Shown here: positions 1 through 64,000 of the stretch, one piece after another
Position numbering within the stretch: position 1 is the stretch's first letter
Layout of the letters: each line of letters begins with the position of its first letter
NCBI GenBank assembly: GCA_963675785.1
Contig: OY776562.1
Location: forward strand, 74,516-138,515
Length of the DNA: 64,000 bases
Origin: Anaerolineae bacterium
GTDB lineage: Bacteria; Chloroflexota; Anaerolineae; UBA1429
Reading direction: 5' to 3'
Notes under the pieces: model-generated
The model's input: the letters and a program-made list of their open reading frames with translations, nothing else
What the model was told of the DNA's origin: nothing
The model's database searches: none
Made by a program: the position numbers and the translations under genes

Positions 1-32
1 TAGTTTTTTATCCGTTAGAGGAGAGTTTCACG

Positions 33-443
33 ATGGAAAAGCAACCTGCGAATGACGAAAGATCTCCGTCTCAGCTAATCGATGAGCGAATTGAGGAATT
101 AGGTGATTGGCGGGGGCAGATGCTCTCCAAGATACGAACCCTGGTCAAAGAAGTCGATCCGGAGGTAGTCGAGGAGTGGAAATGGCGAGGAACCCCTGTG
201 TGGTCTGACGATGGAATGATATGTACTGGAGAGACTTATAAGAATGCTGTCAAAATGACTTTCGCCAAGGGAGCATCATTAGAGGATCCCACGCATCTTT
301 TCAACGCCAGTTTGGACGGGAATGTCAGAAGGGCCATTGATTTTCACGAGGGGGACACACTGGACGAGGAGGCGCTTAAGGAACTAATCTGTGCCGCCAT
401 AGCCCTAAACAAGTCCAATCGTAAGGCTTCTCGTAAAGGGTGA
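33..443 (+). CDS. DUF1801 (YdhG-like) domain protein
   Basis: 136-aa ORF with an AGGAGAG RBS upstream; sequence pattern typical of the DUF1801 family (WRGQMLSKIRTLVKEVDPEVVEEWKWRGTPVW). Confidence 0.55.
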   Translation: MEKQPANDERSPSQLIDERIEELGDWRGQMLSKIRTLVKEVDPEVVEEWKWRGTPVWSDDGMICTGETYKNAVKMTFAKGASLEDPTHLFNASLDGNVRRAIDFHEGDTLDEEALKELICAAIALNKSNRKASRKG

Positions 444-545
444 GTTTTTCCGTCAATAGGGGTTCGTGCCTGCTTAGGTTGATACTGAGAGCGTGCCGAT
501 AAACTTCTGCGCATATGAATTTCTAGAATTCAGAGGCTTTTTTAG

Positions 546-950
546 AAAGTTACTCTATCGCCTTCGCGCGAAATTGCTTTGGATGCCGAGGTCATTGAGA
601 CCATCAAGCACGTGCTTGCAGCCCATACCACGCCCTTTGTGGCGTGCAAAACTTGGACAACCGACGCCTTTTACCGCGAGACGCCGGATATGATTACCTA
701 TCGCAAAGAAGAGGGCTGCTCTGTTGTCGAGATGGAGTGCGCCACCATGGCCGCAGTGGCCAGGTTTCGTGGGGTTCACTTTGGGCAACTTCTCTACAGT
801 GGCGATATCCTGACCGATTACGCCAACTATGATGAGAGGGATTGGAGCAAGAACCTGACCGCCAGGCAAAAACTATTCCACCTGTCCCTAGCCGTTATTG
901 GAGAACTGGCCAAACATGAGGAGATAAACGATGCTGACTCTGACGCATGA
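546..950 (+). pseudogene. 3' fragment of a PNP/UDP-family nucleoside phosphorylase gene (N-terminal ~100 aa absent)
   Basis: The frame is open only from 546. It reads ...TWTTDAFYRE...GCSVVEMECATMAAVARFRGVHFGQLLYSGDILTD, matching the C-terminal half of DeoD/Udp-type phosphorylases (the VEME(A/C)A motif). No upstream frame supplies an N-terminal half, and the track start is a TTG. Confidence 0.45.
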
Positions 951-1605
951 CCTGGCACAGCGCTATCCTGGGGCGGCTGTTGGCCTTTTGGCGATGCACG
1001 ATGTGGTGAATGCTGCTGCTCATGAAAAGCTGGATGAAATCCGTGGCGAGATTGAGCGTTCATTACGAGAAAAGTATGGCGCTATGTCTCGCAACGCGCT
1101 CAAGGCCTTGTATCCCATGGATGTGTATGTAGCTTACTACAAGGCCTTTGGTTATAGCTATCATGTCCTCTCTCAAGTGGAATCGATTATGAAGGGCAAG
1201 TTGATCCCCAATGTTTCCTCATTAGTAGAAGCTATGTTCATGGCTGAACTCAAGAACATGCTCTTGACCGCTGGTCATGATTTGGACAAGCTTGCGGAGC
1301 CGTTACTGTTGGCTTTATCGACAGGGGAAGAATGTTTTACCGCCTTGAGCGGCAAAGAGGTATCCACTGTGGTGGGCGATATGATGATTAGCGATAGCGA
1401 GGGCGTCATTTCCAGTATCTTGCGCGGCCCCGACGCTCGGACCAGCATTGGTCCTAAAACCACGCGCGTGCTCTATGTGGTCTATGCGCCGCCTACTATC
1501 GAGGATTCGGTGCTCTATAGCCATCTTGATGACATCGAAAGCTATGTACGTCTTTTGGGTGAGCCAGTTATGGACTTCAAGCACGTCTTGCGCGCTGCTC
1601 GATAA
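931..1605 (+). CDS. B3/4 domain (tRNA-binding-like) protein
   Basis: 224 aa; conserved B3/4 pattern (GAAVGLLAMHDVVN..., PNVSSLVEAMFMAELKNMLLTAGHDLDKL, RVLYVVYA). Confidence 0.5.
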   Translation: MLTLTHDLAQRYPGAAVGLLAMHDVVNAAAHEKLDEIRGEIERSLREKYGAMSRNALKALYPMDVYVAYYKAFGYSYHVLSQVESIMKGKLIPNVSSLVEAMFMAELKNMLLTAGHDLDKLAEPLLLALSTGEECFTALSGKEVSTVVGDMMISDSEGVISSILRGPDARTSIGPKTTRVLYVVYAPPTIEDSVLYSHLDDIESYVRLLGEPVMDFKHVLRAAR

Positions 1606-1656
1606 CAAGGGTGCCCCATCTATTTTACTATCCTATGAACGATGGCAGACATCGAA

Positions 1657-2226
1657 TTAGGATAAATCCATGATGCTGTTTGTCATCAACTTTTCGGCTA
1701 ACTCTGCCATACGTTCTGGGGATTCTTGCATACCGTTTTCAAACCAACGGCGCAGCATTGCCACACAGCCAAAGGTCACAAAGTCATAATAGTATTCATA
1801 GTATTCTTCTTTACCGTTCCCAAAGAGCTTCCGCCATTCGCTTTGGTTCTGCGGACGACCTCGCTCGATGATCTGGTTTAGAAGCCTTGTTTCTCGTGCG
1901 TGAAAGATGGCAATAAAAAGATCTGAATTTGCGGCTATGTATTGAAACAGATCAAATAGTGCTGACATCCAAAGAATCTGTGACTGCGTCTTGTATTTCC
2001 CCAAAATGGCAGTGAAATCCTCTACGACCTCTTCCTCAGTTTGTTCAAAAAGATCATAGATATCCTTATAGTGCAGATAAAAAGTCCCCCGATTGATATC
2101 AGCAAGTTCAGTAAGCTCGCTTACCGAAATATCCTTTAAATTTTTCTTCATCAGCAGCTGTGTCAAGGCCTGCCGAATCCTCGCGTTCGTTTTACGAATG
2201 CGACGGTCATCATTTGCCTTTTTCAT
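1657..2226 (-). CDS. TetR/AcrR family transcriptional regulator
   Basis: N-terminal HTH signature RRIRKTNARIRQALTQLLMKKNLKDISVSELTELADINRGTFYLHY. The start is chosen at the internal ATG (2226) rather than the longer ORF. It is divergent from the ABC efflux genes. Confidence 0.8.
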   Translation of the reverse strand: MKKANDDRRIRKTNARIRQALTQLLMKKNLKDISVSELTELADINRGTFYLHYKDIYDLFEQTEEEVVEDFTAILGKYKTQSQILWMSALFDLFQYIAANSDLFIAIFHARETRLLNQIIERGRPQNQSEWRKLFGNGKEEYYEYYYDFVTFGCVAMLRRWFENGMQESPERMAELAEKLMTNSIMDLS

Positions 2227-2324
2227 GGCGAAATCTTTTCCTTCTTGCACAACTGATGGAGAGTTTGTTGATTTTCCGACAAATGTCCGATGTCTCAATA
2301 CTTGAGGTTTTTCTTATCCCCTAC

Positions 2325-2343
2325 TATAATAGACAGCTGACTA
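2325..2343. promoter_or_regulatory. -10-like TATAAT followed by an imperfect 14-bp palindrome TAGaCAGCTGaCTA (candidate TetR operator and promoter of the efflux operon)
   Basis: The palindrome is read directly from the sequence. It sits between the divergent TetR gene and the ABC ATPase gene. Confidence 0.3.
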
Positions 2344-2387
2344 AAAATCAACGAGTGGTTAATATCTTGCAAGAAGGATGTGTTGTA

Positions 2388-3089
2388 ATGAGCTTTATCA
2401 CGCTTGATGAAGTTACAAAGCATTACAGAATGGGCGAAGTGATAGTCAAGGCTGCAGATGGCGTAAGCTTTCAGATAGAAAAAGGTGAATTAGCTGTTGT
2501 GCTTGGTCCGAGCGGGGCTGGGAAAACAACAGTGCTCAATATGCTTGGTGGCATGGATACCTGCGATGGTGGACACATTGTGGTTGATTCCATGGACATT
2601 AGTTCGCTAAACGCCAAGCAACTTACCGTTTTCCGGCGCAAAGATATTGGTTTCGTGTTTCAGTTTTACAACCTAATTCCCAATCTTACAGCACTGGAAA
2701 ATGTGGAACTCGCCTCTCAGATCTGTGAGAATCCTTTGGATTCTGCCGAGATATTGGCAGAAGTGGGACTGCACGACAGGACGGATAACTTTCCATCTCA
2801 ACTCTCTGGTGGAGAGCAACAACGTGTCGCGATTGCCCGCGCTTTGGCAAAGAACCCCAAACTATTGCTTTGTGACGAACCAACTGGTGCGCTTGACGAT
2901 GATACAGGCAAAGTCGTCCTCTCACTGCTTCAGAAAACGAGTCATGAGAAGGGAATGACCGTCATTATTATCACCCATAACCAGGCCATTACTCCAATGG
3001 CAGATCGTGTCATCCATATCCGAAACGGCAAAGTGGATGATATTCTTGTCAACAAAGCCCCTGTTCCTATCGCTCAGATAGAGTGGTAA
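2388..3089 (+). CDS. ABC transporter ATP-binding protein (MacB/LolD/FtsE-like)
   Basis: Walker [10 protein letters not shown], signature [15 protein letters not shown], Walker [13 protein letters not shown]. Start at ATG 2388 inside the longer ORF. Confidence 0.85.
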
Positions 3090-6000
3090 GCTCCATGACC
3101 AAGAATGCATTTTGGAAAGATAGTCTACGGCAAGTGCGGGCTACACTAAATCGTTTCTTGGCTATTCTTGTCATAACGGCCTTGGGAGTTGCTTTTTTTG
3201 CCGGGCTTAGAGCATCTGGCCCCGACATGAGAGCTACGGCCTCAGCGTATTACGACGAATTGAATTTCATGGACGTCAGGTTGCTCTCCACCATCGGTTT
3301 CGATGAGAATGATGTGGATGCCGTAAGAAACACGCAAGGTGTTCTCGGTGTGATGCCAGCCTATTCCTATGATGCGATTGTCGAGCTATCGAGTGAGAAC
3401 TTGACCATTCGGTTGGACTCTTTGAGTGAAGAACCTAATACAGAAAACGATATCAACGCTCCCAATGTAGTAGAAGGGCGTATGCCGGAAAGTAGCGGCG
3501 AATGTCTTGTCGATCCCCACTTTATAACGCTCTCTGGCTATCAAATCGGGGATACCGTGAACTTGGTCTCAGGTACGGCTACGCTCATTTCGGATACTTT
3601 GAAAACAGACGCATTCCAGATTGTGGGAATTGCAGAGAGCCCTTTGTATATTTCCAATGAACGGGGATCTAGTGATATTGGCAGTGGCAAGATGGACGCC
3701 TATGTTATGGTGCCTGCAGGTGATTTCACTTTGCCAGTCTATACAGAGATATATGTGACAATCGAGAATGAGGCCGGGCGTTCTCGATTTGAGGATACGT
3801 TTACGGATTTACTAGAGCCAATCGAAACCGCTTTGAAAGATGTCGGAGAGCTTCGAGCAAGTGTGCGTTATGCTGAAATCCAAGACGAAGCAACCCAAGA
3901 ACTGGATGACGCTAAAGCGGAACTCAACGATGGATGGGCGGAATACAATCAAAGTAAAGCGGATTTCGATACACAGATTGCTGATGCACAGCAACAACTT
4001 GATGATGGATATGTCCAATACAACCAAGGTCTGGCAGAATATGCGGCGGGCCTCAGTGCACTTGAGGCAGCAAAAACAGATACGGAAGCGCAGTTTTCCC
4101 AAGCTGAGGATCAATTAGCACAGGGACAGACAGAATATGAAAGCGGGCTTGGCGCCTATAACGATGGCAAGGTCGTATATGATGCACTGGTTGATGCATT
4201 AGCAGCTGGTAACACGCCTGAAGCTATTGCGACTATTAGTGGATTGATCAGCGAGATGCAGGATGATGGCGCCGATCTTGCGATGGTGCTCTCTGCTTAT
4301 GTGGACAATCCTGATGATGCTACGAGTATAGCGGCAGCACAGGGAGCAGTTGCAGAGTTTGGCAATGTGCTCGAGCAAAGCAAGCAACAGCTCGATGAAG
4401 TAGCGGGCACGCTTGATGAAAAAAGCGTCGAATTGGAACAAGCACGCCTCGATGCTCAAAGCCAATTGGATGAATCCCAGGATCAGCTCGATGAATCATC
4501 CAGTCAGCTCAACGATCTAAAAGAAACCCTTGACAAAAATCGCGAGGAACTCGAACAGTCGCGAATTGAGGGGCAAGATGGGTTGGCTGAAGCCAAAGAG
4601 AGACTTGAGGAAGCAGCGCAGGAGATAGCGGATGGCGAAGAGCAGTTAGCTGAGCTTGAAATGCCAGAATGGTACATCCTCGATCATGATACCAACATTG
4701 GCTTTGCCAGCTACAAAGAAGACGCAGAGCGTATCGATACGCTCAGTGTTGTTTTCCCCCTACTTTTCTTCCTGGTGGCGATACTCGTATCCATGACCTC
4801 GATGACACGCCTTGTGGAGAGCGATCGTCCTCATATCGGCACCCTCAAAGCATTGGGCTATAGCAATGGCAAAATCGCCTCGCGCTATCTGCTTTATGCC
4901 CTGGCAGCCTCATCTTTGGGTAGCGGGATTGGTTTGATTGTAGGTTTTAACCTTTTCCCCCGAGTGATTTTCAACGCTTATAGTGTGCTCTACAACTTGC
5001 CGCCGATCATGGCTGATTTTAACCTCAAATTTGCGGTTATTTCGACAGTAGCTGCAGTTTCATGCGCAACTCTGCCAGCCTGGTTTATCTGTGTGCGGGC
5101 ATTAAGAGGTACCTCTGCTGAGATGATGCGCCCCGCCGCACCGAATAGTGGCAAACGTATTTTGCTTGAGCGCATCACGCCGCTTTGGAAGATGCTGAAC
5201 TTTTCTCAAAAAGTGGCGATGCGAAATCTCTTTCGCTACAAAAAGCGTTTTTTCATGACGATATTCGGTGTTGCTGGCTGCACGGCACTCATGTTTGCTG
5301 GATTTGGGCTGCGCGATGGTATCACGACGATCGAACCCAAGCAGTACGAAAACATTCAGCGCTATGATTTACAGATCGACTTTGAAGGGGATGCCCCAGC
5401 GGAAGAGAAGCAATCTCTGGATGAAGAAATAACAAGCAGTGCAGGCATTTTGTCAGAAACCGAATTATTCCAAGAGTCAGTGGATTTTTTGAGTGATGGA
5501 CAGCTCAAATCAACAACGCTGATTGTGCCCGAAGTGATATCTGAATTTTCAGATTTTATCCATCTTCAAAATCGCGAGACACAAGAAACACTTGTTCTCT
5601 CGGATGATTCGGTCATTATTACAGAAAGACTGTCCGTATTGTTTGATTTGCAGGTGGGAGATACTTTCGTCCTTCGGGATGGCGATGGACAAGAAGCGAC
5701 AGTCCAAGTGGGCGGCATCGCGGAATACTATCTGTATCACTATATTTACATGTCCCCGTCACTGTATCGCTCATCTTTTGGAAAAGAGCCTGTCGCGAAT
5801 CAGATGTTGTGTCTCCTTCGTGACCCTGCGGACGACAATAGCGCGCTTGCTACGAGTTTGCTGGAACAATCTTGCGTAACCTCTGTGACGCTCACTGCGA
5901 ATGTAAGAGCTTCATTCGAAAACATTGTCAATTCCTTGCACTATGTCGTTTGGGTTCTGATCATATCTGCTGCGATGCTTGTGTTCGTCGTGCTCTTTAG

Positions 6001-6337
6001 TTTGACCACGATTAACTTGGAGGAACGTGGTCGAGAGTTGGCGACGATCAAGGTGCTTGGTTTTTATGACTGGGAGCTTGCTGCTTATATATATCGTGAG
6101 AACAGTCTCTTGACTATCATAGGCACTGTTTTGGGGCTTTTACTTGGCATAGTCCTTCAGCGTTACATCATTACGACGATGGAAACAGACGTGCTCATGT
6201 TCAGCCGCGATCTCTTGTGGCAAAGCTATGTCTATTCGGCTGGCCTGACCATCTTTTTTGCTGCTGTAGTAAATCTTGTCATGTTTCGGCACATCTCCAA
6301 GATTGATATGGTCTCATCGCTCAAGAGCATTGAATAG
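3083..6337 (+). CDS. FtsX-family ABC transporter permease with a large extracytoplasmic coiled-coil domain (two FtsX modules)
   Basis: 1084 aa; an N-terminal TM segment, a long QLDDG/QLDES-rich extracellular region and two four-TM FtsX-like blocks. It overlaps the ATPase stop. The start could be GTG 3083 or ATG 3095. Confidence 0.8.
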   Translation: MVSSMTKNAFWKDSLRQVRATLNRFLAILVITALGVAFFAGLRASGPDMRATASAYYDELNFMDVRLLSTIGFDENDVDAVRNTQGVLGVMPAYSYDAIVELSSENLTIRLDSLSEEPNTENDINAPNVVEGRMPESSGECLVDPHFITLSGYQIGDTVNLVSGTATLISDTLKTDAFQIVGIAESPLYISNERGSSDIGSGKMDAYVMVPAGDFTLPVYTEIYVTIENEAGRSRFEDTFTDLLEPIETALKDVGELRASVRYAEIQDEATQELDDAKAELNDGWAEYNQSKADFDTQIADAQQQLDDGYVQYNQGLAEYAAGLSALEAAKTDTEAQFSQAEDQLAQGQTEYESGLGAYNDGKVVYDALVDALAAGNTPEAIATISGLISEMQDDGADLAMVLSAYVDNPDDATSIAAAQGAVAEFGNVLEQSKQQLDEVAGTLDEKSVELEQARLDAQSQLDESQDQLDESSSQLNDLKETLDKNREELEQSRIEGQDGLAEAKERLEEAAQEIADGEEQLAELEMPEWYILDHDTNIGFASYKEDAERIDTLSVVFPLLFFLVAILVSMTSMTRLVESDRPHIGTLKALGYSNGKIASRYLLYALAASSLGSGIGLIVGFNLFPRVIFNAYSVLYNLPPIMADFNLKFAVISTVAAVSCATLPAWFICVRALRGTSAEMMRPAAPNSGKRILLERITPLWKMLNFSQKVAMRNLFRYKKRFFMTIFGVAGCTALMFAGFGLRDGITTIEPKQYENIQRYDLQIDFEGDAPAEEKQSLDEEITSSAGILSETELFQESVDFLSDGQLKSTTLIVPEVISEFSDFIHLQNRETQETLVLSDDSVIITERLSVLFDLQVGDTFVLRDGDGQEATVQVGGIAEYYLYHYIYMSPSLYRSSFGKEPVANQMLCLLRDPADDNSALATSLLEQSCVTSVTLTANVRASFENIVNSLHYVVWVLIISAAMLVFVVLFSLTTINLEERGRELATIKVLGFYDWELAAYIYRENSLLTIIGTVLGLLLGIVLQRYIITTMETDVLMFSRDLLWQSYVYSAGLTIFFAAVVNLVMFRHISKIDMVSSLKSIE

Positions 6338-6402
6338 TGGAGTATACTGGGGTATCATCGCGACTTGTTGGCTTGTTGTGCTCATAAAGGGATGAAAAGA
6401 AG

Positions 6403-8730
6403 ATGGTCAAGTTTGCTGCGCAGTGTCTCGATGGCATCTATCGGATGGCTTATATGCCGCAGAAAGAATATGCTTCTTGTGCGATCGAGTTCAATACCAT
6501 GGCTGCGCTTGAGGAGCACGATTGTTCAATCATCCCTGCTACGGTTCCTGGTAATTCCGAGCTCGACCTGCAGGCCGCTGGCCTCATCGATGAACCTTTT
6601 TACGGCAGCAATATCATCGAGCTGCAAAAGTACGAGAACTATCATGTGTTCTATTCCAAAACCTTTGACTATACGCCGAACGGAAGCGATCCTCAGCTTT
6701 ACTTTGAGGGCATCGACACCTTCGCTGATATCTATTTGAACGGCGTATTGCTTGGCCATACTGAAAACATGCTCATCCCTCACCAAATGAGAGCCACAAG
6801 CACGGTAGAGGGTGAAAACGAGCTGTTCGTCCATATCTACCCGACTTGCATCAAGGCTCGCAAGCATGATCTCGGCGCGGCGGATAATGCTATGCGCTAT
6901 ACCTATGACTCGCTACTGGTGCGTAAGGCGGCCCACATGTTCGGCTGGGATATCATGCCGCGCGCCGTCTCGGCTGGCCTCTGGCGTTCTGTGTCGCTGC
7001 TCTCTGTTCCTAACCACTATGTTCGCGAAGCTTATTTGATGACTAACCGCCTCTCTGCTGACCAAGATCGAGCTTACTGTGAACTCTTTTATCGATTCGA
7101 GATCGGCGATGATCCCATCAAAGGATATTCTTTCACCCTGACAGCCGATTGTGGCGAATCCCATGTTCAGGTTAGTGATGTGCTCTGGTTTACCCAGGGC
7201 AAGCTGCGTTTCGAAATTGAGAATCCCAAATTATGGTGGCCAGTGGGGCGAGGCGACCAGAACCTCTACACCGTCACCATCACCCTCTTGTTCGAGGGAG
7301 CGCCTGTGGCTAGCGACACATTCCGCACGGGCATCCGCACCACTAAGCTGCGCCGCAGTGAGATTCTCAATGAAAACGGCGAGGGCGAATTCTGCTTTGT
7401 CATCAATGGTGAACGGATTTTCATCAAGGGTTCCAACTGGGTACCGGCCGATGCTTATCATTCTCGCGATCGAGAGCGCATTCCGGCCATGCTCGATTTG
7501 TGGACTGAAATTGGCTGCAACGCGTTACGTAGCTGGGGCGGTGGCGTCTATGAGGACGACCTTTTCTACGACATCTGTGACGAAAAGGGGATCATCGTTT
7601 GGGCCGACTTTGCCATGGGCTGCGGATCATATCCTCAGACCGAGAACATGCAAAAAGCTCTATATCACGAGGCCGAGGTCATTATCAAAAAGCTGCGGCA
7701 CCACCCTTCTATTTGTTTGTGGGCAGGCGATAATGAGAACGATTACTTTATGGCTTACAACTATGGCACCGATCCGAACCTCAATCTGTTGACTCGTAAG
7801 GTGTTGCCCGAAGCCATCCGTCGTCACGACCCGATACGGCCATTTCTCCCCAGTTCTCCCTATGTATCGCCTGCGGCTTGGACCGCTCATGATAGCAAGT
7901 TATTGCCAGAGAACCATCTTTGGGGGCCGCGAGACTATTTCAAAAGCGATTTCTACCGCCAAGCATCGGCATTGTTTGCGAGTGAGATGGGCTACCATGG
8001 CTGCCCTTCGCCTCGGTCGGTGAGGCGCTTTTTGCCGCCCGAGAGCGTCTGGACCGACTATTGCGATAACGCCGACTGGCTAACTCACGCCGCCTCGCCG
8101 GACTTGGATGGTCCCTACGCCTATCGCAATGAGCTGATGCGCAAGCATGTCAAGACTTTGTGGGGTATCGATCATTGTGAGAGCTTGGATCAGTTCGCAC
8201 GCGCTAGTCAGATATCCCAGGCCGAGGCTAAAAAGTATTTCATCGAGCGCTTTCGCGCGAAAAAGTGGCATCGCACTGGCGTCATTTGGTGGAACATCAT
8301 CGATGGGTGGCCCCAATTCTCGGATGCCGTCGTCGATTACTATTTCACGAAAAAGCTGGCTTTTTCCTACATCAAGCGTTCGCAGAATCCTCTTTGTTTT
8401 ATGATGGATGAGCCACAGGATGAAGAGCTACCTTTGGTAGCTAGCAACGATACGCGTTTCGATCAGGATACGACCTATCACGTTTTTACACTAGAGGATG
8501 GCGCCAAACATCTCGTCGACTCTGGGAGAGTGTGCGTCAGAGCTGATTCAGCCCAATGTGTGAGCAGACTGCCCTATGATGGCTTGGCCCAGACTTTTTA
8601 TTATATCGAGTGGGATAACGATCAGTATGCGGGGAATAATCACTTTTTAGCGGGTCGTCCACCATACGATTTAGTCTGGTACTTTGATATCATTCGCCGT
8701 CTGGGCTATGATCAGTTCGAGGGATTCTAA
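6403..8730 (+). CDS. Glycoside hydrolase family 2 (beta-mannosidase-like)
   Basis: 775 aa; GH2 catalytic-region motifs (WSLSVPNHY..., NALRSWGGGVYEDDLFYDICDEKGIIVWADFAMGCG, WAGDNEND). Confidence 0.7.
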   Translation: MVKFAAQCLDGIYRMAYMPQKEYASCAIEFNTMAALEEHDCSIIPATVPGNSELDLQAAGLIDEPFYGSNIIELQKYENYHVFYSKTFDYTPNGSDPQLYFEGIDTFADIYLNGVLLGHTENMLIPHQMRATSTVEGENELFVHIYPTCIKARKHDLGAADNAMRYTYDSLLVRKAAHMFGWDIMPRAVSAGLWRSVSLLSVPNHYVREAYLMTNRLSADQDRAYCELFYRFEIGDDPIKGYSFTLTADCGESHVQVSDVLWFTQGKLRFEIENPKLWWPVGRGDQNLYTVTITLLFEGAPVASDTFRTGIRTTKLRRSEILNENGEGEFCFVINGERIFIKGSNWVPADAYHSRDRERIPAMLDLWTEIGCNALRSWGGGVYEDDLFYDICDEKGIIVWADFAMGCGSYPQTENMQKALYHEAEVIIKKLRHHPSICLWAGDNENDYFMAYNYGTDPNLNLLTRKVLPEAIRRHDPIRPFLPSSPYVSPAAWTAHDSKLLPENHLWGPRDYFKSDFYRQASALFASEMGYHGCPSPRSVRRFLPPESVWTDYCDNADWLTHAASPDLDGPYAYRNELMRKHVKTLWGIDHCESLDQFARASQISQAEAKKYFIERFRAKKWHRTGVIWWNIIDGWPQFSDAVVDYYFTKKLAFSYIKRSQNPLCFMMDEPQDEELPLVASNDTRFDQDTTYHVFTLEDGAKHLVDSGRVCVRADSAQCVSRLPYDGLAQTFYYIEWDNDQYAGNNHFLAGRPPYDLVWYFDIIRRLGYDQFEGF

Positions 8731-8818
8731 GCGACTTTTTCCGATTTCTGTTGAAACGATAAAAGGAGGAGAGTTGGATGAACAGCGCTCCTCCTTTTCT
8801 AATACGCGCGCTCTAGGT

Positions 8819-9739
8819 CTACTGTTGATCGATAAGTTTTATGGTGACAATATCCCCTTGCTCGCAGTGCCCGTCACTATCAAAAGTAACCTGCATGGGG
8901 AACCCTTCATAATAGACTCGTTCATCGGTGTCAAAATCTGTGACCACGATAAGACCACTCCAGTGTTGCATCATGTCATCGACGAAAAAGGGTGTGTCCC
9001 AATATTGAAATGGCCTGCAAATACGCCCCAAACCTTCCATACCGATCCCGTCGGATGCTGTGTCGCTGGGCTTTTTCACTGTGACCACGTAAGCATCACT
9101 GGGCGTATAACCATCTTCAAAAGTGAGCTTGATGACAAAGGTGGCATCGGGAAAGGTAAGGGATACGACGCCGTCAGGGTATTTATCCGTGATATCCACG
9201 TCAATCTGCCCTTTTTCGGCATAGTAGGGCAATTCCCAACTCATGTCCTCATCATCATTGGGTATAAATTGAACCAGGGTCTCCTCATTTAGAGGATTGC
9301 GCAAGTAGATGTCCTCTTGCGTGGTAACGACGAGTTGCAGGCTATTATCTTGGCTTTTCTCGATCTGATAGGCCAAGTTATCATTGTATCGCAGATCTAT
9401 GGTAACTGCGCCATTCTCATCTGTTTCAAGTGGTGTACAACCTTGCTTGGCTGCGCCTGGCTCTGTGGGCAGGGTCCCTGGCTGAATCAAAAAAACGAGA
9501 TACGAGTCATCTTTATCTTCTGGATTGGTGAGGTTTGTCTGGATGGTCAATGTCGTATAGCCGAGTTCCTCGTTCACCTCGGCATCATCATCTACTGCGT
9601 CGCTAATGGTTGTGGCTGTGGAAGAGACTGTCGCGTTCGTATTGCTTTGTGGCGTGATCGTAGGGTTTTGTTCTTTGGGAGAACAGCCCGCCAATAATAA
9701 TGAAGTGATGAGCATAAATGTGAACAGGCTTTTTTTCAT
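8819..9739 (-). CDS. Hypothetical lipoprotein
   Basis: Lipoprotein signal MKKSLFTFMLITSLLLAGCS followed by a Thr/Ser/Asn-rich linker. The overlapping plus-strand ORF 8684..9292 is judged spurious. Confidence 0.6.
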   Translation of the reverse strand: MKKSLFTFMLITSLLLAGCSPKEQNPTITPQSNTNATVSSTATTISDAVDDDAEVNEELGYTTLTIQTNLTNPEDKDDSYLVFLIQPGTLPTEPGAAKQGCTPLETDENGAVTIDLRYNDNLAYQIEKSQDNSLQLVVTTQEDIYLRNPLNEETLVQFIPNDDEDMSWELPYYAEKGQIDVDITDKYPDGVVSLTFPDATFVIKLTFEDGYTPSDAYVVTVKKPSDTASDGIGMEGLGRICRPFQYWDTPFFVDDMMQHWSGLIVVTDFDTDERVYYEGFPMQVTFDSDGHCEQGDIVTIKLIDQQ

Positions 9740-9900
9740 GCGTCTTTCTCATGGCTTATTGCGGGGAATTGAGCCCCAGGTCGGATAACCTTAACAATCT
9801 AGCATAGCCTTAACATTCCTTCAATAGTAATGGACATACAAAAGGTTTCATATAGAATCCAAACACTGCGATGATGGAACAACCAAGGAGGACGTGAAGA

Positions 9901-10788
9901 ATGACGCCAAGACTACAGCAGTGTGCCCAGCGCTTGTTCGACCTCTATTTACGAGACGCGCCCCGAGCGGCAGTGATTCATGATGCGGCCTTTGGCGAGT
10001 TAGCTCAGGCGATAGGACTTTTGGGACCGTTTGAATCGTTCCTGATTAACGATAGTGCTCAGACCGAAACAGCCGTCCAGTATAGTTTGGATGAAGCTTT
10101 TCCCACGCTCGTGTTGGTCGAGCCGAACAGCTATGTGAAGATGACCCTTTACAAGTGGTTGGATTTCAGCTTGGGCGCCCCACATATCGCCAACCTGAAT
10201 GCGCCTTCCGCCATTTGTGTCTTTCCTCTTGAGAGCACCTATCGCATTTTCTCCTCGGATGCCGAGGCCGATGCTCGTGCCAAAGGGCAACTCTTGAGCG
10301 ACCTTGAGGCAAACAGCGCTTATTCGGTGACCACCGAGAATGGCACATCTTTGCGTTTTATCTCGCGCCATTGGATCGACGATGGCTATGAGGTACTCAC
10401 TGCACCCATCGAAAGCTCGGTCGAGGGCGTAATTGCGGTAGATGGTGCTCTCTTTTTCCAAAGGATCGATAGCACTCTTGAGTTCATCATTGAGGCAGGT
10501 AAAATCGTCGACATCAAGCCGCGTGATGGGCGGGGGCATGAACTGGTAGAGCAGTACAAGCGGATGACAGCTTCTGATTTTCGAGACCCCGTGAACATAC
10601 AGTTAGCTGAGGTGGGCATTGGTTGCAACACTGGGGCCATCATCAGCGATTGTTTTATGGAAGCCGAGATGGTCTATGGCACCTGTCATTTCTGCTTTGG
10701 TAATAACGCTTGTTATGGGGGTGATAATCCCAGTGATTTTCATGGCGCTTCTGTGCTGATCAAATCTCCCGTTTTTACGCGCCTCTAA
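9901..10788 (+). CDS. Hypothetical protein (possibly M29/aminopeptidase-T-like fold)
   Basis: 295-aa ORF with a GGAGG RBS; only weak family resemblance (C-terminal EVGIGCNTG...CHFCFGNN). Confidence 0.4.
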   Translation: MTPRLQQCAQRLFDLYLRDAPRAAVIHDAAFGELAQAIGLLGPFESFLINDSAQTETAVQYSLDEAFPTLVLVEPNSYVKMTLYKWLDFSLGAPHIANLNAPSAICVFPLESTYRIFSSDAEADARAKGQLLSDLEANSAYSVTTENGTSLRFISRHWIDDGYEVLTAPIESSVEGVIAVDGALFFQRIDSTLEFIIEAGKIVDIKPRDGRGHELVEQYKRMTASDFRDPVNIQLAEVGIGCNTGAIISDCFMEAEMVYGTCHFCFGNNACYGGDNPSDFHGASVLIKSPVFTRL

Positions 10789-10804
10789 AAAGGAGTCTAT
10801 TTCC

Positions 10805-11440
10805 GTGTTGAATGAACAGGGCTTTGATTTGTGGGCCGATGGTTTTGATGTGAGCGTTCAGTCAAGTGAAGAAGCCAATGCCTATCCCTTTGCTGGTTAT
10901 AAGGATGTGTTGAACGCCGTCTATCGGACTGTGCATACCAAAGGGGTGGCTCGCGTCTTGGATATTGGCTTTGGCACGGGTGTCTTGACCCAAAGGCTGT
11001 ATGATGAGAGCTATGAGATCTATGGCGTCGATTTCTCTAGTCGCATGATTGAAATTGCCCAGGCCAAGATGCCTTGTGCCCATTTGTATCAGTATGATTT
11101 TTCTGAAGGGCTGCCGCCAGCACTGGATGGTTTGCAGTTTGATTTCATTATCAGCACCTATGCGTTGCACCATCTGAGTGATCCTCAAAAGGTTACTTTT
11201 CTAGAGTTATTGCGAGATCATTTAGCGAAGGATGGCCGCATTCTCATTGGCGATGTGGCCTTTGAAAGCCGGAACCTTTTGGAAGCCTGTCAGCGTCAAG
11301 CAGGGGAAGGCTGGGACTCGGACGAGATATATATCGTCCATGATGAACTAGCGAGCTACTATCCGGATGGAGACCTGTGTTTTCAGGCCTTTTCCCACTG
11401 TGCAGGCGTTATCGAATTGGGTCCCCGTGTAACGAGATGA
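10805..11440 (+). CDS. Class I SAM-dependent methyltransferase
   Basis: Motif I VLDIGFGTGVLT and the downstream acidic motif YGVDFS. GTG start with an AAGGAG RBS. Confidence 0.7.
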   Translation: MLNEQGFDLWADGFDVSVQSSEEANAYPFAGYKDVLNAVYRTVHTKGVARVLDIGFGTGVLTQRLYDESYEIYGVDFSSRMIEIAQAKMPCAHLYQYDFSEGLPPALDGLQFDFIISTYALHHLSDPQKVTFLELLRDHLAKDGRILIGDVAFESRNLLEACQRQAGEGWDSDEIYIVHDELASYYPDGDLCFQAFSHCAGVIELGPRVTR

Positions 11441-11441
11441 G

Positions 11442-12032
11442 GTGATGATGCGAGTCCCTACGATTGAACAAGCCGAGGCTCTGCTTGTCAAAGCACAAGA
11501 GCTGAACCTGGGCGTTTGGGTTGACCATAGCAGAGTAGCAGGAAATTGCGCACGCGCTATAGCGAATGCTTGTCCGGATCTCGATCCAGATTCATCTTAT
11601 GTGATGGCTCTCTTGCATGATATCGGCCGTCGCTTTGGCGTAACCGATATGCGCCACATTATCGATGGTTATCAATTTTTGCAGGAACTTGGTTTTACGG
11701 ATGCTGCTCGCATTTGCTTAACCCACTCTTTTTCTTATCAGGACATTGCAGCATACAGTGGTAAGAACGATTGTACACCTGAAGAAACGGCTTTCATTAT
11801 CGATTATCTGGCAACCTGCCAGTACGATGACTATGACCGACTCGTACAGCTCTGTGATGTGCTGGCTTATCCTACGGGGTCGGTGTACATCGAAAAGCGC
11901 CTGGTGGATGTTGTCCTACGCCACGGTTTCAACGATCTTACTCTCGAAAAGTGGAAGGCGTTCCTTGCCCTAAAAGGCTATTTTGATGAGATGGCAGACA
12001 CAGATATTTATCGCCTTGTGGGGGTGTGCTGA
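11442..12032 (+). CDS. HD-domain phosphohydrolase
   Basis: H...HD signature (ALLHDIGRRFG); 196 aa. Confidence 0.6.
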   Translation: MMMRVPTIEQAEALLVKAQELNLGVWVDHSRVAGNCARAIANACPDLDPDSSYVMALLHDIGRRFGVTDMRHIIDGYQFLQELGFTDAARICLTHSFSYQDIAAYSGKNDCTPEETAFIIDYLATCQYDDYDRLVQLCDVLAYPTGSVYIEKRLVDVVLRHGFNDLTLEKWKAFLALKGYFDEMADTDIYRLVGVC

Positions 12033-12186
12033 TACTTGAGCGGTCTCTCATAGACGCGATGCCAGATCGACCTCGGAATACCATATGTAGATCTCGCAGC
12101 AATCTTGCCCTTCCGCTTAAAGATTCGGCTTTTTGCCTACTTGACAGGGTATTCGTTTTCTGACAAAATATGAACGAACGTTCATT

Positions 12187-12206
12187 AACTAACTAACTAA
12201 CTAACT
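12187..12206. repeat. (AACT)5 tetranucleotide microsatellite
   Basis: aactaactaactaactaact, read directly from the sequence, about 20 bp upstream of the RBS of the TetR gene at 12226. Confidence 0.9.
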
Positions 12207-12225
12207 ATCTTGGTGAGGAGAATGA

Positions 12226-12867
12226 ATGGATAAAAAAGCTGTTTTCGAAACGCTGATCGAAGAGGCGACATCAACTAAAGAGCGACTTTTCTACAGCGCA
12301 GTGTATCTCTTTTCTATCAAGGGCTATGCCAATGTGGGGATTCGAGCGCTGTGCAGTTCGCTGAATATGCAGCAAAGCGCTTTTTACAATCATTACAGCA
12401 GCAAGGAGGAACTCTTTGAGGCGATTCTTGCTCGCTTTGCAGAATTGAGCAGCCAAGTCGTTTTTACAGAGCAAGAAATCGATGATGTGGTGTGTTCGGG
12501 AGATGTAGCCTTGTTTTTCATCGAAAACATGAAAAAGTTCAGCGCCAGTACCGGCAGTCCACTTTATCACACACTGCTTCAAATCGTGCTGATGGAGAGT
12601 TACACCAATCCCATCGCCCACGAGATTGCCCGGCACAATCTCTACTACCTTCGCAAGGGTTATACCGAACAGGTTCTGTCCAGAATGATGGAGGCCGGGG
12701 ATATCAAGCCCTGCAATGTCGAGGTGGTTGCTGCCGAGTATTACTATGCGCTCATTGGGTTTTTCGATGAATATCTCTTGAATGAGGTTTGGGGCGAGAG
12801 CACCGATGTCATCGACAAGCGAATTGAGGAGCACATTCGTTTCTTTGTAGAGCTTTTGAAAAAGTAG
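12226..12867 (+). CDS. TetR/AcrR family transcriptional regulator
   Basis: N-terminal HTH-like region (TKERLFYSAVYLFSIKGYANVGIRALCSSLNMQQSAFYNHYSSKEELF); 213 aa. Confidence 0.7.
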   Translation: MDKKAVFETLIEEATSTKERLFYSAVYLFSIKGYANVGIRALCSSLNMQQSAFYNHYSSKEELFEAILARFAELSSQVVFTEQEIDDVVCSGDVALFFIENMKKFSASTGSPLYHTLLQIVLMESYTNPIAHEIARHNLYYLRKGYTEQVLSRMMEAGDIKPCNVEVVAAEYYYALIGFFDEYLLNEVWGESTDVIDKRIEEHIRFFVELLKK

Positions 12868-12902
12868 TGGCAGCAGGAGTTTCAGAATGAGCACAGTGAT
12901 TT

Positions 12903-13531
12903 ATGGAAAAGCTTGATCTGGACGAAAAGTATGTCTTTGCCGTTTGCACCTATGGTGATAGCCCTTGTATCGCGCTAGAAGAGCTAGAGCAGCTTGTCGA
13001 ATCTTGCGAGAGCAAGCTTTCGGCAGGTTTTGCCGTCAGAATGCCCTACAATTAGGTTAATCCTTCCAGAATACACCGCTTTTTAGTTCGTTCGCATTGC
13101 GCAATGTGCCCGAGGTCTCTTGTCAGGAGATGTTTGTGGCTTGGCACGAAACATTGCCGACTATTGCCAAGCTGGTTCAGGCTCGTGGACTCGGCGAGGT
13201 AATCATTGAGCATTGAGGGACCGAGCTCTCTTACGTGGAGAGCATCCAATTGATGGATCATGGCTTTAGCAGCAATAGTACTTGTATCGGCTGTGGCACT
13301 TGTCAAAGGGTGTGCCCGGTGGGGAATATCGAGATAGTGGGTAGTCAGCCTGTATGGCAGCATCGTTGCGAGAAATGCTTTGCCTGCTTGCAGTGGTGTC
13401 CCCAAGAGGCCGTTCAGTTTGGCACGGCTACGGTGGGCCAAAAGCGTTATCATCACCCAAAGGTTCGTTTATCCGAGACGATGAGCGACCATGGGGAGGG
13501 TAGGAAATTAACCAAGGAGAATTTTGAATGA
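12903..13531 (+). pseudogene. Degraded EFR1-type (flavodoxin-like plus 2x[4Fe-4S]) ferredoxin gene, split across frames
   Basis: A short ORF MEKLDLDEKYVFAVCTYGDSPC...AVRMPYN (flavodoxin-like fragment) is followed, after stops and a frame change, by a 98-aa ORF with two ferredoxin-type Cys clusters (CIGCGTCQRVCP and CEKCFACLQWCP). Confidence 0.4.
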
Positions 13532-13893
13532 GCAAGGTAATTGGGGCAGGCGTGTTATTTCTGTTGACGGGAGGGCTGGGCATTTGCTTGAGTAGTTCGG
13601 GCAAGCCTTACGGCACATTGATTTTCACAATCCACAAGCTCGTGGGGCTGGCGGCTGTGATATTCGCTGTCATCGTGGTTCGCAATTTACTGCAGGGAGC
13701 TGGTATCGAAGGAACGGCCATGACGCTGATCATTGTCACGGGCGCTTCCATCCTGGCTCTGTTTGTGACCGGCGGTTTATTGGGGGCCGAGAAGGAGCCT
13801 TACATGTTGCTAAGGGTGGTGCACATTGTGGCAACGTGTCTGGCACTCCCTTCTGTGGGGGCGCTTTTCTATCTGCTGGGATTCAAGAAATAG
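13528..13893 (+). CDS. Small integral membrane protein (three or four predicted TM helices)
   Basis: 121 aa, hydrophobic throughout. The start overlaps the upstream stop. Confidence 0.5.
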   Translation: MSKVIGAGVLFLLTGGLGICLSSSGKPYGTLIFTIHKLVGLAAVIFAVIVVRNLLQGAGIEGTAMTLIIVTGASILALFVTGGLLGAEKEPYMLLRVVHIVATCLALPSVGALFYLLGFKK

Positions 13894-13968
13894 ATGGTAT
13901 CGATCTGGTCGTTTTCTGTCTGGCACTGTGTTTAGGCACATAGTAAAATGCTATATGAGTTTGATTGG

Positions 13969-14000
13969 GAGGTGGCAATTGCAAATGCCACCTCTTATTC
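13969..14000 (+). terminator. Stem-loop GAGGTGGCA-N8-TGCCACCTC followed by TTATTCT (candidate intrinsic terminator)
   Basis: Perfect 9-bp inverted repeat read from the sequence downstream of the membrane-protein gene; the U-tract is weak. Confidence 0.35.
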
Positions 14001-14052
14001 TAGATAAGCACAATATACAACGAATGCCAGTGATTATTTTCGAGGGCAGAGT

Positions 14053-14472
14053 ATGAGCCAGGTATTTCAGCGTTGCGGCGCGAGTGTGATTGTCTACAAA
14101 GGCGACCAGGTGTTGTTGCAACAACGCAAGGATAATCGCTGCTGGGCCTACCATGGTGGATGCGTCGAGTTGGGCGAGAATGTCGAGCAAGCGGCTAGGC
14201 GAGAACTGTTTGAGGAGACTGGGCTTGTTGCTGAGGAGCTCGATTTTTTCGGTATTTATTCGGGTCCCGAACAGCATCACATCTATCCCGATGGTAACGA
14301 GGTCTATTTTATCGATATTATCTATACTTGCACAGCCTTTACGGGTGAACTTTGTGCTCAATTAGCGGAATTACTCGATCTGAGGTGGTTTGCGTACGAC
14401 GCCATTCCAAATGAGATCAGCCCGCCGATCAAAAGTGCGCTGCTGGATTTCATTCAGCAGCATTATGGCTGA
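14053..14472 (+). CDS. NUDIX hydrolase
   Basis: Nudix box GGCVELGENVEQAARRELFEETGL. Confidence 0.75.
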   Translation: MSQVFQRCGASVIVYKGDQVLLQQRKDNRCWAYHGGCVELGENVEQAARRELFEETGLVAEELDFFGIYSGPEQHHIYPDGNEVYFIDIIYTCTAFTGELCAQLAELLDLRWFAYDAIPNEISPPIKSALLDFIQQHYG

Positions 14473-14499
14473 TGATCTTTCCTTGATAGGAGGTCGCTG

Positions 14500-15063
14500 G
14501 TGCATCTCGTACTCATTCGCCATGGGGAACCCGACTATAGCGAGGTCAACGAAAGGCATTATCCTGGTTTTGGCAAGGATTTAGCCAAATTAACGCCTCA
14601 AGGCCTTGAACAGGCTGAGGCTGTCTCTCACAATGCCAGATTGCAGGGAGCACAGCTTATCGTTTCTTCGCCCTATACGCGTGCTCTACAAACAGCAGCC
14701 ATCATCTCTAGAAACACCGGGTTGCCCATTCAAGTAGAGACCGATCTGCACGAGTGGATGCCAGATCTGACTTTTCAGTATGATAGCTGGGATTATGTAA
14801 TGCGAGCTGTCGAGGAGTGTACCAAGTATCGAGGGCGCCGTGATGATAGCTGTTTATACCAGTGGGAGGACCTAGCCCATGTCGCCGAACGTGCCTATCG
14901 CTGCCTGGCAAACTATGCCCATTATGAAAAGCTCGTTATAGTGGCCCATGGTATGTTGATGCGTCAGTTCAAATTCGTGCCCGAGATACCTTATTGCGGA
15001 ATTCTAGAGCTAGAGTGGACGCCCGAAATGCCCTGGCCCGGGTTCATTGAGCGGCAGGATTAG
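14500..15063 (+). CDS. Histidine phosphatase family protein (PGAM-like)
   Basis: N-terminal RHG motif (LVLIRHGEPDY); GTG start with an AGGAGG RBS. Confidence 0.7.
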   Translation: MHLVLIRHGEPDYSEVNERHYPGFGKDLAKLTPQGLEQAEAVSHNARLQGAQLIVSSPYTRALQTAAIISRNTGLPIQVETDLHEWMPDLTFQYDSWDYVMRAVEECTKYRGRRDDSCLYQWEDLAHVAERAYRCLANYAHYEKLVIVAHGMLMRQFKFVPEIPYCGILELEWTPEMPWPGFIERQD

Positions 15064-15086
15064 CTGGATTTAAGCAACGCTGGTAG

Positions 15087-15554
15087 GTGAAGACGATGAT
15101 TACTTTTGGTAATACGATTACGGTTGAAGATTATTGCACGCTGCGCAAATCGGCCGGATGGCGCAAAATCGAGGATCGTCAAGCCCAAACGGGTCTGAAT
15201 AATTCAGCCTATATCACTGTGGCCAGTGATGGTATCAAGACAGTGGGAATGGCCCGTGTGGTCAGTGATGGCGGCTATATCGCCCTCATCGCTGATGTGA
15301 TTGTGTTGCCCGAATATCAAAATCGGGGCATTGGTCGGGCCCTCATGCACAATGTTGTGCGCTACATTGAGGATACGCTTTCGGAAGGACAGTGTGTTAT
15401 GGTCAACCTGATGGCGGCCAAAGGCAAAGAGGGCTTTTACGAGAAATTCGGTTTTGTAGTGCGTCCCAACGATTCGGTAGGGGCCGGTATGCACCGCTGG
15501 GTCGAGGGACACGCCAACAGCCTACTTGATCAACGACACACTGGAACTGACTAG
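15087..15554 (+). CDS. GNAT family N-acetyltransferase
   Basis: Acetyl-CoA motif QNRGIGRALM. Confidence 0.7.
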   Translation: MKTMITFGNTITVEDYCTLRKSAGWRKIEDRQAQTGLNNSAYITVASDGIKTVGMARVVSDGGYIALIADVIVLPEYQNRGIGRALMHNVVRYIEDTLSEGQCVMVNLMAAKGKEGFYEKFGFVVRPNDSVGAGMHRWVEGHANSLLDQRHTGTD

Positions 15555-15615
15555 ACTAAGGTTCAGTCCATTGGTGAGTGGGTTTAGTATCCTGGCTTGT
15601 AAAGGAAGGCAATCA

Positions 15616-15924
15616 ATGGACGAACTCTACCTCCTCGCACAGGGTTATAATTGCCGTTTTCCTCAAGGCGTTAATCCCTTTCAGATGGTTACGCGGTTGC
15701 TTGAAGAGTGTGGCGAAGTGGCCAGCGAGGTCAATCATTGGGAAGGTAGTGGCGTCAAGAGGCAAAAACATGGCGAACCCTCGAAAGCACAATTAGCGAA
15801 TGAGATTAGACAGGCTCTAGCTGCGCTAGCATCCATTGCTGCCTATTATTCAGTCGAAGAGGAGCTGCAAGTCTCCATTGATGATTCTCTCTCTCGTATG
15901 AGGGCCGAGGGTCTCATTGATTGA
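15616..15924 (+). CDS. MazG-like nucleotide pyrophosphohydrolase domain protein
   Basis: 102 aa from the internal ATG with an AAGGAAGG RBS; EECGEVASEV...ELADVL-type MazG pattern (weak). Confidence 0.45.
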   Translation: MDELYLLAQGYNCRFPQGVNPFQMVTRLLEECGEVASEVNHWEGSGVKRQKHGEPSKAQLANEIRQALAALASIAAYYSVEEELQVSIDDSLSRMRAEGLID

Positions 15925-15945
15925 ATGGTTTGATGAGGAACCCAT

Positions 15946-16686
15946 ATGAATGACGACATCTTGTACATCGAGGAACGTTCCTTAAATGCCCACCCCGCTA
16001 TAGAAACGCAGTTCTACGATGGCTGGGTGCTGCGCTTTGCTGGCGGTTACACCAAGCGGGCGAATTCCGTGAATCCCTTGTATGTGGGTGCTCTCCCTCT
16101 GGACGAAAAGATTGCCTTTTGCGAGGGGGTATACACACGGCAGGGCCTGCCCACGGTGTTCAAACTGACGCCCGCTTCGTCCGAGGGGTTGGACGAACTT
16201 TTGGCACGTAACGGCTATGAGGTGGTTGCTCCTACGAACGTCATGACACGCCCTTTGGCTGAGACGGATGCGGTCGATACTTTGGTGACTGTTGAGGATG
16301 AGATCGATGCGCGCTGGCAGCGCAGTTTTTTCGCCTTGAACGGGGTTACGGATAACGTCAAAATGGCCACAGCTTCTGCTATGATGAGACATATTTTGCA
16401 GAATGTGCTCTGTGCCCGCATTGAGAAGGAGGGATGGATCGTCGCCTGTGGATTATGCGTGGTGGAACGTGGCTATGCCGGCCTCTATGATATTGTCGTA
16501 GATCCCCTCTGCCGCAAGCAGGGATATGGCTATCGGCTCTGCAGTGCTCTGTTAGGTTCGGCGTACAAACTGGGGGCACACAGCGCATATTTGCAAGTGG
16601 TTGCTGAAAACGCTCCAGCCATGGCTTTGTATGCAAAGTTGGGCTTTGTGTATCTGTATCAGTACTGGTACAGGGTCAAGAGCTGA
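15946..16686 (+). CDS. GNAT family acetyltransferase (two-lobed, about 246 aa)
   Basis: C-terminal acyl-CoA N-acyltransferase motif (VVDPLCRKQGYGYRLCSALL). Confidence 0.55.
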   Translation: MNDDILYIEERSLNAHPAIETQFYDGWVLRFAGGYTKRANSVNPLYVGALPLDEKIAFCEGVYTRQGLPTVFKLTPASSEGLDELLARNGYEVVAPTNVMTRPLAETDAVDTLVTVEDEIDARWQRSFFALNGVTDNVKMATASAMMRHILQNVLCARIEKEGWIVACGLCVVERGYAGLYDIVVDPLCRKQGYGYRLCSALLGSAYKLGAHSAYLQVVAENAPAMALYAKLGFVYLYQYWYRVKS

Positions 16687-16716
16687 GAAAAGTACAAGAC
16701 TTTGGGGGAGGAGGCA

Positions 16717-17177
16717 ATGATTTCATTTGTTCGTTGTGATAGTCACAATGAAGATTTCCTCGAATTGGTGCGCTGCCTAGATGCCAACCTTTTTGCACGG
16801 AACGGCGCCATCCAAAACGAATATGCGTCGCATAACGTCATCGAGTTCATCGAGACTGTGATCATTGCCAAGGAGGATGATCTGGCGGTGGTTGCGGCTG
16901 CTTTCGCCTCTATGATGAAACTATTGTCGAGATCAAGCGTATGTTCGTGCGTTCTGAATATAGGGGGCAGGGCGTAGCCAAGCGCATCCTTGGCGAACTC
17001 GAGACCTGGGCGCAGGAGTTGAACTATACGGCCGCTGTGCTGGAGACGGGCCACTGGCAGATCGAGGCACTGAGCCTGTATCCGCGTTGTGGCTATGAAC
17101 GCATCTCCAATTACGGTCCCTATATTGCTTTCGATACAAGCATCTGCTTTCGCAAAGGGATTACATCGGCTGGCTAA
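16717..17177 (+). pseudogene. GNAT N-acetyltransferase interrupted by a -1 frameshift (single T missing in a T-run near 16903)
   Basis: Two overlapping ORFs (16702..16977 and 16941..17177). Joining them across a 1-nt gap gives a canonical GNAT (...AAAF/RLYDETIVEIKRMFVRSEYRGQGVAKRIL...). Confidence 0.6.
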
Positions 17178-17199
17178 TACTCGCGATTGAAGGGGAATC

Positions 17200-17886
17200 A
17201 TGATGAACAAGGCCTTGTTTTGGGATTTCGATGGCACGCTTACCTACAGCAAATCATTGTGGAGTAATGCAGTACTCAAAGCCTTGCAGAGCAGCATGGA
17301 TGATTGCCCCTTTGTTTTAGATGATATTCGCCCCCATCTGCGTCACATTTACCCCTGGCACATGCCAGACGCCGACCTGCATCACCTCATTGACGATGGT
17401 TGGTGGGACTTTATGTTCGCAGGGTTTGCCGGAATCTATCGTCATCTGGGCGTACAAGAGGCCCAGGCTGACGTCATCAGTTACAAAGTCAAAGACTATG
17501 TGTTGAGTGCGGCGAATTACACCCTGTATGATGATGCTATCCCCACGCTAGGGCGCTGTATCGCCCTTGGCTACAAGAACTATATCGTATCCAACAATTA
17601 CCCCGAATTGCCGCTGATTGTCGAGCAGCTTGGCTTGGCACCCTTTTTTAGCGATTATATCATCTCGGCCCTGATCGGCTATGACAAACCCCGTCGCGAA
17701 GTATTCGAACATGCTATGGATTTAGCGGGACATCCTCAGTGTTGCTTTATGATTGGCGACAATCCTGTGGCTGATATCGAAGGCGCCAATCGTGTGGGCA
17801 TTCCCTCGGTGTTGGTGCATCGAGATGTCCCCTCGACAGCTATGTATACCTTTGATACCCTCAACGAGATATCGAGTATTCTATAG
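17200..17886 (+). CDS. HAD-superfamily hydrolase
   Basis: Motif I LFWDFDGTL and a C-terminal GDN..D motif (MIGDNPVADIEGA). Confidence 0.7.
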   Translation: MMNKALFWDFDGTLTYSKSLWSNAVLKALQSSMDDCPFVLDDIRPHLRHIYPWHMPDADLHHLIDDGWWDFMFAGFAGIYRHLGVQEAQADVISYKVKDYVLSAANYTLYDDAIPTLGRCIALGYKNYIVSNNYPELPLIVEQLGLAPFFSDYIISALIGYDKPRREVFEHAMDLAGHPQCCFMIGDNPVADIEGANRVGIPSVLVHRDVPSTAMYTFDTLNEISSIL

Positions 17887-18014
17887 GGCCTGCATTGACG
17901 AACTCGGATATGAGGACGTGATATCCCGTTCTAAAAGTAAGTCTTCCATCTTGGTCGTGGAGCATATTCTGATACAATATGCTCCTCTTTTTGCTCCCTT
18001 CGGAGGATACTCGG

Positions 18015-18887
18015 ATGTTCACATATGACGAGCTTTTGACGAGATTTGCCTCGTGGACCGAGAGGACTCATGACGTGATAGCTGTTTTTATCATAGGCTC
18101 TCGTGCCAGAGATAAATCCCCGGCCGATGCCTTTTCAGATCTCGATCTCGTGTTAGTGGTCACGGATCCAGAACATTTCTTGTCGTCGGACGAGTGGATC
18201 GAAAATCTAAGCCCCTATTGGATGCAGTTCACTGAACGTACCTTTGGTGGTGGTCAAGAGCGCCGAGTGCTGTTTGAGGGGGCTCTTGACGTTGACTTTT
18301 GCCTATTTTCAGAGGCTCAATTTCGGCGTCTTGCAACTGAAAGAGAGGCGCACAAGATATTCTCCAGAGGATATCGGGTCATGCTCGATCAGGCTGGATT
18401 AGCTGGTCTGCTTCCCAATTGTAGTTTTGAGCATTCACAATCTCTTCCTCCACTAGAGGGCGAATTCTTGAACCGCGTTAATGATTTTTGGTTCCATACT
18501 GTGTGGGTTGCGAAAAAGCTGCAGCGAGGCGAGTTGTGGACCGCTAAATCATGTTTGGATTGCTATATGAAGCAACATTTACTATGGATCACCGAGTGTC
18601 ACGCTCACATCATCAATGGCTGGGGTTATGACACTTGGCACGACGGCCGTTTTTTAGACGTATGGGCATTGCGAGAAGTAAAGGGGGCAATCCCCTGTAC
18701 TTTTGCACGCTATGATCTCGTTGATATGGAACGTGCTCTGCGAGCCACGATGGATTTGTTCCATTCGCTGGCTGTAAAAGTCGCTGAGGATATGCAGTTC
18801 GAATATCCAGCAGAAAAAGAACAGCAGGTTATCAAGTGGGTCGATCAAGCATTAGCGAATCTATCCCCTTCTGATGCTGCATTATGA
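18015..18887 (+). CDS. Aminoglycoside 6-adenylyltransferase-like (ANT(6)/AadK family) nucleotidyltransferase
   Basis: N-terminal pattern of the ANT(6) family (FASWTERTHDVIAVFIIGSRARDKSPADAFSDLDLVLVV). Start at the internal ATG 18015. Confidence 0.65.
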   Translation: MFTYDELLTRFASWTERTHDVIAVFIIGSRARDKSPADAFSDLDLVLVVTDPEHFLSSDEWIENLSPYWMQFTERTFGGGQERRVLFEGALDVDFCLFSEAQFRRLATEREAHKIFSRGYRVMLDQAGLAGLLPNCSFEHSQSLPPLEGEFLNRVNDFWFHTVWVAKKLQRGELWTAKSCLDCYMKQHLLWITECHAHIINGWGYDTWHDGRFLDVWALREVKGAIPCTFARYDLVDMERALRATMDLFHSLAVKVAEDMQFEYPAEKEQQVIKWVDQALANLSPSDAAL

Positions 18888-19820
18888 ATGGGAACTGCTA
18901 TGGAACTAAATGAGCTTGTTCGCACTATTCCTGGTTCGAATGGTTGGCAACTAGTGCGAGAGGTCAATAAGGGCTGGTCATCCGATCGCAAATACTATGT
19001 CGAAACAGGTGAGGGGCAGCGACTTTTGTTGCGAGTTTCGGATATCGCCCAGTACGATGAAAAGAAGCGCGAGTTCGAAGCGATGAAACAGCTCGACACT
19101 CTCGACATAAATATACCTCGCCCCATAGATTTTGGCCTTTGCGAGGGAGGCGCGGCAGTGTACCTTTTGCTTACCTGGGTCAATGGGGCAGAAGCGGAGA
19201 AGGTATTACCTACGTTGAACAGCGCTGAACAATATAGATTAGGACTGGAAGCGGGCAGGGTGCTGGCCAAGATGCATCAGGTTCCTGCTCCCGAGGGACA
19301 AACTCCTTGGTCAGAACGTTTCAACGCCAAGATCGATCGAAATATCCGTAAACATTTGGCTTGTCGGATTCAAGCAGAGGGTGCTGACCGGATCATTGCC
19401 TACATTGAGACCAGCAGGCATTTGCTGGATGATAGGCCGCAGTGTTTTCAGCATGGCGATTACCATTGCGGTAACATGCTAATCAACAATCAGCGTCACA
19501 TTGGCATTATCGATTTCAACCGACTCGATTACGGCGATCCTTGGGAAGAATTCAATCGCATTACTTGGTGTGCTGCAGTCAGTCCCTTGTTTGCTTCGGG
19601 GCGTATCAACGGCTATTTCGAGGATGCTGTGCCTGACGAGTTTTTCAGGCTTTTGGCGCTGTATATCGGCAGCAATCAGCTCGCTTCTGTACCATGGGCC
19701 ATTCCCTTTGGTCCCGCCGAGGTACAGACAATGCTTCAACAAACAAAAGCTGTGTTAGCATGGTATGATGATTTCCGTTCCTATATCCCCAGTTGGTACA
19801 TCTCTCAATTCTCGGACTGA
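18888..19820 (+). CDS. Aminoglycoside/choline-kinase-type phosphotransferase (APH family)
   Basis: Catalytic loop HGDYHCGNMLI and IIDFNRLDYGDPWEEF. The start abuts the ANT(6) stop (TGAATG). Confidence 0.75.
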   Translation: MGTAMELNELVRTIPGSNGWQLVREVNKGWSSDRKYYVETGEGQRLLLRVSDIAQYDEKKREFEAMKQLDTLDINIPRPIDFGLCEGGAAVYLLLTWVNGAEAEKVLPTLNSAEQYRLGLEAGRVLAKMHQVPAPEGQTPWSERFNAKIDRNIRKHLACRIQAEGADRIIAYIETSRHLLDDRPQCFQHGDYHCGNMLINNQRHIGIIDFNRLDYGDPWEEFNRITWCAAVSPLFASGRINGYFEDAVPDEFFRLLALYIGSNQLASVPWAIPFGPAEVQTMLQQTKAVLAWYDDFRSYIPSWYISQFSD

Positions 19821-19878
19821 ACACGCCGAGGATTGGTCAAATTCACCATGCTGACGAGAACCAATCCAGGCAGAAAAC

Positions 19879-20302
19879 ATGACAAGAAACTACGAGTCTC
19901 AAGATCTTGATGGCTGTGTACAGCTTTTGATTGAGGCCTACAATTGCGAGCCCTGGAATAACCACTGGACTGAAGAGACGGGTAAACGATATCTTGACGA
20001 GTTTGCACTGTCTCGGAATTTCGTCGGTTTTGTAGCAACTGAGCATGAGGAGCTCGTTGGCGCCATGTTTGCACATAGGAAGACATGGTGGACCAACGAC
20101 AAAGTGTTCGTGGACGAGTTGTTCATTAAACCTGTTTTTAAGGCAAAGGCTATGGCACGGCTTTACGCGACATGGCGAGGACTATGGCCATTCAAAGGGT
20201 TTAGCCAGACTTATATTGTTGACGAATCCTTATATGCCCGCCAAGACCTTTTATGAGAAGAACGGCTATACGCTGGCAGAGCATGTTGTTTTTCTACTAT
20301 AA
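19879..20302 (+). pseudogene. GNAT N-acetyltransferase disrupted by two closely spaced 1-nt deletions (around 20140 and 20172)
   Basis: The N-terminal frame (19879..) runs to ...VDELFIKPVF. A third frame reads GKGYGTAL, and the track ORF 20045..20302 gives RHGEDYGHSKGLARLILLTNPYMPAKTFYEKNGY. Restoring one nucleotide at each junction yields ...FIKPVF(K)GKGYGTAL(L)RHGEDYG..., a canonical GNAT. Confidence 0.5.
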
Positions 20303-20465
20303 AAAAGTCTAGTTATTACAGACCTATCTCTCAGTCAAGATATGCAAACATGAACTCTTTGTCATTCTGCTTTTAACCACCATATAGCTTGATGTGCTTT
20401 GAGCAGATAAGGAACCCCAGATATCCAAATATGCTTGTTGATGGTTGTGCTATGTGACTGGCTAG

Positions 20466-21326
20466 ATGATCCAAGTAGTAGAGGGAAGGCTCATGCTTTT
20501 ATCGCAGATAACAGAAACCCTTTCAGCGATTCCGGGTGTCAGAGCTATAGCATTGGGAGGTTCCCAAAGCCGCGGAGAAGCTGACGAAAGCTCAGACTTT
20601 GATATTGGTTTGTATTATGACGCAGACACGCTGGATGTCATTGCGTTAAGCCAATGCCTAAAGGAAATCGATGACAGGCATGAGGACGGTCTTTTGAATC
20701 CTCCTGGGCAGTGGGGCTCTTGGATCAATGGCGGAGCGTGGTTGAGTGTCGAGGGTGTGTCTATCGATATCCTTCTTCGAGATATTTCAAGGGTCAAAGC
20801 GGTCGTTGGGGATTGCGTCGCGGGCAGAATCACAATTGATTACCAAAATGGGCACCCTTTTGGTTTTGTCAACACGATCTATGCTGCTGAGACACACTAT
20901 TGTCAGCCTTTGTGGCAAGATCGCTCTGCACTTCTCTCGATGCTAAAAACCTTGCTGTATTCAAAAGGTGAGTATCCCCCCTTGATGCGAGAAGCTACGA
21001 TCAAGAAATTTCTGTGGGGTGCCGAGTTTTCATTGCAGTGTGGGCGTAAGGCAACGTTTCGGGGTGACCTCAATTACTCGGCTGGTTCCGTTTTTAGGGC
21101 TGTTTGTTGTTGGGTTCAAGTACTATATGCCCTGAATAATTGTTATTTGATGAACGAAAAGGGGGCTTTGAGGCAGGTTCATCTCCTTGAGCAAAGCCCG
21201 GCTGATATGGAACCCAAAGTGAAGGAGATATATTCTCTGCTGGCGAATGGGAACGCCCAAGGTGCTTACCAAATTCTAGAGTGTTTACATAGTAAAGTCG
21301 AGGAGCTTGTCGCTGGATTTTTTTGA
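20466..21326 (+). CDS. Nucleotidyltransferase-domain protein (Pol-beta superfamily, about 280 aa, DUF4037-like C-terminus)
   Basis: GS...(D/E).D motif: ALGGSQSRGEADESSDFDIGLYY. The start could be ATG 20466 or 20493. Confidence 0.55.
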   Translation: MIQVVEGRLMLLSQITETLSAIPGVRAIALGGSQSRGEADESSDFDIGLYYDADTLDVIALSQCLKEIDDRHEDGLLNPPGQWGSWINGGAWLSVEGVSIDILLRDISRVKAVVGDCVAGRITIDYQNGHPFGFVNTIYAAETHYCQPLWQDRSALLSMLKTLLYSKGEYPPLMREATIKKFLWGAEFSLQCGRKATFRGDLNYSAGSVFRAVCCWVQVLYALNNCYLMNEKGALRQVHLLEQSPADMEPKVKEIYSLLANGNAQGAYQILECLHSKVEELVAGFF

Positions 21327-21385
21327 ACTGTAGGCTGTTTTGTAGCAACGACTAAGCTCAAACCCGCTATATCTAGGGAACTCTC

Positions 21386-21736
21386 ATGACCTTTGATGAC
21401 GCCTTTTGGCACGCTTTGGACGAATTGGTAGTCACCTCAGAAATAATCATTGATCGTCCCAAAGGGGCGCGGCATCCCCGATATCCCGATATGGTTTACC
21501 CAGTGGATTACGGCTACCTGCAGGGTACTACCTCTATGGATGGTGGTGGCATTGATATCTGGAGGGGTTCGGATACTCGAGGGCAAATTGATGCCATCAT
21601 CTGCATTATAGATCTGCTCAAACGAGATTCAGAGATCAAAATATTGATGGGTTGTACGGACGATGAAAAGCGCGTGATTTATCGTTTTCACAACGAGTCC
21701 GAGCATATGAAGGGCATTTTGATCAATAGACATTAG
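21386..21736 (+). CDS. Hypothetical protein
   Basis: 116-aa ORF with no family recognised. Confidence 0.35.
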   Translation: MTFDDAFWHALDELVVTSEIIIDRPKGARHPRYPDMVYPVDYGYLQGTTSMDGGGIDIWRGSDTRGQIDAIICIIDLLKRDSEIKILMGCTDDEKRVIYRFHNESEHMKGILINRH

Positions 21737-21764
21737 CTCTCAAGCATGAGAGGGGCTATCTTTT

Positions 21765-22247
21765 ATGGAGATCGAGCTGATCAAGGCAAGCTTGGAAGAT
21801 GCGCCGCAGCTGCATGCTATGCAGGTGCAGGCCTTTATGCCGCTCTTGGAGCGTTACCAGGATTTCGACACCAGCCCGGCCAACGAGTCCCTCGAAAAAG
21901 TGGTGGCGCGTATTGCTCAGCCCACTACAGACTATTACCTCATTCATACCGATGGGCAACCTGTGGGGGGTATCCGCGTCGTGAGGCGAGGAGAGGGGCA
22001 TTATCGCGTCAGCCCGGTCTTTGTTCTGCCAGCCTACCAGGGCCAGGGCATTGCCCAAAGGGTGTTCGGCATGGTTGAGGCCATGTACGCTGATGCTGTG
22101 TTATGGGAGCTAGATACTATTCTGCAAGAAGCAGGCAACTGCTATCTGTACGAAAAGCTGGGCTATCGCCAGATGGGCGAGACGCATATAGTCAATCCTC
22201 AAATGACCATCGTCTTTTACGAAAAGCCAGTTACGGCGGCAGAGTGA
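21765..22247 (+). CDS. GNAT family N-acetyltransferase
   Basis: QGQGIAQRVF motif; 160 aa. Confidence 0.7.
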   Translation: MEIELIKASLEDAPQLHAMQVQAFMPLLERYQDFDTSPANESLEKVVARIAQPTTDYYLIHTDGQPVGGIRVVRRGEGHYRVSPVFVLPAYQGQGIAQRVFGMVEAMYADAVLWELDTILQEAGNCYLYEKLGYRQMGETHIVNPQMTIVFYEKPVTAAE

Positions 22248-22260
22248 AGGAGATACTGAG

Positions 22261-22944
22261 ATGGGTTACTCGCTGAGCTTGGAGAATATATCTCTTGCCA
22301 ACTACAAAGAGCTACTCAGGGCTAAATATCTGACGCCGGGGCGGCAGATTCTGCACGAGGACATGGACGTTCACTTTGAGGCCTTGACTAACGCCGGCAT
22401 GGATAATCTGGCAGAGCTCGAGCGAGCAATCTTGACGAGCAAAAAGCTCAAAGCGTTTGCGATCGAGTGTGGCTTGTCCGTTGAATATCTGACGATCCTA
22501 CGGCGCGAGATTGGCAGTCTGGTGCCCAAGGCGGTTGCGCTCGAAGCGCTGTTGCCTGATGATTTGGAAGAACGAACCAAACTGGCCGAGGCGGGGATCA
22601 AAACCTCCGAGGACTATTACACGTTTTACTGCTCCGCAGGCAACGCCAGCCAAGTTGCGCAGAGGCTCGGCATTGGTGAGATGCGTGTTGATTACCTGTT
22701 CAGTCTCTGTGATTTAGTACGTATCAACGGCGTTGGGCCTCAGGCAGCCAGAGCCCTTTACGAGGCGGATTATCATTTGGCGGCGGATGTGGCGCAGGCT
22801 TCCGCCGAAGAAATGTTAGCGCGCGTATCCACCGCCAATGATGCTGGGCAGTATTACAAAGCCAAGCTAGGCCTGAAGGATATGCAGTTCTGCATCGACC
22901 ATGCCCGATTGCTGCATTCACAGGACGACGAGCTCTGTGATTAA
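22261..22944 (+). CDS. Hypothetical protein with HhH-like (DUF4332-like) repeats
   Basis: 227 aa; repeated L..(I/L)(N/P)G(V/I)G.. segments resembling helix-hairpin-helix. Weak call. Confidence 0.35.
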   Translation: MGYSLSLENISLANYKELLRAKYLTPGRQILHEDMDVHFEALTNAGMDNLAELERAILTSKKLKAFAIECGLSVEYLTILRREIGSLVPKAVALEALLPDDLEERTKLAEAGIKTSEDYYTFYCSAGNASQVAQRLGIGEMRVDYLFSLCDLVRINGVGPQAARALYEADYHLAADVAQASAEEMLARVSTANDAGQYYKAKLGLKDMQFCIDHARLLHSQDDELCD

Positions 22945-23092
22945 TGCTTTGTATGTGCCCCTTTGGCGAGTCGTAAGAATCACCCACTTGAAGCTGTCTG
23001 ATACTCTGTAACCAAGACATAAAAGGAATAGAAATCGAGGGTTTTGGCATTGCGTCACTACAGCAAAAGCCCTCAATTGGAGCAGAGTTATC

Positions 23093-23794
23093 ATGAAACT
23101 GGTAGATTTCAAGGGACTGTTCAAAAAATCAACGGCGACCGTGTTATCAGTCGAGAACCCTTTTGGCGATTATTACACAGTAAAGCTAAAGGCAGAATCT
23201 GGTATGACCTGGCGACCCGGAGAGCACGGCATTTTTACTTTGCCTGATAGTGAAGTGAAGGGCAAAAAGTGGCGAGTCTTCAGTGTGGCTTCTATTCCCC
23301 AAGAGGGCCATCTTTTGATTGGCACACGCACCGGGGCCCAGGTCAGTAGTTTCAAAGAGCATTTGCTTCACATGGAAGCGGGCGGTCGAGTCAATCTGGT
23401 AGGGCCTTTTGGCTGGTTTACCTTGCAGGACGATACTTCTCCGTTGGTGATGATAGCTACTGGCGTGGGCATCACGCCCGCACGCGCCCTGCTCAAAGCC
23501 CTGGAGAAGGTGGAAACGCGTCCTGTCGAGCTAATTTATGCTTCTAATGATTACCATCTATTTGGACCAGAGTTGGTTGAGATGGCTGATGTCAATTCCC
23601 TGATGACCTTGCATCTGTGCGAGCATCGGGAAGATGCGATTCATTTGGTTGAGGCAGCCGCAGCGCGCTATGGAAATCAGGCTTATTACTATGTTTCTGG
23701 CAAGCCTGATGTGGTGAGCTCTTTCAGAAAGGTGCTTCAAGCCAAATCCATCAAGGGCCGCCGGATTATTCGAGATTGGTTTTTGGGATACTAG
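23093..23794 (+). CDS. FNR-like oxidoreductase FAD/NAD(P)-binding domain protein
   Basis: R.(F/Y)S..S motif WRVFSVAS in a beta-barrel FAD domain, followed by the Rossmann-type MIATGVGITP. Confidence 0.5.
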   Translation: MKLVDFKGLFKKSTATVLSVENPFGDYYTVKLKAESGMTWRPGEHGIFTLPDSEVKGKKWRVFSVASIPQEGHLLIGTRTGAQVSSFKEHLLHMEAGGRVNLVGPFGWFTLQDDTSPLVMIATGVGITPARALLKALEKVETRPVELIYASNDYHLFGPELVEMADVNSLMTLHLCEHREDAIHLVEAAAARYGNQAYYYVSGKPDVVSSFRKVLQAKSIKGRRIIRDWFLGY

Positions 23795-23819
23795 ATACCC
23801 CCCAAGTAGGTGAGAGCTA

Positions 23820-24359
23820 GTGGATTCTGTCATTTTGTATCGTCAGCTAATTGATCCTCAGGAATGCAAGGGACTTTTGGCAACATTTGAGCGCTATCAG
23901 GAGACGAACAAAGTTCTCCGCCGCCAGGGAGAACAGTACATTTATCAAGAGGATCATTTCATCGATGATTGGGACGCAGACAAAAAGGCTGACGTAGAGA
24001 GAAAACTGACTGCCTTTATGGGTAAGGGTGGTGCGGTTGCGGCTGCTTTTGATGGCAAAAGGCTGGCGGGCTTTGCCAATATCGATGGCAACCTGTTCGG
24101 CTCTGGGAATCAGTACTTGGAGCTGATCTATATGCACGTCTCCCGGTTGTATCGCCATGGCGGCATTGGCCGCAGGCTCTTTGAAATGTGCTGTGATTGT
24201 GCAAGGCAGCGAGGAGCGCAAAAGCTTTATATCTCGTCGCACCCTGCTATCGAGACACAGCAGTTTTATCAGGCAGTGGGCTGTGTTCTGGCAATCGAAG
24301 TGGATGAATCGATCTATGAACAAGAGCCTCTAGATATCCAGCTTGAATATGTTCTATAA
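23820..24359 (+). CDS. GNAT family N-acetyltransferase
   Basis: RHGGIGRRLFEMCCDCARQRG motif; GTG start. Confidence 0.65.
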   Translation: MDSVILYRQLIDPQECKGLLATFERYQETNKVLRRQGEQYIYQEDHFIDDWDADKKADVERKLTAFMGKGGAVAAAFDGKRLAGFANIDGNLFGSGNQYLELIYMHVSRLYRHGGIGRRLFEMCCDCARQRGAQKLYISSHPAIETQQFYQAVGCVLAIEVDESIYEQEPLDIQLEYVL

Positions 24360-24509
24360 GGGGATATGCCAGATTATACGATATCCATGATGCCTCTATG
24401 TATGCTAGAGAGCGCGCGTGCGATTATAGGCCAGATTTGGCATTAGACGAGTGCGCGAGTATACTAGTTCTTGGAGTTGATACGGCATCAGGAAGGACAA
24501 ATAGGAAAC

Positions 24510-24779
24510 ATGGCGCTGACCAAGCTGGAAAAAGCGTCGACTGTTGAAAAATACGGACGACACGAGACGGATACTGGTTCGCCAGAGGTCCAGATTGCGA
24601 ATCTTACCGAGCGCATCAACCGACTGACGGAGCACCTCAAGGAGCACAAGCACGATGAGCATTCTCGTCGTGGCTTGCTAAAGCTTGTTGGCCAGCGTCG
24701 TCGGCATCTGAACTATCTGCAAAAGACTGATGAAACCAAGTATCGCGAGGTTCTACAGGCTCTAGGTCTTCGACGCTAG
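24510..24779 (+). CDS. rpsO: 30S ribosomal protein S15
   Basis: 89 aa, MALTKLEK...LGLRR, near-universal S15 sequence. AGGAAGGA RBS. Confidence 0.92.
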
Positions 24780-24816
24780 CAAGTCTGACTTGTTGTTACA
24801 CACAATTTGCTTTGGG

Positions 24817-24850
24817 GCGGGCAGGTGGTGGACTTTTACCATCTGCCCGT
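24817..24850 (+). promoter_or_regulatory. rpsO-pnp intergenic stem-loop (rpsO terminator / RNase III-type processing hairpin)
   Basis: GGGCAGGTGGT-N8-ACCATCTGCCC with flanking C-G and G-U extensions, read from the sequence. The position matches the well-known rpsO-pnp regulatory hairpin. Confidence 0.5.
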
Positions 24851-25000
24851 CTATATTGGTAGTAATGGAAAATAAGTAGATGCACGCCTTTCCGGGCGTT
24901 TTGCACAGGAATTGGGGCATGTGCCTGTCTCATGAGGGCCTATTCCCCAGCTCCTGACGAGATTCCCGGACATGGTATGGCGTGCGGGAAAGGAACAAAC

Positions 25001-27175
25001 ATGTTAAAAAAGTACAGTTGTAAATTCGGTACCGAGGAGCTAGTTTTTGAGACTGGCGAATTGGCCCCCCAGGCGGGTGGTGCTATCTCGGTGCGCTTGG
25101 GCGATTCATTTGTTCTTGTTACGGCTACCGGCTCTACTCAGCCTCGTGAGGGAGTGGATTTCTTTCCTCTGACGGTTGATGTCGATGAGCGGCGCTATGC
25201 CTATGGCAAGATCCCAGGTAGCTTTTTCAGGCGTGAAGGTAGGAATTCAACCGATGGCACGCTTCTTTGCCGCCTGGTAGACCGTCCTCTCCGCCCACTC
25301 TTTCCCCAAGGGTATCGCAACGAAGTTCAGATCGTTATTACCCCTCTTTCTGTGGATGAAGACCATGCTGTCGATATCATGGCTGTCAATGGCGCTTCTT
25401 GTGCTTTGATGATCTCTGATGTTCCTTTTGACGGGCCCATCGGCGCTGTGCGCATTGGCTACATTGATGGCGAGTACATCGTTAATCCCACCGTTCCACA
25501 GATCGCACTGAGTGACTTGGACCTGCGTGTTGCTGGTACAAAAGAATCGGTCCTCATGATCGAGGCTGGGGCTAATGAATTCCCTGAGGACAAGATGGTT
25601 GAGGCAATTGCCCTCGGACATCGCTCTATTCAGGATGTCATCGCTCTTCAAGAGCAGATGGCTGCTGAGATCGGCAAGTCCAAGATCGAGTATACACCGC
25701 ACATCGTGGATGAAGATGTGCTGACCTCTGTTCGTGCAAAAGTGGAGGACGCTCTTCGTGAGGTCATCTACTCTGATCTCGACCGCGAGGCTCGTCAGGA
25801 ACGTGAGAACCAGGTCAAGAAAGAGCTGTTCGACTCTCTCGATGAAAATATTGATACCAAGCAGGTTGCTGAGGCCTTTGACTCTATCTTTAAATCGTTG
25901 ATGCGCAACCGCATTTTGGATGATGGTTTCCGTGTCGATGGGCGTGCACCAGACGAGGTTCGTCCGCTCAGTGCCCAGGTGGGGCTGTTGCCTCGCACTC
26001 ATGGCTCTGGCTTGTTCAACCGCGGGCTCACGCAAGTGCTCAACGTAACAACGCTGGGCTCCTCAAAGGAGGCACTCTCTGTTGAGGGCTTGAACGGCGA
26101 TATGTCCAAGGTCTATTTCCATCACTATAACTTTCCGCCCTATTCAACGGGCGAGACTTATCCTATCCGTGGGCCACGACGCCGTTCGATTGGCCATGGC
26201 GCCCTCGCAGAGCGCGCGATAGAGCCGGTTCTGCCGAGCTTTGACGAGTTCCCCTATGTCATTCGCACGGTTTCAGAATGCTTGTCCTCCAACGGCTCAA
26301 CCTCAATGGCTAGCACTTGTGCTTCAACACTCTCGTTGTTGGATGCAGGTGTACCGCTCAAGGCTCCTGTGGCGGGCATTGCCATGGGCGTCATCACCGA
26401 GGGTGATCGCTATTGCGTTCTGACCGATATCCAAGGGCTTGAAGATCATCTCGGCGACATGGATTTCAAGGTGACTGGCACTGAGGCGGGCATCACGGCT
26501 ATGCAGCTCGATTGCAAGATTTCGGGCTTGCTTCCAATTATCATTGAAGAGACACTCGCCGGAGCACGCAAGGCGCGCATGCAGATTCTGGATGTCATCA
26601 ATGCTTGCATTCCTGCGCCGCGTTCTGAGCTTTCTCCATATGCACCTCGTATCCAGATGGTCAAGATTCCTGTAGACAAGATTGGTGCTCTCATTGGGCC
26701 GGGTGGCAAAAACATCCGCAGCATCATTGAGGATACCGGTGTGACCATTGATGTGGATGAGGACGGTACTGTTCGCGTAGGCTCAACAGATGGCCCCAGT
26801 GCCATAGAGGCTATTCGACGAATTGAGGGGCTCACCGCAGTCCCAGAATTGGGGCGCGTCTATACTGGCAAAGTTACACGTATTCAGCCATTTGGCGCTT
26901 TTGTGCAGATTATGCCTGGCCAAGAAGGTCTGGTACATATCTCACAATTGGCTGATTATCGCGTAAACAGCGTCGAAGACGTTGTGCAAGAGGGCGATGA
27001 GATCATGGTTATGGTTACTGGCGTCGATTCGGGCGGTAAGATCAGGCTCTCGCGCCAGGCTGTGTTGGCGGGTTGGACTTTGGAAGAGGCCCAGTCTCAC
27101 GATCGTCCGCCTAGTGGTGGTTCGCGTGGTGGCGGGCGTAGTCGAGATGGTGGCGACCGTCGGCGTCGCGACTAG
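25001..27175 (+). CDS. pnp: Polyribonucleotide nucleotidyltransferase (PNPase)
   Basis: 725 aa; two RNase PH domains, KH, and a C-terminal S1 ([15 protein letters not shown]...) with an RGG-rich tail. Start at ATG 25001 within the longer ORF. Confidence 0.95.
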
Positions 27176-27197
27176 ATAGATATCAGTTAAGGGGAAT

Positions 27198-27222
27198 CCA
27201 GACGGGGCTTTGCCCCGTCTGG
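27198..27222 (+). promoter_or_regulatory. Perfect hairpin CCAGACGGGG-CTTTG-CCCCGTCTGG ending 8 nt before the lepB start codon
   Basis: 10-bp perfect inverted repeat read from the sequence. It is either a partial pnp terminator or an element occluding the lepB translation-initiation region. Confidence 0.4.
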
Positions 27223-27229
27223 CTGTTAT

Positions 27230-27766
27230 ATGGGCATTCAAGAGCAACCTAAAATAACTCAGATTGGGTGGGCAGGCGAGCTTTTTCGAACGGTTGTGCC
27301 AGCTCTGGTCGTTGTGGTTTTACTCAATCTTTTTGTGGCGCAAGCTACCCGTGTCGATGGGCATAGTATGGACCCCACGCTCATGGACGGCGAGCGAATC
27401 ATTATCGAAAAGGTCACCCTGGCTTTTTCTCTCCCCGCTCGTGGAGATATTGTTGTTCTATCGCGCCCCGAGACACCGGACGAGCCCCCTCTGATCAAGC
27501 GTGTCATCGGTTTGCCTGGAGAGACTGTTGAAATCCGCGATGGCAGCGTGTGGATTGATGGTGAGATGCTTGCGGAGGATTATTTGGATCAATCCACAGC
27601 AGGAACTATACCGTCCTTGCTTGTTCCCGAAGGTCATATTTTTGTACTAGGTGACAATCGCGGCCACAGTAACGATTCTCGCAGTTTTGGTGTAGTTTCT
27701 GTTGAGAATATCATTGGGCAGGCTTGGCTTGCTTATTGGCCACTCTCGGCCTGGCGCATTTTCTGA
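27230..27766 (+). CDS. lepB: Signal peptidase I
   Basis: Box B/C/D/E motifs: GHSMDPTL, IKRVIGLPGE, GDNRGHSNDSR. Confidence 0.85.
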   Translation: MGIQEQPKITQIGWAGELFRTVVPALVVVVLLNLFVAQATRVDGHSMDPTLMDGERIIIEKVTLAFSLPARGDIVVLSRPETPDEPPLIKRVIGLPGETVEIRDGSVWIDGEMLAEDYLDQSTAGTIPSLLVPEGHIFVLGDNRGHSNDSRSFGVVSVENIIGQAWLAYWPLSAWRIF

Positions 27767-28316
27767 AATATCACTTTGTGCACTTTGCACTATTCATAAA
27801 ACGACCTGTTTCGTTATGTGGTTTGAAATGGGTGTGCATAGTGCCCTGATGCTTGACCGAATGGCCCTAGTTATGCTATCATTTATCTCAAGTTTGGATT
27901 ATCATTTCTAGTGCGGTTTATTGACATCTACCGCCTCGTCCCTGATAGCTACGGTTGCCGTTCATGATCAGAAGAGAACATAAGGGTTTCGCTCGAAACT
28001 AAAATGGCGACTATGCCCCTCTATTATTATAAAATCTATGCAAGCAATGTTGCACGAGAATCCGCTTTATACATCAAGTGATTTGACGTAGATTTTACTC
28101 TGTTTAAAATTGGTTCAATTAGTGGCTGGACCGGGGCGTTCTGTTTGGAACGTTTCCCGTTATACCGGTAAGTTCGAGCACAATGGCGTGACTGGAACTG
28201 TCATGAGGTAGGCGACAAAATCCGAAGGGAGGTGGGGTTCCCACCGTTTGTGACTTACTGAATGACAGAAAGAACAAGCATTGTTTTTCTACGACAACTT
28301 TACCTGAGGAGGAAAG

Positions 28317-29990
28317 ATGTTGCGTAACAAAAAGCTTTATGCACTGATTGCCGTCGTTATGGCTGTAACGACAGTGCTCACTGCGTGTTCCCCCAAGAGT
28401 GCCACAGTTGGCGACGACCCGGCTCTCGAAGTCTATTTGAACTATAATATTAGCACAGAGCCCCCGACGATTGACCCGAACTTGGCTACTGACACCACGT
28501 CGAACATGGTCATCCAGCAGCTTTTCTTGGGGCTCACGGATTATGACGACACGACTTTGGACGTCATCCCCGAACTCGCCACAGAATGGTCAGTTTCGGA
28601 CGACGGCCTAGTCTGGACGTTCACCATGCGTGACGACATTTACTGGGTGCATTACGACCCCGAGACCAAAGAAGTCGAGAAGAAGGACTCTGTTACTGCT
28701 AATGACATCGTCTATAGCGTACAGCGTACTTTGAACCCCGAGACGGCTTCGGACTATGCCTATGTTGACTATATCATCGCTAATGCCCTTGAAGTCAACA
28801 CTGCTGAGAGCACTGATCTTTCCAGCATTGGTGTGCGTGCAGTCGACGATTACACCGTCGAATTCACCCTCACCCAGCCAGCTGGTTACTTCCCTGGCAT
28901 CGCTGGTATGTGGGTCAACCGCCCGCTGCCCCAGACCGTCATTGAAGAGTTCGGTGATGAGTGGACTGAGCCTGGTAATATTTGGACCAACGGCCCGTAC
29001 CTCTTGGACACTTGGGAGCATCAGAACAAGATTATCCTGGTCAAGAACCCGTTCTACTATGATGCTGACAACGTTCAGATCGGCACTGTGAACTTGTATA
29101 TGGTTGTTGAAGAGTCCACAGCGTTCTCTATGTACGAGAATGGTGAGTTGGATGTTGCTAGCCCGCCGCTTGATGACATGGATCGCGTTAAGGCTGATCC
29201 GACCCTTTCGGCCGAGCTTTACACTGCTCCTTCGCTCTGTACTTATTACTATGGCTTTAACACCGAAAAAGCTCCGTTTGATAATGTTCTGGTCCGCCAG
29301 GCATTCTCTTACGCCATTGACCGCCAGAAGCTGATCGACACTGTCACCAAGGGTGGCCAGGTGCCTGCCAAGAGCTTTGCTTGCCTCGGTATCTTTGGCT
29401 CACCGTCGACAGACGATAGCTACGAGGGTGTCTACTATGATCCCGAAAAGGCTCAGGCTCTGTTGGCCGAAGCCGGTTACCCCAATGGCGAAGGTCTGCC
29501 CGAGATCACGTTGATGTACAACACCAGTGAAGGTCACCAGAAGATTGCTGAATTCGTCCAGCAATGCTGGAAGGATGTCCTTAACGTCGAAGTTACCTTG
29601 GCTAACCAGGAATGGGCCGTCTTCCTTGACACCGTTAACGAAGATGCCCCGCAGATCTATCGTTCCGGTTGGTGTGCGGACTATCCTGATGAGAACAACT
29701 GGGTTACTGAAGTATTCCATCCCGAGATTGGTTCTAACGATACCAATTGGTCGGTGGATGATCCTCTTGCCCAGGAGTTCATGCAGGTTACTGAGGATGC
29801 CGCTGCGGCTTCAGATCCTGACGAGCGCGTCGACCTTTACTATCGCGCTGAGGAAATCCTCTGCGTCGATGCTGCTATCATCGCGCCAGTCTACTACTAC
29901 ACCACGGTTGTTTGCACCAAGCCGTATGTTGAGCGCACCTACTCTCCTTTGGGTGGTGAGCATTTCAACACATGGACCGTCAACCGCTAG
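28317..29990 (+). CDS. ABC transporter substrate-binding lipoprotein, family 5 (peptide/nickel type)
   Basis: Lipobox LTACS; SBP_bac_5 pattern throughout; 557 aa. Confidence 0.85.
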   Translation: MLRNKKLYALIAVVMAVTTVLTACSPKSATVGDDPALEVYLNYNISTEPPTIDPNLATDTTSNMVIQQLFLGLTDYDDTTLDVIPELATEWSVSDDGLVWTFTMRDDIYWVHYDPETKEVEKKDSVTANDIVYSVQRTLNPETASDYAYVDYIIANALEVNTAESTDLSSIGVRAVDDYTVEFTLTQPAGYFPGIAGMWVNRPLPQTVIEEFGDEWTEPGNIWTNGPYLLDTWEHQNKIILVKNPFYYDADNVQIGTVNLYMVVEESTAFSMYENGELDVASPPLDDMDRVKADPTLSAELYTAPSLCTYYYGFNTEKAPFDNVLVRQAFSYAIDRQKLIDTVTKGGQVPAKSFACLGIFGSPSTDDSYEGVYYDPEKAQALLAEAGYPNGEGLPEITLMYNTSEGHQKIAEFVQQCWKDVLNVEVTLANQEWAVFLDTVNEDAPQIYRSGWCADYPDENNWVTEVFHPEIGSNDTNWSVDDPLAQEFMQVTEDAAAASDPDERVDLYYRAEEILCVDAAIIAPVYYYTTVVCTKPYVERTYSPLGGEHFNTWTVNR

Positions 29991-30010
29991 GGTAGTATCG
30001 TAATCGAAGA

Positions 30011-30046
30011 CAGCCACATGGCCCGTGGGTCGTGTGGCTGTTTTTA
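30011..30046 (+). terminator. Intrinsic terminator/attenuator after the first SBP gene (CAGCCACA-N14-TGTGGCTG + TTTTT), followed by a -10-like TGCTATAAT
   Basis: Inverted repeat plus T-run read from the sequence; the TATAAT is about 30 bp downstream. Confidence 0.5.
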
Positions 30047-30149
30047 TAGAGTTTCTCTGCCAGGCAGTCACTGTGCTATAATGCCCCTACGTTGAATCTC
30101 ACTTGAGGCGAACGCACAAGTGCTTGCGGAGGGAGAATTAAGGTAAAAT

Positions 30150-31100
30150 ATGGGTCGATATATAATGCGTCGTGTCTTGGACATGATCCCAGTGCTCCTC
30201 TTTATTTCCATCATTACTTTTGCACTGGTTCATGCTGTTCCCGGTGGTCCTTTTGACCGCGAAAAACCTCTGCCTGCAGAGATTCAGGCCAACCTCAACA
30301 AGTATTATGGGCTCGACCAACCCCTTTGGAAGCAATACACCGACTATATGGGCTTTACACGGAATCCGTCGGGTGAGTTTTCGGGCATCATCCAGGGTAA
30401 TTTTGGCCCTTCCTACACTTCGCGTACTCGCGGAGTGAACGAGATTTTTGCTGACCACCTACCAATCTCTGCGCAGTTAGGTTTTTGGGCTCTTGTTGTA
30501 GCCCTGGGCATCGGTATTCCTCTGGGTGTACTTGCAGCTCTTAAGCAGAACACTTGGATTGACTATCTCTCAATGGGCATTTCAATTTTTGGTGTCTCGG
30601 TACCGAGTGTAGTTTTGGGCCCTTTGTTCATCATGATTTTTGCACTTGGCCTAAAGTGGCTACCTGTGGCTGGTTGGGGTGAGAGCTGGACCCAAGTCAT
30701 CATGCCTTCAGTCGTTCTGGGCCTTGGTAACTCTGCCTTAATTGCCCGATTGACACGTGCTAGCATGCTTCAAGTGATTCGCGAGGATTATATCCGCACT
30801 GCTCGCGCCAAGGGCTTGAGTGAGAAGATTGTTGTAGTACGTCACGCAATGAAAAATGCTTTTATCCCTGTGGCTACTATTCTCGGCCCCATGTTTGCGG
30901 CTTTGTTAACTGGCACCCTTGTCATTGAACAGATTTTTGCTATTCCGGGTATGGGCAAATACTTTATCACGAGTATTACGCAGCGTGATTACCCCGTTGT
31001 AATGGGTACTACGTTGCTTTATGCCATATTCCTGGTTATCGCTAACTTGTTTGTTGACATTACCTATGCTTTCTTGGATCCACGAATTGAGTACAGCTAG
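30150..31100 (+). CDS. ABC transporter permease (DppB/OppB-like)
   Basis: Six TM segments, N-terminal RRVL...IPVLL, and the EAA-like loop. Confidence 0.85.
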   Translation: MGRYIMRRVLDMIPVLLFISIITFALVHAVPGGPFDREKPLPAEIQANLNKYYGLDQPLWKQYTDYMGFTRNPSGEFSGIIQGNFGPSYTSRTRGVNEIFADHLPISAQLGFWALVVALGIGIPLGVLAALKQNTWIDYLSMGISIFGVSVPSVVLGPLFIMIFALGLKWLPVAGWGESWTQVIMPSVVLGLGNSALIARLTRASMLQVIREDYIRTARAKGLSEKIVVVRHAMKNAFIPVATILGPMFAALLTGTLVIEQIFAIPGMGKYFITSITQRDYPVVMGTTLLYAIFLVIANLFVDITYAFLDPRIEYS

Positions 31101-31114
31101 GGAGGCTGGAACAT

Positions 31115-32179
31115 ATGACTCGTCAAGAACGAGCGGCAAAAAAGCTAGCCTCTGGAGCTGACGCCGCAACTGGAACTACACAAAAACCTGACAGCTTGTG
31201 GGCAGATGCCTTTCGACGTTTGGCAAAGAACCGTGCTGCTATAGTCGGCTTGGTTATCATCGTGCTCATGGTGTTGGTTGCTATCTTTGCGCCTCTTGTT
31301 GCACCTTATAGCTATACCAACGGCGACTCTGCTGAAGCTCGCATGGTGCCTCTGTGGCTAGCGCACCTTATGCCGGGCAACATGGAAGATTATGCTCAGA
31401 TCGGCGACAAGTTTCCTATCGGATCGGATTATCTGGGGCGTGATTTGCTTTCCCGCGTTATCTACGGGGCTCGTGTTTCGCTGCCTGTTGGCTTTATGGG
31501 GGCCTTTATCGCTCTTGTGATTGGTCTCGTGTATGGCTCCATTTCGGGCTACTATGGTGGTAAGGTAGATAACTTTATGATGCGCATTGTAGACATCATG
31601 TATGCCTTCCCCACCATGCTGCTCATCATTTTGCTCATGGCCTTTTTCAAAACAAGTTTTGGTGGAGAAGCCGACCCTGGCTCTGCTGCAGCCGTGTTCA
31701 ATGCTATCAATAATGCTGTGGACTCTTTCCTTGGTTTGAACGGCGGTGGTATGCTCTTTATCTTTATGGGCATTGGTATCACTGCATGGATGGGCACAGC
31801 ACGACTTGCCCGTGGCCAGATTCTCTCGTTGAAGCAAAAAGAGTTTATCGAGGCTTCACGTATGATCGGTGCCCGGGATGGACGCATTATCGTGCGCCAT
31901 GTTTTGCCTAACATCATTGGGCCAATCCTTGTTAGTGTTACTCTTGCTATTCCTGGCTTTATCAACACTGAGGTCTTTCTATCCTTCATCGGTCTTGGTG
32001 TGGATGCTCCAACGCCGAGCTGGGGTTCCATGATCTCTGATGGCGCCAAGTCTTTGCGTTCGTATCCTCATGAGGTCCTTGCCCCGGCTCTTGCCTTGGC
32101 AGTTCTCATGTTTGCCTTTAACTTTTTGGGTGATGGCCTGCGCGATGCTCTTGATCCGCGTATGAAGGGCACTTCGTAA
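31115..32179 (+). CDS. ABC transporter permease (DppC/OppC-like)
   Basis: N-terminal DUF/OppC_N-like region followed by a BPD_transp_1 core. Confidence 0.85.
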   Translation: MTRQERAAKKLASGADAATGTTQKPDSLWADAFRRLAKNRAAIVGLVIIVLMVLVAIFAPLVAPYSYTNGDSAEARMVPLWLAHLMPGNMEDYAQIGDKFPIGSDYLGRDLLSRVIYGARVSLPVGFMGAFIALVIGLVYGSISGYYGGKVDNFMMRIVDIMYAFPTMLLIILLMAFFKTSFGGEADPGSAAAVFNAINNAVDSFLGLNGGGMLFIFMGIGITAWMGTARLARGQILSLKQKEFIEASRMIGARDGRIIVRHVLPNIIGPILVSVTLAIPGFINTEVFLSFIGLGVDAPTPSWGSMISDGAKSLRSYPHEVLAPALALAVLMFAFNFLGDGLRDALDPRMKGTS

Positions 32180-32190
32180 AGGCTGGATAA

Positions 32191-33831
32191 TTGATGGTGT
32201 CATCGGGTAGCAGCAAACAGAGTATTTTAAAGCTTGTACTCACACTGGGGTTATTGGTAGGTTCTCTGTCCGGCTGCGGACTGGACGGTTTGTTGTCGCT
32301 ACCCGATGATGGCACTGAACAGAATACCGTAACTTCTGATGCTACGCTTCGTGTGTATGGGAGTCTTCCCCCTACGTTGGATCCGGCGATGGCTCAGGAT
32401 GCTACTTCGGCTGAGTATATTGTTCATCTGTTCAGTGGCCTTGTTCGCTTGAACGCGGATATGGAAGTGGTGGCTGATCTTGCTTCTGAATGGTCGTTGA
32501 ATGATGCGGGTGATGTCTATACTTTTACAATTCGAGATGATGCCTGTTTCGCCGATGGTCGTTCAATAACGGCAGAGGACATCTTGTACTCTTGGGAACG
32601 TGCTCTTTCACCAGAGCTTGCTTCGCCTGTAGCTCTCAGCTATCTGGGAGATATCCGCGGTGCTGTGGAATATGCTACTGGCGCCTCCGCGGAGGTAAGT
32701 GGGATCTATGTTACCGGAACCCACGAATTGCGTGTCGAACTCAACGAGCCGCGTTCTAGTTTTATCTCTTGTCTCACGTATCCTGTCGCTTTTGTGGTGG
32801 ACAGTGAGCAAATCGAGAGTGAGGGCGCTCGGTGGTTTGTGGATCCCAATGGTAGTGGACCCTTTGTACTGGAAAGCATTTCTGCAGAAAAGCTAATTCT
32901 TGAACGTAACGGGAATTATTACGGTCCGGAAGTAAGCTTGGATCATGTCGAGTATCTGGTCGGTAGCGGTTATCCTGTCACGCAATATGAGACTGGCGAG
33001 TTGGACATTGTACCGATACCGGCCGATGAGTTGGAACGGTTACTTGACCCGGCGAATGACCTCTCGGATCAAGTAGTTGGTTCAGCAAGCCTGGATATCC
33101 AGTATATTGGGCTCAATGTCGAGAAGGCTCCTTTCGACGATCCTCTGGTAAGGCAAGCCTTTACTGAGGCTATCGATCGTGAGCGAATTGCGGAACAGAT
33201 TCTCAAGGGGATAGGGGTTGAGGCACTGGGAATTTTGCCTCCAGGCCTATCGGATTATAACGAGAATCTGCAGAGTATTCCTTATGATCCTGAGCATGCC
33301 CGTGAGCTTCTTGAGATGTCGAGTTATGGAGGTGCCGAAGGGTTACCGCCCATTGTTCTTGCCGAAAGCGGCACGAGTGGATACCTTGACGATATTGCTG
33401 CTGCCGTGATCGAACTACTTGAAGAAAACCTTTCAATTGAGGTTACAGTGGAACAGGTCGAGTGGAGCGATTTTTTAGACGATCTCACCGAGATGCGCTA
33501 TCAAATGTACTTTACAGGTTGGATCGCAGATTATCCAGATGCTGATAATTTTCTCGATTTGTTGTTCTATTCAAGCAGTAGCCGGAATCACACGGGATAT
33601 GCAAATACCGAGGTGGATTCACTCCTTGATGCGGCTCGATCCGAACAAGATGCCAATGTTCGGCGTGGCCTATATCAAGCGGTAGAGCAGATTATTGTAG
33701 ATGATGCAGCATGGATCCCTCTCTATCACAGTTATAACTATTACCTTGTTAGCCCTCGCGTAAAAGGTTATCAGGGACAAGCAGTAGTTTATCCGTGGTT
33801 GATGGATATTGAACTGGCGGATGCCAGTTAG
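32191..33831 (+). CDS. Second family-5 ABC substrate-binding lipoprotein
   Basis: Lipobox LSGCG; SBP_bac_5 pattern; 546 aa. Confidence 0.8.
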   Translation: MMVSSGSSKQSILKLVLTLGLLVGSLSGCGLDGLLSLPDDGTEQNTVTSDATLRVYGSLPPTLDPAMAQDATSAEYIVHLFSGLVRLNADMEVVADLASEWSLNDAGDVYTFTIRDDACFADGRSITAEDILYSWERALSPELASPVALSYLGDIRGAVEYATGASAEVSGIYVTGTHELRVELNEPRSSFISCLTYPVAFVVDSEQIESEGARWFVDPNGSGPFVLESISAEKLILERNGNYYGPEVSLDHVEYLVGSGYPVTQYETGELDIVPIPADELERLLDPANDLSDQVVGSASLDIQYIGLNVEKAPFDDPLVRQAFTEAIDRERIAEQILKGIGVEALGILPPGLSDYNENLQSIPYDPEHARELLEMSSYGGAEGLPPIVLAESGTSGYLDDIAAAVIELLEENLSIEVTVEQVEWSDFLDDLTEMRYQMYFTGWIADYPDADNFLDLLFYSSSSRNHTGYANTEVDSLLDAARSEQDANVRRGLYQAVEQIIVDDAAWIPLYHSYNYYLVSPRVKGYQGQAVVYPWLMDIELADAS

Positions 33832-33859
33832 ATTTTGATAATGACGCTGGGAGGCATGA

Positions 33860-34828
33860 ATGGCACCATTGCTTCAGGTAAAAGACCTGCGAACAGAGTT
33901 TCACACTCAAGATGGAGTGGTGAACGCCGTGAACGGGGTCGGATTTGATCTCGGGGAAGGCGAGACACTCGGCGTAGTTGGCGAGAGCGGTTGTGGCAAG
34001 AGCGTCACCATGCTCTCTATCATGCGTCTGGTGCCCAGTCCTCCTGGCGAAATTGTGGGCGGTCAAGTTCTCTTTGAGGGGCAAGATCTGCTCAAACTCA
34101 AAGATGAAGAGATGCGCAAGATTCGAGGGCATCGAATGGCCATGATTTTTCAGGACCCCATGACTTCACTCAATCCCGTGCTTACTATTGGCCGACAGTT
34201 GGGTGAGGCTCTGGAATTGCATCTTGGTATGGATAAGGATCAGGCTCGTGAGCGCTCGATTGAGCTGCTAGAGATGGTCAATATTCCTGAGGCAAGAGGG
34301 CGTATTGACAGCTATCCCCACCAGTTTTCGGGTGGTATGCGTCAGCGCGTGATGATTGCCATGGCTCTTTCTTGTAATCCGCAGCTCTTGATTGCTGATG
34401 AGCCAACAACAGCCCTCGATGTGACCATTCAGGCCCAGATTGTCGATATCATCAAAGATCTGCGTAAAGAACTGGGTATGGCCATTATCTGGATCACCCA
34501 CGATCTTGGTATTGTCGCGGGGCTTGTGGATAGGGTTCAGGTTATGTATGCAGGCACTGTTGTAGAACGCGCTGCGGTCAAAGAGTTTTACGCTCATCCC
34601 AAGCATCCATATTCGCTGGGCCTTCTCAACTCTTTGCCTCGACTTGATGCGGACACACATCAACGGCTTGAGCCGATCAAGGGTCTTCCCCCTGACTTGC
34701 TGCATTTGCCAGTGGGATGCCCCTATTATGATCGTTGCGATTACCGTTTGCCCAAGTGCCTGGAAGAGCGCCCTCAGCTTCGTGAGGTGAGTACTGATCA
34801 TGTAATCGCTTGCTGGGTGGACGTATAG
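33860..34828 (+). CDS. ABC transporter ATP-binding protein (DppD/OppD-like)
   Basis: Walker A GESGCGKS, signature [15 protein letters not shown], Walker [13 protein letters not shown], and a C-terminal oligopeptide-ABC extension. Confidence 0.9.
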
Positions 34829-34842
34829 AGGAGACCAGATAT

Positions 34843-35829
34843 ATGAGCGCGACTGACAACATTTTGCTTGAGGTTGAAGGCCTCAAGATGTACTTTCCAA
34901 TTACCCAAGGCATTGTTTTCCAGCGGCATGTGGGCGACATCAAGGCTGTGGATGGACTTAATTTTTTTATCAAGCAAGGTGAGACTCTGGGCCTTGTGGG
35001 CGAAAGCGGTTGTGGCAAATCAACCACGGGTCGTGCCATCCTTCAACTCTACCAACCAACTGCGGGCTCGGTTCGCTTGAAGGGTGAAGATCTGGTGACG
35101 CTCAAGGGCGAAGATCTTCGCAAAAAGCGTCGCGAGATGCAGATGATTTTTCAGGATCCCTATGCATCTTTGAATCCGCGTATGACTGTTGGTGGCATTG
35201 TTGGTGAGCCTCTTGAAGTACACAACCTTATGCCCGCCAACGAACGGCGTGCACGCGTTCAGGAGCTGCTCGAGATCGTGGGGCTGAACCCCTACTTTGT
35301 CAATCGCTATCCCCACGAGTTTTCGGGCGGTCAGCGGCAGCGGATTGGTGTGGCTCGCGCTTTGGCGGTCCAACCCGAATTTATCGTTTGCGATGAGCCT
35401 ATCTCAGCTTTGGATGTTTCTATCCAGGCGCAGATCATCAACCTGCTCGAAGACCTGCAGGATCAGTTTGGCCTGACGTATCTGTTCATCGCCCATGACT
35501 TGTCTGTGGTGCGTCATATTAGCGATCGTATCGCGGTGATGTACCTTGGTAGGTTGGTTGAGTTGGCGGATCGCGCAGATCTCTATTTGAGCCCACTACA
35601 TCCTTATACGCAGGCGCTACTCTCGGCTGTGCCTATCCCGGATCCGGTCATTGAGGAATCGCGACAGCGCATTATTCTTCAAGGTGATGTGCCCAGTCCG
35701 GCCAATCCCCCCAGTGGGTGTAATTTCCGAACACGCTGTCCGGTGGCGATGGAAATTTGTGCTGAAAAAGAACCCGAGTGGTCCGAAGTTAAACCTGGTC
35801 ACTGGTGTGCTTGTCACCGCGTCAAATAA
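34843..35829 (+). CDS. ABC transporter ATP-binding protein (DppF/OppF-like)
   Basis: Walker [10 protein letters not shown], signature [15 protein letters not shown], Walker [13 protein letters not shown]. Start at ATG 34843. Confidence 0.9.
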
Positions 35830-35842
35830 TCGCATCAACAGA

Positions 35843-35873
35843 AAAGGGCATCTCACAGGAGATGCCCTTTTTT
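35843..35873. terminator. Bidirectional intrinsic terminator (AAAGGGCATCTC-ACAG-GAGATGCCCTTT with U-tracts on both strands)
   Basis: Perfect 12-bp arms read from the sequence between convergent operons. Confidence 0.65.
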
Positions 35874-35883
35874 ACTAGTGCCC

Positions 35884-36231
35884 TTATTCCTTGGTTTTAT
35901 CCTGTTCAAAAAGACGAATCAGCACAAAGACCAAGATAACCGATAACCCACCTAGCACCAAGCCACGTGCTAACTTGTGTTTGGCAACGGCTTTGTAGTC
36001 AAAAGTAATCTGTGAACGCTGATTTTCTGCTGCAACGCGCAAATTGGCCTCAAGTTTCTCTCGAAAGGCATCAGGAGCGGTACCAGCGATTTTGACCTGA
36101 CCTTGTATTGCATCTTCGACAGGCCCCAAATCGCGTGGGCGTAGAATACCGGCCTTTTCAAGCCGTACGCGTGCTTTGTTGTGTAAGGATTCTAGTTTGG
36201 TGGAAGCAGGCCGATTCTTGAATTCTTGCAT
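35884..36231 (-). CDS. Tail-anchored membrane protein translationally coupled to the ECF sigma factor (candidate anti-sigma factor)
   Basis: 115 aa with a single C-terminal TM (LVLGGLSVILVFVLI). Its start overlaps the sigma-factor stop. It has no zinc anti-sigma HxxxCxxC motif. Confidence 0.4.
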   Translation of the reverse strand: MQEFKNRPASTKLESLHNKARVRLEKAGILRPRDLGPVEDAIQGQVKIAGTAPDAFREKLEANLRVAAENQRSQITFDYKAVAKHKLARGLVLGGLSVILVFVLIRLFEQDKTKE

Positions 36232-36797
36232 CAGAGATCAAGCCCTCTCTTTATCATGCTCTTGCGCAGAGCAAGGAGCGTGCGGTGGTAGAGCGATTTG
36301 ATCGCCCCTTCGGATTTGCCCATAATCTCGCCTATCTCTGCGTTGCTGAATCCCTCGATAAACTTGAGAAAGATTAACTCTTGGCGTCGGGCATCTAGTT
36401 CTTGTATGGCTTCATTTAAATACTCGTTGTCATCATCAATTAACGTAATTGTCTCTGGCCGGGTTTCATGTCGATCGGGCAGAATGAGGGCATCGATAGA
36501 TACCGTTGGGCGGCGCTTGTGATCACGGTGCCAGTTCGAGAGAAGATTATGCGCAATGCGATATAGCCAAGCCGAAAAAGGATAGCCCTTATCTTCATAG
36601 CTTTGAATGTGTGAGAGGGCCCTAAAGAATGTACGGGATGTGATATCCTCGGCATCATGCACGTTGCCGACGCGGTGATAAATATACCGATAGATGCGAT
36701 CCACATAGAGGGCGTAAAGCTCGCCAAAAGCATCGGGATCTTGTTGCGCTCTTGAGACAAGCTCTCGCTCGTCAGTTGTGTTTTCCTCGATGCCCAT
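36231..36797 (-). CDS. ECF-type sigma-70 family RNA polymerase sigma factor
   Basis: Region 2 (YRYIYHRVGNVHDAEDITSRTFFRA) and region 4 (FIEGFSNAEIGEIMGKSEGAIKSLYHRTLLALR). Confidence 0.8.
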   Translation of the reverse strand: MGIEENTTDERELVSRAQQDPDAFGELYALYVDRIYRYIYHRVGNVHDAEDITSRTFFRALSHIQSYEDKGYPFSAWLYRIAHNLLSNWHRDHKRRPTVSIDALILPDRHETRPETITLIDDDNEYLNEAIQELDARRQELIFLKFIEGFSNAEIGEIMGKSEGAIKSLYHRTLLALRKSMIKRGLDL

Positions 36798-36999
36798 GGC
36801 AGAATACCCTTCTCTCTCTGAAAACCCGCAAGGCTGCTAAAAGTTGCATCACTCTGCGAATCACGCATAGTCTATCAAAACCAAGAGGTTGCTCCAAGTT
36901 TTGGGGTACGGATTCTGGCTGGCAACGTTGACATATGCTATTAGCGTGTCTTATAATGGCGCCAGTACTCTGGGGACATGAGGCAAAGGAGGCGCTTGG

Positions 37000-37530
37000 A
37001 TGTCGCCCAATCAAAAACAAGATCTTTGGCCAAAGTGGATGTGGATTGCTGCGCCTGTTCTGGTCGTTGTGGTTACAGTCGGGCTTTGGTGGGCCATCAT
37101 CCCGCGTGACTCTGACGGCGCGGATGTAGATCCTACTGCCACAGCGCAGGCTTTGGCAGATCAGCCAACGCAAGCACCAACACTTGTCAGCACGCTTTCG
37201 GCATTGCCGACGACAACTGCAGATGTTCCTGTGCTGCCGACTGTTGGTTCCCCAAGTGCTGAGGCTGCTGCCACACCTTCTGCTGCGCCGACCGTAGATG
37301 CAGGTATCGTGATCGGTGATGATGTTGAGGTGTCTGGCACCAGTGGTGTTCTGAACATGCGCGATGGCGCTGGCACCAGCTATTCGGTGGTTGGTACCCT
37401 TTCGGAGGGGGCCATAGTCGAAGTAGTTGGCGGTCCGCAAACGGCTGACGGCTATACCTGGTTCCAGGTTCGTACAGATGATGGTACGGTTGGCTGGGCT
37501 GCCGACGATTGGCTGGAAGAAGTCAAGTAG
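37000..37530 (+). CDS. Membrane-anchored bacterial SH3 (SH3b) domain protein
   Basis: N-terminal TM (IAAPVLVVVVTVGLWWAII), a low-complexity Ala/Thr/Pro linker, and a C-terminal SH3b-like region (GVLNMRDGAGTSYSVVGTLSEGAIVEVVGGPQTADGYTWFQV). The antisense ORF 36772..37440 is rejected. Confidence 0.55.
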   Translation: MSPNQKQDLWPKWMWIAAPVLVVVVTVGLWWAIIPRDSDGADVDPTATAQALADQPTQAPTLVSTLSALPTTTADVPVLPTVGSPSAEAAATPSAAPTVDAGIVIGDDVEVSGTSGVLNMRDGAGTSYSVVGTLSEGAIVEVVGGPQTADGYTWFQVRTDDGTVGWAADDWLEEVK

Positions 37531-37546
37531 GAGAACCGCTAGTAAA

Positions 37547-37579
37547 AGAGCGGAGATACACTATCTCCGCTCTTTTTTG
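37547..37579 (+). terminator. Intrinsic terminator (AGAGCGGAGATA / TATCTCCGCTCT + TTTTT)
   Basis: Perfect 12-bp inverted repeat plus T-run read from the sequence downstream of the SH3b gene. Confidence 0.55.
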
Positions 37580-37626
37580 TTGTCCATTGCGCAGAGGGGG
37601 CGCTCTGCTAGAATGTATATAAATAG

Positions 37627-39711
<2,085 letters not shown>

Positions 39712-39718
39712 GGCGGCA

Positions 39719-42307
39719 ATGGAACTAGAGCATTTATCGGATCGCAATAGTGCTGTTACGAGCATCCTGGCAGAGCTACTCGAGGATTCGCAGTATGCAA
39801 AACAGGTTGCGGCCCATGCCGTGATTCCTGCACGTGTGGCGAGATATGGACCTTGGCCTGAAGGCTTGGATGAGTGCATTATTGCTATGCTCGCGCGAGA
39901 GGGGTTCAATGCTCTTTACAGCCACCAGGCTCAAGCTGTAGAGACGGCGCTGCGGGGCGAAAACGTGGCTGTGGTGACGCCTACGGCTTCGGGCAAGTCG
40001 CTATGTTATGATTTGCCGATCTATCAGGCATTGCTGCATGAGCCGGGGGCCGCTGCACTTTTCCTATTCCCTACCAAGGCACTAGCACATGATCAGTTGG
40101 ATACGCTGAATCGTGAGATGGGTATGCTAGGCCTGAGCAATCAGGTTGACGCCTATGACGGTGATACGCCCACGTCCAGACGCACAGCGATACGTGAGAA
40201 TTGTCGGGTTATTGTTTCCAATCCCGATATGCTGCATGCCTCTATCCTGCCCTCGCACCCGCGCTGGCAGCGTTTTTTCTCCGGTCTTTGCTATGTGGTC
40301 ATCGACGAGATGCACCAATATCGTGGTGTGTTTGGCAGCCATGTGGCCAATGTCATTCGTCGTCTCAAGCGGCTGGCGGCTTTTTATGGCAGCAATCCAC
40401 AGTTCTTGTTGGCCTCGGCTACTATTGCCAATCCGCAGGAACTAGCCGAGACGCTCGTGGGGCAGCGGGTTACCGTGATTTCGGAAAACGGCGCGCCCTC
40501 GGGCGAAAAGCACCTCATCTTCTACAACCCCCCGGTCATTGATGCAGCTCTGGGCATTCGCCGCTCGTATACGTTCGATGTGGCTTCTATTGCCCAGCGG
40601 GCACTGGTGGCAGGTGTGCAGAGCATTGTTTTTACCCGCTCGCGCCTGGTAACAGAGTTGTTGCTGCGTGTGCTGCGAGAGAATGCGCCGATTGGGACTC
40701 GGGCCGATGGGGTTATCGCCGGATACCGCGGTGGTTACCTTCCTGTAGAGCGCCGCGCCATAGAAAAGGGCTTGCGTGAGGGAGCGATTCGGGCTGTAGT
40801 GGGAACCAATGCCCTGGAATTGGGCGTTGATATTGGGGGACTAGATGTGGCCATTATGAGTGGCTATCCCGGCTCTATTGCTAGTACCTGGCAACAAGCC
40901 GGACGTGCTGGTCGCGGACAGGCTCCCAGTGTGGCCGTACTCGTGGCTTCGCCAGATCCCTTGGATCAATACATCGTCAGACACCCCGAGTATGTGACGG
41001 GGAGTTCGCCAGAGCGTGCTCTGATCGATCCCAATAACGTTTATTTGTTATTGCAGCATCTGAAATGTGCCTTGTTTGAGCTTCCGCTTGAGCAGGATGA
41101 TGCTCCCAACGGATCGGCGGTACGTCAGGTGCTTGATTATTTGGTAGAAGAAGGCTGGGCCTCTAGGCGCAATGGCCGCTGGCATTGGGCAGGCACAGGG
41201 CATCCACCATCGGATATCTCACTGCGCACCAGCCAACCAGACATCGCTACTGTGGTGGCGCAGGACGAGACGGGCAAAAGCGTAACCATTGGCCAGTGCG
41301 ATTGGGCTAGCGTGCCCAGGCTTTTGCACGAGGGTGCGATTTATATGCACTCTGGGCAGCAATATTTGGTTGAGCATTTGGATTGGGAGCAGGGATTAGC
41401 CGAGACGCGTCTTGTCGAGATGGATTATTACACGCGAGCTTCCAGCAACACCAAGCTCTTGGTTCAAGAGGTTTGGACAGAGACGCCGTATACTGGCATG
41501 TTGCTGGGTTATGGACAAGTTAGCGTGACCTCGCAGGTGACAGGATATCGGCGCATCCGCTTGGATACCAACGAAACCTTGGGTTGGGGTGAGATAGATT
41601 TGCCGCCACAGACCATGATGACGACGGCTACCTGGTGTGAGTTGTCTGCTGAGCTGATCCAGCAACTCGTTTTGCAGGGCGTTGATCAAGTGATCACTCT
41701 GGGCTCTCGCGGCCCAAATTGGCCCACCCAGCGAGAGGCTGCTCGCCAGCGCGATGGCTTTTGTTGCGTGCGTTGTGGCGCACCAGAGCAACCTGAGAGG
41801 CCGCATCACGTACATCATTTGGTACCGTTTCGCGAGTTTCATTGGGTTCCGGGGCATAACCAGAATTATGCACGGGCCAACGATCTGGATAATCTGATTA
41901 CCCTCTGTCCTGATTGTCATCGTGAAGCCGAAAAAGTTGTGGTTGCCCGCAGTGCTTTGGCTGGGCTGGGGCGTGTATTAAATAATTTGGTGCCACTGTT
42001 TGCCATGTGTGACCGGAACGATGTGGGCATTCTTACTGAGGGCGCTGTTTTGGGAGCGACTCGACCGCGTCTCTACATCTATGACGAGATCCCGGCTGGT
42101 GTAGGCCTGGCCGAACGCGTAATGCAGGTCTTTGTGGAATTGATGGATGCGGCTGCCGAGTTGGTGGCGAACTGTGGTTGCGAAGCAGGCTGTCCATCTT
42201 GTGTTGGCCCGGTAGAAACATCTGGTGCAGAGACCAAGCGCCAGGTTGTATTGCTAGCGCAGGCCCTTGGTAGAGCCATGCGTGTGGAATTCGAGAAGGA
42301 AAATTAA
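39719..42307 (+). CDS. MrfA/YprA-like SF2 DEXH helicase with a DUF1998-type C-terminal domain that contains an HNH nuclease-like motif
   Basis: N-terminal GFNALYSHQ, Walker A TPTASGKSL, DEMH box, and helicase-C motifs (QQAGRAGRG). The C-terminal region reads CVRCG...HHVHHLVP...N...NDLDNLITLCPDCH, then CGCEAGCPSCV. Start at ATG 39719, 7 nt after the ligA stop. Confidence 0.8.
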   Translation: MELEHLSDRNSAVTSILAELLEDSQYAKQVAAHAVIPARVARYGPWPEGLDECIIAMLAREGFNALYSHQAQAVETALRGENVAVVTPTASGKSLCYDLPIYQALLHEPGAAALFLFPTKALAHDQLDTLNREMGMLGLSNQVDAYDGDTPTSRRTAIRENCRVIVSNPDMLHASILPSHPRWQRFFSGLCYVVIDEMHQYRGVFGSHVANVIRRLKRLAAFYGSNPQFLLASATIANPQELAETLVGQRVTVISENGAPSGEKHLIFYNPPVIDAALGIRRSYTFDVASIAQRALVAGVQSIVFTRSRLVTELLLRVLRENAPIGTRADGVIAGYRGGYLPVERRAIEKGLREGAIRAVVGTNALELGVDIGGLDVAIMSGYPGSIASTWQQAGRAGRGQAPSVAVLVASPDPLDQYIVRHPEYVTGSSPERALIDPNNVYLLLQHLKCALFELPLEQDDAPNGSAVRQVLDYLVEEGWASRRNGRWHWAGTGHPPSDISLRTSQPDIATVVAQDETGKSVTIGQCDWASVPRLLHEGAIYMHSGQQYLVEHLDWEQGLAETRLVEMDYYTRASSNTKLLVQEVWTETPYTGMLLGYGQVSVTSQVTGYRRIRLDTNETLGWGEIDLPPQTMMTTATWCELSAELIQQLVLQGVDQVITLGSRGPNWPTQREAARQRDGFCCVRCGAPEQPERPHHVHHLVPFREFHWVPGHNQNYARANDLDNLITLCPDCHREAEKVVVARSALAGLGRVLNNLVPLFAMCDRNDVGILTEGAVLGATRPRLYIYDEIPAGVGLAERVMQVFVELMDAAAELVANCGCEAGCPSCVGPVETSGAETKRQVVLLAQALGRAMRVEFEKEN

Positions 42308-44065
42308 ATGAAGAGCCTGTGGCGTTCGCTGCGTTACCTAAAGCCTTATTGGCTTTTGGCGTTGGCGACACTGATCACTCTGTTTATCTCTGTTGGCGGC
42401 ATGTTGGCCATACCATCATTTGCTCAGCGCCTTGTCGATGAGGGCATCAACGGCGGTGATTTGAATGCTGTTTGGCGCTGGATGACGTTCATGATCATTG
42501 GTGCCATCATCTATGGCGTTTTTGCATTCTTGCAAGGCGCTCTGGCCGCACGGACGGCGCAAGGTGTGGCGTATGATCTGCGCAACGATGTCTATGAAAA
42601 GATTCAATCGCTGTCCTTTAGTTACCATGATAAATCACAGACCGGGCAACTGCTGACACGGGCGACCTCGGATGTGGATCGGGTACGCATGTTTGTGGGC
42701 AGCGGGGCCGTGCAATTCATTAGCGCCATCGTCATCATGGTTGGCACTCTGATGCTCATCTTTTCGGTGAACGCTCGGCTTTCGCTCATCATGGTAGCAG
42801 CCATGCCCTTAACCTTTGGCGTATTTTGGGCCTTTTCTCGGGCGGCCATGCCCCTGTTTAGAACCATCCAGGAGCGTTTGGGCGTGCTCAATACCATTTT
42901 GCAGGAAAATCTGGCCGGTGTGCGCGTTGTCAAGGCTTTTGTTCGTCATGATTATGAGATTGAGCGTTTTGCCGCGGCCAATACGGATTATTACGACGTC
43001 AACGTAGAGGTCAACAACATTCTTTCGCTGGCCTTTCCCACAGTGTTTGGCATTTCTAACCTCATCACATTGTTCGTCTATCTTTTTGGGGGACAGCAGG
43101 TCATTGGCGGGATATTGACCACTGGCGAACTGGTGGCTTTTGCCAGTTACGTGCTGATGGCTTTTTTCCCAGTGCTGCAGTTGGGCATGATCATCGCCAT
43201 GGTTTCGCAAGCAGCTGCCTCGGGTGAACGCGTATTCGAGATTCTCGATGCGCGCTCCGAAGTCGAAGAAAAATCGGGTGCTGTCGAATTGCCACAGGTT
43301 GAGGGCCGGGTGAGTTTCGAGGACGTGACCTTTCGCTATGTTTCTAGCGGCGATCCAGTTTTGTGCGGCATTACGCTGGAGGCAGAACCGGGACAGATGG
43401 TGGCTCTGCTGGGTTCTACTGGTTCTGGCAAGTCAACCATCATCAATCTCATCCCTCGCTTTTACGATGTGACAGAAGGGCGCATTCTGATCGATGGCTA
43501 TGACATTCGCGAAGTCACCATCGAGTCGTTACGCCGGCAGATTGGCATTGTGCTGCAAGAGACAAACCTGTTTGAAGGTTCTGTACGCGACAACATTGCC
43601 TTTGGCAGACCTAATGCTTCGCTAGAAGAGGTTATCGCGGCGGCTCGAGCGGCTGAGGCTGACGAGTTTATCACAGCGTTTGAACATGGCTATGACACCC
43701 GTGTTGGCGAGCGTGGAACAACACTTTCGGGTGGCCAAAAGCAGCGTATTGCCATCGCACGCGCGCTTATGCTGGATCCAAGAATTCTCATTCTCGATGA
43801 TGCTACTTCTAGCGTTGATCTATCTACTGAGCTGCGTATTCAAAAAGCGTTGGACAGGCTGATGGCAGGAAGGACCAGTTTCGTCATTGCTCAGCGAGTG
43901 GCTACAGTGCTGAATGCCGATCAAATTCTAGTGCTCGACGGTGGGCGCATCGCGGCCAAGGGTACTCATGAAGAGCTGCTGAGGGATAGCGAGTTGTACG
44001 CCGAGATTTATAGCTCGCAGCTTCAGCGGCCAGAAGATAATAGCGACGCGGAGGTCATGCGATGA
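42308..44065 (+). CDS. ABC exporter subunit (TMD-NBD half-transporter) with a non-canonical Walker B (LILDDATS)
   Basis: Six TM helices, Walker A GSTGSGKST, canonical signature LSGGQKQRIAIARAL, and Walker B followed by Asp instead of the catalytic Glu. Its ATG immediately follows the helicase stop. Confidence 0.85.
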   Translation: MKSLWRSLRYLKPYWLLALATLITLFISVGGMLAIPSFAQRLVDEGINGGDLNAVWRWMTFMIIGAIIYGVFAFLQGALAARTAQGVAYDLRNDVYEKIQSLSFSYHDKSQTGQLLTRATSDVDRVRMFVGSGAVQFISAIVIMVGTLMLIFSVNARLSLIMVAAMPLTFGVFWAFSRAAMPLFRTIQERLGVLNTILQENLAGVRVVKAFVRHDYEIERFAAANTDYYDVNVEVNNILSLAFPTVFGISNLITLFVYLFGGQQVIGGILTTGELVAFASYVLMAFFPVLQLGMIIAMVSQAAASGERVFEILDARSEVEEKSGAVELPQVEGRVSFEDVTFRYVSSGDPVLCGITLEAEPGQMVALLGSTGSGKSTIINLIPRFYDVTEGRILIDGYDIREVTIESLRRQIGIVLQETNLFEGSVRDNIAFGRPNASLEEVIAAARAAEADEFITAFEHGYDTRVGERGTTLSGGQKQRIAIARALMLDPRILILDDATSSVDLSTELRIQKALDRLMAGRTSFVIAQRVATVLNADQILVLDGGRIAAKGTHEELLRDSELYAEIYSSQLQRPEDNSDAEVMR

Positions 44066-45900
44066 GCTTTCGGAGTGATGTACGACACGCCTCGAACTCT
44101 TCACATGTAATAAGGCGTTTGTGGCACTATTTCTCGCCTTTTTGGAAGAGATTGGTCGCCCTGTTTTTGCTTTTGATCGTCAGCACTGTGGCTGAAGTTG
44201 CTTCGCCGTATCTCATCGGTGTGGCCTTGGATGGTTTTATCGACCCTGGGTTGGTTGATCTGCCCGGCTGGTTGCTATGGTTGGCAGGTGGAGATCCTAC
44301 TCGGATCGAGGGCCTAGCTATTACGGCAGCCTGTCTTGGCGGCGTATACGCCATAAGCTGGCTGATGAGTGTGGTTCAATTCAGGCTGATGGTACGCATG
44401 TCTCAGCGAGTACTGTTAGATTTGCGAGCAGACATTTTCGACAAAGTACAGCGGCTTTCCCTCTCTTTCTTTGATACCCATGAAGCCGGCGACCTGATGA
44501 GCCGGCTGATCAATGATACACGCGTAATCAATGATGTGTTTGGGCCAGGCATTATGCGCATGCTGCGTATGGCTATGGGCATGACGGGCATTTTGGCCAC
44601 CATGTTCACGCTCAGCTGGCAGCTTTCGCTGGCTTCATTCGCACTGGTTCCTTTTGTGCTGGTACTTACGGTGGTGCTTTCACGCCGAGTGCGTACTGCC
44701 TATCGTGTAACCCGCAAGACCGTGGGTGATGTGAGCGCTGAGCTTCAAGAGAACATCTCTGGCGTGCGTGAGGTGCAGGCTTTTGCCCGTGAGAATGAGA
44801 CTTTTGAAGAGTTTCGTGCGGTCAATGCCCGTAACCGCGAAGCGAATGTGCGTGCTGAAACCATCATGGCCGGATTCGGTCCTGCGCTCAGTGTGCTGAG
44901 CACCGTGGCCCAGGCCATGGTGGCCGGTATCGGTGGCTATCTTGTACTAGGTTTTGACCCACCCATAGTTTCCATCGGTTTGATCGTCTCGTTTGTTACC
45001 TATGTGGATCGCTTTTATTCGCCCATCCGCGAGATCGCTCAATTGTGGGGTCAGTTCCAATCGGCCATTGCCGGTGCAGAACGCATTTTTGAGCTGCTCG
45101 ATGAGCCAGAGACCGTGAAGGATGCGCCGGATGCTGTTGAGCTAGGATCAATTCAGGGGCAAATCGCTTATGACGGCATTTGCTTCTCTTATGTCCCCGA
45201 AGAGCCTGTGCTGCAGGATGTCTCGCTCAAGATCGAACCGGGGCAAACAGTGGCTTTTGTGGGGCCCACTGGTGCTGGCAAGACCACTATGGTCAACCTG
45301 CTCATGCGTTTTTATGATGTGTGCGGCGGGGCGGTTCGAGTGGATGGTCATGATGTGCGTAAAGTAACGCTGGCCAGCTTGCGTTCGCAGATCGGCATTG
45401 TGCTGCAGGATACTTTTCTCTTTTCCGGCACGGTGATGGATAATTTGCGTTACGGCCGACTGGATGCCACTGATGACGAAGTGGTGGAAGCGGCGCGAGT
45501 GGCCAACGCCCACGCCTTTATCGAGCGCTTGCCCGAAGGTTATCAGACCTTGATCGGCGAGCGCGGCTCCAATTTGAGCCAGGGCAATCGGCAATTGCTC
45601 TCCATCGCTCGCGCGGTACTCAATAATCCGCGAATTTTGGTGCTAGACGAGGCCACCAGCTCGGTGGATACGCGCACAGAGCTACTCATCCAAGACGCGC
45701 TCTCGCGCTTGCTGGATGGCCGTACCAGTCTGGTTATCGCCCATCGCCTCAGCACCATTCGCAGTGCAGATCTCATTGCCGTGATCAAAGGGGGACGCAT
45801 TATCGAATCGGGCAAGCATCAGGAATTGTTGGCCCAGGACGGTGTTTACCACGAGTTGTACATGAGCCAGTTTCGCCGTGAGACTGACGAACCTGCCTAG
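44062..45900 (+). CDS. ABC exporter subunit (TMD-NBD half-transporter) with a degenerate signature motif (LSQGNRQ)
   Basis: Walker A GPTGAGKTT, Walker B LVLDEATS (catalytic Glu present), and a degenerate C-loop LSQGNRQLLSIARA. It overlaps its partner by 4 nt. Confidence 0.85.
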   Translation: MSFRSDVRHASNSSHVIRRLWHYFSPFWKRLVALFLLLIVSTVAEVASPYLIGVALDGFIDPGLVDLPGWLLWLAGGDPTRIEGLAITAACLGGVYAISWLMSVVQFRLMVRMSQRVLLDLRADIFDKVQRLSLSFFDTHEAGDLMSRLINDTRVINDVFGPGIMRMLRMAMGMTGILATMFTLSWQLSLASFALVPFVLVLTVVLSRRVRTAYRVTRKTVGDVSAELQENISGVREVQAFARENETFEEFRAVNARNREANVRAETIMAGFGPALSVLSTVAQAMVAGIGGYLVLGFDPPIVSIGLIVSFVTYVDRFYSPIREIAQLWGQFQSAIAGAERIFELLDEPETVKDAPDAVELGSIQGQIAYDGICFSYVPEEPVLQDVSLKIEPGQTVAFVGPTGAGKTTMVNLLMRFYDVCGGAVRVDGHDVRKVTLASLRSQIGIVLQDTFLFSGTVMDNLRYGRLDATDDEVVEAARVANAHAFIERLPEGYQTLIGERGSNLSQGNRQLLSIARAVLNNPRILVLDEATSSVDTRTELLIQDALSRLLDGRTSLVIAHRLSTIRSADLIAVIKGGRIIESGKHQELLAQDGVYHELYMSQFRRETDEPA

Positions 45901-46712
45901 AGCTGGGCACCCCATTCTTGTTGCAGGCGGCGTACGCTGTATAGCATGCCCAGAGGCAGCCCACCTGCGATGATTTCAAAGGTGAGCAGTTCCTCATAGC
46001 GAATGTCTTTGAGGGCGGACAGAAAAGCTTCCCAATCGATAGTTCCACGGCCAAGGCGTAGGTGTTCGTCGTTCTGGCCGTGGTTATCGTGAATATGAAT
46101 GTTCAGCAAATCCGCGCCAGCGGCACGCACCTCATCAGCGAGGTTGAGGCCGCTGGCGTGTGTGTGTCCTGTATCTAAACAAATGCCCATCACATCACGA
46201 TGTGGCGCAATAAAGGTTTTTACTTCCGCAATGGTCGTAGCGGGGCGGGCTGGGTTTCTACTGGGCATGTTTTCCAGAGCCAGTTTGAGGCCTAACCTGC
46301 GTGCTTCCTCGGCCAGTACGGCCATCGATGCCTTGGTTCGCTCACAATCTTGAGCACGTGTTCCTTCTAGATACTCGGCTTTATCGCGATTGGGGTGCAC
46401 CACCACGACGCGCGCGCCCAACTCGGCACATTGCCGCAGTGAGGCCAACCCTGTTTCTAGAGCGATGCGCCACAAATCTTTATCTTCGGCGGCCATGTCC
46501 CAGGCAGCTTGGGCGATATGCACCGAATCATAGCGGATGCCGGCCGTATCCAGCTCTATCTTTAGCGCTTTGGGGTTATCAATCCATCCATCCAGAGCAT
46601 CCGGATAAGCACCCGGTTCGATGCGTTGGATGCCCATTTTCTTGAATATCTTGATAGCCATACTGCGCCTGAGTGCATGGAATCCGCCTGTTGCCATGCC
46701 AAAGTTTGTCAT
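45897..46712 (-). CDS. Sugar phosphate isomerase/epimerase (xylose-isomerase-like TIM barrel)
   Basis: AP_endonuc_2-type pattern (ENMPS..., GICLDTGH, HIHDNHGQNDEHL). A GAGGGGGATGAG RBS precedes the ATG. Confidence 0.7.
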   Translation of the reverse strand: MTNFGMATGGFHALRRSMAIKIFKKMGIQRIEPGAYPDALDGWIDNPKALKIELDTAGIRYDSVHIAQAAWDMAAEDKDLWRIALETGLASLRQCAELGARVVVVHPNRDKAEYLEGTRAQDCERTKASMAVLAEEARRLGLKLALENMPSRNPARPATTIAEVKTFIAPHRDVMGICLDTGHTHASGLNLADEVRAAGADLLNIHIHDNHGQNDEHLRLGRGTIDWEAFLSALKDIRYEELLTFEIIAGGLPLGMLYSVRRLQQEWGAQL

Positions 46713-46920
46713 AATTGTCTCATCCCCCTCTACATTAGGGTCACATTATATATAACCTGGTGAGAATGGGTATTTCAACGGATGCTTCTCAGTTTTTATC
46801 CTGTTGACATAAGATAAGACCATCTGCTATGATAAGAGTGTTGATGAGACAAACTTTCAATTGCCCTGTGGTATCTTGGGCAATTGATATCGTGTTTGTT
46901 TTGATAACAAGGAGGTTATC

Positions 46921-47079
46921 ATGGCAGAGTATTCAGTAACTTGTCCGGCGTGCGGTGGCACGCTTCACGCTCATAGCGAGGCCGAGATCATCAAAATGAC
47001 CAAGGAACATGCCAAGGAGCACCACGATATGGTGCTGACGGACGACAAAGTCAAAGAGATGATTCAAAAGAGTAAATAG
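46921..47079 (+). CDS. DUF1059-family small protein (52 aa), absent from the ORF track
   Basis: ATG 7 nt after AAGGAGG; MAEYSVTCPACGGTLHAHSEAEIIKMTKEHAKEHHDMVLTDDKVKEMIQKSK matches the DUF1059 pattern (the C..C.. and EHAKE.H segments). Confidence 0.5.
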   Translation: MAEYSVTCPACGGTLHAHSEAEIIKMTKEHAKEHHDMVLTDDKVKEMIQKSK

Positions 47080-47092
47080 AAAAACTCATGAA

Positions 47093-47134
47093 ACAGAGTG
47101 GGGCAGCAAGCGATAGCGGGCTGCCCCACTCTGT
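47093..47134 (+). terminator. Perfect 15-bp inverted repeat ACAGAGTGGGGCAGC-N12-GCTGCCCCACTCTGT followed by TTTAT
   Basis: Read from the sequence between the DUF1059 ORF and the flavoprotein gene. It is a candidate terminator or regulatory hairpin. Confidence 0.45.
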
Positions 47135-47155
47135 TTATATAGAGGAGGTATTTGC

Positions 47156-48532
47156 ATGGTTGTCAAGCATTATGATGTCATCGTCGTTGGGTCGGGCAGT
47201 GGGGCAGCGATTGTAGATGCGGCTTTGTCTCATGATATGTCTGTCGCACTTGTGGAAAAGGATCAGCCTGGGGGCACTTGCCCCAATGTGGGGTGTATCC
47301 CCTCTAAAATGCTGGTTGCTCCGGCAGATCGGGTGATGGAGATCGAAGAGGCGCGCAATATGGGGCTTGTGGCTAGCGTTGAGCGAGTTGATTGGCCGGC
47401 TATCATGGGCCGTATGCGCGATGTGCGGCGAGAGAATCAGGAGCATATGCAAGATGCTCTGAACCATGCACCTAGCCTGGATTATTATCACGGCATAGCC
47501 CACTTTATCGACAAGGCAACGCTAGAGGTGGATGGAACCCATCTGAGCGGCAAAACGATCTATCTGGTGGCTGGTGTTCGCCCTTCCATTCCGCCCATCG
47601 AGGGTCTCGACAAGGTCGATTATTTGACCAACGAGAATGTGTTCGACCTCGAAGAACAACCTCGTTCCATCATCATTGTGGGCGGTGGCTATATTGCCAG
47701 TGAGTTTGCCCACTTTTTTGCGGCTATGGGCACACGCGTCACTATCGTGGGGCGTAACACGCGCCTTGTGCCACAAGAGGATACAGAGGTTTCTGAGCTG
47801 CTTAAAGAGCGTTTGAGCGAACGGATGCTGATCCATACCCATGCCGAAGCAATCCGCGTGGTTCGCTCTGGAACTGAGCTCATCCTTACCGCTCGCGACC
47901 TCGATAACTGTCAAACCTTTGAGGCTCATGGCGAGGCCTTGTTAGTTGCTGCTGGGCGCACCTCGAATGCGGATCTGCTCGAGGTGGAAAAAGCAGGTGT
48001 AAGGGTTGACAGGCACGGTTTTATTCAAGTGGACAAGTATTTACGGACTAGCAATCCTAATATCTGGACTTTTGGCGACATTACCGGGCGGCATATGTAC
48101 AAGCACGCGGCCAATCGCGAGGCCATTTATGCCTGGCATAATAGCCAAAATGAGGAAAAGGTGGCCATGCATTTTGGCGCTATGCCCAGCGCGGTATTTA
48201 CTTGGCCTCAGATTGCTTCTATAGGTCTGCGGGAGAAGGATATTCGTCCGGATCAGCACGTGCATATCGGACGAGCCTATTATGCCGATGTTGCCAAGGG
48301 TATGGCCATGGGTGTGCAGTACGGCTTTGCCAAGGCACTGGTGGATGGCAAAAGCGGACGAATTCTGGGTTTCCATATCATTGGTCCAGAGGCATCCACA
48401 CTGATTCAAGAAGTGATCAACGTCATGGCCAGACGTGGCACGGTGGAGGATATTGATGCCGGTTTACATATTCACCCGGCTATGCCCGAACTGGTTCTGA
48501 CGGCATTGGGGAATGCCATGCATATTCACTGA
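47156..48532 (+). CDS. Class I pyridine nucleotide-disulfide oxidoreductase (dihydrolipoyl dehydrogenase / mycothione-reductase family)
   Basis: FAD motif VIVVGSGSGA, redox-active disulfide GGTCPNVGCIPSK, NAD motif IIVGGGYIASEFA, and C-terminal HIHPAMPE. AGGAGG RBS. Confidence 0.8.
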   Translation: MVVKHYDVIVVGSGSGAAIVDAALSHDMSVALVEKDQPGGTCPNVGCIPSKMLVAPADRVMEIEEARNMGLVASVERVDWPAIMGRMRDVRRENQEHMQDALNHAPSLDYYHGIAHFIDKATLEVDGTHLSGKTIYLVAGVRPSIPPIEGLDKVDYLTNENVFDLEEQPRSIIIVGGGYIASEFAHFFAAMGTRVTIVGRNTRLVPQEDTEVSELLKERLSERMLIHTHAEAIRVVRSGTELILTARDLDNCQTFEAHGEALLVAAGRTSNADLLEVEKAGVRVDRHGFIQVDKYLRTSNPNIWTFGDITGRHMYKHAANREAIYAWHNSQNEEKVAMHFGAMPSAVFTWPQIASIGLREKDIRPDQHVHIGRAYYADVAKGMAMGVQYGFAKALVDGKSGRILGFHIIGPEASTLIQEVINVMARRGTVEDIDAGLHIHPAMPELVLTALGNAMHIH

Positions 48533-49001
48533 GGGTAGAGTGTTTTGTGCGAGGTTGTAGTAGCTCTATTTATTGTCAACGAGCACATGCTGAAACGATT
48601 TTTTGAGCATATCTACATCCACGCGGTCAGCCTATTGATCAGAAGCAGGATATATTGGCCTTGTGTTGCCCAATCTGGTCAATATATCTGCGTAGGTCTT
48701 GCTAAGATAAGATTACGTTTGCGTGGAAAAAGCCTAGCTGGAACCATTCACTCTGGCGGCTGGTTGCATAGATAAAGGGGTTAGAACCAAACCCATGATA
48801 TTGTCACTCCACATAGCGGGCTCTTGCCTAGAATATGCGCACCAGCGCTAGAATCGCCTAGCTGTCTCAGCGTTTTTGCTCGTCGGCGTCAATATGAATA
48901 AAGGCCTCGGACCGGCTTTATTCTTTTGAGTTGACACACTGCTTGCGCCCAATTGTCGGGTAGCATCAAAGACTTGATCGGGGTGTTGCAATAAAGAGAA
49001 G

Positions 49002-49084
49002 TAGGGCGGGAGGGGGTCGAACCCTCACGGTGTTACCACCAGCGGATTTTAAGTCCGAAGCGTCTGCCATTTCGCCACCGCCCC
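49002..49084 (-). tRNA. tRNA-Leu (anticodon UAA)
   Basis: Folded by hand from the minus strand. The acceptor stem is GGGGCGG/CCGCCCU, the D-stem is 3 bp, the anticodon loop is CUUAAAA (U33, UAA, A37), a long variable arm is present, and the T-loop is GGTTCGA. No CCA is encoded. Confidence 0.8.
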
Positions 49085-49195
49085 ATGAACTCTATGTTAG
49101 GTCTTGGCGCCTCTGATGTCAAAAGAGCAGTGCCCCAAGTTGGCGGGTGAGTATCGTCTCGCTAGAATAGGTAAACATTGTGTTGGAGGTAGCGA

Positions 49196-50335
49196 GTGCG
49201 CGTTCTTCTGGTTTCCAAGGCTTGTGTGGTAGGCGCCTATCAAACCAAACTAGAGGCCATTGCCCGTGATCCAGATATCGAGCTGACCGTTGTTGTGCCG
49301 CCTTCTTGGCGGGAGAAAGGGAACACCCTGACGCTGGAGCGCGTTCATACGCAGGGTTATGAACTGCGGATCGAACCCATTCGCTTCAATGGTCAATTTC
49401 ATCTGTTCTATTTCCCGCATCTCGGTCGTTTGATTCGCCAGCTTCGGCCCGATGTTGTTCATATCGACGAAGAGCCGTATAACCTGGCCACCTATTTAGC
49501 TGTTCGTGCGGCTAAACGCAGTGGGGCAAGCGTTGCCGCCTTTACCTGGCAAAACCTCAATCGTGCTTATCCCTGGCCTTTTGCCGGGTTTGAGCGTTAT
49601 GTGTATGCCACCGTGGATGCCATCATTGCCGGCAACCATCAAGCAGTGGATGTGCTGAGAGCCAAGGGTTATATGGGGAGTGCGCCGGTAATTCCTCAGT
49701 TTGGCGTTGATGAACTGCATTTCGCCCCACAGCTTCGTGCATTGCGTCCTTTTACTATTGGCTATGCTGGCCGGCTGGTCGAATCCAAAGGGTTGGACAC
49801 GCTCATGCAGGCACTGGAGTGTCTTACGGGTGACTGGCGGTTGTTAGTGGTTGGTTCGGGGGAGATGGCCACGAATATCGAATCTTGGGCACAAGAACGG
49901 GGGCTGGCTGAACGCATTGAGCTGCGTTCGCGGGTACCTTCCACTGAGATGCCCGAGGTGTATAACGAGATGGATGTGCTGGTGTTGCCTTCACGAACGA
50001 CAACCAACTGGATGGAACAGTTTGGCCGGGTGCTTACGGAAGCTATGAGTTGTGAGGTGCCGGTGGTGGGCTCAGATTCGGGCGAGATCCCCAATGTAAT
50101 TGGCGATGCTGGCCTAATATTCCCCGAAGGGGATGCTGCTGGATTGGCCGAGCGCTTGCAGCGACTAAAGAGTGATCGTTTATTTGCCGATTCGTTAGGC
50201 CATGCCGGGCGGGAGCGTGTTTTGCAATATTATACCCAGGATAGTATTGCACGGCAGACTGCGGCTGTCTATCGCGGCTTGAACGAAGCCAGCGGCCTTG
50301 TTGGTCTGGATGAACGTGGTATAATCGCCTCGTGA
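49196..50335 (+). CDS. Glycosyltransferase family 4 (GT-B, GT1 clan)
   Basis: C-terminal E..(7)E motif region (VLVLPSRTTTNWMEQFGRVLTEAMSCEVPVVGSDSGEIP). GTG start with a GGAGG RBS. Confidence 0.8.
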   Translation: MRVLLVSKACVVGAYQTKLEAIARDPDIELTVVVPPSWREKGNTLTLERVHTQGYELRIEPIRFNGQFHLFYFPHLGRLIRQLRPDVVHIDEEPYNLATYLAVRAAKRSGASVAAFTWQNLNRAYPWPFAGFERYVYATVDAIIAGNHQAVDVLRAKGYMGSAPVIPQFGVDELHFAPQLRALRPFTIGYAGRLVESKGLDTLMQALECLTGDWRLLVVGSGEMATNIESWAQERGLAERIELRSRVPSTEMPEVYNEMDVLVLPSRTTTNWMEQFGRVLTEAMSCEVPVVGSDSGEIPNVIGDAGLIFPEGDAAGLAERLQRLKSDRLFADSLGHAGRERVLQYYTQDSIARQTAAVYRGLNEASGLVGLDERGIIAS

Positions 50336-51468
50336 AAAGCTTCCGTGTTGGCTTGAATGCCCATTTGCTATCGCAGAGTCAATCCTATCGACAGGCCGGT
50401 GTGAGTCGTTACATACATGGCCTGCTTGATTATTTGCCACTGGTCGACCCGACGCTCGATTTCCATGCTTATCTTGGCCAGAGCCATGATGCCTTTCTTG
50501 GTTGGACGACGCATCATGCGGCAGATTGGACATCTACGAATCCTGCGGGGCGTATTCTTTGGGAGCAGACTGTGTTACCGGGGCAGACTCAACGCGACCG
50601 ACTGGACCTTCTTCACGTCCCAGTGAATATTGCGCCTTTGTCTCACCACGGGGCCCTAGTAGCAACGATTCACGATCTGACTTTTATGCGCTTTCCAGAA
50701 GCGTTCAAGCCAGAACGCCGTTTTTATCAGACTCAGTTTACGCGTTGTACGGCCAAACGAGCCGACAAGATCATTACGGGCTCTGGTACGAGCTACAATG
50801 ATCTTGTTGAGCTACTGAATGTGCCGCCAGAGCGCATTGCTCTTGTGCCCGATGGCATCGACCCTCGGCTAGCGCGGGCGTCGCAAGCAGAGATCGAACG
50901 GTTTCGTGCTCAAAAAGAGTTGCCGGAGAGATTCTTTCTGTATGTAGGTACGCTTGAACCGCGCAAGAATCTCCCCTTCTTGTTAGAGGCTTATGCGCTG
51001 GCTTGCCGAGAGTTGCCGGCAGGCCACAAGCTGGTTCTGGCCGGAGGCAAAGGTTGGTACTATGAAGCGGTTTATGCGGCTGTAGAGCGCCTCGGCCTGA
51101 GTAAACGGGTTATCTTGCCAGGTTTTGTGCCTGATGAGGAATTAGCACTTTGGTATTCGGCGGCCGAGGTATTTGTTTACGCTTCGCTGTATGAAGGATT
51201 TGGTTTACCTCCGTTGGAGGCTATGGCCTGCGGCACGCCAGCTATTGTCTCTGATACCCCGGCTTTGTGCGAAGTCGTTGCTGATGCGGGATTGATTGTT
51301 GGCACCGGGGATGTTGAGGCTATGGCCAGCGCTATGGTCAGTCTCGATCAGGATTTTGAACTGAGAGCCAGGCTCACTCACGCTTCTTTGAAAAGAGCCA
51401 GCCTCTATTCGTGGGAACGTACTGCCCGAGAGACCGCAGCAGTATACCGCACCATTCTTGGAGAATAA
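50332..51468 (+). CDS. Glycosyltransferase family 4
   Basis: GT4 C-terminal motif (VFVYASLYEGFGLPPLEAMACGTPAIVSDTPALCEVV). The start overlaps the upstream stop. Confidence 0.8.
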   Translation: MKSFRVGLNAHLLSQSQSYRQAGVSRYIHGLLDYLPLVDPTLDFHAYLGQSHDAFLGWTTHHAADWTSTNPAGRILWEQTVLPGQTQRDRLDLLHVPVNIAPLSHHGALVATIHDLTFMRFPEAFKPERRFYQTQFTRCTAKRADKIITGSGTSYNDLVELLNVPPERIALVPDGIDPRLARASQAEIERFRAQKELPERFFLYVGTLEPRKNLPFLLEAYALACRELPAGHKLVLAGGKGWYYEAVYAAVERLGLSKRVILPGFVPDEELALWYSAAEVFVYASLYEGFGLPPLEAMACGTPAIVSDTPALCEVVADAGLIVGTGDVEAMASAMVSLDQDFELRARLTHASLKRASLYSWERTARETAAVYRTILGE

Positions 51469-52903
51469 CTTGCCTGGTAATGACGATTCGGGTTATCGCG
51501 TATGGCGCAAAATCAAACCTGCAGTCGATGCGGCTTTGATTCTGGCGGCTTTTGCGATTGCTTATTGGTTCCGCTATGATTTACAGCTCATACGACAGGT
51601 TGAACCTGCCTTTCACGTTCGCTTTGGTGTCTATATTCCCAGTGTTTTGACCCTCATCGTGATTGTCCTCTTTTGGCTTTGGACAGAAGGATCCTACCAC
51701 TCGACGCGAGGCCGTCTGCTAATCGACGAATGGGTGATCGTGTTCAAAGCTTCCATTACTGGTGTCGCCGTCGTCATTGTTCTCGTTTTTATGGCTACGC
51801 CCAGTTATTATTCACGGCTTATCTTTGCCTATGCGGGTGTAGCTATGGTTCTGCTATTGGGAGCTGCCAGAACCGTAGAACATGCAGTTCTTCGTAGGCG
51901 TCGACGTGTTGGAATTGGTGTGCGTCACATTCTGATTGTGGGTGCGGGTGAGATTGGCCGCACCCTTATGCGCAACGTTGTAGCACGACCAGAGCTTTTC
52001 TATGTGATTGTGGGTTTTGTTGACGATGATCCACTCAAATCTCATACCGATATTGGGCCCTGTCCGGCTCTGGGCACAATAGACTCGCTTGATCGTATCA
52101 TCGCCGAGCGCCAGGTAGATGAAGTGATTGTCACTCTTCCGTGGGTCTATCATGATAGAATCAGCGAGATCATGGGCACGTGCGAAGAAATCAATGTCGA
52201 AGTGAGAATTGTCCCCGACCTATTCCGCACACGCCTTAGTAGCGTCAAGATAGAGACCATCAATGGTGTGCCACTCTTGAGTCTGGCCGATACGCGGCTG
52301 AGCGAAACACAATCTGTGCTCAAACGCGTGATCGACATTGTCATCTCGATTGTGGGGCTGATCATTCTTAGTCCACTTATGTTGCTCATTTCTCTGGCAA
52401 TCAAGATCGATTCCCGGGGGCCTGTTTTCTTTAGACAAGAACGTGTGGGCATGGGCGGGAAACCCTTTACGATTACAAAGTTCCGCACCATGTGTGCCGA
52501 CGCTGAGAATCTCAAGGCATCTTTGGTCGACAAGAATGAGGCAACAGGCCCCATATTTAAAATCAAAGATGACCCTCGCCGAACACGTTTGGGGCGCTTT
52601 TTGCGGCATGGCCTGGACGAGCTGCCTCAGCTCTGGAATGTGCTTTGCGGTGAGATGAGTTTCATTGGTCCTCGTCCGCCTACGCCGGATGAAGTTGAAA
52701 AATACGAACCCTGGCATATGCGTCGACTTGAGGTGCGGCCCGGTATTACCGGGCTCTGGCAGGTGAGCGGGAGGAGCGATCTCTCGTTCGATGAGATGGT
52801 TTTACTCGACACATATTACATTGAGAATTGGTCCCTCATGCTCGACTTTCGGATCGTTTTTAAGACGATTCCGGCTGTTCTTACTGGTAGCGGCGGGTAC
52901 TAG
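51458..52903 (+). CDS. Polyprenyl-phosphate hexose-1-phosphate transferase (WbaP/PssY-like bacterial sugar transferase)
   Basis: N-terminal TM helices and a C-terminal Bac_transf domain (KRVIDIVISIVGLIILSPLMLLISLAIKIDSRGPVFFRQERVG...GPRPP). The start codon is uncertain (TTG 51458). Confidence 0.8.
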   Translation: MENNLPGNDDSGYRVWRKIKPAVDAALILAAFAIAYWFRYDLQLIRQVEPAFHVRFGVYIPSVLTLIVIVLFWLWTEGSYHSTRGRLLIDEWVIVFKASITGVAVVIVLVFMATPSYYSRLIFAYAGVAMVLLLGAARTVEHAVLRRRRRVGIGVRHILIVGAGEIGRTLMRNVVARPELFYVIVGFVDDDPLKSHTDIGPCPALGTIDSLDRIIAERQVDEVIVTLPWVYHDRISEIMGTCEEINVEVRIVPDLFRTRLSSVKIETINGVPLLSLADTRLSETQSVLKRVIDIVISIVGLIILSPLMLLISLAIKIDSRGPVFFRQERVGMGGKPFTITKFRTMCADAENLKASLVDKNEATGPIFKIKDDPRRTRLGRFLRHGLDELPQLWNVLCGEMSFIGPRPPTPDEVEKYEPWHMRRLEVRPGITGLWQVSGRSDLSFDEMVLLDTYYIENWSLMLDFRIVFKTIPAVLTGSGGY

Positions 52904-52933
52904 TCTCGACAAGATGTTGTTCGGAGAGGCTCT

Positions 52934-54121
52934 ATGGCAATTGATGCAAGACAGATTAAAAGTGATGCGGTAACTGCACTGTGTCAGGAACTCGTTCGTA
53001 TCCCCAGCATTTCAGGTTCAGAGGGGGCGATTGCAGACCTATTACAGCGCGAGCTCTCACAGTTGGGTTTGGATGTGTTGGTCGATGATTACGGCAATGT
53101 AATCGGCCGCATGGGTCCGACATCGGACAAGACCCTACTTTTTGATGGGCATATGGATACCGTTACAGCCATGTACCCCGAAACGTGGACTCATGCTCCT
53201 TTTGGCGGCGAATTGGCCAATGGTGCTGTGTATGGCCGCGGTAGCACGGATATGAAAGGCAGTATCGCCTCCATGGTGGCTGCAATACGTGCCCTGGTTG
53301 AAGGGGGTTTTGCGCCCAATGGGCAGCTTGTGGTGGCTTTTGTCGTGCAAGAAGAACCTTGTGAAGGGGCCGCTATTGGCCACGTACTGGAGGGTCAGGA
53401 TATCCATCCTGATTGGGTAGTCCTAGGTGAGCCGACCCATCTACAGCTGGCCCGCGGACATCGGGGTCGTTTAGAGATAGAGATCAATGTACAGGGCAAG
53501 GCTTGTCATGCAGCCAGTCCCTCACTGGGTGTCAATGCTATCTATGGTGCTTCTCGCCTGATCGTGGGCTTGGAAATTCAGTCGCTGCAGTTGGGTACGG
53601 ACGATTTTTTGGGGCGAGGTACTTTTGCGGTAACGGATATATCCAGCAGTGCGGCCAGCCGCAACGCGGTGCCCGAGTTGTGCCAGCTTTTGGTGGATCG
53701 AAGGTTGACGGCAGGCGAAACAGAGGCTATGGCATTGGCAGAGATTCGCCGCATCGCTGCACGCGAGGATATTCAGGCGACGATTGATGTGGCCGAGACC
53801 GTTATTGAGACATACAAGGGCGGCCAGATCAGACAGCGCCAGAGTTATCCTGCTTGGGCTACGCCCGCCACCAGCCCCTTGGTCAAGACGGTGGCTAGTG
53901 TGGTTGAGAACGCTCTGGGCTTTGTTCCTCGCATCAGCCGTTGGGAGTTTTCGACCGACGGTGTGTACACCGCCGGTCAGGTTGGCATTCCACAGTGGGG
54001 TTTGGCCCGGGAGATGAGAAATTGGCTCACGCTATCGACGAGCATGTCGCTGTCAAGGATATGGCAGCTGCGGCACTGGTTTATGCCCGTCTGGCAGAGC
54101 GCTTGCTTAGCTAGTGAATAG
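52934..54121 (+). CDS. M20 family metallopeptidase (ArgE/DapE-like deacylase); the C-terminus is disrupted by an apparent 1-nt deletion near 53991
   Basis: HMDTV and GRGSTDMKG motifs. After about 53991 a different frame reads VGFGPGDEKLAHAIDEHVAVKDMAAAALVYARLAERLLS*, the expected ArgE/DapE C-terminus with a stop at 54114. The track frame instead reads nonsense to 54121. Confidence 0.7.
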   Translation: MAIDARQIKSDAVTALCQELVRIPSISGSEGAIADLLQRELSQLGLDVLVDDYGNVIGRMGPTSDKTLLFDGHMDTVTAMYPETWTHAPFGGELANGAVYGRGSTDMKGSIASMVAAIRALVEGGFAPNGQLVVAFVVQEEPCEGAAIGHVLEGQDIHPDWVVLGEPTHLQLARGHRGRLEIEINVQGKACHAASPSLGVNAIYGASRLIVGLEIQSLQLGTDDFLGRGTFAVTDISSSAASRNAVPELCQLLVDRRLTAGETEAMALAEIRRIAAREDIQATIDVAETVIETYKGGQIRQRQSYPAWATPATSPLVKTVASVVENALGFVPRISRWEFSTDGVYTAGQVGIPQWGLAREMRNWLTLSTSMSLSRIWQLRHWFMPVWQSACLASE

Positions 54122-54123
54122 AG

Positions 54124-55356
54124 TTAAGTGCGGTAGTTGGCGTTGATGTTGACGTATTCGTGCGTCAGGTCGCAGGTCCACATCGTCGCGGATTGATTGC
54201 CTAATCCGAGATCGACCGCAAAGCGCACTTCTTTTTGGGCGAGAAGCTGGGAGGCGTGCTCTTCGTCAAAGTCAATGGGTGTGCCTTTGCTGAATAGCGC
54301 CATATCCCCTAATTTTAGGCTTACCTTCTCGGGTTCTATTGTGGCGCCGCTATAGCCGACGGCGCAGATTACTCGTCCCCAGTTAGCATCTCTGCCATAG
54401 ATGGCGGTTTTGACTAGCGATGAATTAGCAATTGATCTGGCAACCGCTCGCGCATCTTCTTTGGTTACCGCCCCTTCGACGACGATTTCAACCAGGTGTT
54501 CTGCACCTTCGCCATCGCGTACGATTTCTCGCGCCAGATGGGTGACAACCTCATCCAGGGCAGTCAGCAAGGCAGGATAAAGCGGGTGGGCTTCGCTCTC
54601 GATTGCTGATAGGTCAGCAGCGCCGTTGGCTAGAACCAGTACAGTGTCATTGGTGCTCGTGTCACCATCCACTGTGATCATGTTAAAGCTGGAATCGATC
54701 ACCTTATTGAGCATCGTTTGAAGTTGCTCTGCGGCTATGGCGGCATCGGTGGTGATAATGCAGAGCATGGTGGCCATATTGGGGTGGATCATCCCCGATC
54801 CTTTGGCCATGCCTGCGACTGTAAAACTTCCCTCATCGGTATTGACCCGAACGGCTACTTCTTTGGAATGGGTGTCGGTTGTCATAATGGCTTTGGCTGC
54901 GTTGGCTCCGCCAGCGCGTTCGCCACATAGCGTGGTAGCTGCCTGGTGAATCCCCTTGTTGATCGTATCCATGGGCATGTGTTGGCCGATGACGCCTGTT
55001 GACATGACGTAAAAGGTTCCCGGTGTCGCTTCCATGGCTTGTTCTGCGATCTGGGCCATCTCGCGGGCATCTATCATACCCTGATCGCCTGTGCAGGCGT
55101 TAGCGCAGCCGCTGTTCACAGCGACACCATGCACTAGCGCACCTGAGGATAGGACCTGCATGTCGTACCAAACGGGAGCCGCCTTGAATGCATTGCGGGT
55201 AAATACGGCAGCGCTTGTGCAAGGGGCCGACGAATAAACCAGAGCCAGATCCAGTTTACCGCTCTTTTTCAGGCCGGCAGCAATACCATTTGCTTTAAAA
55301 CCACGACATGTGGTAATGCCTGCATCATTGAGGTATTCGAGTGTGTAATGAGCCAC
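54124..55356 (-). CDS. argJ: Bifunctional ornithine acetyltransferase / N-acetylglutamate synthase
   Basis: ArgJ family with the ATML self-cleavage site (ATMLCIITTDA); 410 aa. Confidence 0.85.
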   Translation of the reverse strand: MAHYTLEYLNDAGITTCRGFKANGIAAGLKKSGKLDLALVYSSAPCTSAAVFTRNAFKAAPVWYDMQVLSSGALVHGVAVNSGCANACTGDQGMIDAREMAQIAEQAMEATPGTFYVMSTGVIGQHMPMDTINKGIHQAATTLCGERAGGANAAKAIMTTDTHSKEVAVRVNTDEGSFTVAGMAKGSGMIHPNMATMLCIITTDAAIAAEQLQTMLNKVIDSSFNMITVDGDTSTNDTVLVLANGAADLSAIESEAHPLYPALLTALDEVVTHLAREIVRDGEGAEHLVEIVVEGAVTKEDARAVARSIANSSLVKTAIYGRDANWGRVICAVGYSGATIEPEKVSLKLGDMALFSKGTPIDFDEEHASQLLAQKEVRFAVDLGLGNQSATMWTCDLTHEYVNINANYRT

Positions 55357-55370
55357 AGTGTGATTCTCCT

Positions 55371-57119
55371 CTATTCAGCAAAGATTCCGGGAACGTAAAG
55401 TAGCATTGTCAAAACAGCATCAGATAAGGCAAAGATAGCAAATCCTGCCAACAGCGAAGCGCTGGATTTTCTATGTACATACCACGCCGTAAAGACGCCT
55501 GCAAGCAATGCCAAAGCAGCAGGAGAAAATAGTACGATTTTATCGGCCATGGTAGCACTGATAAAAGCGGGCACTGGCAAGTCAAGCAGCCAGGATGGTC
55601 GGAAAATGTATTTGGTGACGATGTACAATACACCGGATACGATCAGCACAATGCGGGGACCACTACGTTCGAGATCACCTTCTGCGCTGATAAGCATATA
55701 AATGGAAATGAGAACCAATCCAGGGAAGAGCCAGACGACGGCCATTGGCAAAAAGCTGAGACTCTGGATCAATCCCCAAATTACATCCGCGACCGTTTCA
55801 CCAATATCCCCAAGACTTAATTTATTCAGATATGCTACTGCTTCAGCAGAAGTGCTGGCATAATAGACCTGATGAATACTCGATGTGCCTATATCGATCC
55901 AGGCGAGATGCCAATCATCTTGTGAATCAACGGCTAGCGTGGGCTTTTGTGAAGTTGTGGTAGTGCGTGCTGCTACCTGGTAGGAAACAGGTGCACCATT
56001 CTGCCAGACTGAGGTGATGATCTGGATGATTTCTGTGGTACGCCCCACCTGCTGAACGGAAAAGGCAATATAGACTGGTTCCTGTGATGTCTGCAATGTG
56101 TTGGGAAAATAACAGAATGATGAACCGCTTATATCACCTTCTAGCGGGGCGGTATCGAGTCCAAGCGTTGACTCGGCAACCGTATAAACGGGCTCACGCG
56201 TTGTGGGCAGCTCTACTTGACCTGTGGTGGCGTTTGCAGGATCCCCAATGGGGAACCAGGCGTAAAAGGTCTCTGCCATCGGAGAGGTGAGGCCGCCGCC
56301 ACGGCGTTCTCTTGTCCAAAAGACATAAACACTCTCGTCTTCTATGGCGATGGCCGGTGCTCGCGCGACCAGTCCTGTGCTGATCGCAAACATCGTCAAA
56401 ACAGAACTCTGCTCAAGGTCGCCAGTCTGAGCATTAATGATGCCATAGTTCACATTGCGACGCGATAGTTCTGGCGAGCTATACCACACAACCTGAATAG
56501 AGCCGTCGTTTGCTAAAGCGGCGGCGATATCCGACGCCTCTATGCCAAGATCTGTCGGGGCCATACGCAATGTGCCCTGAGCAGAGAGTGCGCTGTAGAA
56601 TAGGGAGGCTGTATCTTGGACTTTGCCGCTCCACAAGAGGGCAACTGCGCCTTCATCGAGGGGCACAGTTGCGCAGGTCAGGTCCGTGATGCCTTCTGCT
56701 AGGGTTTGTTCAGCGCGGATTGTTCCATCAACAGAAACGAGTGCATACATGAGGTCGGTCTGGCCGGATACCCACACCAGATGAAATTGATCATTGCCAG
56801 CTGGAATCAGTGTAAGCTGGGAGGGTGCATTGGGAGAAGCAACAACGTAATCTGCCAGCGGGGTTCCACTTTTATCTAGGGTTTGGATGCGAATCTGCTT
56901 TGTGCCCGTACTGATATCAACCCAGGCCAATATGGGGGAATCTTGGGTCGTTAGAGCAAGCTGTACGTTTTCCGCATTGCTTGTTTCTCCTACTAGAACA
57001 CCACGGCTCCAATCAGAGCCGGTAGTTTCACTGCGCTGCAAGCCAGTTCCGCAGCTCGCACAGGATAAAACAATAACAATAGCTGTCGCGAGGAATAGCA
57101 CTCGCCTCTTGGTTTTCAT
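55371..57119 (-). CDS. Hypothetical lipoprotein with a large extracytoplasmic repeat domain and a C-terminal multi-TM anchor
   Basis: Lipobox LSCASCG after the internal ATG; repeated (L/V)(A/T)W beta-strand-like segments; four C-terminal TM helices. Confidence 0.5.
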   Translation of the reverse strand: MKTKRRVLFLATAIVIVLSCASCGTGLQRSETTGSDWSRGVLVGETSNAENVQLALTTQDSPILAWVDISTGTKQIRIQTLDKSGTPLADYVVASPNAPSQLTLIPAGNDQFHLVWVSGQTDLMYALVSVDGTIRAEQTLAEGITDLTCATVPLDEGAVALLWSGKVQDTASLFYSALSAQGTLRMAPTDLGIEASDIAAALANDGSIQVVWYSSPELSRRNVNYGIINAQTGDLEQSSVLTMFAISTGLVARAPAIAIEDESVYVFWTRERRGGGLTSPMAETFYAWFPIGDPANATTGQVELPTTREPVYTVAESTLGLDTAPLEGDISGSSFCYFPNTLQTSQEPVYIAFSVQQVGRTTEIIQIITSVWQNGAPVSYQVAARTTTTSQKPTLAVDSQDDWHLAWIDIGTSSIHQVYYASTSAEAVAYLNKLSLGDIGETVADVIWGLIQSLSFLPMAVVWLFPGLVLISIYMLISAEGDLERSGPRIVLIVSGVLYIVTKYIFRPSWLLDLPVPAFISATMADKIVLFSPAALALLAGVFTAWYVHRKSSASLLAGFAIFALSDAVLTMLLYVPGIFAE

Positions 57120-57253
57120 CTGTGGCATGTTCCTTTCCATACTGCAAGTATACGAGCCCTGCCGTGTACTGCCAACAAGACTTGCCTCATTGACCATGTC
57201 TTGAGGCTATTGGTATAATCAATAGTCAGTTTTGTAAGATTGCTAGTGAGGCA

Positions 57254-57628
57254 TTGATGACGCGTATTCGTATTTGTGTTGGCCCAGTGAGTGTTGCGGC
57301 CGAGCTTGAAGATAATCAGACGGCTGCCCGTATCGTTGAGGTTTTACCCTTGAACGCCCAGGCTGCATTGTGGGGCGATGAGATCTATTTCGGGTTGCCA
57401 GTGTTCATGGCTGTAGATGATACCGTGGATCAGGTGGAGGTCGGCGATATCGCTTACTGGTCGCCGGGGCATGCGTTCTGCATCTTTTTTGGGCGAACGC
57501 CCATGAGCAGAGGCAACGAAATTCGACCAGCCAGCCCGGTGAGCGTTTTTGGCCACATCCTCGGCGATGCGCGGACTTTTACTGCTTGTGCGGCTGGTGA
57601 TCTGGTGAGCGTCGAACTCGTTCAATAA
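57254..57628 (+). CDS. Cyclophilin-like fold hypothetical protein
   Basis: 124 aa; weak resemblance to the cyclophilin-like (MTH1175-type) family. Confidence 0.4.
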   Translation: MMTRIRICVGPVSVAAELEDNQTAARIVEVLPLNAQAALWGDEIYFGLPVFMAVDDTVDQVEVGDIAYWSPGHAFCIFFGRTPMSRGNEIRPASPVSVFGHILGDARTFTACAAGDLVSVELVQ

Positions 57629-57640
57629 ACGGAAGGATAG

Positions 57641-58426
57641 GTGATGGACATGGCCTTTGAAAAAGAACGTCGGATTCTTGTAGCGGCTGAGGAGGCAGCG
57701 GAGCCAGTGGGCCCTATCTCTGACCTCCTGCCGGGTGGGCTGACGCTGGATGCCGCACATATGATCTGTGAGGGAAATATCCAGGCCAGGCTCGACGCGG
57801 GTGCGAAATTGGCTGGCTATAAAGTCGGATTCACCAACATTCCCGTGCGAGACAACATGGGTCTGCCCGATTCTACCTATGGCTATATTCTAGATGAGAT
57901 GGTGCTGCAGTCCGGTGGCACAGTGAATATGTCCAAACTGGTGGCGCCCAAAATCGAATGTGAGATTTGCTTTAGACTGGGTGAGGATATCAACCCTGAT
58001 GGATTGACGATAGCGCGTGTGCTGGCTCAAAGCGATGGTGTCTGCGCTGCCTTTGAGATCTGCGACGCACGCATCAAGGATTGGAAGTGCCCCTACCCCG
58101 ATTTCTTCGCAGATAACGGTTTTTCTGCCCGTATTGTGCTCTCCGGGGAATGGTTCGCCCCTTCTCAGGTTGATCTGCTGGGGGAGATGGTGACACTCTA
58201 TAAGGATGGCGTTGAGCTTGCCAGCGGCAAGGGCGAAATGGCCATGGGACATCCAGCAAATGCCGTTATCTGGCTGGCGAACAAACTCAAGGATCGCGGG
58301 CGCACTCTGAAGGCGGGCAATGTGGTGATGACGGGCACACTCACGCCCATTATTCTCGTCGAAAAGGGCGCCGAATATGTGGCGCAGTTTTCAACGTTGG
58401 GGGAGGTCACTCAAAAGTTCAAGTGA
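57641..58426 (+). CDS. 2-keto-4-pentenoate hydratase-like (MhpD/HpcG; FAH superfamily)
   Basis: AGYKVGFTN, KIECEICFRLG, and the C-terminal GNVVMTGTLT pattern. Confidence 0.7.
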   Translation: MMDMAFEKERRILVAAEEAAEPVGPISDLLPGGLTLDAAHMICEGNIQARLDAGAKLAGYKVGFTNIPVRDNMGLPDSTYGYILDEMVLQSGGTVNMSKLVAPKIECEICFRLGEDINPDGLTIARVLAQSDGVCAAFEICDARIKDWKCPYPDFFADNGFSARIVLSGEWFAPSQVDLLGEMVTLYKDGVELASGKGEMAMGHPANAVIWLANKLKDRGRTLKAGNVVMTGTLTPIILVEKGAEYVAQFSTLGEVTQKFK

Positions 58427-58517
58427 CCTGTTGGTTTACCAAAAGCTCTGTGCTAGAATGCCGCAGATATGCTAGCTTGCCTGTTGGCATCTAGCATACG
58501 TCATTGTGGGGTGATAT

Positions 58518-59234
58518 ATGTCTGTTCGTGCGTTATTGTTGGATCTCGATGATACACTCTTGATAAACGATATCGAGAGCTTTTTCCCCGCTTATTACGG
58601 GGCACTCGTTGAGTGTTTCAAGGACGTTCTTCCACCTGTCAAGCTGCTTGATGCTTTAAAGATTGGCACCAAGGCCATGATGGCTAATACCGGTACTGGG
58701 CGCATCAACAGCAAAGTGTTTTGGCACGAGTTTACGCCTCGTGTCGAGCGGCCTCAAGAAGAGATGGAGCCCATCTTCCAGTCGTTTTATGAGAATGAAT
58801 TCGATGCTCTAGCTTCAGTAACGTCAGTAGATCCAGCAGCTCGACGGCTGGTTCAGATAGCTCGCGAAAAGGGCTATGCTCTGGCTGTTGCTACACAGCC
58901 GGTTTTCCCGCTTCCGGCCGTCTTGGCTCGATTGCGCTGGGCTGGTGTGCCTCATGAAGAAATTCAATACGATTTTATCTCAACCTATGACGATTTGAGT
59001 GCCTGTAAACCGCATCCGGCCTTTTTTGAGCAAGTGCTTGATGCCCTGGGCCTAGAGCCTTCGGAAGCCGTGATGGTTGGAGATAGTCTTACGTCGGATA
59101 TGCCTGCTTCCAAGCTGGGCATCCGTACCTTTTGGGTAACGCGCAATGGAGGCGTGGCATCAGAAGCAGATTGGAGCGGCGATCTGAATGCGTTGTGTGA
59201 GCTTGTTTTATCGGGGGGATTGGATGAAGAATGA
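58518..59234 (+). CDS. HAD-superfamily hydrolase
   Basis: Motif I LLLDLDDTLL and C-terminal MVGDSLTSDM. Confidence 0.7.
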   Translation: MSVRALLLDLDDTLLINDIESFFPAYYGALVECFKDVLPPVKLLDALKIGTKAMMANTGTGRINSKVFWHEFTPRVERPQEEMEPIFQSFYENEFDALASVTSVDPAARRLVQIAREKGYALAVATQPVFPLPAVLARLRWAGVPHEEIQYDFISTYDDLSACKPHPAFFEQVLDALGLEPSEAVMVGDSLTSDMPASKLGIRTFWVTRNGGVASEADWSGDLNALCELVLSGGLDEE

Positions 59235-60397
59235 CCACAGATAGCGGTCGGTTGATGCAAATAGCAGACAATGTGCGCAGCAGCTTTGTGAAGGCTTTTG
59301 AGTGCGAGCCCGAGTTTCTGTTGGCTGCGCCCGGGCGCGTGAATCTCATCGGTGAACATACAGATTACAACGATGGTTTTGTTCTACCTGCCGCTATTGA
59401 CCGCCATGTTGTAATGGCTGTTCGTCGCCGAAGTGATCACCATGTTCGCATCAGCGCCGTGGATTTTGATGACCTTTCAGCATTCGATTTGGATAACATC
59501 GAGCGGGTGAATCACGCGACCTGGAGCAACTATGAGCGCGGTGTGGCTTGGGTGTTGCAGGACGAAGGGTACGCTATAAGCGGCCTGGATTTGGCTGTCT
59601 CTAGTGATGTGCCCATTGGTTCCGGCCTCAGCTCTTCAGCGGCTATTGAACTGGCCACGGCTTTTGCTTTCCAAACTGCCTATCAGCTCGAATTGGACGG
59701 TGTCAAGCGGGCACTCCTTTGTCAGCGGGCCGAGAATGACTTTGTGGGTATGCGTTGCGGCATAATGGATCAATATATCATTTCATTGGCTGAAGCCGAG
59801 CGGGCGCTGCTGATCGACTGCCGCAGTTTGCAGTACGAGCTGGCTAGGCTGCCCGAGGGTTGCAGTATGATCATCTGCGATACACGCAAAAAACGCGGTT
59901 TGGTTGATTCCGAGTACAACACGCGTCGTGAGGAATGTGAGCGTGGCGCTGCTATCCTAGGCGTCAAGGCCTTGCGGGATGTTTCTGTAGAGACTTTTGA
60001 GGCACGGGCAGTCGAGTTGGATGAGGTAACTCGTAAGCGTTGTCGGCATGTGGTGATGGAAGATCAGCGTGTGCTGGATGCTGTCAAGGCGCTGGAAGAT
60101 AGCGATGCCGCAGCCTTTGGCAAGCTGATGAATGCTTCGCATGTGAGCCTGCGCGACGATTACGAGGTGAGCTGCGCAGAGTTAGATGCTATGGTCGAGG
60201 CGGCCTGGGCTTGTGAGGGTGTTTTGGGAGCACGTATGACTGGTGCCGGTTTCGGCGGCTGTACTGTCAACTTGGTATGTGACGGGGCCGTAGACGCCTT
60301 TTTGGCGAGTGTGCCAGCGCAGTATCAGGTGAAAACGGGGCTCACACCAAATGTGTATGTTTGCAGGGCAGTCCAAGGAGTTGGCCTGCTGGGCTAG
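59231..60397 (+). CDS. galK: Galactokinase (GHMP kinase)
   Basis: Galactokinase signature RVNLIGEHTDYNDGFVLP and GHMP ATP motif PIGSGLSSSAA. The start overlaps the upstream stop (ATGA). Confidence 0.85.
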   Translation: MTTDSGRLMQIADNVRSSFVKAFECEPEFLLAAPGRVNLIGEHTDYNDGFVLPAAIDRHVVMAVRRRSDHHVRISAVDFDDLSAFDLDNIERVNHATWSNYERGVAWVLQDEGYAISGLDLAVSSDVPIGSGLSSSAAIELATAFAFQTAYQLELDGVKRALLCQRAENDFVGMRCGIMDQYIISLAEAERALLIDCRSLQYELARLPEGCSMIICDTRKKRGLVDSEYNTRREECERGAAILGVKALRDVSVETFEARAVELDEVTRKRCRHVVMEDQRVLDAVKALEDSDAAAFGKLMNASHVSLRDDYEVSCAELDAMVEAAWACEGVLGARMTGAGFGGCTVNLVCDGAVDAFLASVPAQYQVKTGLTPNVYVCRAVQGVGLLG

Positions 60398-60428
60398 GAT
60401 AAAAATAGGAATAACAAAGAGCGCCAGC

Positions 60429-61415
60429 CTACGAGGTTGGCGCTCTTTTCATGATCCAAAAGCTCCAGATGCCTTTTGCCATACCAAGCCCCAGTGCTAA
60501 GGCACGGACGAGGAGCAGGAAGGGGGCAACATAGGCTACTGTTCGGTCGTGCTGCCAGGCATAGCTGATGAACGTGAGGCAGTTGACGGCAAAGGCGATC
60601 AAGACGACTGCTGCGCCGGGCCAGGCACTTGGCCAAAAGAGAGTGGCGATAAGCATTAAAAGTAATAGATAGGCCAATACCATCTGTGATTTCTGGGTTG
60701 GAGGTGTATGCGAATCGTTGCTAGCCTTGCTAGGATGCAACTTTAGAATGTAGGCCTTCCAATAGCCAATGCTGACTTTTTTGCGGGCATACCATGCTAC
60801 TGTATCGGCGTGAACATGCTGAACAACCGCTTTTGGCACAAAGATGAGCTTGTAACCTGCCTCGGCTACTCTAAAGGAGAGTTCTTGATCTTCCAGTGAG
60901 GTTGAAGGAAGAGTCTCGTCAAAACCGCCCACCGTCAGCAGTACCTCGCGGCGATAGATGGCCGAATACGTATCGACAAAATCGATGCGCTCTGTACCAC
61001 GCATGCGCTCGTATTTGGTCTCATATTCGGTTTGAACAAAACGGGCTACTAGGCCGGTTTGTTTACTGGTGTAGGTGCCCTTGCCGCCGTCAGCATCAGC
61101 AGTCTGCACGGCTTGCAATAGAATGTCGATCCAGTTTGGCGCGGGGATGCAGTCGGCGTCAGTAAAGAGCACCCATTCGCCATTCGCCTCCCGAATACCC
61201 GTGTTCCTGGCCTTGGCGGGGCCGCCAGGGTTCTGGGAGAGTAGAGTGACGTGGCCAAAGCGCTGCACGGCAGTAGCGGTGCCATCGGTTGAGCCGTCGT
61301 CCACCACGATAATTTCGTACTCGTCAGTGGGGATGGATTGATTCTCCAGTGCCAGCAGGCACTGGGAAATGGTGTTGACGCCGTTTCGCACGGGGATGAC
61401 GACGGAGGCCTTCAT
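60429..61415 (-). CDS. Glycosyltransferase family 2 with a C-terminal membrane anchor (polyprenyl-phosphate sugar synthase-like)
   Basis: VVIPVRN...EIIVVDDGSTDGT, DADC and ED motifs, and two C-terminal TM helices. Start at the internal ATG. Confidence 0.8.
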   Translation of the reverse strand: MKASVVIPVRNGVNTISQCLLALENQSIPTDEYEIIVVDDGSTDGTATAVQRFGHVTLLSQNPGGPAKARNTGIREANGEWVLFTDADCIPAPNWIDILLQAVQTADADGGKGTYTSKQTGLVARFVQTEYETKYERMRGTERIDFVDTYSAIYRREVLLTVGGFDETLPSTSLEDQELSFRVAEAGYKLIFVPKAVVQHVHADTVAWYARKKVSIGYWKAYILKLHPSKASNDSHTPPTQKSQMVLAYLLLLMLIATLFWPSAWPGAAVVLIAFAVNCLTFISYAWQHDRTVAYVAPFLLLVRALALGLGMAKGIWSFWIMKRAPTS

Positions 61416-62401
61416 GTCTGTTTCTCCTCGGGCGCTTTTGGGCCCAATTTCCACAGAGCGCTAATATCGATGCTCTTGAGCCACACGGCTAATGCACCCA
61501 AAATCAGGATAGTACCATAGATAAGAGCGTGTAATACCAGGGCATAAGACATGCCGGTAGTATCACTGACACCGAATAGCCCGAGGCAGAGTACAGTGAC
61601 GTAGTGGAACACGCCTACCTGGGCTGGTACGCCGGGAATGAGCGCCGAGATGTAATGGCTGACGATAATCAGCAGGGCTCCGGCGGCGGTTGGGGAGATG
61701 TTCAGACCGTAGAACAGAGTGTATTCGGTGGCAAAGCTGGTTAGCCAGATGAGGGCGGTGAGACCAAGAGCTGGCAACAGGCGACCAGAATCCAACAGCA
61801 TACTGAGGCCGTCAAGGCCGGTAGAGAGCAAGTGCCCCAGGCGTTGGGGCAAACGGTTGGCGAATTTGGTGAGCGGTTTACGCAGCCACAGCACCAGGGC
61901 CAGTACTATAAAGATGATAGCGAACACGCCGATAAAGGCCCATGATGCAGTGCGAAACCAATCCGGTAAGGCCAGTACAAAGCCGAGTACCAGCGTGCTG
62001 CCCAACACAGCCAAGGCATCCATGAATTTTAAGACGACCACAAGAGATAGATTAGCGCCCAGGGGCGTTTGCGAGCTTTTGCTGGCTAGATAGGCCTGGG
62101 AGAGTTCGCCAAAGCGGAGTGGCACCACAGCGTTGAGAAATTGTCCGATGATTAAAAAGGCGGTCAGGTCGTTCCAGCGTGGTGCGATATCGGCAGTATA
62201 GAGGCTTTTCCAACGCAGACCTTTGAGGGCTGTGCCGCCCAGAATAAAGAACCAACTGACGATCACCCAGACGATGTTAGCCTGACCAAGAGCATCCCAC
62301 AGGCTTTGCCAGTCGACTGAGCGAGCCGCAAACCAAAACAGGGCTCCTGCAATCAGGAGCCCTATGATGCTCTGCAAGACTCTTTTTCTATCCATAGACA
62401 C
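61412..62401 (-). CDS. Flippase-like membrane protein (lysylphosphatidylglycerol-synthase TM region / UPF0104 family)
   Basis: Eight TM helices and the LKGLRWKSLY pattern typical of PF03706. Its stop overlaps the GT2 start. Confidence 0.6.
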   Translation of the reverse strand: MSMDRKRVLQSIIGLLIAGALFWFAARSVDWQSLWDALGQANIVWVIVSWFFILGGTALKGLRWKSLYTADIAPRWNDLTAFLIIGQFLNAVVPLRFGELSQAYLASKSSQTPLGANLSLVVVLKFMDALAVLGSTLVLGFVLALPDWFRTASWAFIGVFAIIFIVLALVLWLRKPLTKFANRLPQRLGHLLSTGLDGLSMLLDSGRLLPALGLTALIWLTSFATEYTLFYGLNISPTAAGALLIIVSHYISALIPGVPAQVGVFHYVTVLCLGLFGVSDTTGMSYALVLHALIYGTILILGALAVWLKSIDISALWKLGPKAPEEKQT

Positions 62402-62403
62402 TC

Positions 62404-63438
62404 TCAGCCTTTGGTTGGCTTGTCTACTTCGCGACCGGCATAGTGGGCGGCATAATACTGATTATACAGCTCGCCTGACTTGATCTTGCGCCACCACCAC
62501 TCGTTGTCCTCATACCAACGAACGGTTTTTTCCAGCGCCTGCTGAAAATCGTGGCGAGATCTCCAGCCCAATGCGTTGATTTTGTCTACGTTGAGCGCAT
62601 AGCGGCGGTCGTGGCCAGGGCGGTCGGTGATGTATTGCAGCAGCGATTCGGGTTTGCCCAGCATATCCAAAATCATGTGCGCCATATCGATGTTTCGAGT
62701 CGAGGTACCGGTGCCCAGGTTATAAATCTCGCCCAAGGCGCCCTTGTGCATCACAAAATCGATGCCCTCGCAGTGATCCATCACATACTGATAGTCGCGC
62801 ATCTGCAGGCCGTCGCCATAGATGGGCAGCGGCTTGTCATCGATGGCATTGGTTACAAAGACCGGCACTACCTTTTCAGGGTACTGGTAGGGACCAATGT
62901 TGTTCGAGCCGCGAGTAATGGTAACCGGCAAGCCAAAACTGGTGTAATAGGCCAATACCATCAAGTCTCCGCCGGCCTTGGATGCTGAGTAGGGACTGCG
63001 CGTTTCGATGCAATCGGTCTCTACCGAAGCGCCTTCCAGCACCTGGCCATATACTTCGTCAGTACTCACTTGGTGGTAGCGTTCCAGGCCCAGGTCTTTG
63101 GCTGCCTCGAGCAGGGTAAAGGTGCCAAACACGTCCGTCTGCACAAAACTGCCAGCGTCGGTCAGTGAGCGGTCTACATGGGTCTCGGCTGCAAAATTGA
63201 TGATGGTGTCGATTTTATGCGCTTGCAACGTCTCGCGTACCAGCTTGTCGTCGCAAATATCGCCCTGCACAAAAGTGTAACGTGGGTCATCGGCGATGTC
63301 TTTGAGGTTATCGAGGTTGCCGGCGTAGGTCAGCTTGTCGTAAACCAGAATAGAATAATCGGGGTGTTGTTCAAGTGCATAATGGACATAGTTCGAGCCA
63401 ATAAAACCGGCTCCGCCAGTTACCATCAGTCTCTTCAT
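62404..63438 (-). CDS. rfbB: dTDP-glucose 4,6-dehydratase
   Basis: GGAGFIGS Rossmann motif, the YSASKAG catalytic motif, and family-typical length. Start at the internal ATG. Confidence 0.9.
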   Translation of the reverse strand: MKRLMVTGGAGFIGSNYVHYALEQHPDYSILVYDKLTYAGNLDNLKDIADDPRYTFVQGDICDDKLVRETLQAHKIDTIINFAAETHVDRSLTDAGSFVQTDVFGTFTLLEAAKDLGLERYHQVSTDEVYGQVLEGASVETDCIETRSPYSASKAGGDLMVLAYYTSFGLPVTITRGSNNIGPYQYPEKVVPVFVTNAIDDKPLPIYGDGLQMRDYQYVMDHCEGIDFVMHKGALGEIYNLGTGTSTRNIDMAHMILDMLGKPESLLQYITDRPGHDRRYALNVDKINALGWRSRHDFQQALEKTVRWYEDNEWWWRKIKSGELYNQYYAAHYAGREVDKPTKG

Positions 63439-64000
63439 GACAGGCCCTCTGTATTTTGCGCTTGTTGATTGCGGCGGAATGGGCTGGTGAGTTTGCGCCA
63501 TATCTTTTTCGGGTTGGCGTAGCGATGCCACAGATAGCGCGTACGCCGCTTGACGCGGTTTTTGAACTTGCGCTTTTGCGATTCTTCAACCGCCCAATGC
63601 AACCACTTGTAATCTACACCAACGATCTTTTCTTCATCGGGGTTGCGACGATAGCTGCCATGCTCTTTGATGAGGGAAAGGCCGCTCTCAATGCAATAGT
63701 CATAAAGGTCACTGCCCGGGTGCGGCGTGTAAAAAGCTGGACTGTAATAGTCAGGATCGATCTCTTTGAGCATCGAGATCGTCTCCAGCACCTCTTCTTT
63801 AGTCTCGGTAGGCAGGCCCATCATATAGTTGGCCCAGATGGCGATACCGTATTTTTTACAGATTCTGCCAGCTTCGATGTTATGCCAGCGTTTGGTACCC
63901 TTACGGATGAAGCGTAAAACGCGGTCGCTGCCGCTCTCAAAGCCGATGAAATAACCGCGCAGTCCTGCTTTGGCCATCAATGCTACCAGATCCTCGTTCT
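63435..64000 (-). CDS. Radical SAM domain protein (B12-binding-radical-SAM-like), partial; the 5' end lies beyond the window
   Basis: C-terminal region (GLRGYFIGFESGSDRVLRFIRKGT...) typical of the radical SAM core end. The ORF is open to the window edge. Confidence 0.55.
   Translation of the reverse strand, partial: NEDLVALMAKAGLRGYFIGFESGSDRVLRFIRKGTKRWHNIEAGRICKKYGIAIWANYMMGLPTETKEEVLETISMLKEIDPDYYSPAFYTPHPGSDLYDYCIESGLSLIKEHGSYRRNPDEEKIVGVDYKWLHWAVEESQKRKFKNRVKRRTRYLWHRYANPKKIWRKLTSPFRRNQQAQNTEGLS

What the first reader, a model, noticed from the sequence alone, without database searches (positions are those of the whole stretch)
9901..24360. Roughly 14.5 kb island of small-molecule-modifying and nucleotide-housekeeping enzymes, including a tandem ANT(6)-like / APH pair
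About 22 consecutive same-strand genes, almost all under 300 aa. They include six GNAT acetyltransferases (two frameshifted), an ANT(6)/AadK-like nucleotidyltransferase whose stop abuts an APH-family phosphotransferase (TGAATG), and a second Pol-beta-type nucleotidyltransferase. There are also NUDIX, MazG-like, histidine phosphatase, two HAD and HD hydrolases, a SAM methyltransferase, a TetR regulator and an FNR-like reductase. The classes (acetylation, adenylylation, phosphorylation) are the three chemistries of aminoglycoside and other antibiotic inactivation. Gene decay within the island suggests accessory status. It ends at the conserved rpsO-pnp block.
Basis: partly seen in the sequence, partly recalled or inferred. 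Interest (0 to 1): 0.5.

Follow-up and report, generated by a model that had tools for sequence, protein, structure and literature searches.

The report
Accessory enzyme array with swapped ANT allele
A run of about 22 small enzyme genes beside rpsO-pnp in an uncultured Chloroflexota genome is real but is not a recognisable antibiotic-resistance island. Its one unusual feature is that the streptomycin-adenylyltransferase-like gene is a deeply divergent allele in an otherwise about 99% identical sister strain.

Summary
Window 9901-24360 carries about 22 tightly packed + strand genes. These include six GNATs (two decayed), a PF04439 ANT(6)-like gene next to an APH-family kinase, and a second Pol-beta nucleotidyltransferase. 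NUDIX, MazG-like, HD, His-phosphatase, MTase, TetR and FNR-like genes are also present, but only one HAD.

The resistance reading is not supported. Every protein scores far below NCBIfam/AMRFinder cut-offs (ANT 136 bits against 450, APH 52 against 205). Composition matches the flanks. There is no integrase, tRNA, flanking repeat or attC site. The ANT-APH adjacency is missing from 79 of 80 loci with APH orthologues.

A conspecific strain (L081/L166) has the whole block gene for gene. The nearest other genomes found (pnp 64-67%) share only one island gene upstream of rpsO, though they carry other small enzymes of a similar kind there. So this is a native, lineage-specific accessory array.

The new result is a 1.15 kb tract at 17808-18961. 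It covers the HAD 3' end, the spacer, all of ANT and the APH 5' end. It is 46-69% identical between strains that are otherwise about 99% identical (about 99.7% between short divergent patches). Synonymous sites are saturated and both alleles look functional. This points to allelic replacement by homologous recombination, or to an old polymorphism.

The parts
9901..10788 (+). First gene of the run. 295 aa with no Pfam family; NicX / M29-aminopeptidase-like fold.
   Evidence: Pfam found nothing. The AF2 model has pLDDT 96. The best Foldseek PDB match is 2,5-dihydroxypyridine dioxygenase 7cn3 (E 1e-13, TM 0.66).
10805..11440 (+). SAM-dependent methyltransferase.
   Evidence: Methyltransf_25 at E 1.5e-17. 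It is below every NCBIfam cut-off.
11442..12032 (+). HD-domain hydrolase.
   Evidence: PF01966 at E 2.5e-8.
12226..12867 (+). TetR-family regulator, preceded by a 193-nt spacer with a promoter-like site.
   Evidence: TetR_N at E 1.5e-10. A TTGACA-17-CAAAAT site with TG lies at 12141-12169.
12903..13531 (+). Decayed gene, probably a flavodoxin-like N-terminal fragment plus a 2x[4Fe-4S] C-terminal fragment in different frames.
   Evidence: ORF fragments are listed. Fer4 families match 13235-13531. The flavodoxin-like reading of 12903-13055 is my reading of the sequence; Pfam found nothing there.
13528..13893 (+). Small hydrophobic protein of 121 aa, probably membrane-spanning.
   Evidence: Translation; the hydrophobic segments are read by eye, with no topology prediction run. 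No Pfam family.
14053..14472 (+). NUDIX hydrolase.
   Evidence: PF00293 at E 1.7e-20. The sister strain has an 18-nt insertion at position 14318.
14500..15063 (+). Histidine phosphatase (branch 1).
   Evidence: PF00300 at E 1e-22.
15087..15554 (+). GNAT acetyltransferase 1.
   Evidence: Acetyltransf_7 at E 4.7e-15. The best AMR profile, AAC(3)-XI, scores 25.6 bits against a cut-off of 300.
15616..15924 (+). MazG-like nucleotide pyrophosphohydrolase (102 aa by the L081 gene call).
   Evidence: PDB 5ie9 at E 5e-5 and YpjD 2gta at 8e-5. The Pfam MazG match is weak.
15946..16686 (+). GNAT acetyltransferase 2 (Rv0428c_C-type, 246 aa).
   Evidence: PF24553 at E 2e-21 and Acetyltransf_1 at 9e-14.
16718..17177 (+). 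GNAT 3, split by a frameshift near 16890-16900.
   Evidence: The two ORFs are 16702-16977 and 16941-17177. The second matches Acetyltransf_1 at E 1e-9. Sequence read. The same split is present in L081.
17200..17886 (+). HAD-IA hydrolase. Its last 26 or so codons lie inside the divergent tract.
   Evidence: PF00702 at E 2e-20.
17808..18961 (.). Hyper-divergent recombination tract between two conspecific strains. The left edge is looser and mosaic, starting at 17562.
   Evidence: The tract is 46-69% nt identical in 200-nt bins, against mostly 99-100% in the flanks. These are the only bins below 90% in 36.7 kb of aligned sequence.
18015..18887 (+). ANT(6)-like nucleotidyltransferase (PF04439), 290 aa.
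   Evidence: - Pfam E 5e-44.
- AadS profile 136 bits against a cut-off of 450.
- PDB AadK 2pbe and ANT(6)-Ib 8vxb at E about 4e-11.
- Identical to P0001.
- 63% identical to the L081 allele P0002.
- pS 0.76 and pN 0.22 between the two alleles.
18888..19820 (+). APH-family phosphotransferase. The alternative, database-called start is 18900. The first 25 or so codons lie inside the divergent tract.
   Evidence: - PF01636 at E 1.4e-45.
- APH(3') profile 51.7 bits against a cut-off of 205.
- HGDYHCGN and IIDF motifs are present.
- Orthologues at 55-65% occur in Methanosarcina, Paenibacillus and Clostridia.
19879..20302 (+). GNAT 4, decayed, with at least two frameshifts.
   Evidence: Three-frame translation shows the pieces in different frames. 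PDB matches to GNATs are weak. Pfam did not confirm either half.
20466..21326 (+). Second Pol-beta-type nucleotidyltransferase (286 aa). It is the only island gene with an orthologue upstream of rpsO in a family-level relative.
   Evidence: NTP_transf_2 at E 4.6e-6. It is 63% identical to L002 6183-7007.
21386..21736 (+). Small protein (116 aa) with a weak pyrophosphatase-like match.
   Evidence: InPase and Pyrophosphatase at E about 2e-3, below the cut-offs. PDB E about 0.1.
21765..22247 (+). GNAT 5, intact.
   Evidence: Acetyltransf_7 at E 3.7e-11.
22261..22944 (+). DUF4332 / helix-hairpin-helix protein.
   Evidence: PF14229 at E 2e-10.
23093..23794 (+). FNR-like NAD-binding reductase.
   Evidence: NAD_binding_1 at E 9.5e-5. 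NCBIfam matches to flavohemoprotein and BenC are partial.
23820..24359 (+). GNAT 6.
   Evidence: Acetyltransf_1 at E 1.4e-9.
24510..24779 (+). rpsO (ribosomal protein S15), the conserved right-hand anchor.
   Evidence: PF00312 at E 2e-36. It is 88% identical to L002 and 79% to L001.
24932..27175 (+). pnp (polynucleotide phosphorylase), followed by a strong terminator-like hairpin at 27198-27222.
   Evidence: Pfam domains. Terminator scan.

Best explanation
What the block is. It is a native, lineage-specific chromosomal array of independently acquired small accessory enzymes. It sits co-directionally on the + strand just upstream of rpsO-pnp in an uncultured Anaerolineae-like Chloroflexota genome. 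The + strand shows positive GC skew throughout, so it is probably the leading strand; that is an inference. The genes are generic members of the GNAT, nucleotidyltransferase, APH-kinase, NUDIX, MazG, HD, HAD, His-phosphatase, methyltransferase and FNR superfamilies, plus a TetR regulator. Their substrates are unknown. Most likely they act one by one on small molecules or non-canonical nucleotides. They are not a coordinated, mobile aminoglycoside-resistance unit, and three of them are already decaying.

The one dynamic element. The ANT(6)-like gene differs sharply between two strains that are otherwise about 99% identical (about 99.7% between short divergent patches). A 1.15 kb segment has been exchanged for an anciently diverged, still functional-looking allele. 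The segment runs from the last 26 or so codons of the HAD gene, through the spacer and the whole ANT gene, into the first 25 or so codons of the APH gene. The exchange happened by homologous recombination with crossovers inside the flanking genes.

Shown and inferred. Shown: gene content, collinearity, the boundaries of the tract, saturation of synonymous sites, and retention of conserved residues. Inferred: the direction and donor of the exchange, and that selection on the ANT substrate drove or maintained it.
For: Array identity
- No protein reaches a curated equivalog cut-off.
- GC3 and codon usage match the rest of the window.
- No tRNA, flanking repeats or attC sites were found.

Lineage
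- The best pnp matches are Chloroflexota/Anaerolineae MAGs at 67% and 64%.

Conservation
- L081 and L166, both from ENA contig ctg38517l (2.59 Mb), are collinear with window 8134-44828.
- L001 and L002 share rpsO-pnp and the downstream genes, but only one island gene. Their upstream regions hold other small enzymes of a similar kind.

The divergent tract
- The six 200-nt bins at 17800-19000 are 46-69% identical. All other 179 bins are at least 91.7% identical.
- Both flanking ORFs stay in frame, with homologous but divergent ends.
- The left edge is mosaic and the right edge is sharp, at 18961.
- For ANT, pS is 0.76 (saturated) and pN is 0.22. For pnp, dS is 0.029.
- The allele differences are spread evenly along the protein. 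They fall at columns that vary across the family (entropy 2.20 against 1.28, p = 3e-12). Both alleles keep 62 of 71 family-conserved columns, including the G28-S29 and D42-x-D44 positions in P0001 numbering.
- The two alleles are each other's best hit among 5.8 billion proteins.
- Neither genome has a gene call within 90% identity of the other's allele on record; each allele is a cluster of one.
Against: - Only two genomes of this species exist in the databases searched. Allele frequencies, the donor and the direction of exchange are therefore unknown.
- Homologous recombination between sequences 35-40% divergent is inefficient. A single import from a distant donor is thus awkward unless the donor was itself mosaic. 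That leans towards an old polymorphism kept within a recombining population.
- Tight packing (many spacers under 30 nt) and the recurrence of GNAT, nucleotidyltransferase, MazG-like, HAD and NUDIX genes around APH orthologues in unrelated organisms could mean the array is more functionally coherent than an 'independent genes' reading implies.
- Characterised ANT(6) enzymes span about 26% identity, for example AadS against the AadK group (PMC10343464). Low profile scores therefore do not exclude streptomycin adenylylation.
Confidence: 0.7

Rival explanations
1. The block is an antibiotic-inactivation island, and ANT plus APH form a working aminoglycoside (streptomycin and other) resistance pair, backed by acetyltransferases.
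For: - The ANT gene gives a full-length PF04439 match.
- Its only solved relatives are AadK and ANT(6)-Ib.
- All characterised family members modify streptomycin, and they are themselves very divergent from one another (PMC10343464).
- The APH keeps its kinase catalytic motifs.
- Strong allele turnover at ANT suggests selection on that gene.
- L001 carries AadA-like, hexapeptide acetyltransferase, bleomycin-resistance-like and AlkZ-like genes at the same position.
Against: - All AMR profiles are missed by 3- to 10-fold in bits.
- APH orthologues at 55-65% are generic 'phosphotransferase family' proteins of Methanosarcina, Clostridia and Paenibacillus.
- The ANT-APH adjacency is absent from 79 of 80 APH loci and from the four ANT-homologue contexts read.
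- The closest relatives come from anaerobic-reactor MAGs, judging by record names such as AnMBR. Strict anaerobes take up aminoglycosides poorly (general knowledge), so the benefit would be small.
Confidence: 0.15
2. The two ANT alleles are an old balanced polymorphism, possibly trans-species, with different substrate ranges. Fluctuating selection maintains it, and recombination has trimmed the linked divergence down to the gene. This differs from a single recent import.
For: - The edges are sharp and lie inside the flanking genes, although 35-40% divergence would block a simple one-step homologous exchange.
- The left flank is mosaic.
- Synonymous sites are saturated, while both alleles are under purifying selection.
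- The alleles are each other's nearest relatives.
- No donor lineage with a HAD-ANT-APH arrangement was found anywhere.
Against: - There are only two genomes, so nothing is known about allele frequencies or coexistence.
- The differences are not concentrated in any region of the protein. That gives no sign of selection on a binding pocket.
Confidence: 0.3
3. The array is a functionally coherent 'small-molecule defence' gene neighbourhood. This would be a recurring guild of GNAT, nucleotidyltransferase, APH, HAD, NUDIX and MazG genes, co-located and perhaps co-transcribed, analogous to phage-defence islands.
For: - Packing is tight and all genes are on one strand.
- An unrelated ENA contig, L135, has a same-strand array around a 55% APH orthologue. 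It holds a GNAT-nucleotidyltransferase fusion, a GNAT, a MazG-like gene (65% to 15616-15924), a HAD, the APH and another GNAT.
- A census of 81 neighbour ORFs in 10 diverse APH loci gives HAD 3 (+2 Hydrolase_3), NUDIX 3, GNAT 2 and PF04439 2 (two fragments of one split gene in L095).
- L001 and L002 have other resistance-like genes at the same position.
Against: - No genome-wide baseline was computed, so enrichment is not shown.
- Apart from one nucleotidyltransferase, there is no orthology between the arrays of the three related lineages.
- In ten more distant loci (eight with Chloroflexota-type record titles), none of these families turned up upstream of rpsO. The only matches were three weak ORF hits elsewhere in L005, L008 and L009 (limited sensitivity).
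- Three of the genes are pseudogenes.
Confidence: 0.15
4. The divergent ANT tract is an assembly or binning artefact, i.e. a chimeric contig.
For: Both genomes come from metagenome or MAG-type records.
Against: - Both contigs are multi-megabase, at 3.22 Mb and 2.59 Mb.
- The tract sits at the orthologous position, keeps all three ORFs in frame and has homologous gene ends.
- It is flanked on both sides by mostly 99-100% identity over 36 kb.
- A foreign 1.15 kb insert would not reproduce this.
Confidence: 0.03
5. The block is a mobile genomic island or an integron-type cassette array.
For: The genes are small and same-strand, and their families (GNAT, NUDIX, nucleotidyltransferases) are typical of cassette arrays.
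Against: - There were 0 attC-like core-site pairs, against 3.0 +/- 2.4 in shuffles.
- Most spacers are 13-60 nt, too short for attC sites.
- No integrase or transposase was found among the ORFs scanned.
- There is no tRNA or direct repeat at the ends.
- Composition is native.
Confidence: 0.02

Closest known systems
ANT(6) aminoglycoside 6-adenylyltransferases (AadK, ANT(6)-Ia/Ib, AadS; Pfam PF04439)
   Same: The window protein gives a full-length match to the same Pfam family. It has an N-terminal Pol-beta nucleotidyltransferase domain with the GS...DxD motif plus a helical C-terminal domain. Like aadK and ant(6)-If, it is chromosomal and has no mobile element nearby (PMC10343464).
   Different: - It scores 136 bits on the AadS profile (cut-off 450) and 68 bits on the general ANT(6) profile (cut-off 420).
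- Its phmmer match to AadK is only E about 4e-11.
- The host lineage appears to be anaerobic Chloroflexota.
- Its relatives include Bathyarchaeia and Hodarchaeota proteins.
- The substrate is untested.
APH-family 'phosphotransferase family protein' clade of Methanosarcina, Paenibacillus, Clostridia and Sporomusa
   Same: It is 55-65% identical over the full length to these proteins and has the same kinase motifs.
   Different: This clade has no characterised member that I know of, so its substrate is unknown. It is not any named APH(3'), APH(2''), APH(6) or APH(7'') type; the best profile score is 51.7 bits against a cut-off of 205.
aadE-sat4-aphA-3 resistance cluster of Gram-positive cocci and Campylobacter (recalled from memory)
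   Same: It juxtaposes an ANT(6)-type gene, GNAT acetyltransferases and an APH-type gene on one strand.
   Different: None of the three window proteins reaches the corresponding equivalog profiles. The block has no transposon context, and the adjacency is not conserved outside this species.
Mosaic genes made by homologous import of divergent alleles, such as mosaic pbp/penA genes in Streptococcus and Neisseria (general knowledge)
   Same: A sharply bounded block of high divergence lies inside near-identical flanks. Reading frames are kept and the edges are patchy.
   Different: The divergence here is far larger, at 35-50% nt with saturated synonymous sites. It covers a whole gene plus the ends of both neighbours. 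The gene is a putative modifying enzyme, not a drug target. No donor is known.
NicX 2,5-dihydroxypyridine dioxygenase / M29 aminopeptidase fold (for gene 9901-10788)
   Same: The predicted fold matches 7cn3 at E 1e-13 and TM 0.66.
   Different: Sequence identity is only 16% and no Pfam model in the copy searched matches it. Its function is unknown.

Membership tests
ANT(6) aminoglycoside 6-adenylyltransferase | Full-length match to Pfam PF04439 (Adenyl_transf). | tested here: met
   E 5.3e-44, 150.9 bits, profile positions 3-278 of 279.
ANT(6) aminoglycoside 6-adenylyltransferase | Score at or above the curated NCBIfam/AMRFinder equivalog cut-offs (ANT_6, AadS, AadK, Str). | tested here: not met
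   136 against 450, 68.2 against 420, 45.2 against 600, and 29.5 against 500.
ANT(6) aminoglycoside 6-adenylyltransferase | Pol-beta nucleotidyltransferase catalytic motif (G-S ... D-x-D) intact. | tested here: met
   IGSRARDKSPADAFSDLDLV in the window allele and IGSRTREHSSADAFSDLDLV in the L081 allele. G28, S29, D42 and D44 are family-conserved.
ANT(6) aminoglycoside 6-adenylyltransferase | Adenylylates streptomycin at 6-OH and raises the streptomycin MIC. | not testable with these tools
   This needs expression and MIC or enzyme assays.
APH aminoglycoside O-phosphotransferases (APH(3'), APH(2''), APH(6), APH(7'')) | PF01636 kinase domain with the HxDxxxxN catalytic loop and a DFG-like metal-binding motif. 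| tested here: met
   PF01636 at E 1.4e-45. HGDYHCGN and IIDF are present.
APH aminoglycoside O-phosphotransferases (APH(3'), APH(2''), APH(6), APH(7'')) | Score at or above a curated APH equivalog cut-off. | tested here: not met
   The best is APH(3') at 51.7 against 205. All others are at most 30 bits against cut-offs of 325-640.
AAC / streptothricin-type resistance GNATs | Score at or above a curated AAC, SAT or STAT profile cut-off. | tested here: not met
   AAC(3)-XI 25.6 against 300, AAC(3)-I 28.3 against 200, and STAT 24.5 against 420.
Horizontally acquired or mobile genomic island | Base composition or codon usage that differs from the host genome. | tested here: not met
   GC3 0.545 against 0.540 (MWU p = 0.87) and RSCU r = 0.88. 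Overall GC is slightly lower, 0.500 against 0.518.
Horizontally acquired or mobile genomic island | Integrase or transposase, tRNA insertion site, flanking direct repeats. | tested here: not met
   None among the ORFs scanned. The only tRNA is at 49001-49084. No flanking repeats were found.
Horizontally acquired or mobile genomic island | Presence/absence polymorphism among relatives. | tested here: inconclusive
   The block is present in full in the one conspecific genome. It is absent from the next-nearest genomes found, with pnp at 64-67%. No intermediate relatives are available.
Integron cassette array | attC recombination sites between cassettes, and an intI integrase. | tested here: not met
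   0 core-site pairs against 3.0 expected. Most spacers are 13-60 nt. No integrase was seen among the ORFs scanned.

The most novel reading that the evidence does not exclude
The ANT(6)-like gene may be kept as two, or more, ancient allele classes that are swapped as a unit between strains through the conserved HAD and APH flanks. That would be a balanced polymorphism driven by an unknown natural product in anaerobic communities. In the same reading, arrays of GNAT, nucleotidyltransferase, APH, HAD, NUDIX and MazG genes like this one recur across phyla as 'small-molecule defence neighbourhoods'.
Probability: 0.15. Interest if true: 0.6.

Novelty: new member of a known kind. Interest (0 to 1): 0.33.

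Why it matters
As an antibiotic-resistance lead, the block is weak. Automated 'aminoglycoside' labels on these genes rest on superfamily membership only, and this is a useful caution for resistome surveys of environmental MAGs.

The point worth following up is population-genetic. A putative small-molecule-modifying enzyme is the single most divergent locus in 36.7 kb compared between two conspecific strains of an uncultured Chloroflexota. It is bounded by recombination breakpoints. If more strains show discrete allele classes, the locus would mark an active selective pressure in these communities, such as a toxin or antibiotic, and would offer a tractable pair of natural enzyme variants to compare.

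Tried and rejected
- Integron or CALIN idea. A regex test for attC core-site pairs gave 0 against 3.0 +/- 2.4 in shuffles, and the spacers are too short. Rejected.
- Mobile island. No tRNA, repeats or mobility genes were found, and composition is native. Rejected.
- Defence-system membership. PADLOC gave only marginal or generic hits: weak PDC-S09 nucleotidyltransferase matches, PDC-S07 for the NUDIX, and mad2 for the methyltransferase. Nothing usable.
- Rfam scan of the whole window found only the tRNA. There is no riboswitch or leader upstream of ANT.
- Folding the ANT 5' spacer gave z = -0.35. The hairpin at 17959-17985 is noted but not significant.
- Intragenomic gene conversion from a second ANT copy. 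The window has no second copy, and neither genome has a gene call for the other's allele on record. Not supported.
- Rapid in-situ diversifying selection. Rejected because synonymous sites are saturated, the intergenic spacer is unalignable, and differences are evenly spread.
- The ANT-APH pair as a conserved module. Not supported. The one exception is L095, where a split AadK-type PF04439 gene lies 1.3 kb upstream of an APH orthologue.
- A second case of ANT hyper-divergence in L162 against L163. Not seen: ANT is 91% identical and the flanks 87-92%.
- rpsO-upstream as a general Chloroflexota hotspot. Not supported beyond the three closest lineages (limited sensitivity).
- Exact look-ups of the window's ANT ORF, of P0001 and of the 52934-54121 protein found nothing on record. 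The organism's name is therefore unknown.
- The literature search found no open-access structure paper for ANT(6)-Ib. Substrate-binding residues could not be checked.

Full report
1. What is in the sequence

Window 9901-24359 is an uninterrupted run of + strand genes. Spacers are mostly between -29 and 60 nt, with six of 128-193 nt.

Pfam, NCBIfam and PDB searches assign the genes as follows:
- 9901-10788: a 295-aa protein with no Pfam family.
- 10805-11440: SAM methyltransferase.
- 11442-12032: HD hydrolase.
- 12226-12867: TetR regulator.
- 13528-13893: a small hydrophobic protein, probably membrane-spanning.
- 14053-14472: NUDIX.
- 14500-15063: histidine phosphatase.
- 15087, 15946, 21765 and 23820: four intact GNATs.
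- 15616-15924: MazG-like pyrophosphohydrolase (PDB 5ie9/2gta, E about 5e-5).
- 17200-17886: HAD-IA hydrolase.
- 18015-18887: PF04439 ANT(6)-like gene, E 5e-44.
- 18888-19820: APH-family kinase, E 1e-45.
- 20466-21326: a second Pol-beta nucleotidyltransferase.
- 21386-21736: a small pyrophosphatase-like protein.
- 22261-22944: DUF4332/HhH protein.
- 23093-23794: FNR-like reductase.

Three genes are decayed:
- A GNAT split by one frameshift at 16718-17177.
- A GNAT with at least two frameshifts at 19879-20302. Its motif A (GKGYGTAL) and its C-terminus lie in the other two frames. Pfam did not confirm either half.
- A remnant at 12903-13531 whose C-terminal part carries 2x[4Fe-4S] motifs. I read its N-terminal fragment as flavodoxin-like.

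The 295-aa first gene has a confident NicX/M29-like fold (pLDDT 96; 7cn3 at E 1e-13). The six GNATs are at most 28% identical to each other. The block ends at rpsO and pnp, followed by a strong terminator-like hairpin.

2. Whose genome

The pnp protein best matches Chloroflexota/Anaerolineae MAGs at 67% (L001) and 64% (L002), and rpsO matches at 79-88%. The ANT protein is identical to a database protein on a 3.22 Mb NCBI/ENA contig that carries no name.

3. Is it a resistance island?

No protein reaches a curated profile:
- ANT scores 136 bits against the AadS cut-off of 450, and 68 against the ANT(6) cut-off of 420.
- APH scores 51.7 bits against the APH(3') cut-off of 205.
- The GNATs score at most 28 bits on AAC and STAT models with cut-offs of 200-420.
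- The remaining genes reach no equivalog cut-off either.

PDB relatives are remote. AadK and ANT(6)-Ib match at E about 4e-11, and APH(2'') matches at E 2e-5.

Other island signatures are absent:
- GC3 is 0.545 in the block and 0.540 elsewhere (p = 0.87), and RSCU correlates at r = 0.88.
- There is no tRNA.
- There are no flanking repeats.
- There are no attC-like sites, 0 against 3 expected.
- There are no mobility genes among the ORFs scanned.
- There is no meaningful defence-system hit.

One caveat applies. Characterised ANT(6) enzymes are all streptomycin-specific and are very divergent from one another; AadS is about 26% identical to the AadK group (PMC10343464). Activity on streptomycin therefore cannot be excluded from sequence alone.

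4. Synteny

A homologue search with ANT found a 63% identical protein (P0002) on a 2.59 Mb ENA contig. Its context (L081, extended by L166) is collinear with window 8134-44828, gene for gene. It includes the same split GNAT. Most proteins are 98-100% identical, so this is a conspecific strain and the block is not strain-variable.

L001 and L002 keep rpsO, pnp, the signal peptidase gene and the SBP gene. In the 10 kb upstream they share only the 20466 nucleotidyltransferase, at 63% in L002. Instead they carry other small enzymes of a similar kind:
- L001: an AlkZ-like glycosylase, an FMN reductase, an AadA-like nucleotidyltransferase, a hexapeptide acetyltransferase, a glyoxalase/bleomycin-resistance-like protein and YdeI.
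- L002: EamA, a CAAX protease, an AraC/GyrI-like regulator, a nucleotidyltransferase, HD and NUDIX.

In ten more distant loci (eight with Chloroflexota-type record titles), none of these families turned up upstream of rpsO with a limited phmmer screen. The only matches were three weak ORF hits elsewhere in L005, L008 and L009. The block is therefore a lineage-specific accessory array that has been stable within the species.

5. The ANT/APH pair

APH orthologues at 50-63% were retrieved in 80 metagenome loci. Named relatives at 55-65% occur in Methanosarcina, Paenibacillus, Clostridia and Sporomusa. Only one of the 80 loci (L095) has a PF04439 gene nearby. That gene is of a different subtype and is itself split.

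ANT homologues at 50-54% lie next to an MFS transporter (downstream) and an ApbA or His_Phos gene (upstream), never next to an APH or HAD gene. The adjacency is therefore specific to this species. The TGAATG junction is also not conserved: L081 has a 25-nt gap, and the database call starts the window APH at 18900.

One unrelated contig, L135, does carry a similar same-strand array around its APH orthologue. It holds a GNAT-nucleotidyltransferase fusion, a GNAT, a MazG-like gene 65% identical to 15616-15924, a HAD, the APH and another GNAT. A census of 81 neighbour ORFs in 10 diverse APH loci found HAD, NUDIX and GNAT repeatedly. No genome-wide baseline was available, so this remains a hint.

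6. The unexpected result

In 200-nt bins, window and L081/L166 are mostly 99-100% identical over 36.7 kb. Short patches show 3-12% divergence. Excluding those patches, identity is about 99.7%, and outside the tract overall it is 98.95%.

The six bins covering 17800-19000 are the exception, at 46-69% identity. No other bin falls below 91.7%. The divergent core runs from 17808 to 18961. It covers the last 26 or so codons of the HAD gene, the spacer, the whole ANT gene and the first 25 or so codons of the APH gene. The spacer is 128 nt in the window and 226 nt in L081, and the two are unalignable. All three ORFs stay intact, and the exchanged gene ends are homologous but divergent.

The left flank is mosaic. 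A 30-nt patch at 17562-17592 is about 35% divergent, followed by identity, then sparse changes. The right edge is sharp.

Between the ANT alleles, pS is 0.76 (saturated) and pN is 0.22. For pnp, dS is 0.029. Differences are spread evenly along the protein and fall at family-variable columns (p = 3e-12). Both alleles retain 62 of 71 family-conserved columns, including the catalytic motif. The two alleles are each other's closest relatives in the database. Neither genome has a gene call for the other's allele on record, and the window has no second copy.

This is the signature of allelic replacement by homologous recombination, or of an old polymorphism whose linked divergence has been trimmed by recombination. 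It is not rapid in-situ change, and it is not an assembly artefact.

7. Verdict

The finding is a correct description of an ordinary kind of thing. It is a native array of generic accessory enzymes whose 'aminoglycoside' labels rest on superfamily membership. The resistance-island interpretation is only partly supported.

The added value is the hyper-divergent, recombination-bounded ANT allele, which suggests that this one gene is under unusual selection. With only two genomes available, that remains a lead.

Noticed in passing
window 14318 (NUDIX gene 14053-14472): The sister strain L081 has an in-frame 18-nt (6-aa) insertion in the NUDIX gene. This is the only sizeable indel in a coding region outside the ANT tract.
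   Followed up: partly
window 14904-15652, 21887-22045, 23179-23401, 23874-24224, 26854-26893, 27281-28284: Short patches of clustered substitutions (3-12% divergence) sit in an otherwise about 99.7% identical background between the two strains. They look like many small recombination imports. Whether the block is richer in them than the rest of the genome could not be tested.
   Followed up: partly
window 17959-17985: A 10-bp-stem hairpin followed by a T-rich run lies in the divergent spacer 30 nt upstream of the ANT start codon. It could terminate the upstream HAD transcript. It is absent from the L081 spacer, and the fold z-score of the whole spacer is not significant.
   Followed up: partly
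window 9901-10788: This 295-aa protein has no family in the Pfam copy searched, although some homologues carry a precomputed PF26233. It has a confident NicX/M29-like predicted fold and many invariant His, Cys and Glu residues (for example H263, H281, C265, C271, E254, E256). Homologues at about 50% occur in Firmicutes/Clostridia MAGs.
   Followed up: partly
L135 6399-7670 and 9977-11659: An unrelated ENA metagenome contig encodes a GNAT-nucleotidyltransferase (AadA_C) fusion of 423 aa. It also encodes an APH orthologue fused to a protein-kinase-like C-terminal domain, 560 aa in total. Both sit in a same-strand array of small enzymes.
   Followed up: no
L162 7008-7958 against L163 7388-8011: In two related JGI contigs (87-92% nt identity), the gene immediately upstream of the ANT homologue differs: ApbA-like in one and His_Phos_1 in the other. 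L163 also has an extra gene downstream. This is another variable spot next to an ANT-like gene.
   Followed up: partly
L095 7826-8687: A Tissierellales-type contig has a split PF04439 gene about 1.3 kb upstream of an APH orthologue (56%). Its Pfam E-value of 1e-87 suggests an AadK-like type. It is the only other ANT/APH neighbourhood seen among the 80 loci.
   Followed up: partly
window 579-950: This ORF matches only the C-terminal part (profile positions 124-212 of 233) of the PNP_UDP_1 phosphorylase family. It is probably another truncated gene upstream of the block.
   Followed up: no
window 1657-6337: A divergently oriented TetR gene (minus strand) sits next to an ABC ATPase gene and a 1084-aa FtsX-type permease gene. 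The weak coiled-coil-type Pfam hits in the middle of the permease suggest a long insert (a MacB-like exporter).
   Followed up: no
window 37633-42307: An NAD-dependent DNA ligase gene is followed directly by an 881-aa gene encoding DEAD/Helicase_C, HNH and MZB domains. The Pfam families are taken from the L166 gene table.
   Followed up: no

Follow-up and report, generated by a model that had tools for sequence, protein, structure and literature searches.

A 64-kb stretch of Anaerolineae DNA (the window) encodes an SF2 helicase of the MrfA/YprA family, into which a module of about 100 residues carrying an HNH (ββα-metal) nuclease domain is inserted in frame. Judged from the sequence, the product is most likely an active nicking endonuclease coupled to a helicase and added to a MrfAB-type excision pathway. 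In the reading that we favour as probable, a 3′-to-5′ repair helicase carries a catalytically competent HNH domain, which nicks one strand and works alongside the exonuclease MrfB. An intact-looking HNH motif had been pointed out in this MrfA-type helicase by a preliminary description, and was borne out by HMM search, AlphaFold model and homolog alignment. A literature search found no description of an HNH-bearing MrfA/DUF1998/YprA architecture, and none is contained in the His-Me superfamily classification paper.

Helicase gene and domain layout

Feature coordinates are collected in Table 1. Residues were numbered from the upstream in-frame ATG (ORF 39662/39719..42307, frame +2). A database protein (P0026) identical to the helicase product starts at 39719, and a GAGG is located 6–7 nt 5′ of this start. 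The stop codon of ligA lies only 7 nt ahead of it, and the two genes are therefore probably co-transcribed. At the other end, the stop codon TAA (42305–7) is followed directly by the ATG of the first ABC exporter gene; a convincing terminator was looked for between the helicase and exporter genes and none was found, and the exporters are probably on the same transcript. They were ruled out as conserved partners of the helicase, a similar downstream pair being present in one of 80 related loci (L005). Two minus-strand ORFs over the helicase region (41396–41920 and 42033–42371) were regarded as by-products of the coding frame.

Table 1 Coordinates of the helicase gene, its domains, key residues and flanking genes in the window
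Feature	Position	Strand	Details
ligA, NAD-dependent DNA ligase	37633..39711	+	Pfam DNA_ligase_aden, 322 bits; OB, ZBD, HHH and BRCT domains
Alternative in-frame ATG of the helicase gene	39662	+	881-aa product; would overlap ligA
mrfA-like SF2 helicase gene with HNH insertion	39719..42307	+	862 aa
RecA1 and RecA2 motor domains	39920..40915	+	DEAD, residues 87–260; Helicase_C, residues 318–418
Winged helix, then OB and CON β-rich module	41024..41647	+	residues 455–523; residues ~524–662
Lineage-specific insertion	41648..41953	+	residues 663–764; variable linker, GPNW..QR..AR.RD helix, HNH core, C-terminal helix
HNH (ββα-metal) nuclease core	41765..41926	+	residues 702–755
C702-V-R-C705	41765–41776		HNH core
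H715-H716-V-H718-H719	41804–41818		HNH core
C749-P-D-C752-H753	41906–41920		HNH core
MZB/DUF1998 domain	41972..42205	+	residues 771–848; PF09369, 70 bits; aligns to MrfA chain positions 646–747
Second Cys cluster, C838-G-C840-EAG-C844-PS-C847-V848	42173–42205		MZB zinc site C838, C840, C844, C847 (42173–42202)
Two ABC exporter genes	42308..45900	+	Pfam ABC_membrane and ABC_tran in each

The gene product is a helicase of the family of B. subtilis MrfA (YprA; PDB 6ZNP/6ZNQ/6ZNS), a DUF1998/MZB 3′-5′ DNA repair helicase. With Foldseek, PDB 6ZNP was matched at E 5e-213 (713 bits; 40% identity to chain A over 834 aligned columns), and ATP-dependent 3′-to-5′ DNA helicase activity is predicted from this identity. 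The full-length AF2 model (pLDDT 90.6, pTM 0.89) superposes on DNA-bound MrfA (6ZNP_A) with a TM score of 0.81. Both proteins have the domain order NTR, RecA1, RecA2, WH, OB, CON, MZB. The SF2 core was recognised by Pfam (DEAD, 113.8 bits; Helicase_C, 48.7 bits) with DEMH as motif II, and the winged helix as WHD_HRQ1 (33.3 bits); the alignment runs unbroken along MrfA chain positions 8–633, with OB and CON matched by β strands of the model. The four Cys of the MZB zinc site are kept in 119–120 of 120 homologs.

Following the domain limits of Roske et al. (PMC7797055), the insertion point, in a surface linker, is the CON/MZB junction. In the alignment to 6ZNP, helicase residues 662–764 are opposed by MrfA chain positions 633–646 only, i.e. 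B. subtilis MrfA has a 13-residue linker where the Anaerolineae helicase has the HNH-containing module. The GC content of the insertion shows no anomaly relative to the host gene. Because of the insertion, the helicase scores only 684 bits with TIGR03817, whose cutoff is 874 bits, the match being split into two stretches. Named copies in the databases go by 'DEAD/DEAH box helicase' or 'DUF1998 domain-containing protein' alone, so that the nuclease is absent from product names.

The peptide quoted in the preliminary description is present in frame +2, and the coordinates given there (41762–42205) correspond to residues 701–848. Its motif stands as well, except that both spacers counted as nine residues are eight residues long; the second Cys cluster is likewise real, its distance from H753 being 85 aa and not 80 aa. 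The HNH domain had been placed within DUF1998, and this part had to be corrected: it belongs to a separate insertion N-terminal to the Pfam MZB match. The helicase has two independent Cys4 sites, one in the HNH domain and one in MZB, and the inserted segment is not the DUF1998 zinc knuckle under another name.

The HNH module and its relatives

PF01844 (HNH) matched the whole helicase protein with 36.3 bits (E 6e-9, cutoff 21.4; residues 702–755) and its C-terminal 235 aa alone with 40.7 bits (E 2.6e-10); PF13391 (HNH_2) passed likewise. Since these scores exceed the cutoff, the motif is not a chance occurrence. The core was modelled with pLDDT >90 as strand-strand-helix, i.e. the ββα-metal fold, with C702/C705/C749/C752 as structural zinc site (Cys4 subgroup) and Asn at N733, N740 and N744. 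H718-H719 align with the D-H pair of the HNH protein of phage GVE2. Predicted roles are metal ligand for H718, general base for H719, structural Asn for N744 (and N740) and metal ligand on the helix for H753. The residue before the catalytic His is usually Asp in HNH enzymes; His at this position is compatible with activity. It could shift the metal preference of the domain.

Active HNH nucleases head the structural neighbours, with the nicking enzymes GVE2 HNH and Gme HNH and the helicase-linked HNH of ZRANB3 among them; for the isolated domain, Foldseek E-values were weak (1e-2) at probabilities of 0.99–1.0. Outside MrfA, the closest relatives of the module are HNH proteins encoded by phages and viruses. 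The GVE2 nicking endonuclease (PDB 5H0M/5H0O) and the viral zinc-ribbon-repeat HNH proteins either stand alone as small proteins or have zinc-ribbon repeats at the N-terminus, none being part of a helicase, and the loop joining their HNH strands is shorter than that of the MrfA version (FREFGY.PG.N..Y). Human ZRANB3 (annealing helicase 2) combines an SNF2 motor with an HNH domain into an ATP-dependent structure-specific endonuclease, for which D1020, H1021 and H1045, the equivalents of the HNH catalytic residues, are essential for cleavage (PMC5481773). Its motor is an SNF2 dsDNA translocase, whereas the Anaerolineae protein is a DExH ssDNA helicase, and its HNH is C-terminal with a helical insert of its own, in a eukaryotic, PCNA-regulated protein. 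The two fusions do not share common descent.

Conservation was assessed with the best 120 homologs listed (49–56% identity to the helicase). C702, C705, H718, H719, N740, N744, C749, C752, H753 and E757 are invariant in all 120, and the HNH module (mean conservation 0.74, the same as for RecA1) is as strongly conserved as the RecA motor domains (0.74–0.78), compared with 0.61 for MZB and 0.58 for OB-CON. The motif C..C...HH...C..CH occurs in all 145 homologs covering the region, 141 of them matching a strict regular expression; the other four have a longer loop, or start inside the HNH so that the downstream part of the motif alone was checkable. The window organism is only ~55% identical to its nearest relatives.

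Distribution and genomic partners

HNH-bearing helicase loci were confirmed at 442 places in GTDB species genomes, 80 of which, each from a separate species genome, were examined closely. All 80 belong to the Chloroflexota (Anaerolineae, Caldilineae, Ardenticatenales), and in each the helicase-HNH-MZB order and the insertion position are identical. The whole module, beyond the His-His dyad, is specific to one lineage. Presence in 80 separate Chloroflexota species together with the inconspicuous GC content speaks for a core gene that has been inherited vertically.

B. subtilis MrfA has no nuclease of its own, and its sole known partner nuclease, MrfB, acts in trans. Near the HNH helicases, an MrfB ortholog was identified by its match to PDB 8UN9 (E 9e-33). 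It is encoded within 10 kb of the helicase gene in 22 of the 80 loci, nine times immediately downstream, and in 14 of the 32 loci with at least 5 kb of flank on both sides. The HNH domain is fully intact in those helicases that are followed immediately by mrfB, the canonical mrfAB order. Among 56 related loci whose upstream sequence extends for 2.5 kb or more, 17 have ligA directly 5′ of the helicase gene, and the order ligA-mrfA(HNH)-mrfB is frequent among loci having mrfB. In the window, tblastn detected no MrfB homolog (DEDDh exonuclease, RNase_H_2 and TPR), adjacent or elsewhere, and the available sequence of 58 of the 80 loci contains none either, so that coupling to MrfB is not universal.

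This distribution bears on a suggestion of the preliminary description, namely that the helicase may carry its own nuclease, taken here to mean a nuclease in cis standing in for MrfB in trans, with a single polypeptide running the pathway. The loci where no mrfB was found in the available flanks, and likewise the window, agree with it; nucleases are fused to the helicase in other branches of the YprA family (PMC12458937), and an MrfA-MrfB fusion is on record (10.1101/426304). Replacement is nevertheless improbable: MrfB orthologs adjoin or lie near helicases with an intact HNH in 22 of 80 related genomes, and an HNH endonuclease is functionally not equivalent to a DEDDh 3′-5′ exonuclease. The HNH is accordingly seen as an additional nuclease and not as a substitute.

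Alternative readings and proposed role in excision repair

That the module is a non-catalytic zinc module, serving DNA binding, protein interaction or stabilisation of the CON/MZB hinge, appears unlikely. Were the module purely structural, its Cys4 site should have been retained and the His and Asn residues lost, whereas H718, H719, N744 and H753 are as invariant as the structural Cys, and the better-scoring structural neighbours are all active nucleases. Far less credible still is descent from a selfish element, of homing-endonuclease or intein type, tolerated as a relic in a permissive linker without host function. Insertion into a surface linker and relatedness to free-standing viral HNH proteins would fit such an origin, but the position is the same in 80 of 80 genomes, the module is conserved like the motor domains and its GC content is that of the host gene. 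No Hint/intein domain was found in the helicase protein by Pfam at E up to 1, the ~100-aa insertion being the HNH module alone; on these grounds (Hint domain absent, fixed position, motor-like conservation) the intein/homing-element reading was ruled out.

A role in anti-phage defence, as a helicase-nuclease like Druantia DruE or ARMADA and not as a repair enzyme, is also rather improbable, even though the nearest non-MrfA relatives of the HNH are phage and virus proteins and PADLOC returned partial matches to the helicase core. These matches are confined to the RecA core and reach at most 141 bits, vs 713 bits to MrfA, and the neighbouring genes are ligA, mrfB and housekeeping genes (ABC exporters in the window), without defence islands. 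The defence helicases Druantia DruE, ARMADA and TALON share the YprA core and the OB-CON-DUF1998 canopy and have a nuclease fused in cis (PMC12458937). Their nucleases, however, are PLD, Vsr/PD-(D/E)xK or inactive RNase H domains at the C-terminus of much larger proteins with BrxA-like inserts, located in defence islands, whereas in the HNH-bearing helicase the nuclease precedes MZB in a housekeeping MrfA branch. Members of the defence YprA-like group (DISARM, Druantia, ARMADA, Dpd) would match DrmA, DruE or DpdF models over their full length, end in a PLD or Vsr nuclease and lie in defence islands; the helicase protein shows none of this, and Pfam detected no PLD or Vsr domain in it.

For the favoured reading of an active nickase in a repair helicase, the following course of events is proposed. 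A complete HNH (His-Me finger) endonuclease would have been gained in frame by an ancestor of a large Chloroflexota lineage and, predicted to be catalytically competent, would nick one DNA strand. MrfA-family helicases studied so far are monomeric. With a single active site on a helicase of such a family, nicking of one strand is most likely, as opposed to double-strand cutting. MZB lines the ssDNA entry funnel of MrfA (PMC7797055), and MrfB of B. subtilis has been modelled at the 3′ exit side, near the 3′ end (PMC11194089). With its attachment point beside the funnel-lining part of MZB, the HNH would sit on the motor's leading (5′) side. There it may incise the tracked or the displaced strand, e.g. 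if a bulky adduct stalls the motor. The 3′-to-5′ exonuclease MrfB, not being replaced, would act together with the HNH, and LigA, encoded immediately upstream, could seal the repaired strand.

MrfAB is a recently discovered, UvrABC-independent bacterial excision-repair pathway, whose published model comprises a helicase and a 3′-5′ exonuclease, with no initial cutter (10.1101/426304; PMC11194089); an incision nuclease is likewise absent from the model for B. subtilis (10.1101/426304). We tentatively suggest, as a possibility short of even odds, that the HNH supplies this missing incision step. If so, ligA-mrfA(HNH)-mrfB of the Anaerolineae would constitute a self-contained module, independent of UvrABC, for nicking, unwinding, resection and sealing: on stalling at a lesion, the helicase would nick the strand it tracks in front of itself, with MrfB degrading from the 3′ end to the rear. 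A nickase acting in trans would then be predicted for organisms such as B. subtilis. Occurring in several Chloroflexota orders, often beside mrfB and ligA, the HNH-bearing MrfA is a concrete candidate for the incision activity, and it may serve as a natural bacterial model of motor-coupled nicking, analogous to eukaryotic ZRANB3.

Helicase gene and site of the HNH insertion

The HNH motif was located in a single long ORF, in which residues were numbered from the ATG at 39662. This upstream ATG would make the ORF overlap ligA by 50 nt, and the second ATG (39719), giving 862 aa, is the likely true start, because it is preceded by GAGG at 6–7 nt and is also the start of the identical database copy (P0026, 862 aa). 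It lies 7 nt behind the ligA stop codon (TGA, 39709–39711). The peptide quoted in the preliminary description was found as C702-VR-C705, H715-H-V-H718-H719, N733, N740, N744 and C749-PD-C752-H753, followed by the second Cys cluster (C838-G-C840-EAG-C844-PS-C847); the motif had been described accurately overall, except that two spacers given as 9 residues are 8. PF01844 scored 36.3 bits with the whole protein and 40.7 bits with the C-terminal fragment (cutoff 21.4), and HNH_2 also exceeded its cutoff, so that the motif is not a chance occurrence.

Features of the helicase (residues) and of its surroundings (nucleotide positions in the window)
Feature	Position	Strand	Remark
ORF enclosing the HNH motif	39662–42307	+	881 aa, single long ORF
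DEAD	residues 87–260		Pfam
Helicase_C	residues 318–418		Pfam
WHD_HRQ1	residues 455–523		Pfam
HNH	residues 702–755		Pfam
MZB/DUF1998	residues 771–848		Pfam
ECF-type sigma-70 factor gene	36231–36797	minus	
ORF without Pfam match	36772–37440	minus	222 aa; sigma-factor gene downstream, slightly overlapping
tRNA gene	49002–49084	minus	no other Rfam match in the 64 kb at gathering threshold

The best relative of solved structure was the B. subtilis repair helicase MrfA/YprA (PDB 6ZNP, E 5e-213), aligned in two blocks (query 36–662 with chain positions 8–633, query 764–866 with 646–747), so that about 100 query residues stand where MrfA has 13. Roske et al. map CON to 557–630 and MZB, the DUF1998 zinc domain, to 631–749 (PMC7797055); the chain index, counted from the alignment, is about 2 higher than their numbering. 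The HNH, reported as embedded in the DUF1998-type domain, does lie inside the helicase, and by this alignment the insertion is placed exactly where CON gives way to MZB, on the N-terminal side of the four-Cys site. The helicase has two separate Cys4 sites, the structural zinc site of the HNH and the zinc site of MZB.

The match to TIGR03817 (NCBIfam) was broken into two stretches by the insertion and stayed below the cutoff (683.8 vs 874.1 bits), which may be the reason for generic product names; named database copies were labelled only "DEAD/DEAH box helicase" or "DUF1998 domain-containing protein". Two homologs with the HNH, P0120 (1054 aa) and P0160 (948 aa), exceeded the others by 90–190 aa, P0160 having an enlarged winged-helix region (445–544).

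Fold, conservation and distribution of the HNH domain

AlphaFold2 models were obtained for residues 666–768 (core pLDDT >90) and for the full-length protein (mean pLDDT 90.6, pTM 0.89; HNH blocks 84–97), the latter being closest to DNA-bound MrfA (6ZNP_A, TM 0.81). Fold searches with the HNH model returned mostly HNH nucleases, Foldseek giving McrA, and GVE2 HNH at probability 1.0. In the sequence alignment the D-H pair of GVE2 HNH stood opposite H718-H719, and a W..R...A..RD helix ahead of the pair was common to both. At the equivalent positions of ZRANB3, D1020, H1021 and H1045 are required for cleavage, while its Cys4 zinc is non-catalytic (PMC5481773). We judge it almost certain that the inserted domain is a genuine HNH domain, and judge, with good but lesser confidence, that it is catalytically active.

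Conservation was assessed in an alignment of the best 120 full-length homologs (49–56% identity), which came from Chloroflexota/Anaerolineae MAGs where named and nearly all carried a precomputed PF01844 annotation. C702, C705, H718, H719, N740, N744, C749, C752, H753 and E757 were invariant, as were W687, R697, D698 and F723; the His-His dyad was thus retained in 120/120, H715 and N733 in 118–119/120, and the motif was intact in all sequences spanning its region. Mean conservation of the module (0.74) was equal to that of RecA1 (0.74) and close to that of RecA2 (0.78), with lower values for MZB (0.61), WH (0.63), OB-CON (0.58) and the variable linker preceding the module (0.47).

One genome per GTDB species was scanned with the pattern H[DHE]VHH[LIV]xPFR, yielding at least 442 confirmed loci, a lower bound since the pattern is strict. 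The 80 loci inspected were all from Chloroflexota (Anaerolineae/Anaerolineales, Caldilineae, Ardenticatenales), and in all of them the HNH followed the N-terminal part of the helicase and preceded MZB, save two truncated by the contig end. The GC content of the insertion was in line with that of the remaining gene. The insertion is an old, vertically inherited and selectively maintained trait of a large lineage.

When the 90-aa module was searched against 1.84 billion cluster representatives, 521 clusters were matched with E-values of 1e-10 or lower. Outside the helicases, many of the top matches were free-standing proteins of 220–400 aa, in which repeated Cys4 zinc ribbons are combined with an HNH at the C-terminus that belongs to the same subtype as the insert. 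Such proteins occurred on IMG/VR viral contigs, with identities to the module reaching 51%; others, annotated as HNH endonucleases, were present in haloarchaeal tailed viruses, Bacillus phage Sophrita and mycobacteriophages. Members of this family (viral loci L083–L090; proteins P0204, P0207, P0172, P0183) had 3–7 ribbon repeats (C..C..CGK.F...YCS..C). The simplest origin of the module would be that a phage-type HNH gene was captured and inserted in frame.

Gene neighbourhood and MrfB

In the window, ligA (37633–39711) and the helicase gene are followed by two ABC exporter genes, each encoding ABC_membrane and ABC_tran and overlapping by 4 nt; the helicase TAA (42305–42307) immediately precedes the first ATG (42308), and the pair ends at 45900. 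This suggests a ligA-mrfA-abc-abc transcript, in which a repair helicase acting on antibiotic-type DNA adducts would be joined to a drug-type efflux pump. A comparable exporter pair was present downstream in only one of the 80 related loci (L005). The 222-aa ORF beside the sigma-factor gene could encode an anti-sigma factor, and a strong, near-palindromic terminator-like hairpin (37544–37576, scored on the + strand) lies between this pair and ligA.

No homolog of MrfB, the exonuclease partner of MrfA, was found in the 64-kb window. In one relative, ligA, the HNH helicase and one histidine kinase gene were followed by a 444-aa RNase_H_2 + TPR protein matching the MrfB exonuclease core (8UN9, E 9e-33). 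With an HMM made from RNase_H_2 + TPR proteins, MrfB was found in the available flanks of 22/80 loci, and in 14/32 of those flanked by 5 kb or more on each side. In 9 of the 22 it directly followed the helicase gene on the same strand, in 2 it came one gene later, in 1 it lay 7 kb downstream, and in 10 it was upstream and divergent. LigA was directly upstream of the helicase in 17 of 56 loci having enough upstream sequence, 11 of which also had mrfB. The conserved gene order ligA, mrfA(HNH), mrfB, separated by short intergenic gaps, was seen in Anaerolineae MAGs at loci L003, L006, L008, L009, L012, L015, L030, L031 and L037. The suggestion that a cis HNH replaces trans-acting MrfB is therefore argued against, as both coexist in relatives.

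Novelty and proposed role

The combination of MrfA, YprA or DUF1998 with HNH was not described in the full-text literature searched. A 2025 survey of YprA-family architectures lists PLD, Vsr, EEP and RNase H nucleases, with no HNH in MrfA/YprA-only branches (PMC12458937); HNH is unmentioned in the MrfA structure paper (PMC7797055), as is a DUF1998 fusion in the His-Me finger classification paper. As precomputed Pfam annotations already show the HNH domain, the protein represents an undescribed variant within two families that are well known, rather than a system of a new type. The preliminary observation was confirmed and its interpretation supported in part.

An HNH-like zinc module of purely structural function is unlikely, the catalytic His and Asn varying no more than the Cys ligands. 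A role in defence is possible in principle, being conceivable for the YprA helicase family (PMC12458937), but is not favoured, because PADLOC matches were limited to the helicase core and the synteny is that of housekeeping genes. An intein or selfish relic was excluded, since a Hint domain is absent, the position is fixed and conservation is strong.

A catalytic HNH would act within a helicase family whose studied members (SftH, MrfA) are monomeric and 3'-5' (PMC12458937, PMC7797055). With one active site per helicase, a cut in one strand would be expected; the nearest solved relatives of the HNH include nickases. In MrfA, RecA2, OB, CON and MZB form the funnel by which ssDNA enters; the bound strand has its 5' end at MZB, and the displaced strand is proposed to run between MZB and RecA2 (PMC7797055). 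As the insertion is anchored about 20–30 residues ahead of the MZB segment contacting the 5'-terminal nucleotide, the HNH would be expected on the leading side of the motor as it moves. In the AlphaFold-Multimer model of MrfAB, the MrfB active site lies behind the motor and close to the free 3' end (PMC11194089). HNH and MrfB may hence be complementary nucleases, one at either end of the tracked strand, in keeping with their co-occurrence. No nuclease that would make the incision is named in the B. subtilis model (10.1101/426304); the HNH would be a natural candidate for this step in Chloroflexota, and it may plausibly serve an MrfAB-type pathway as incision nuclease.
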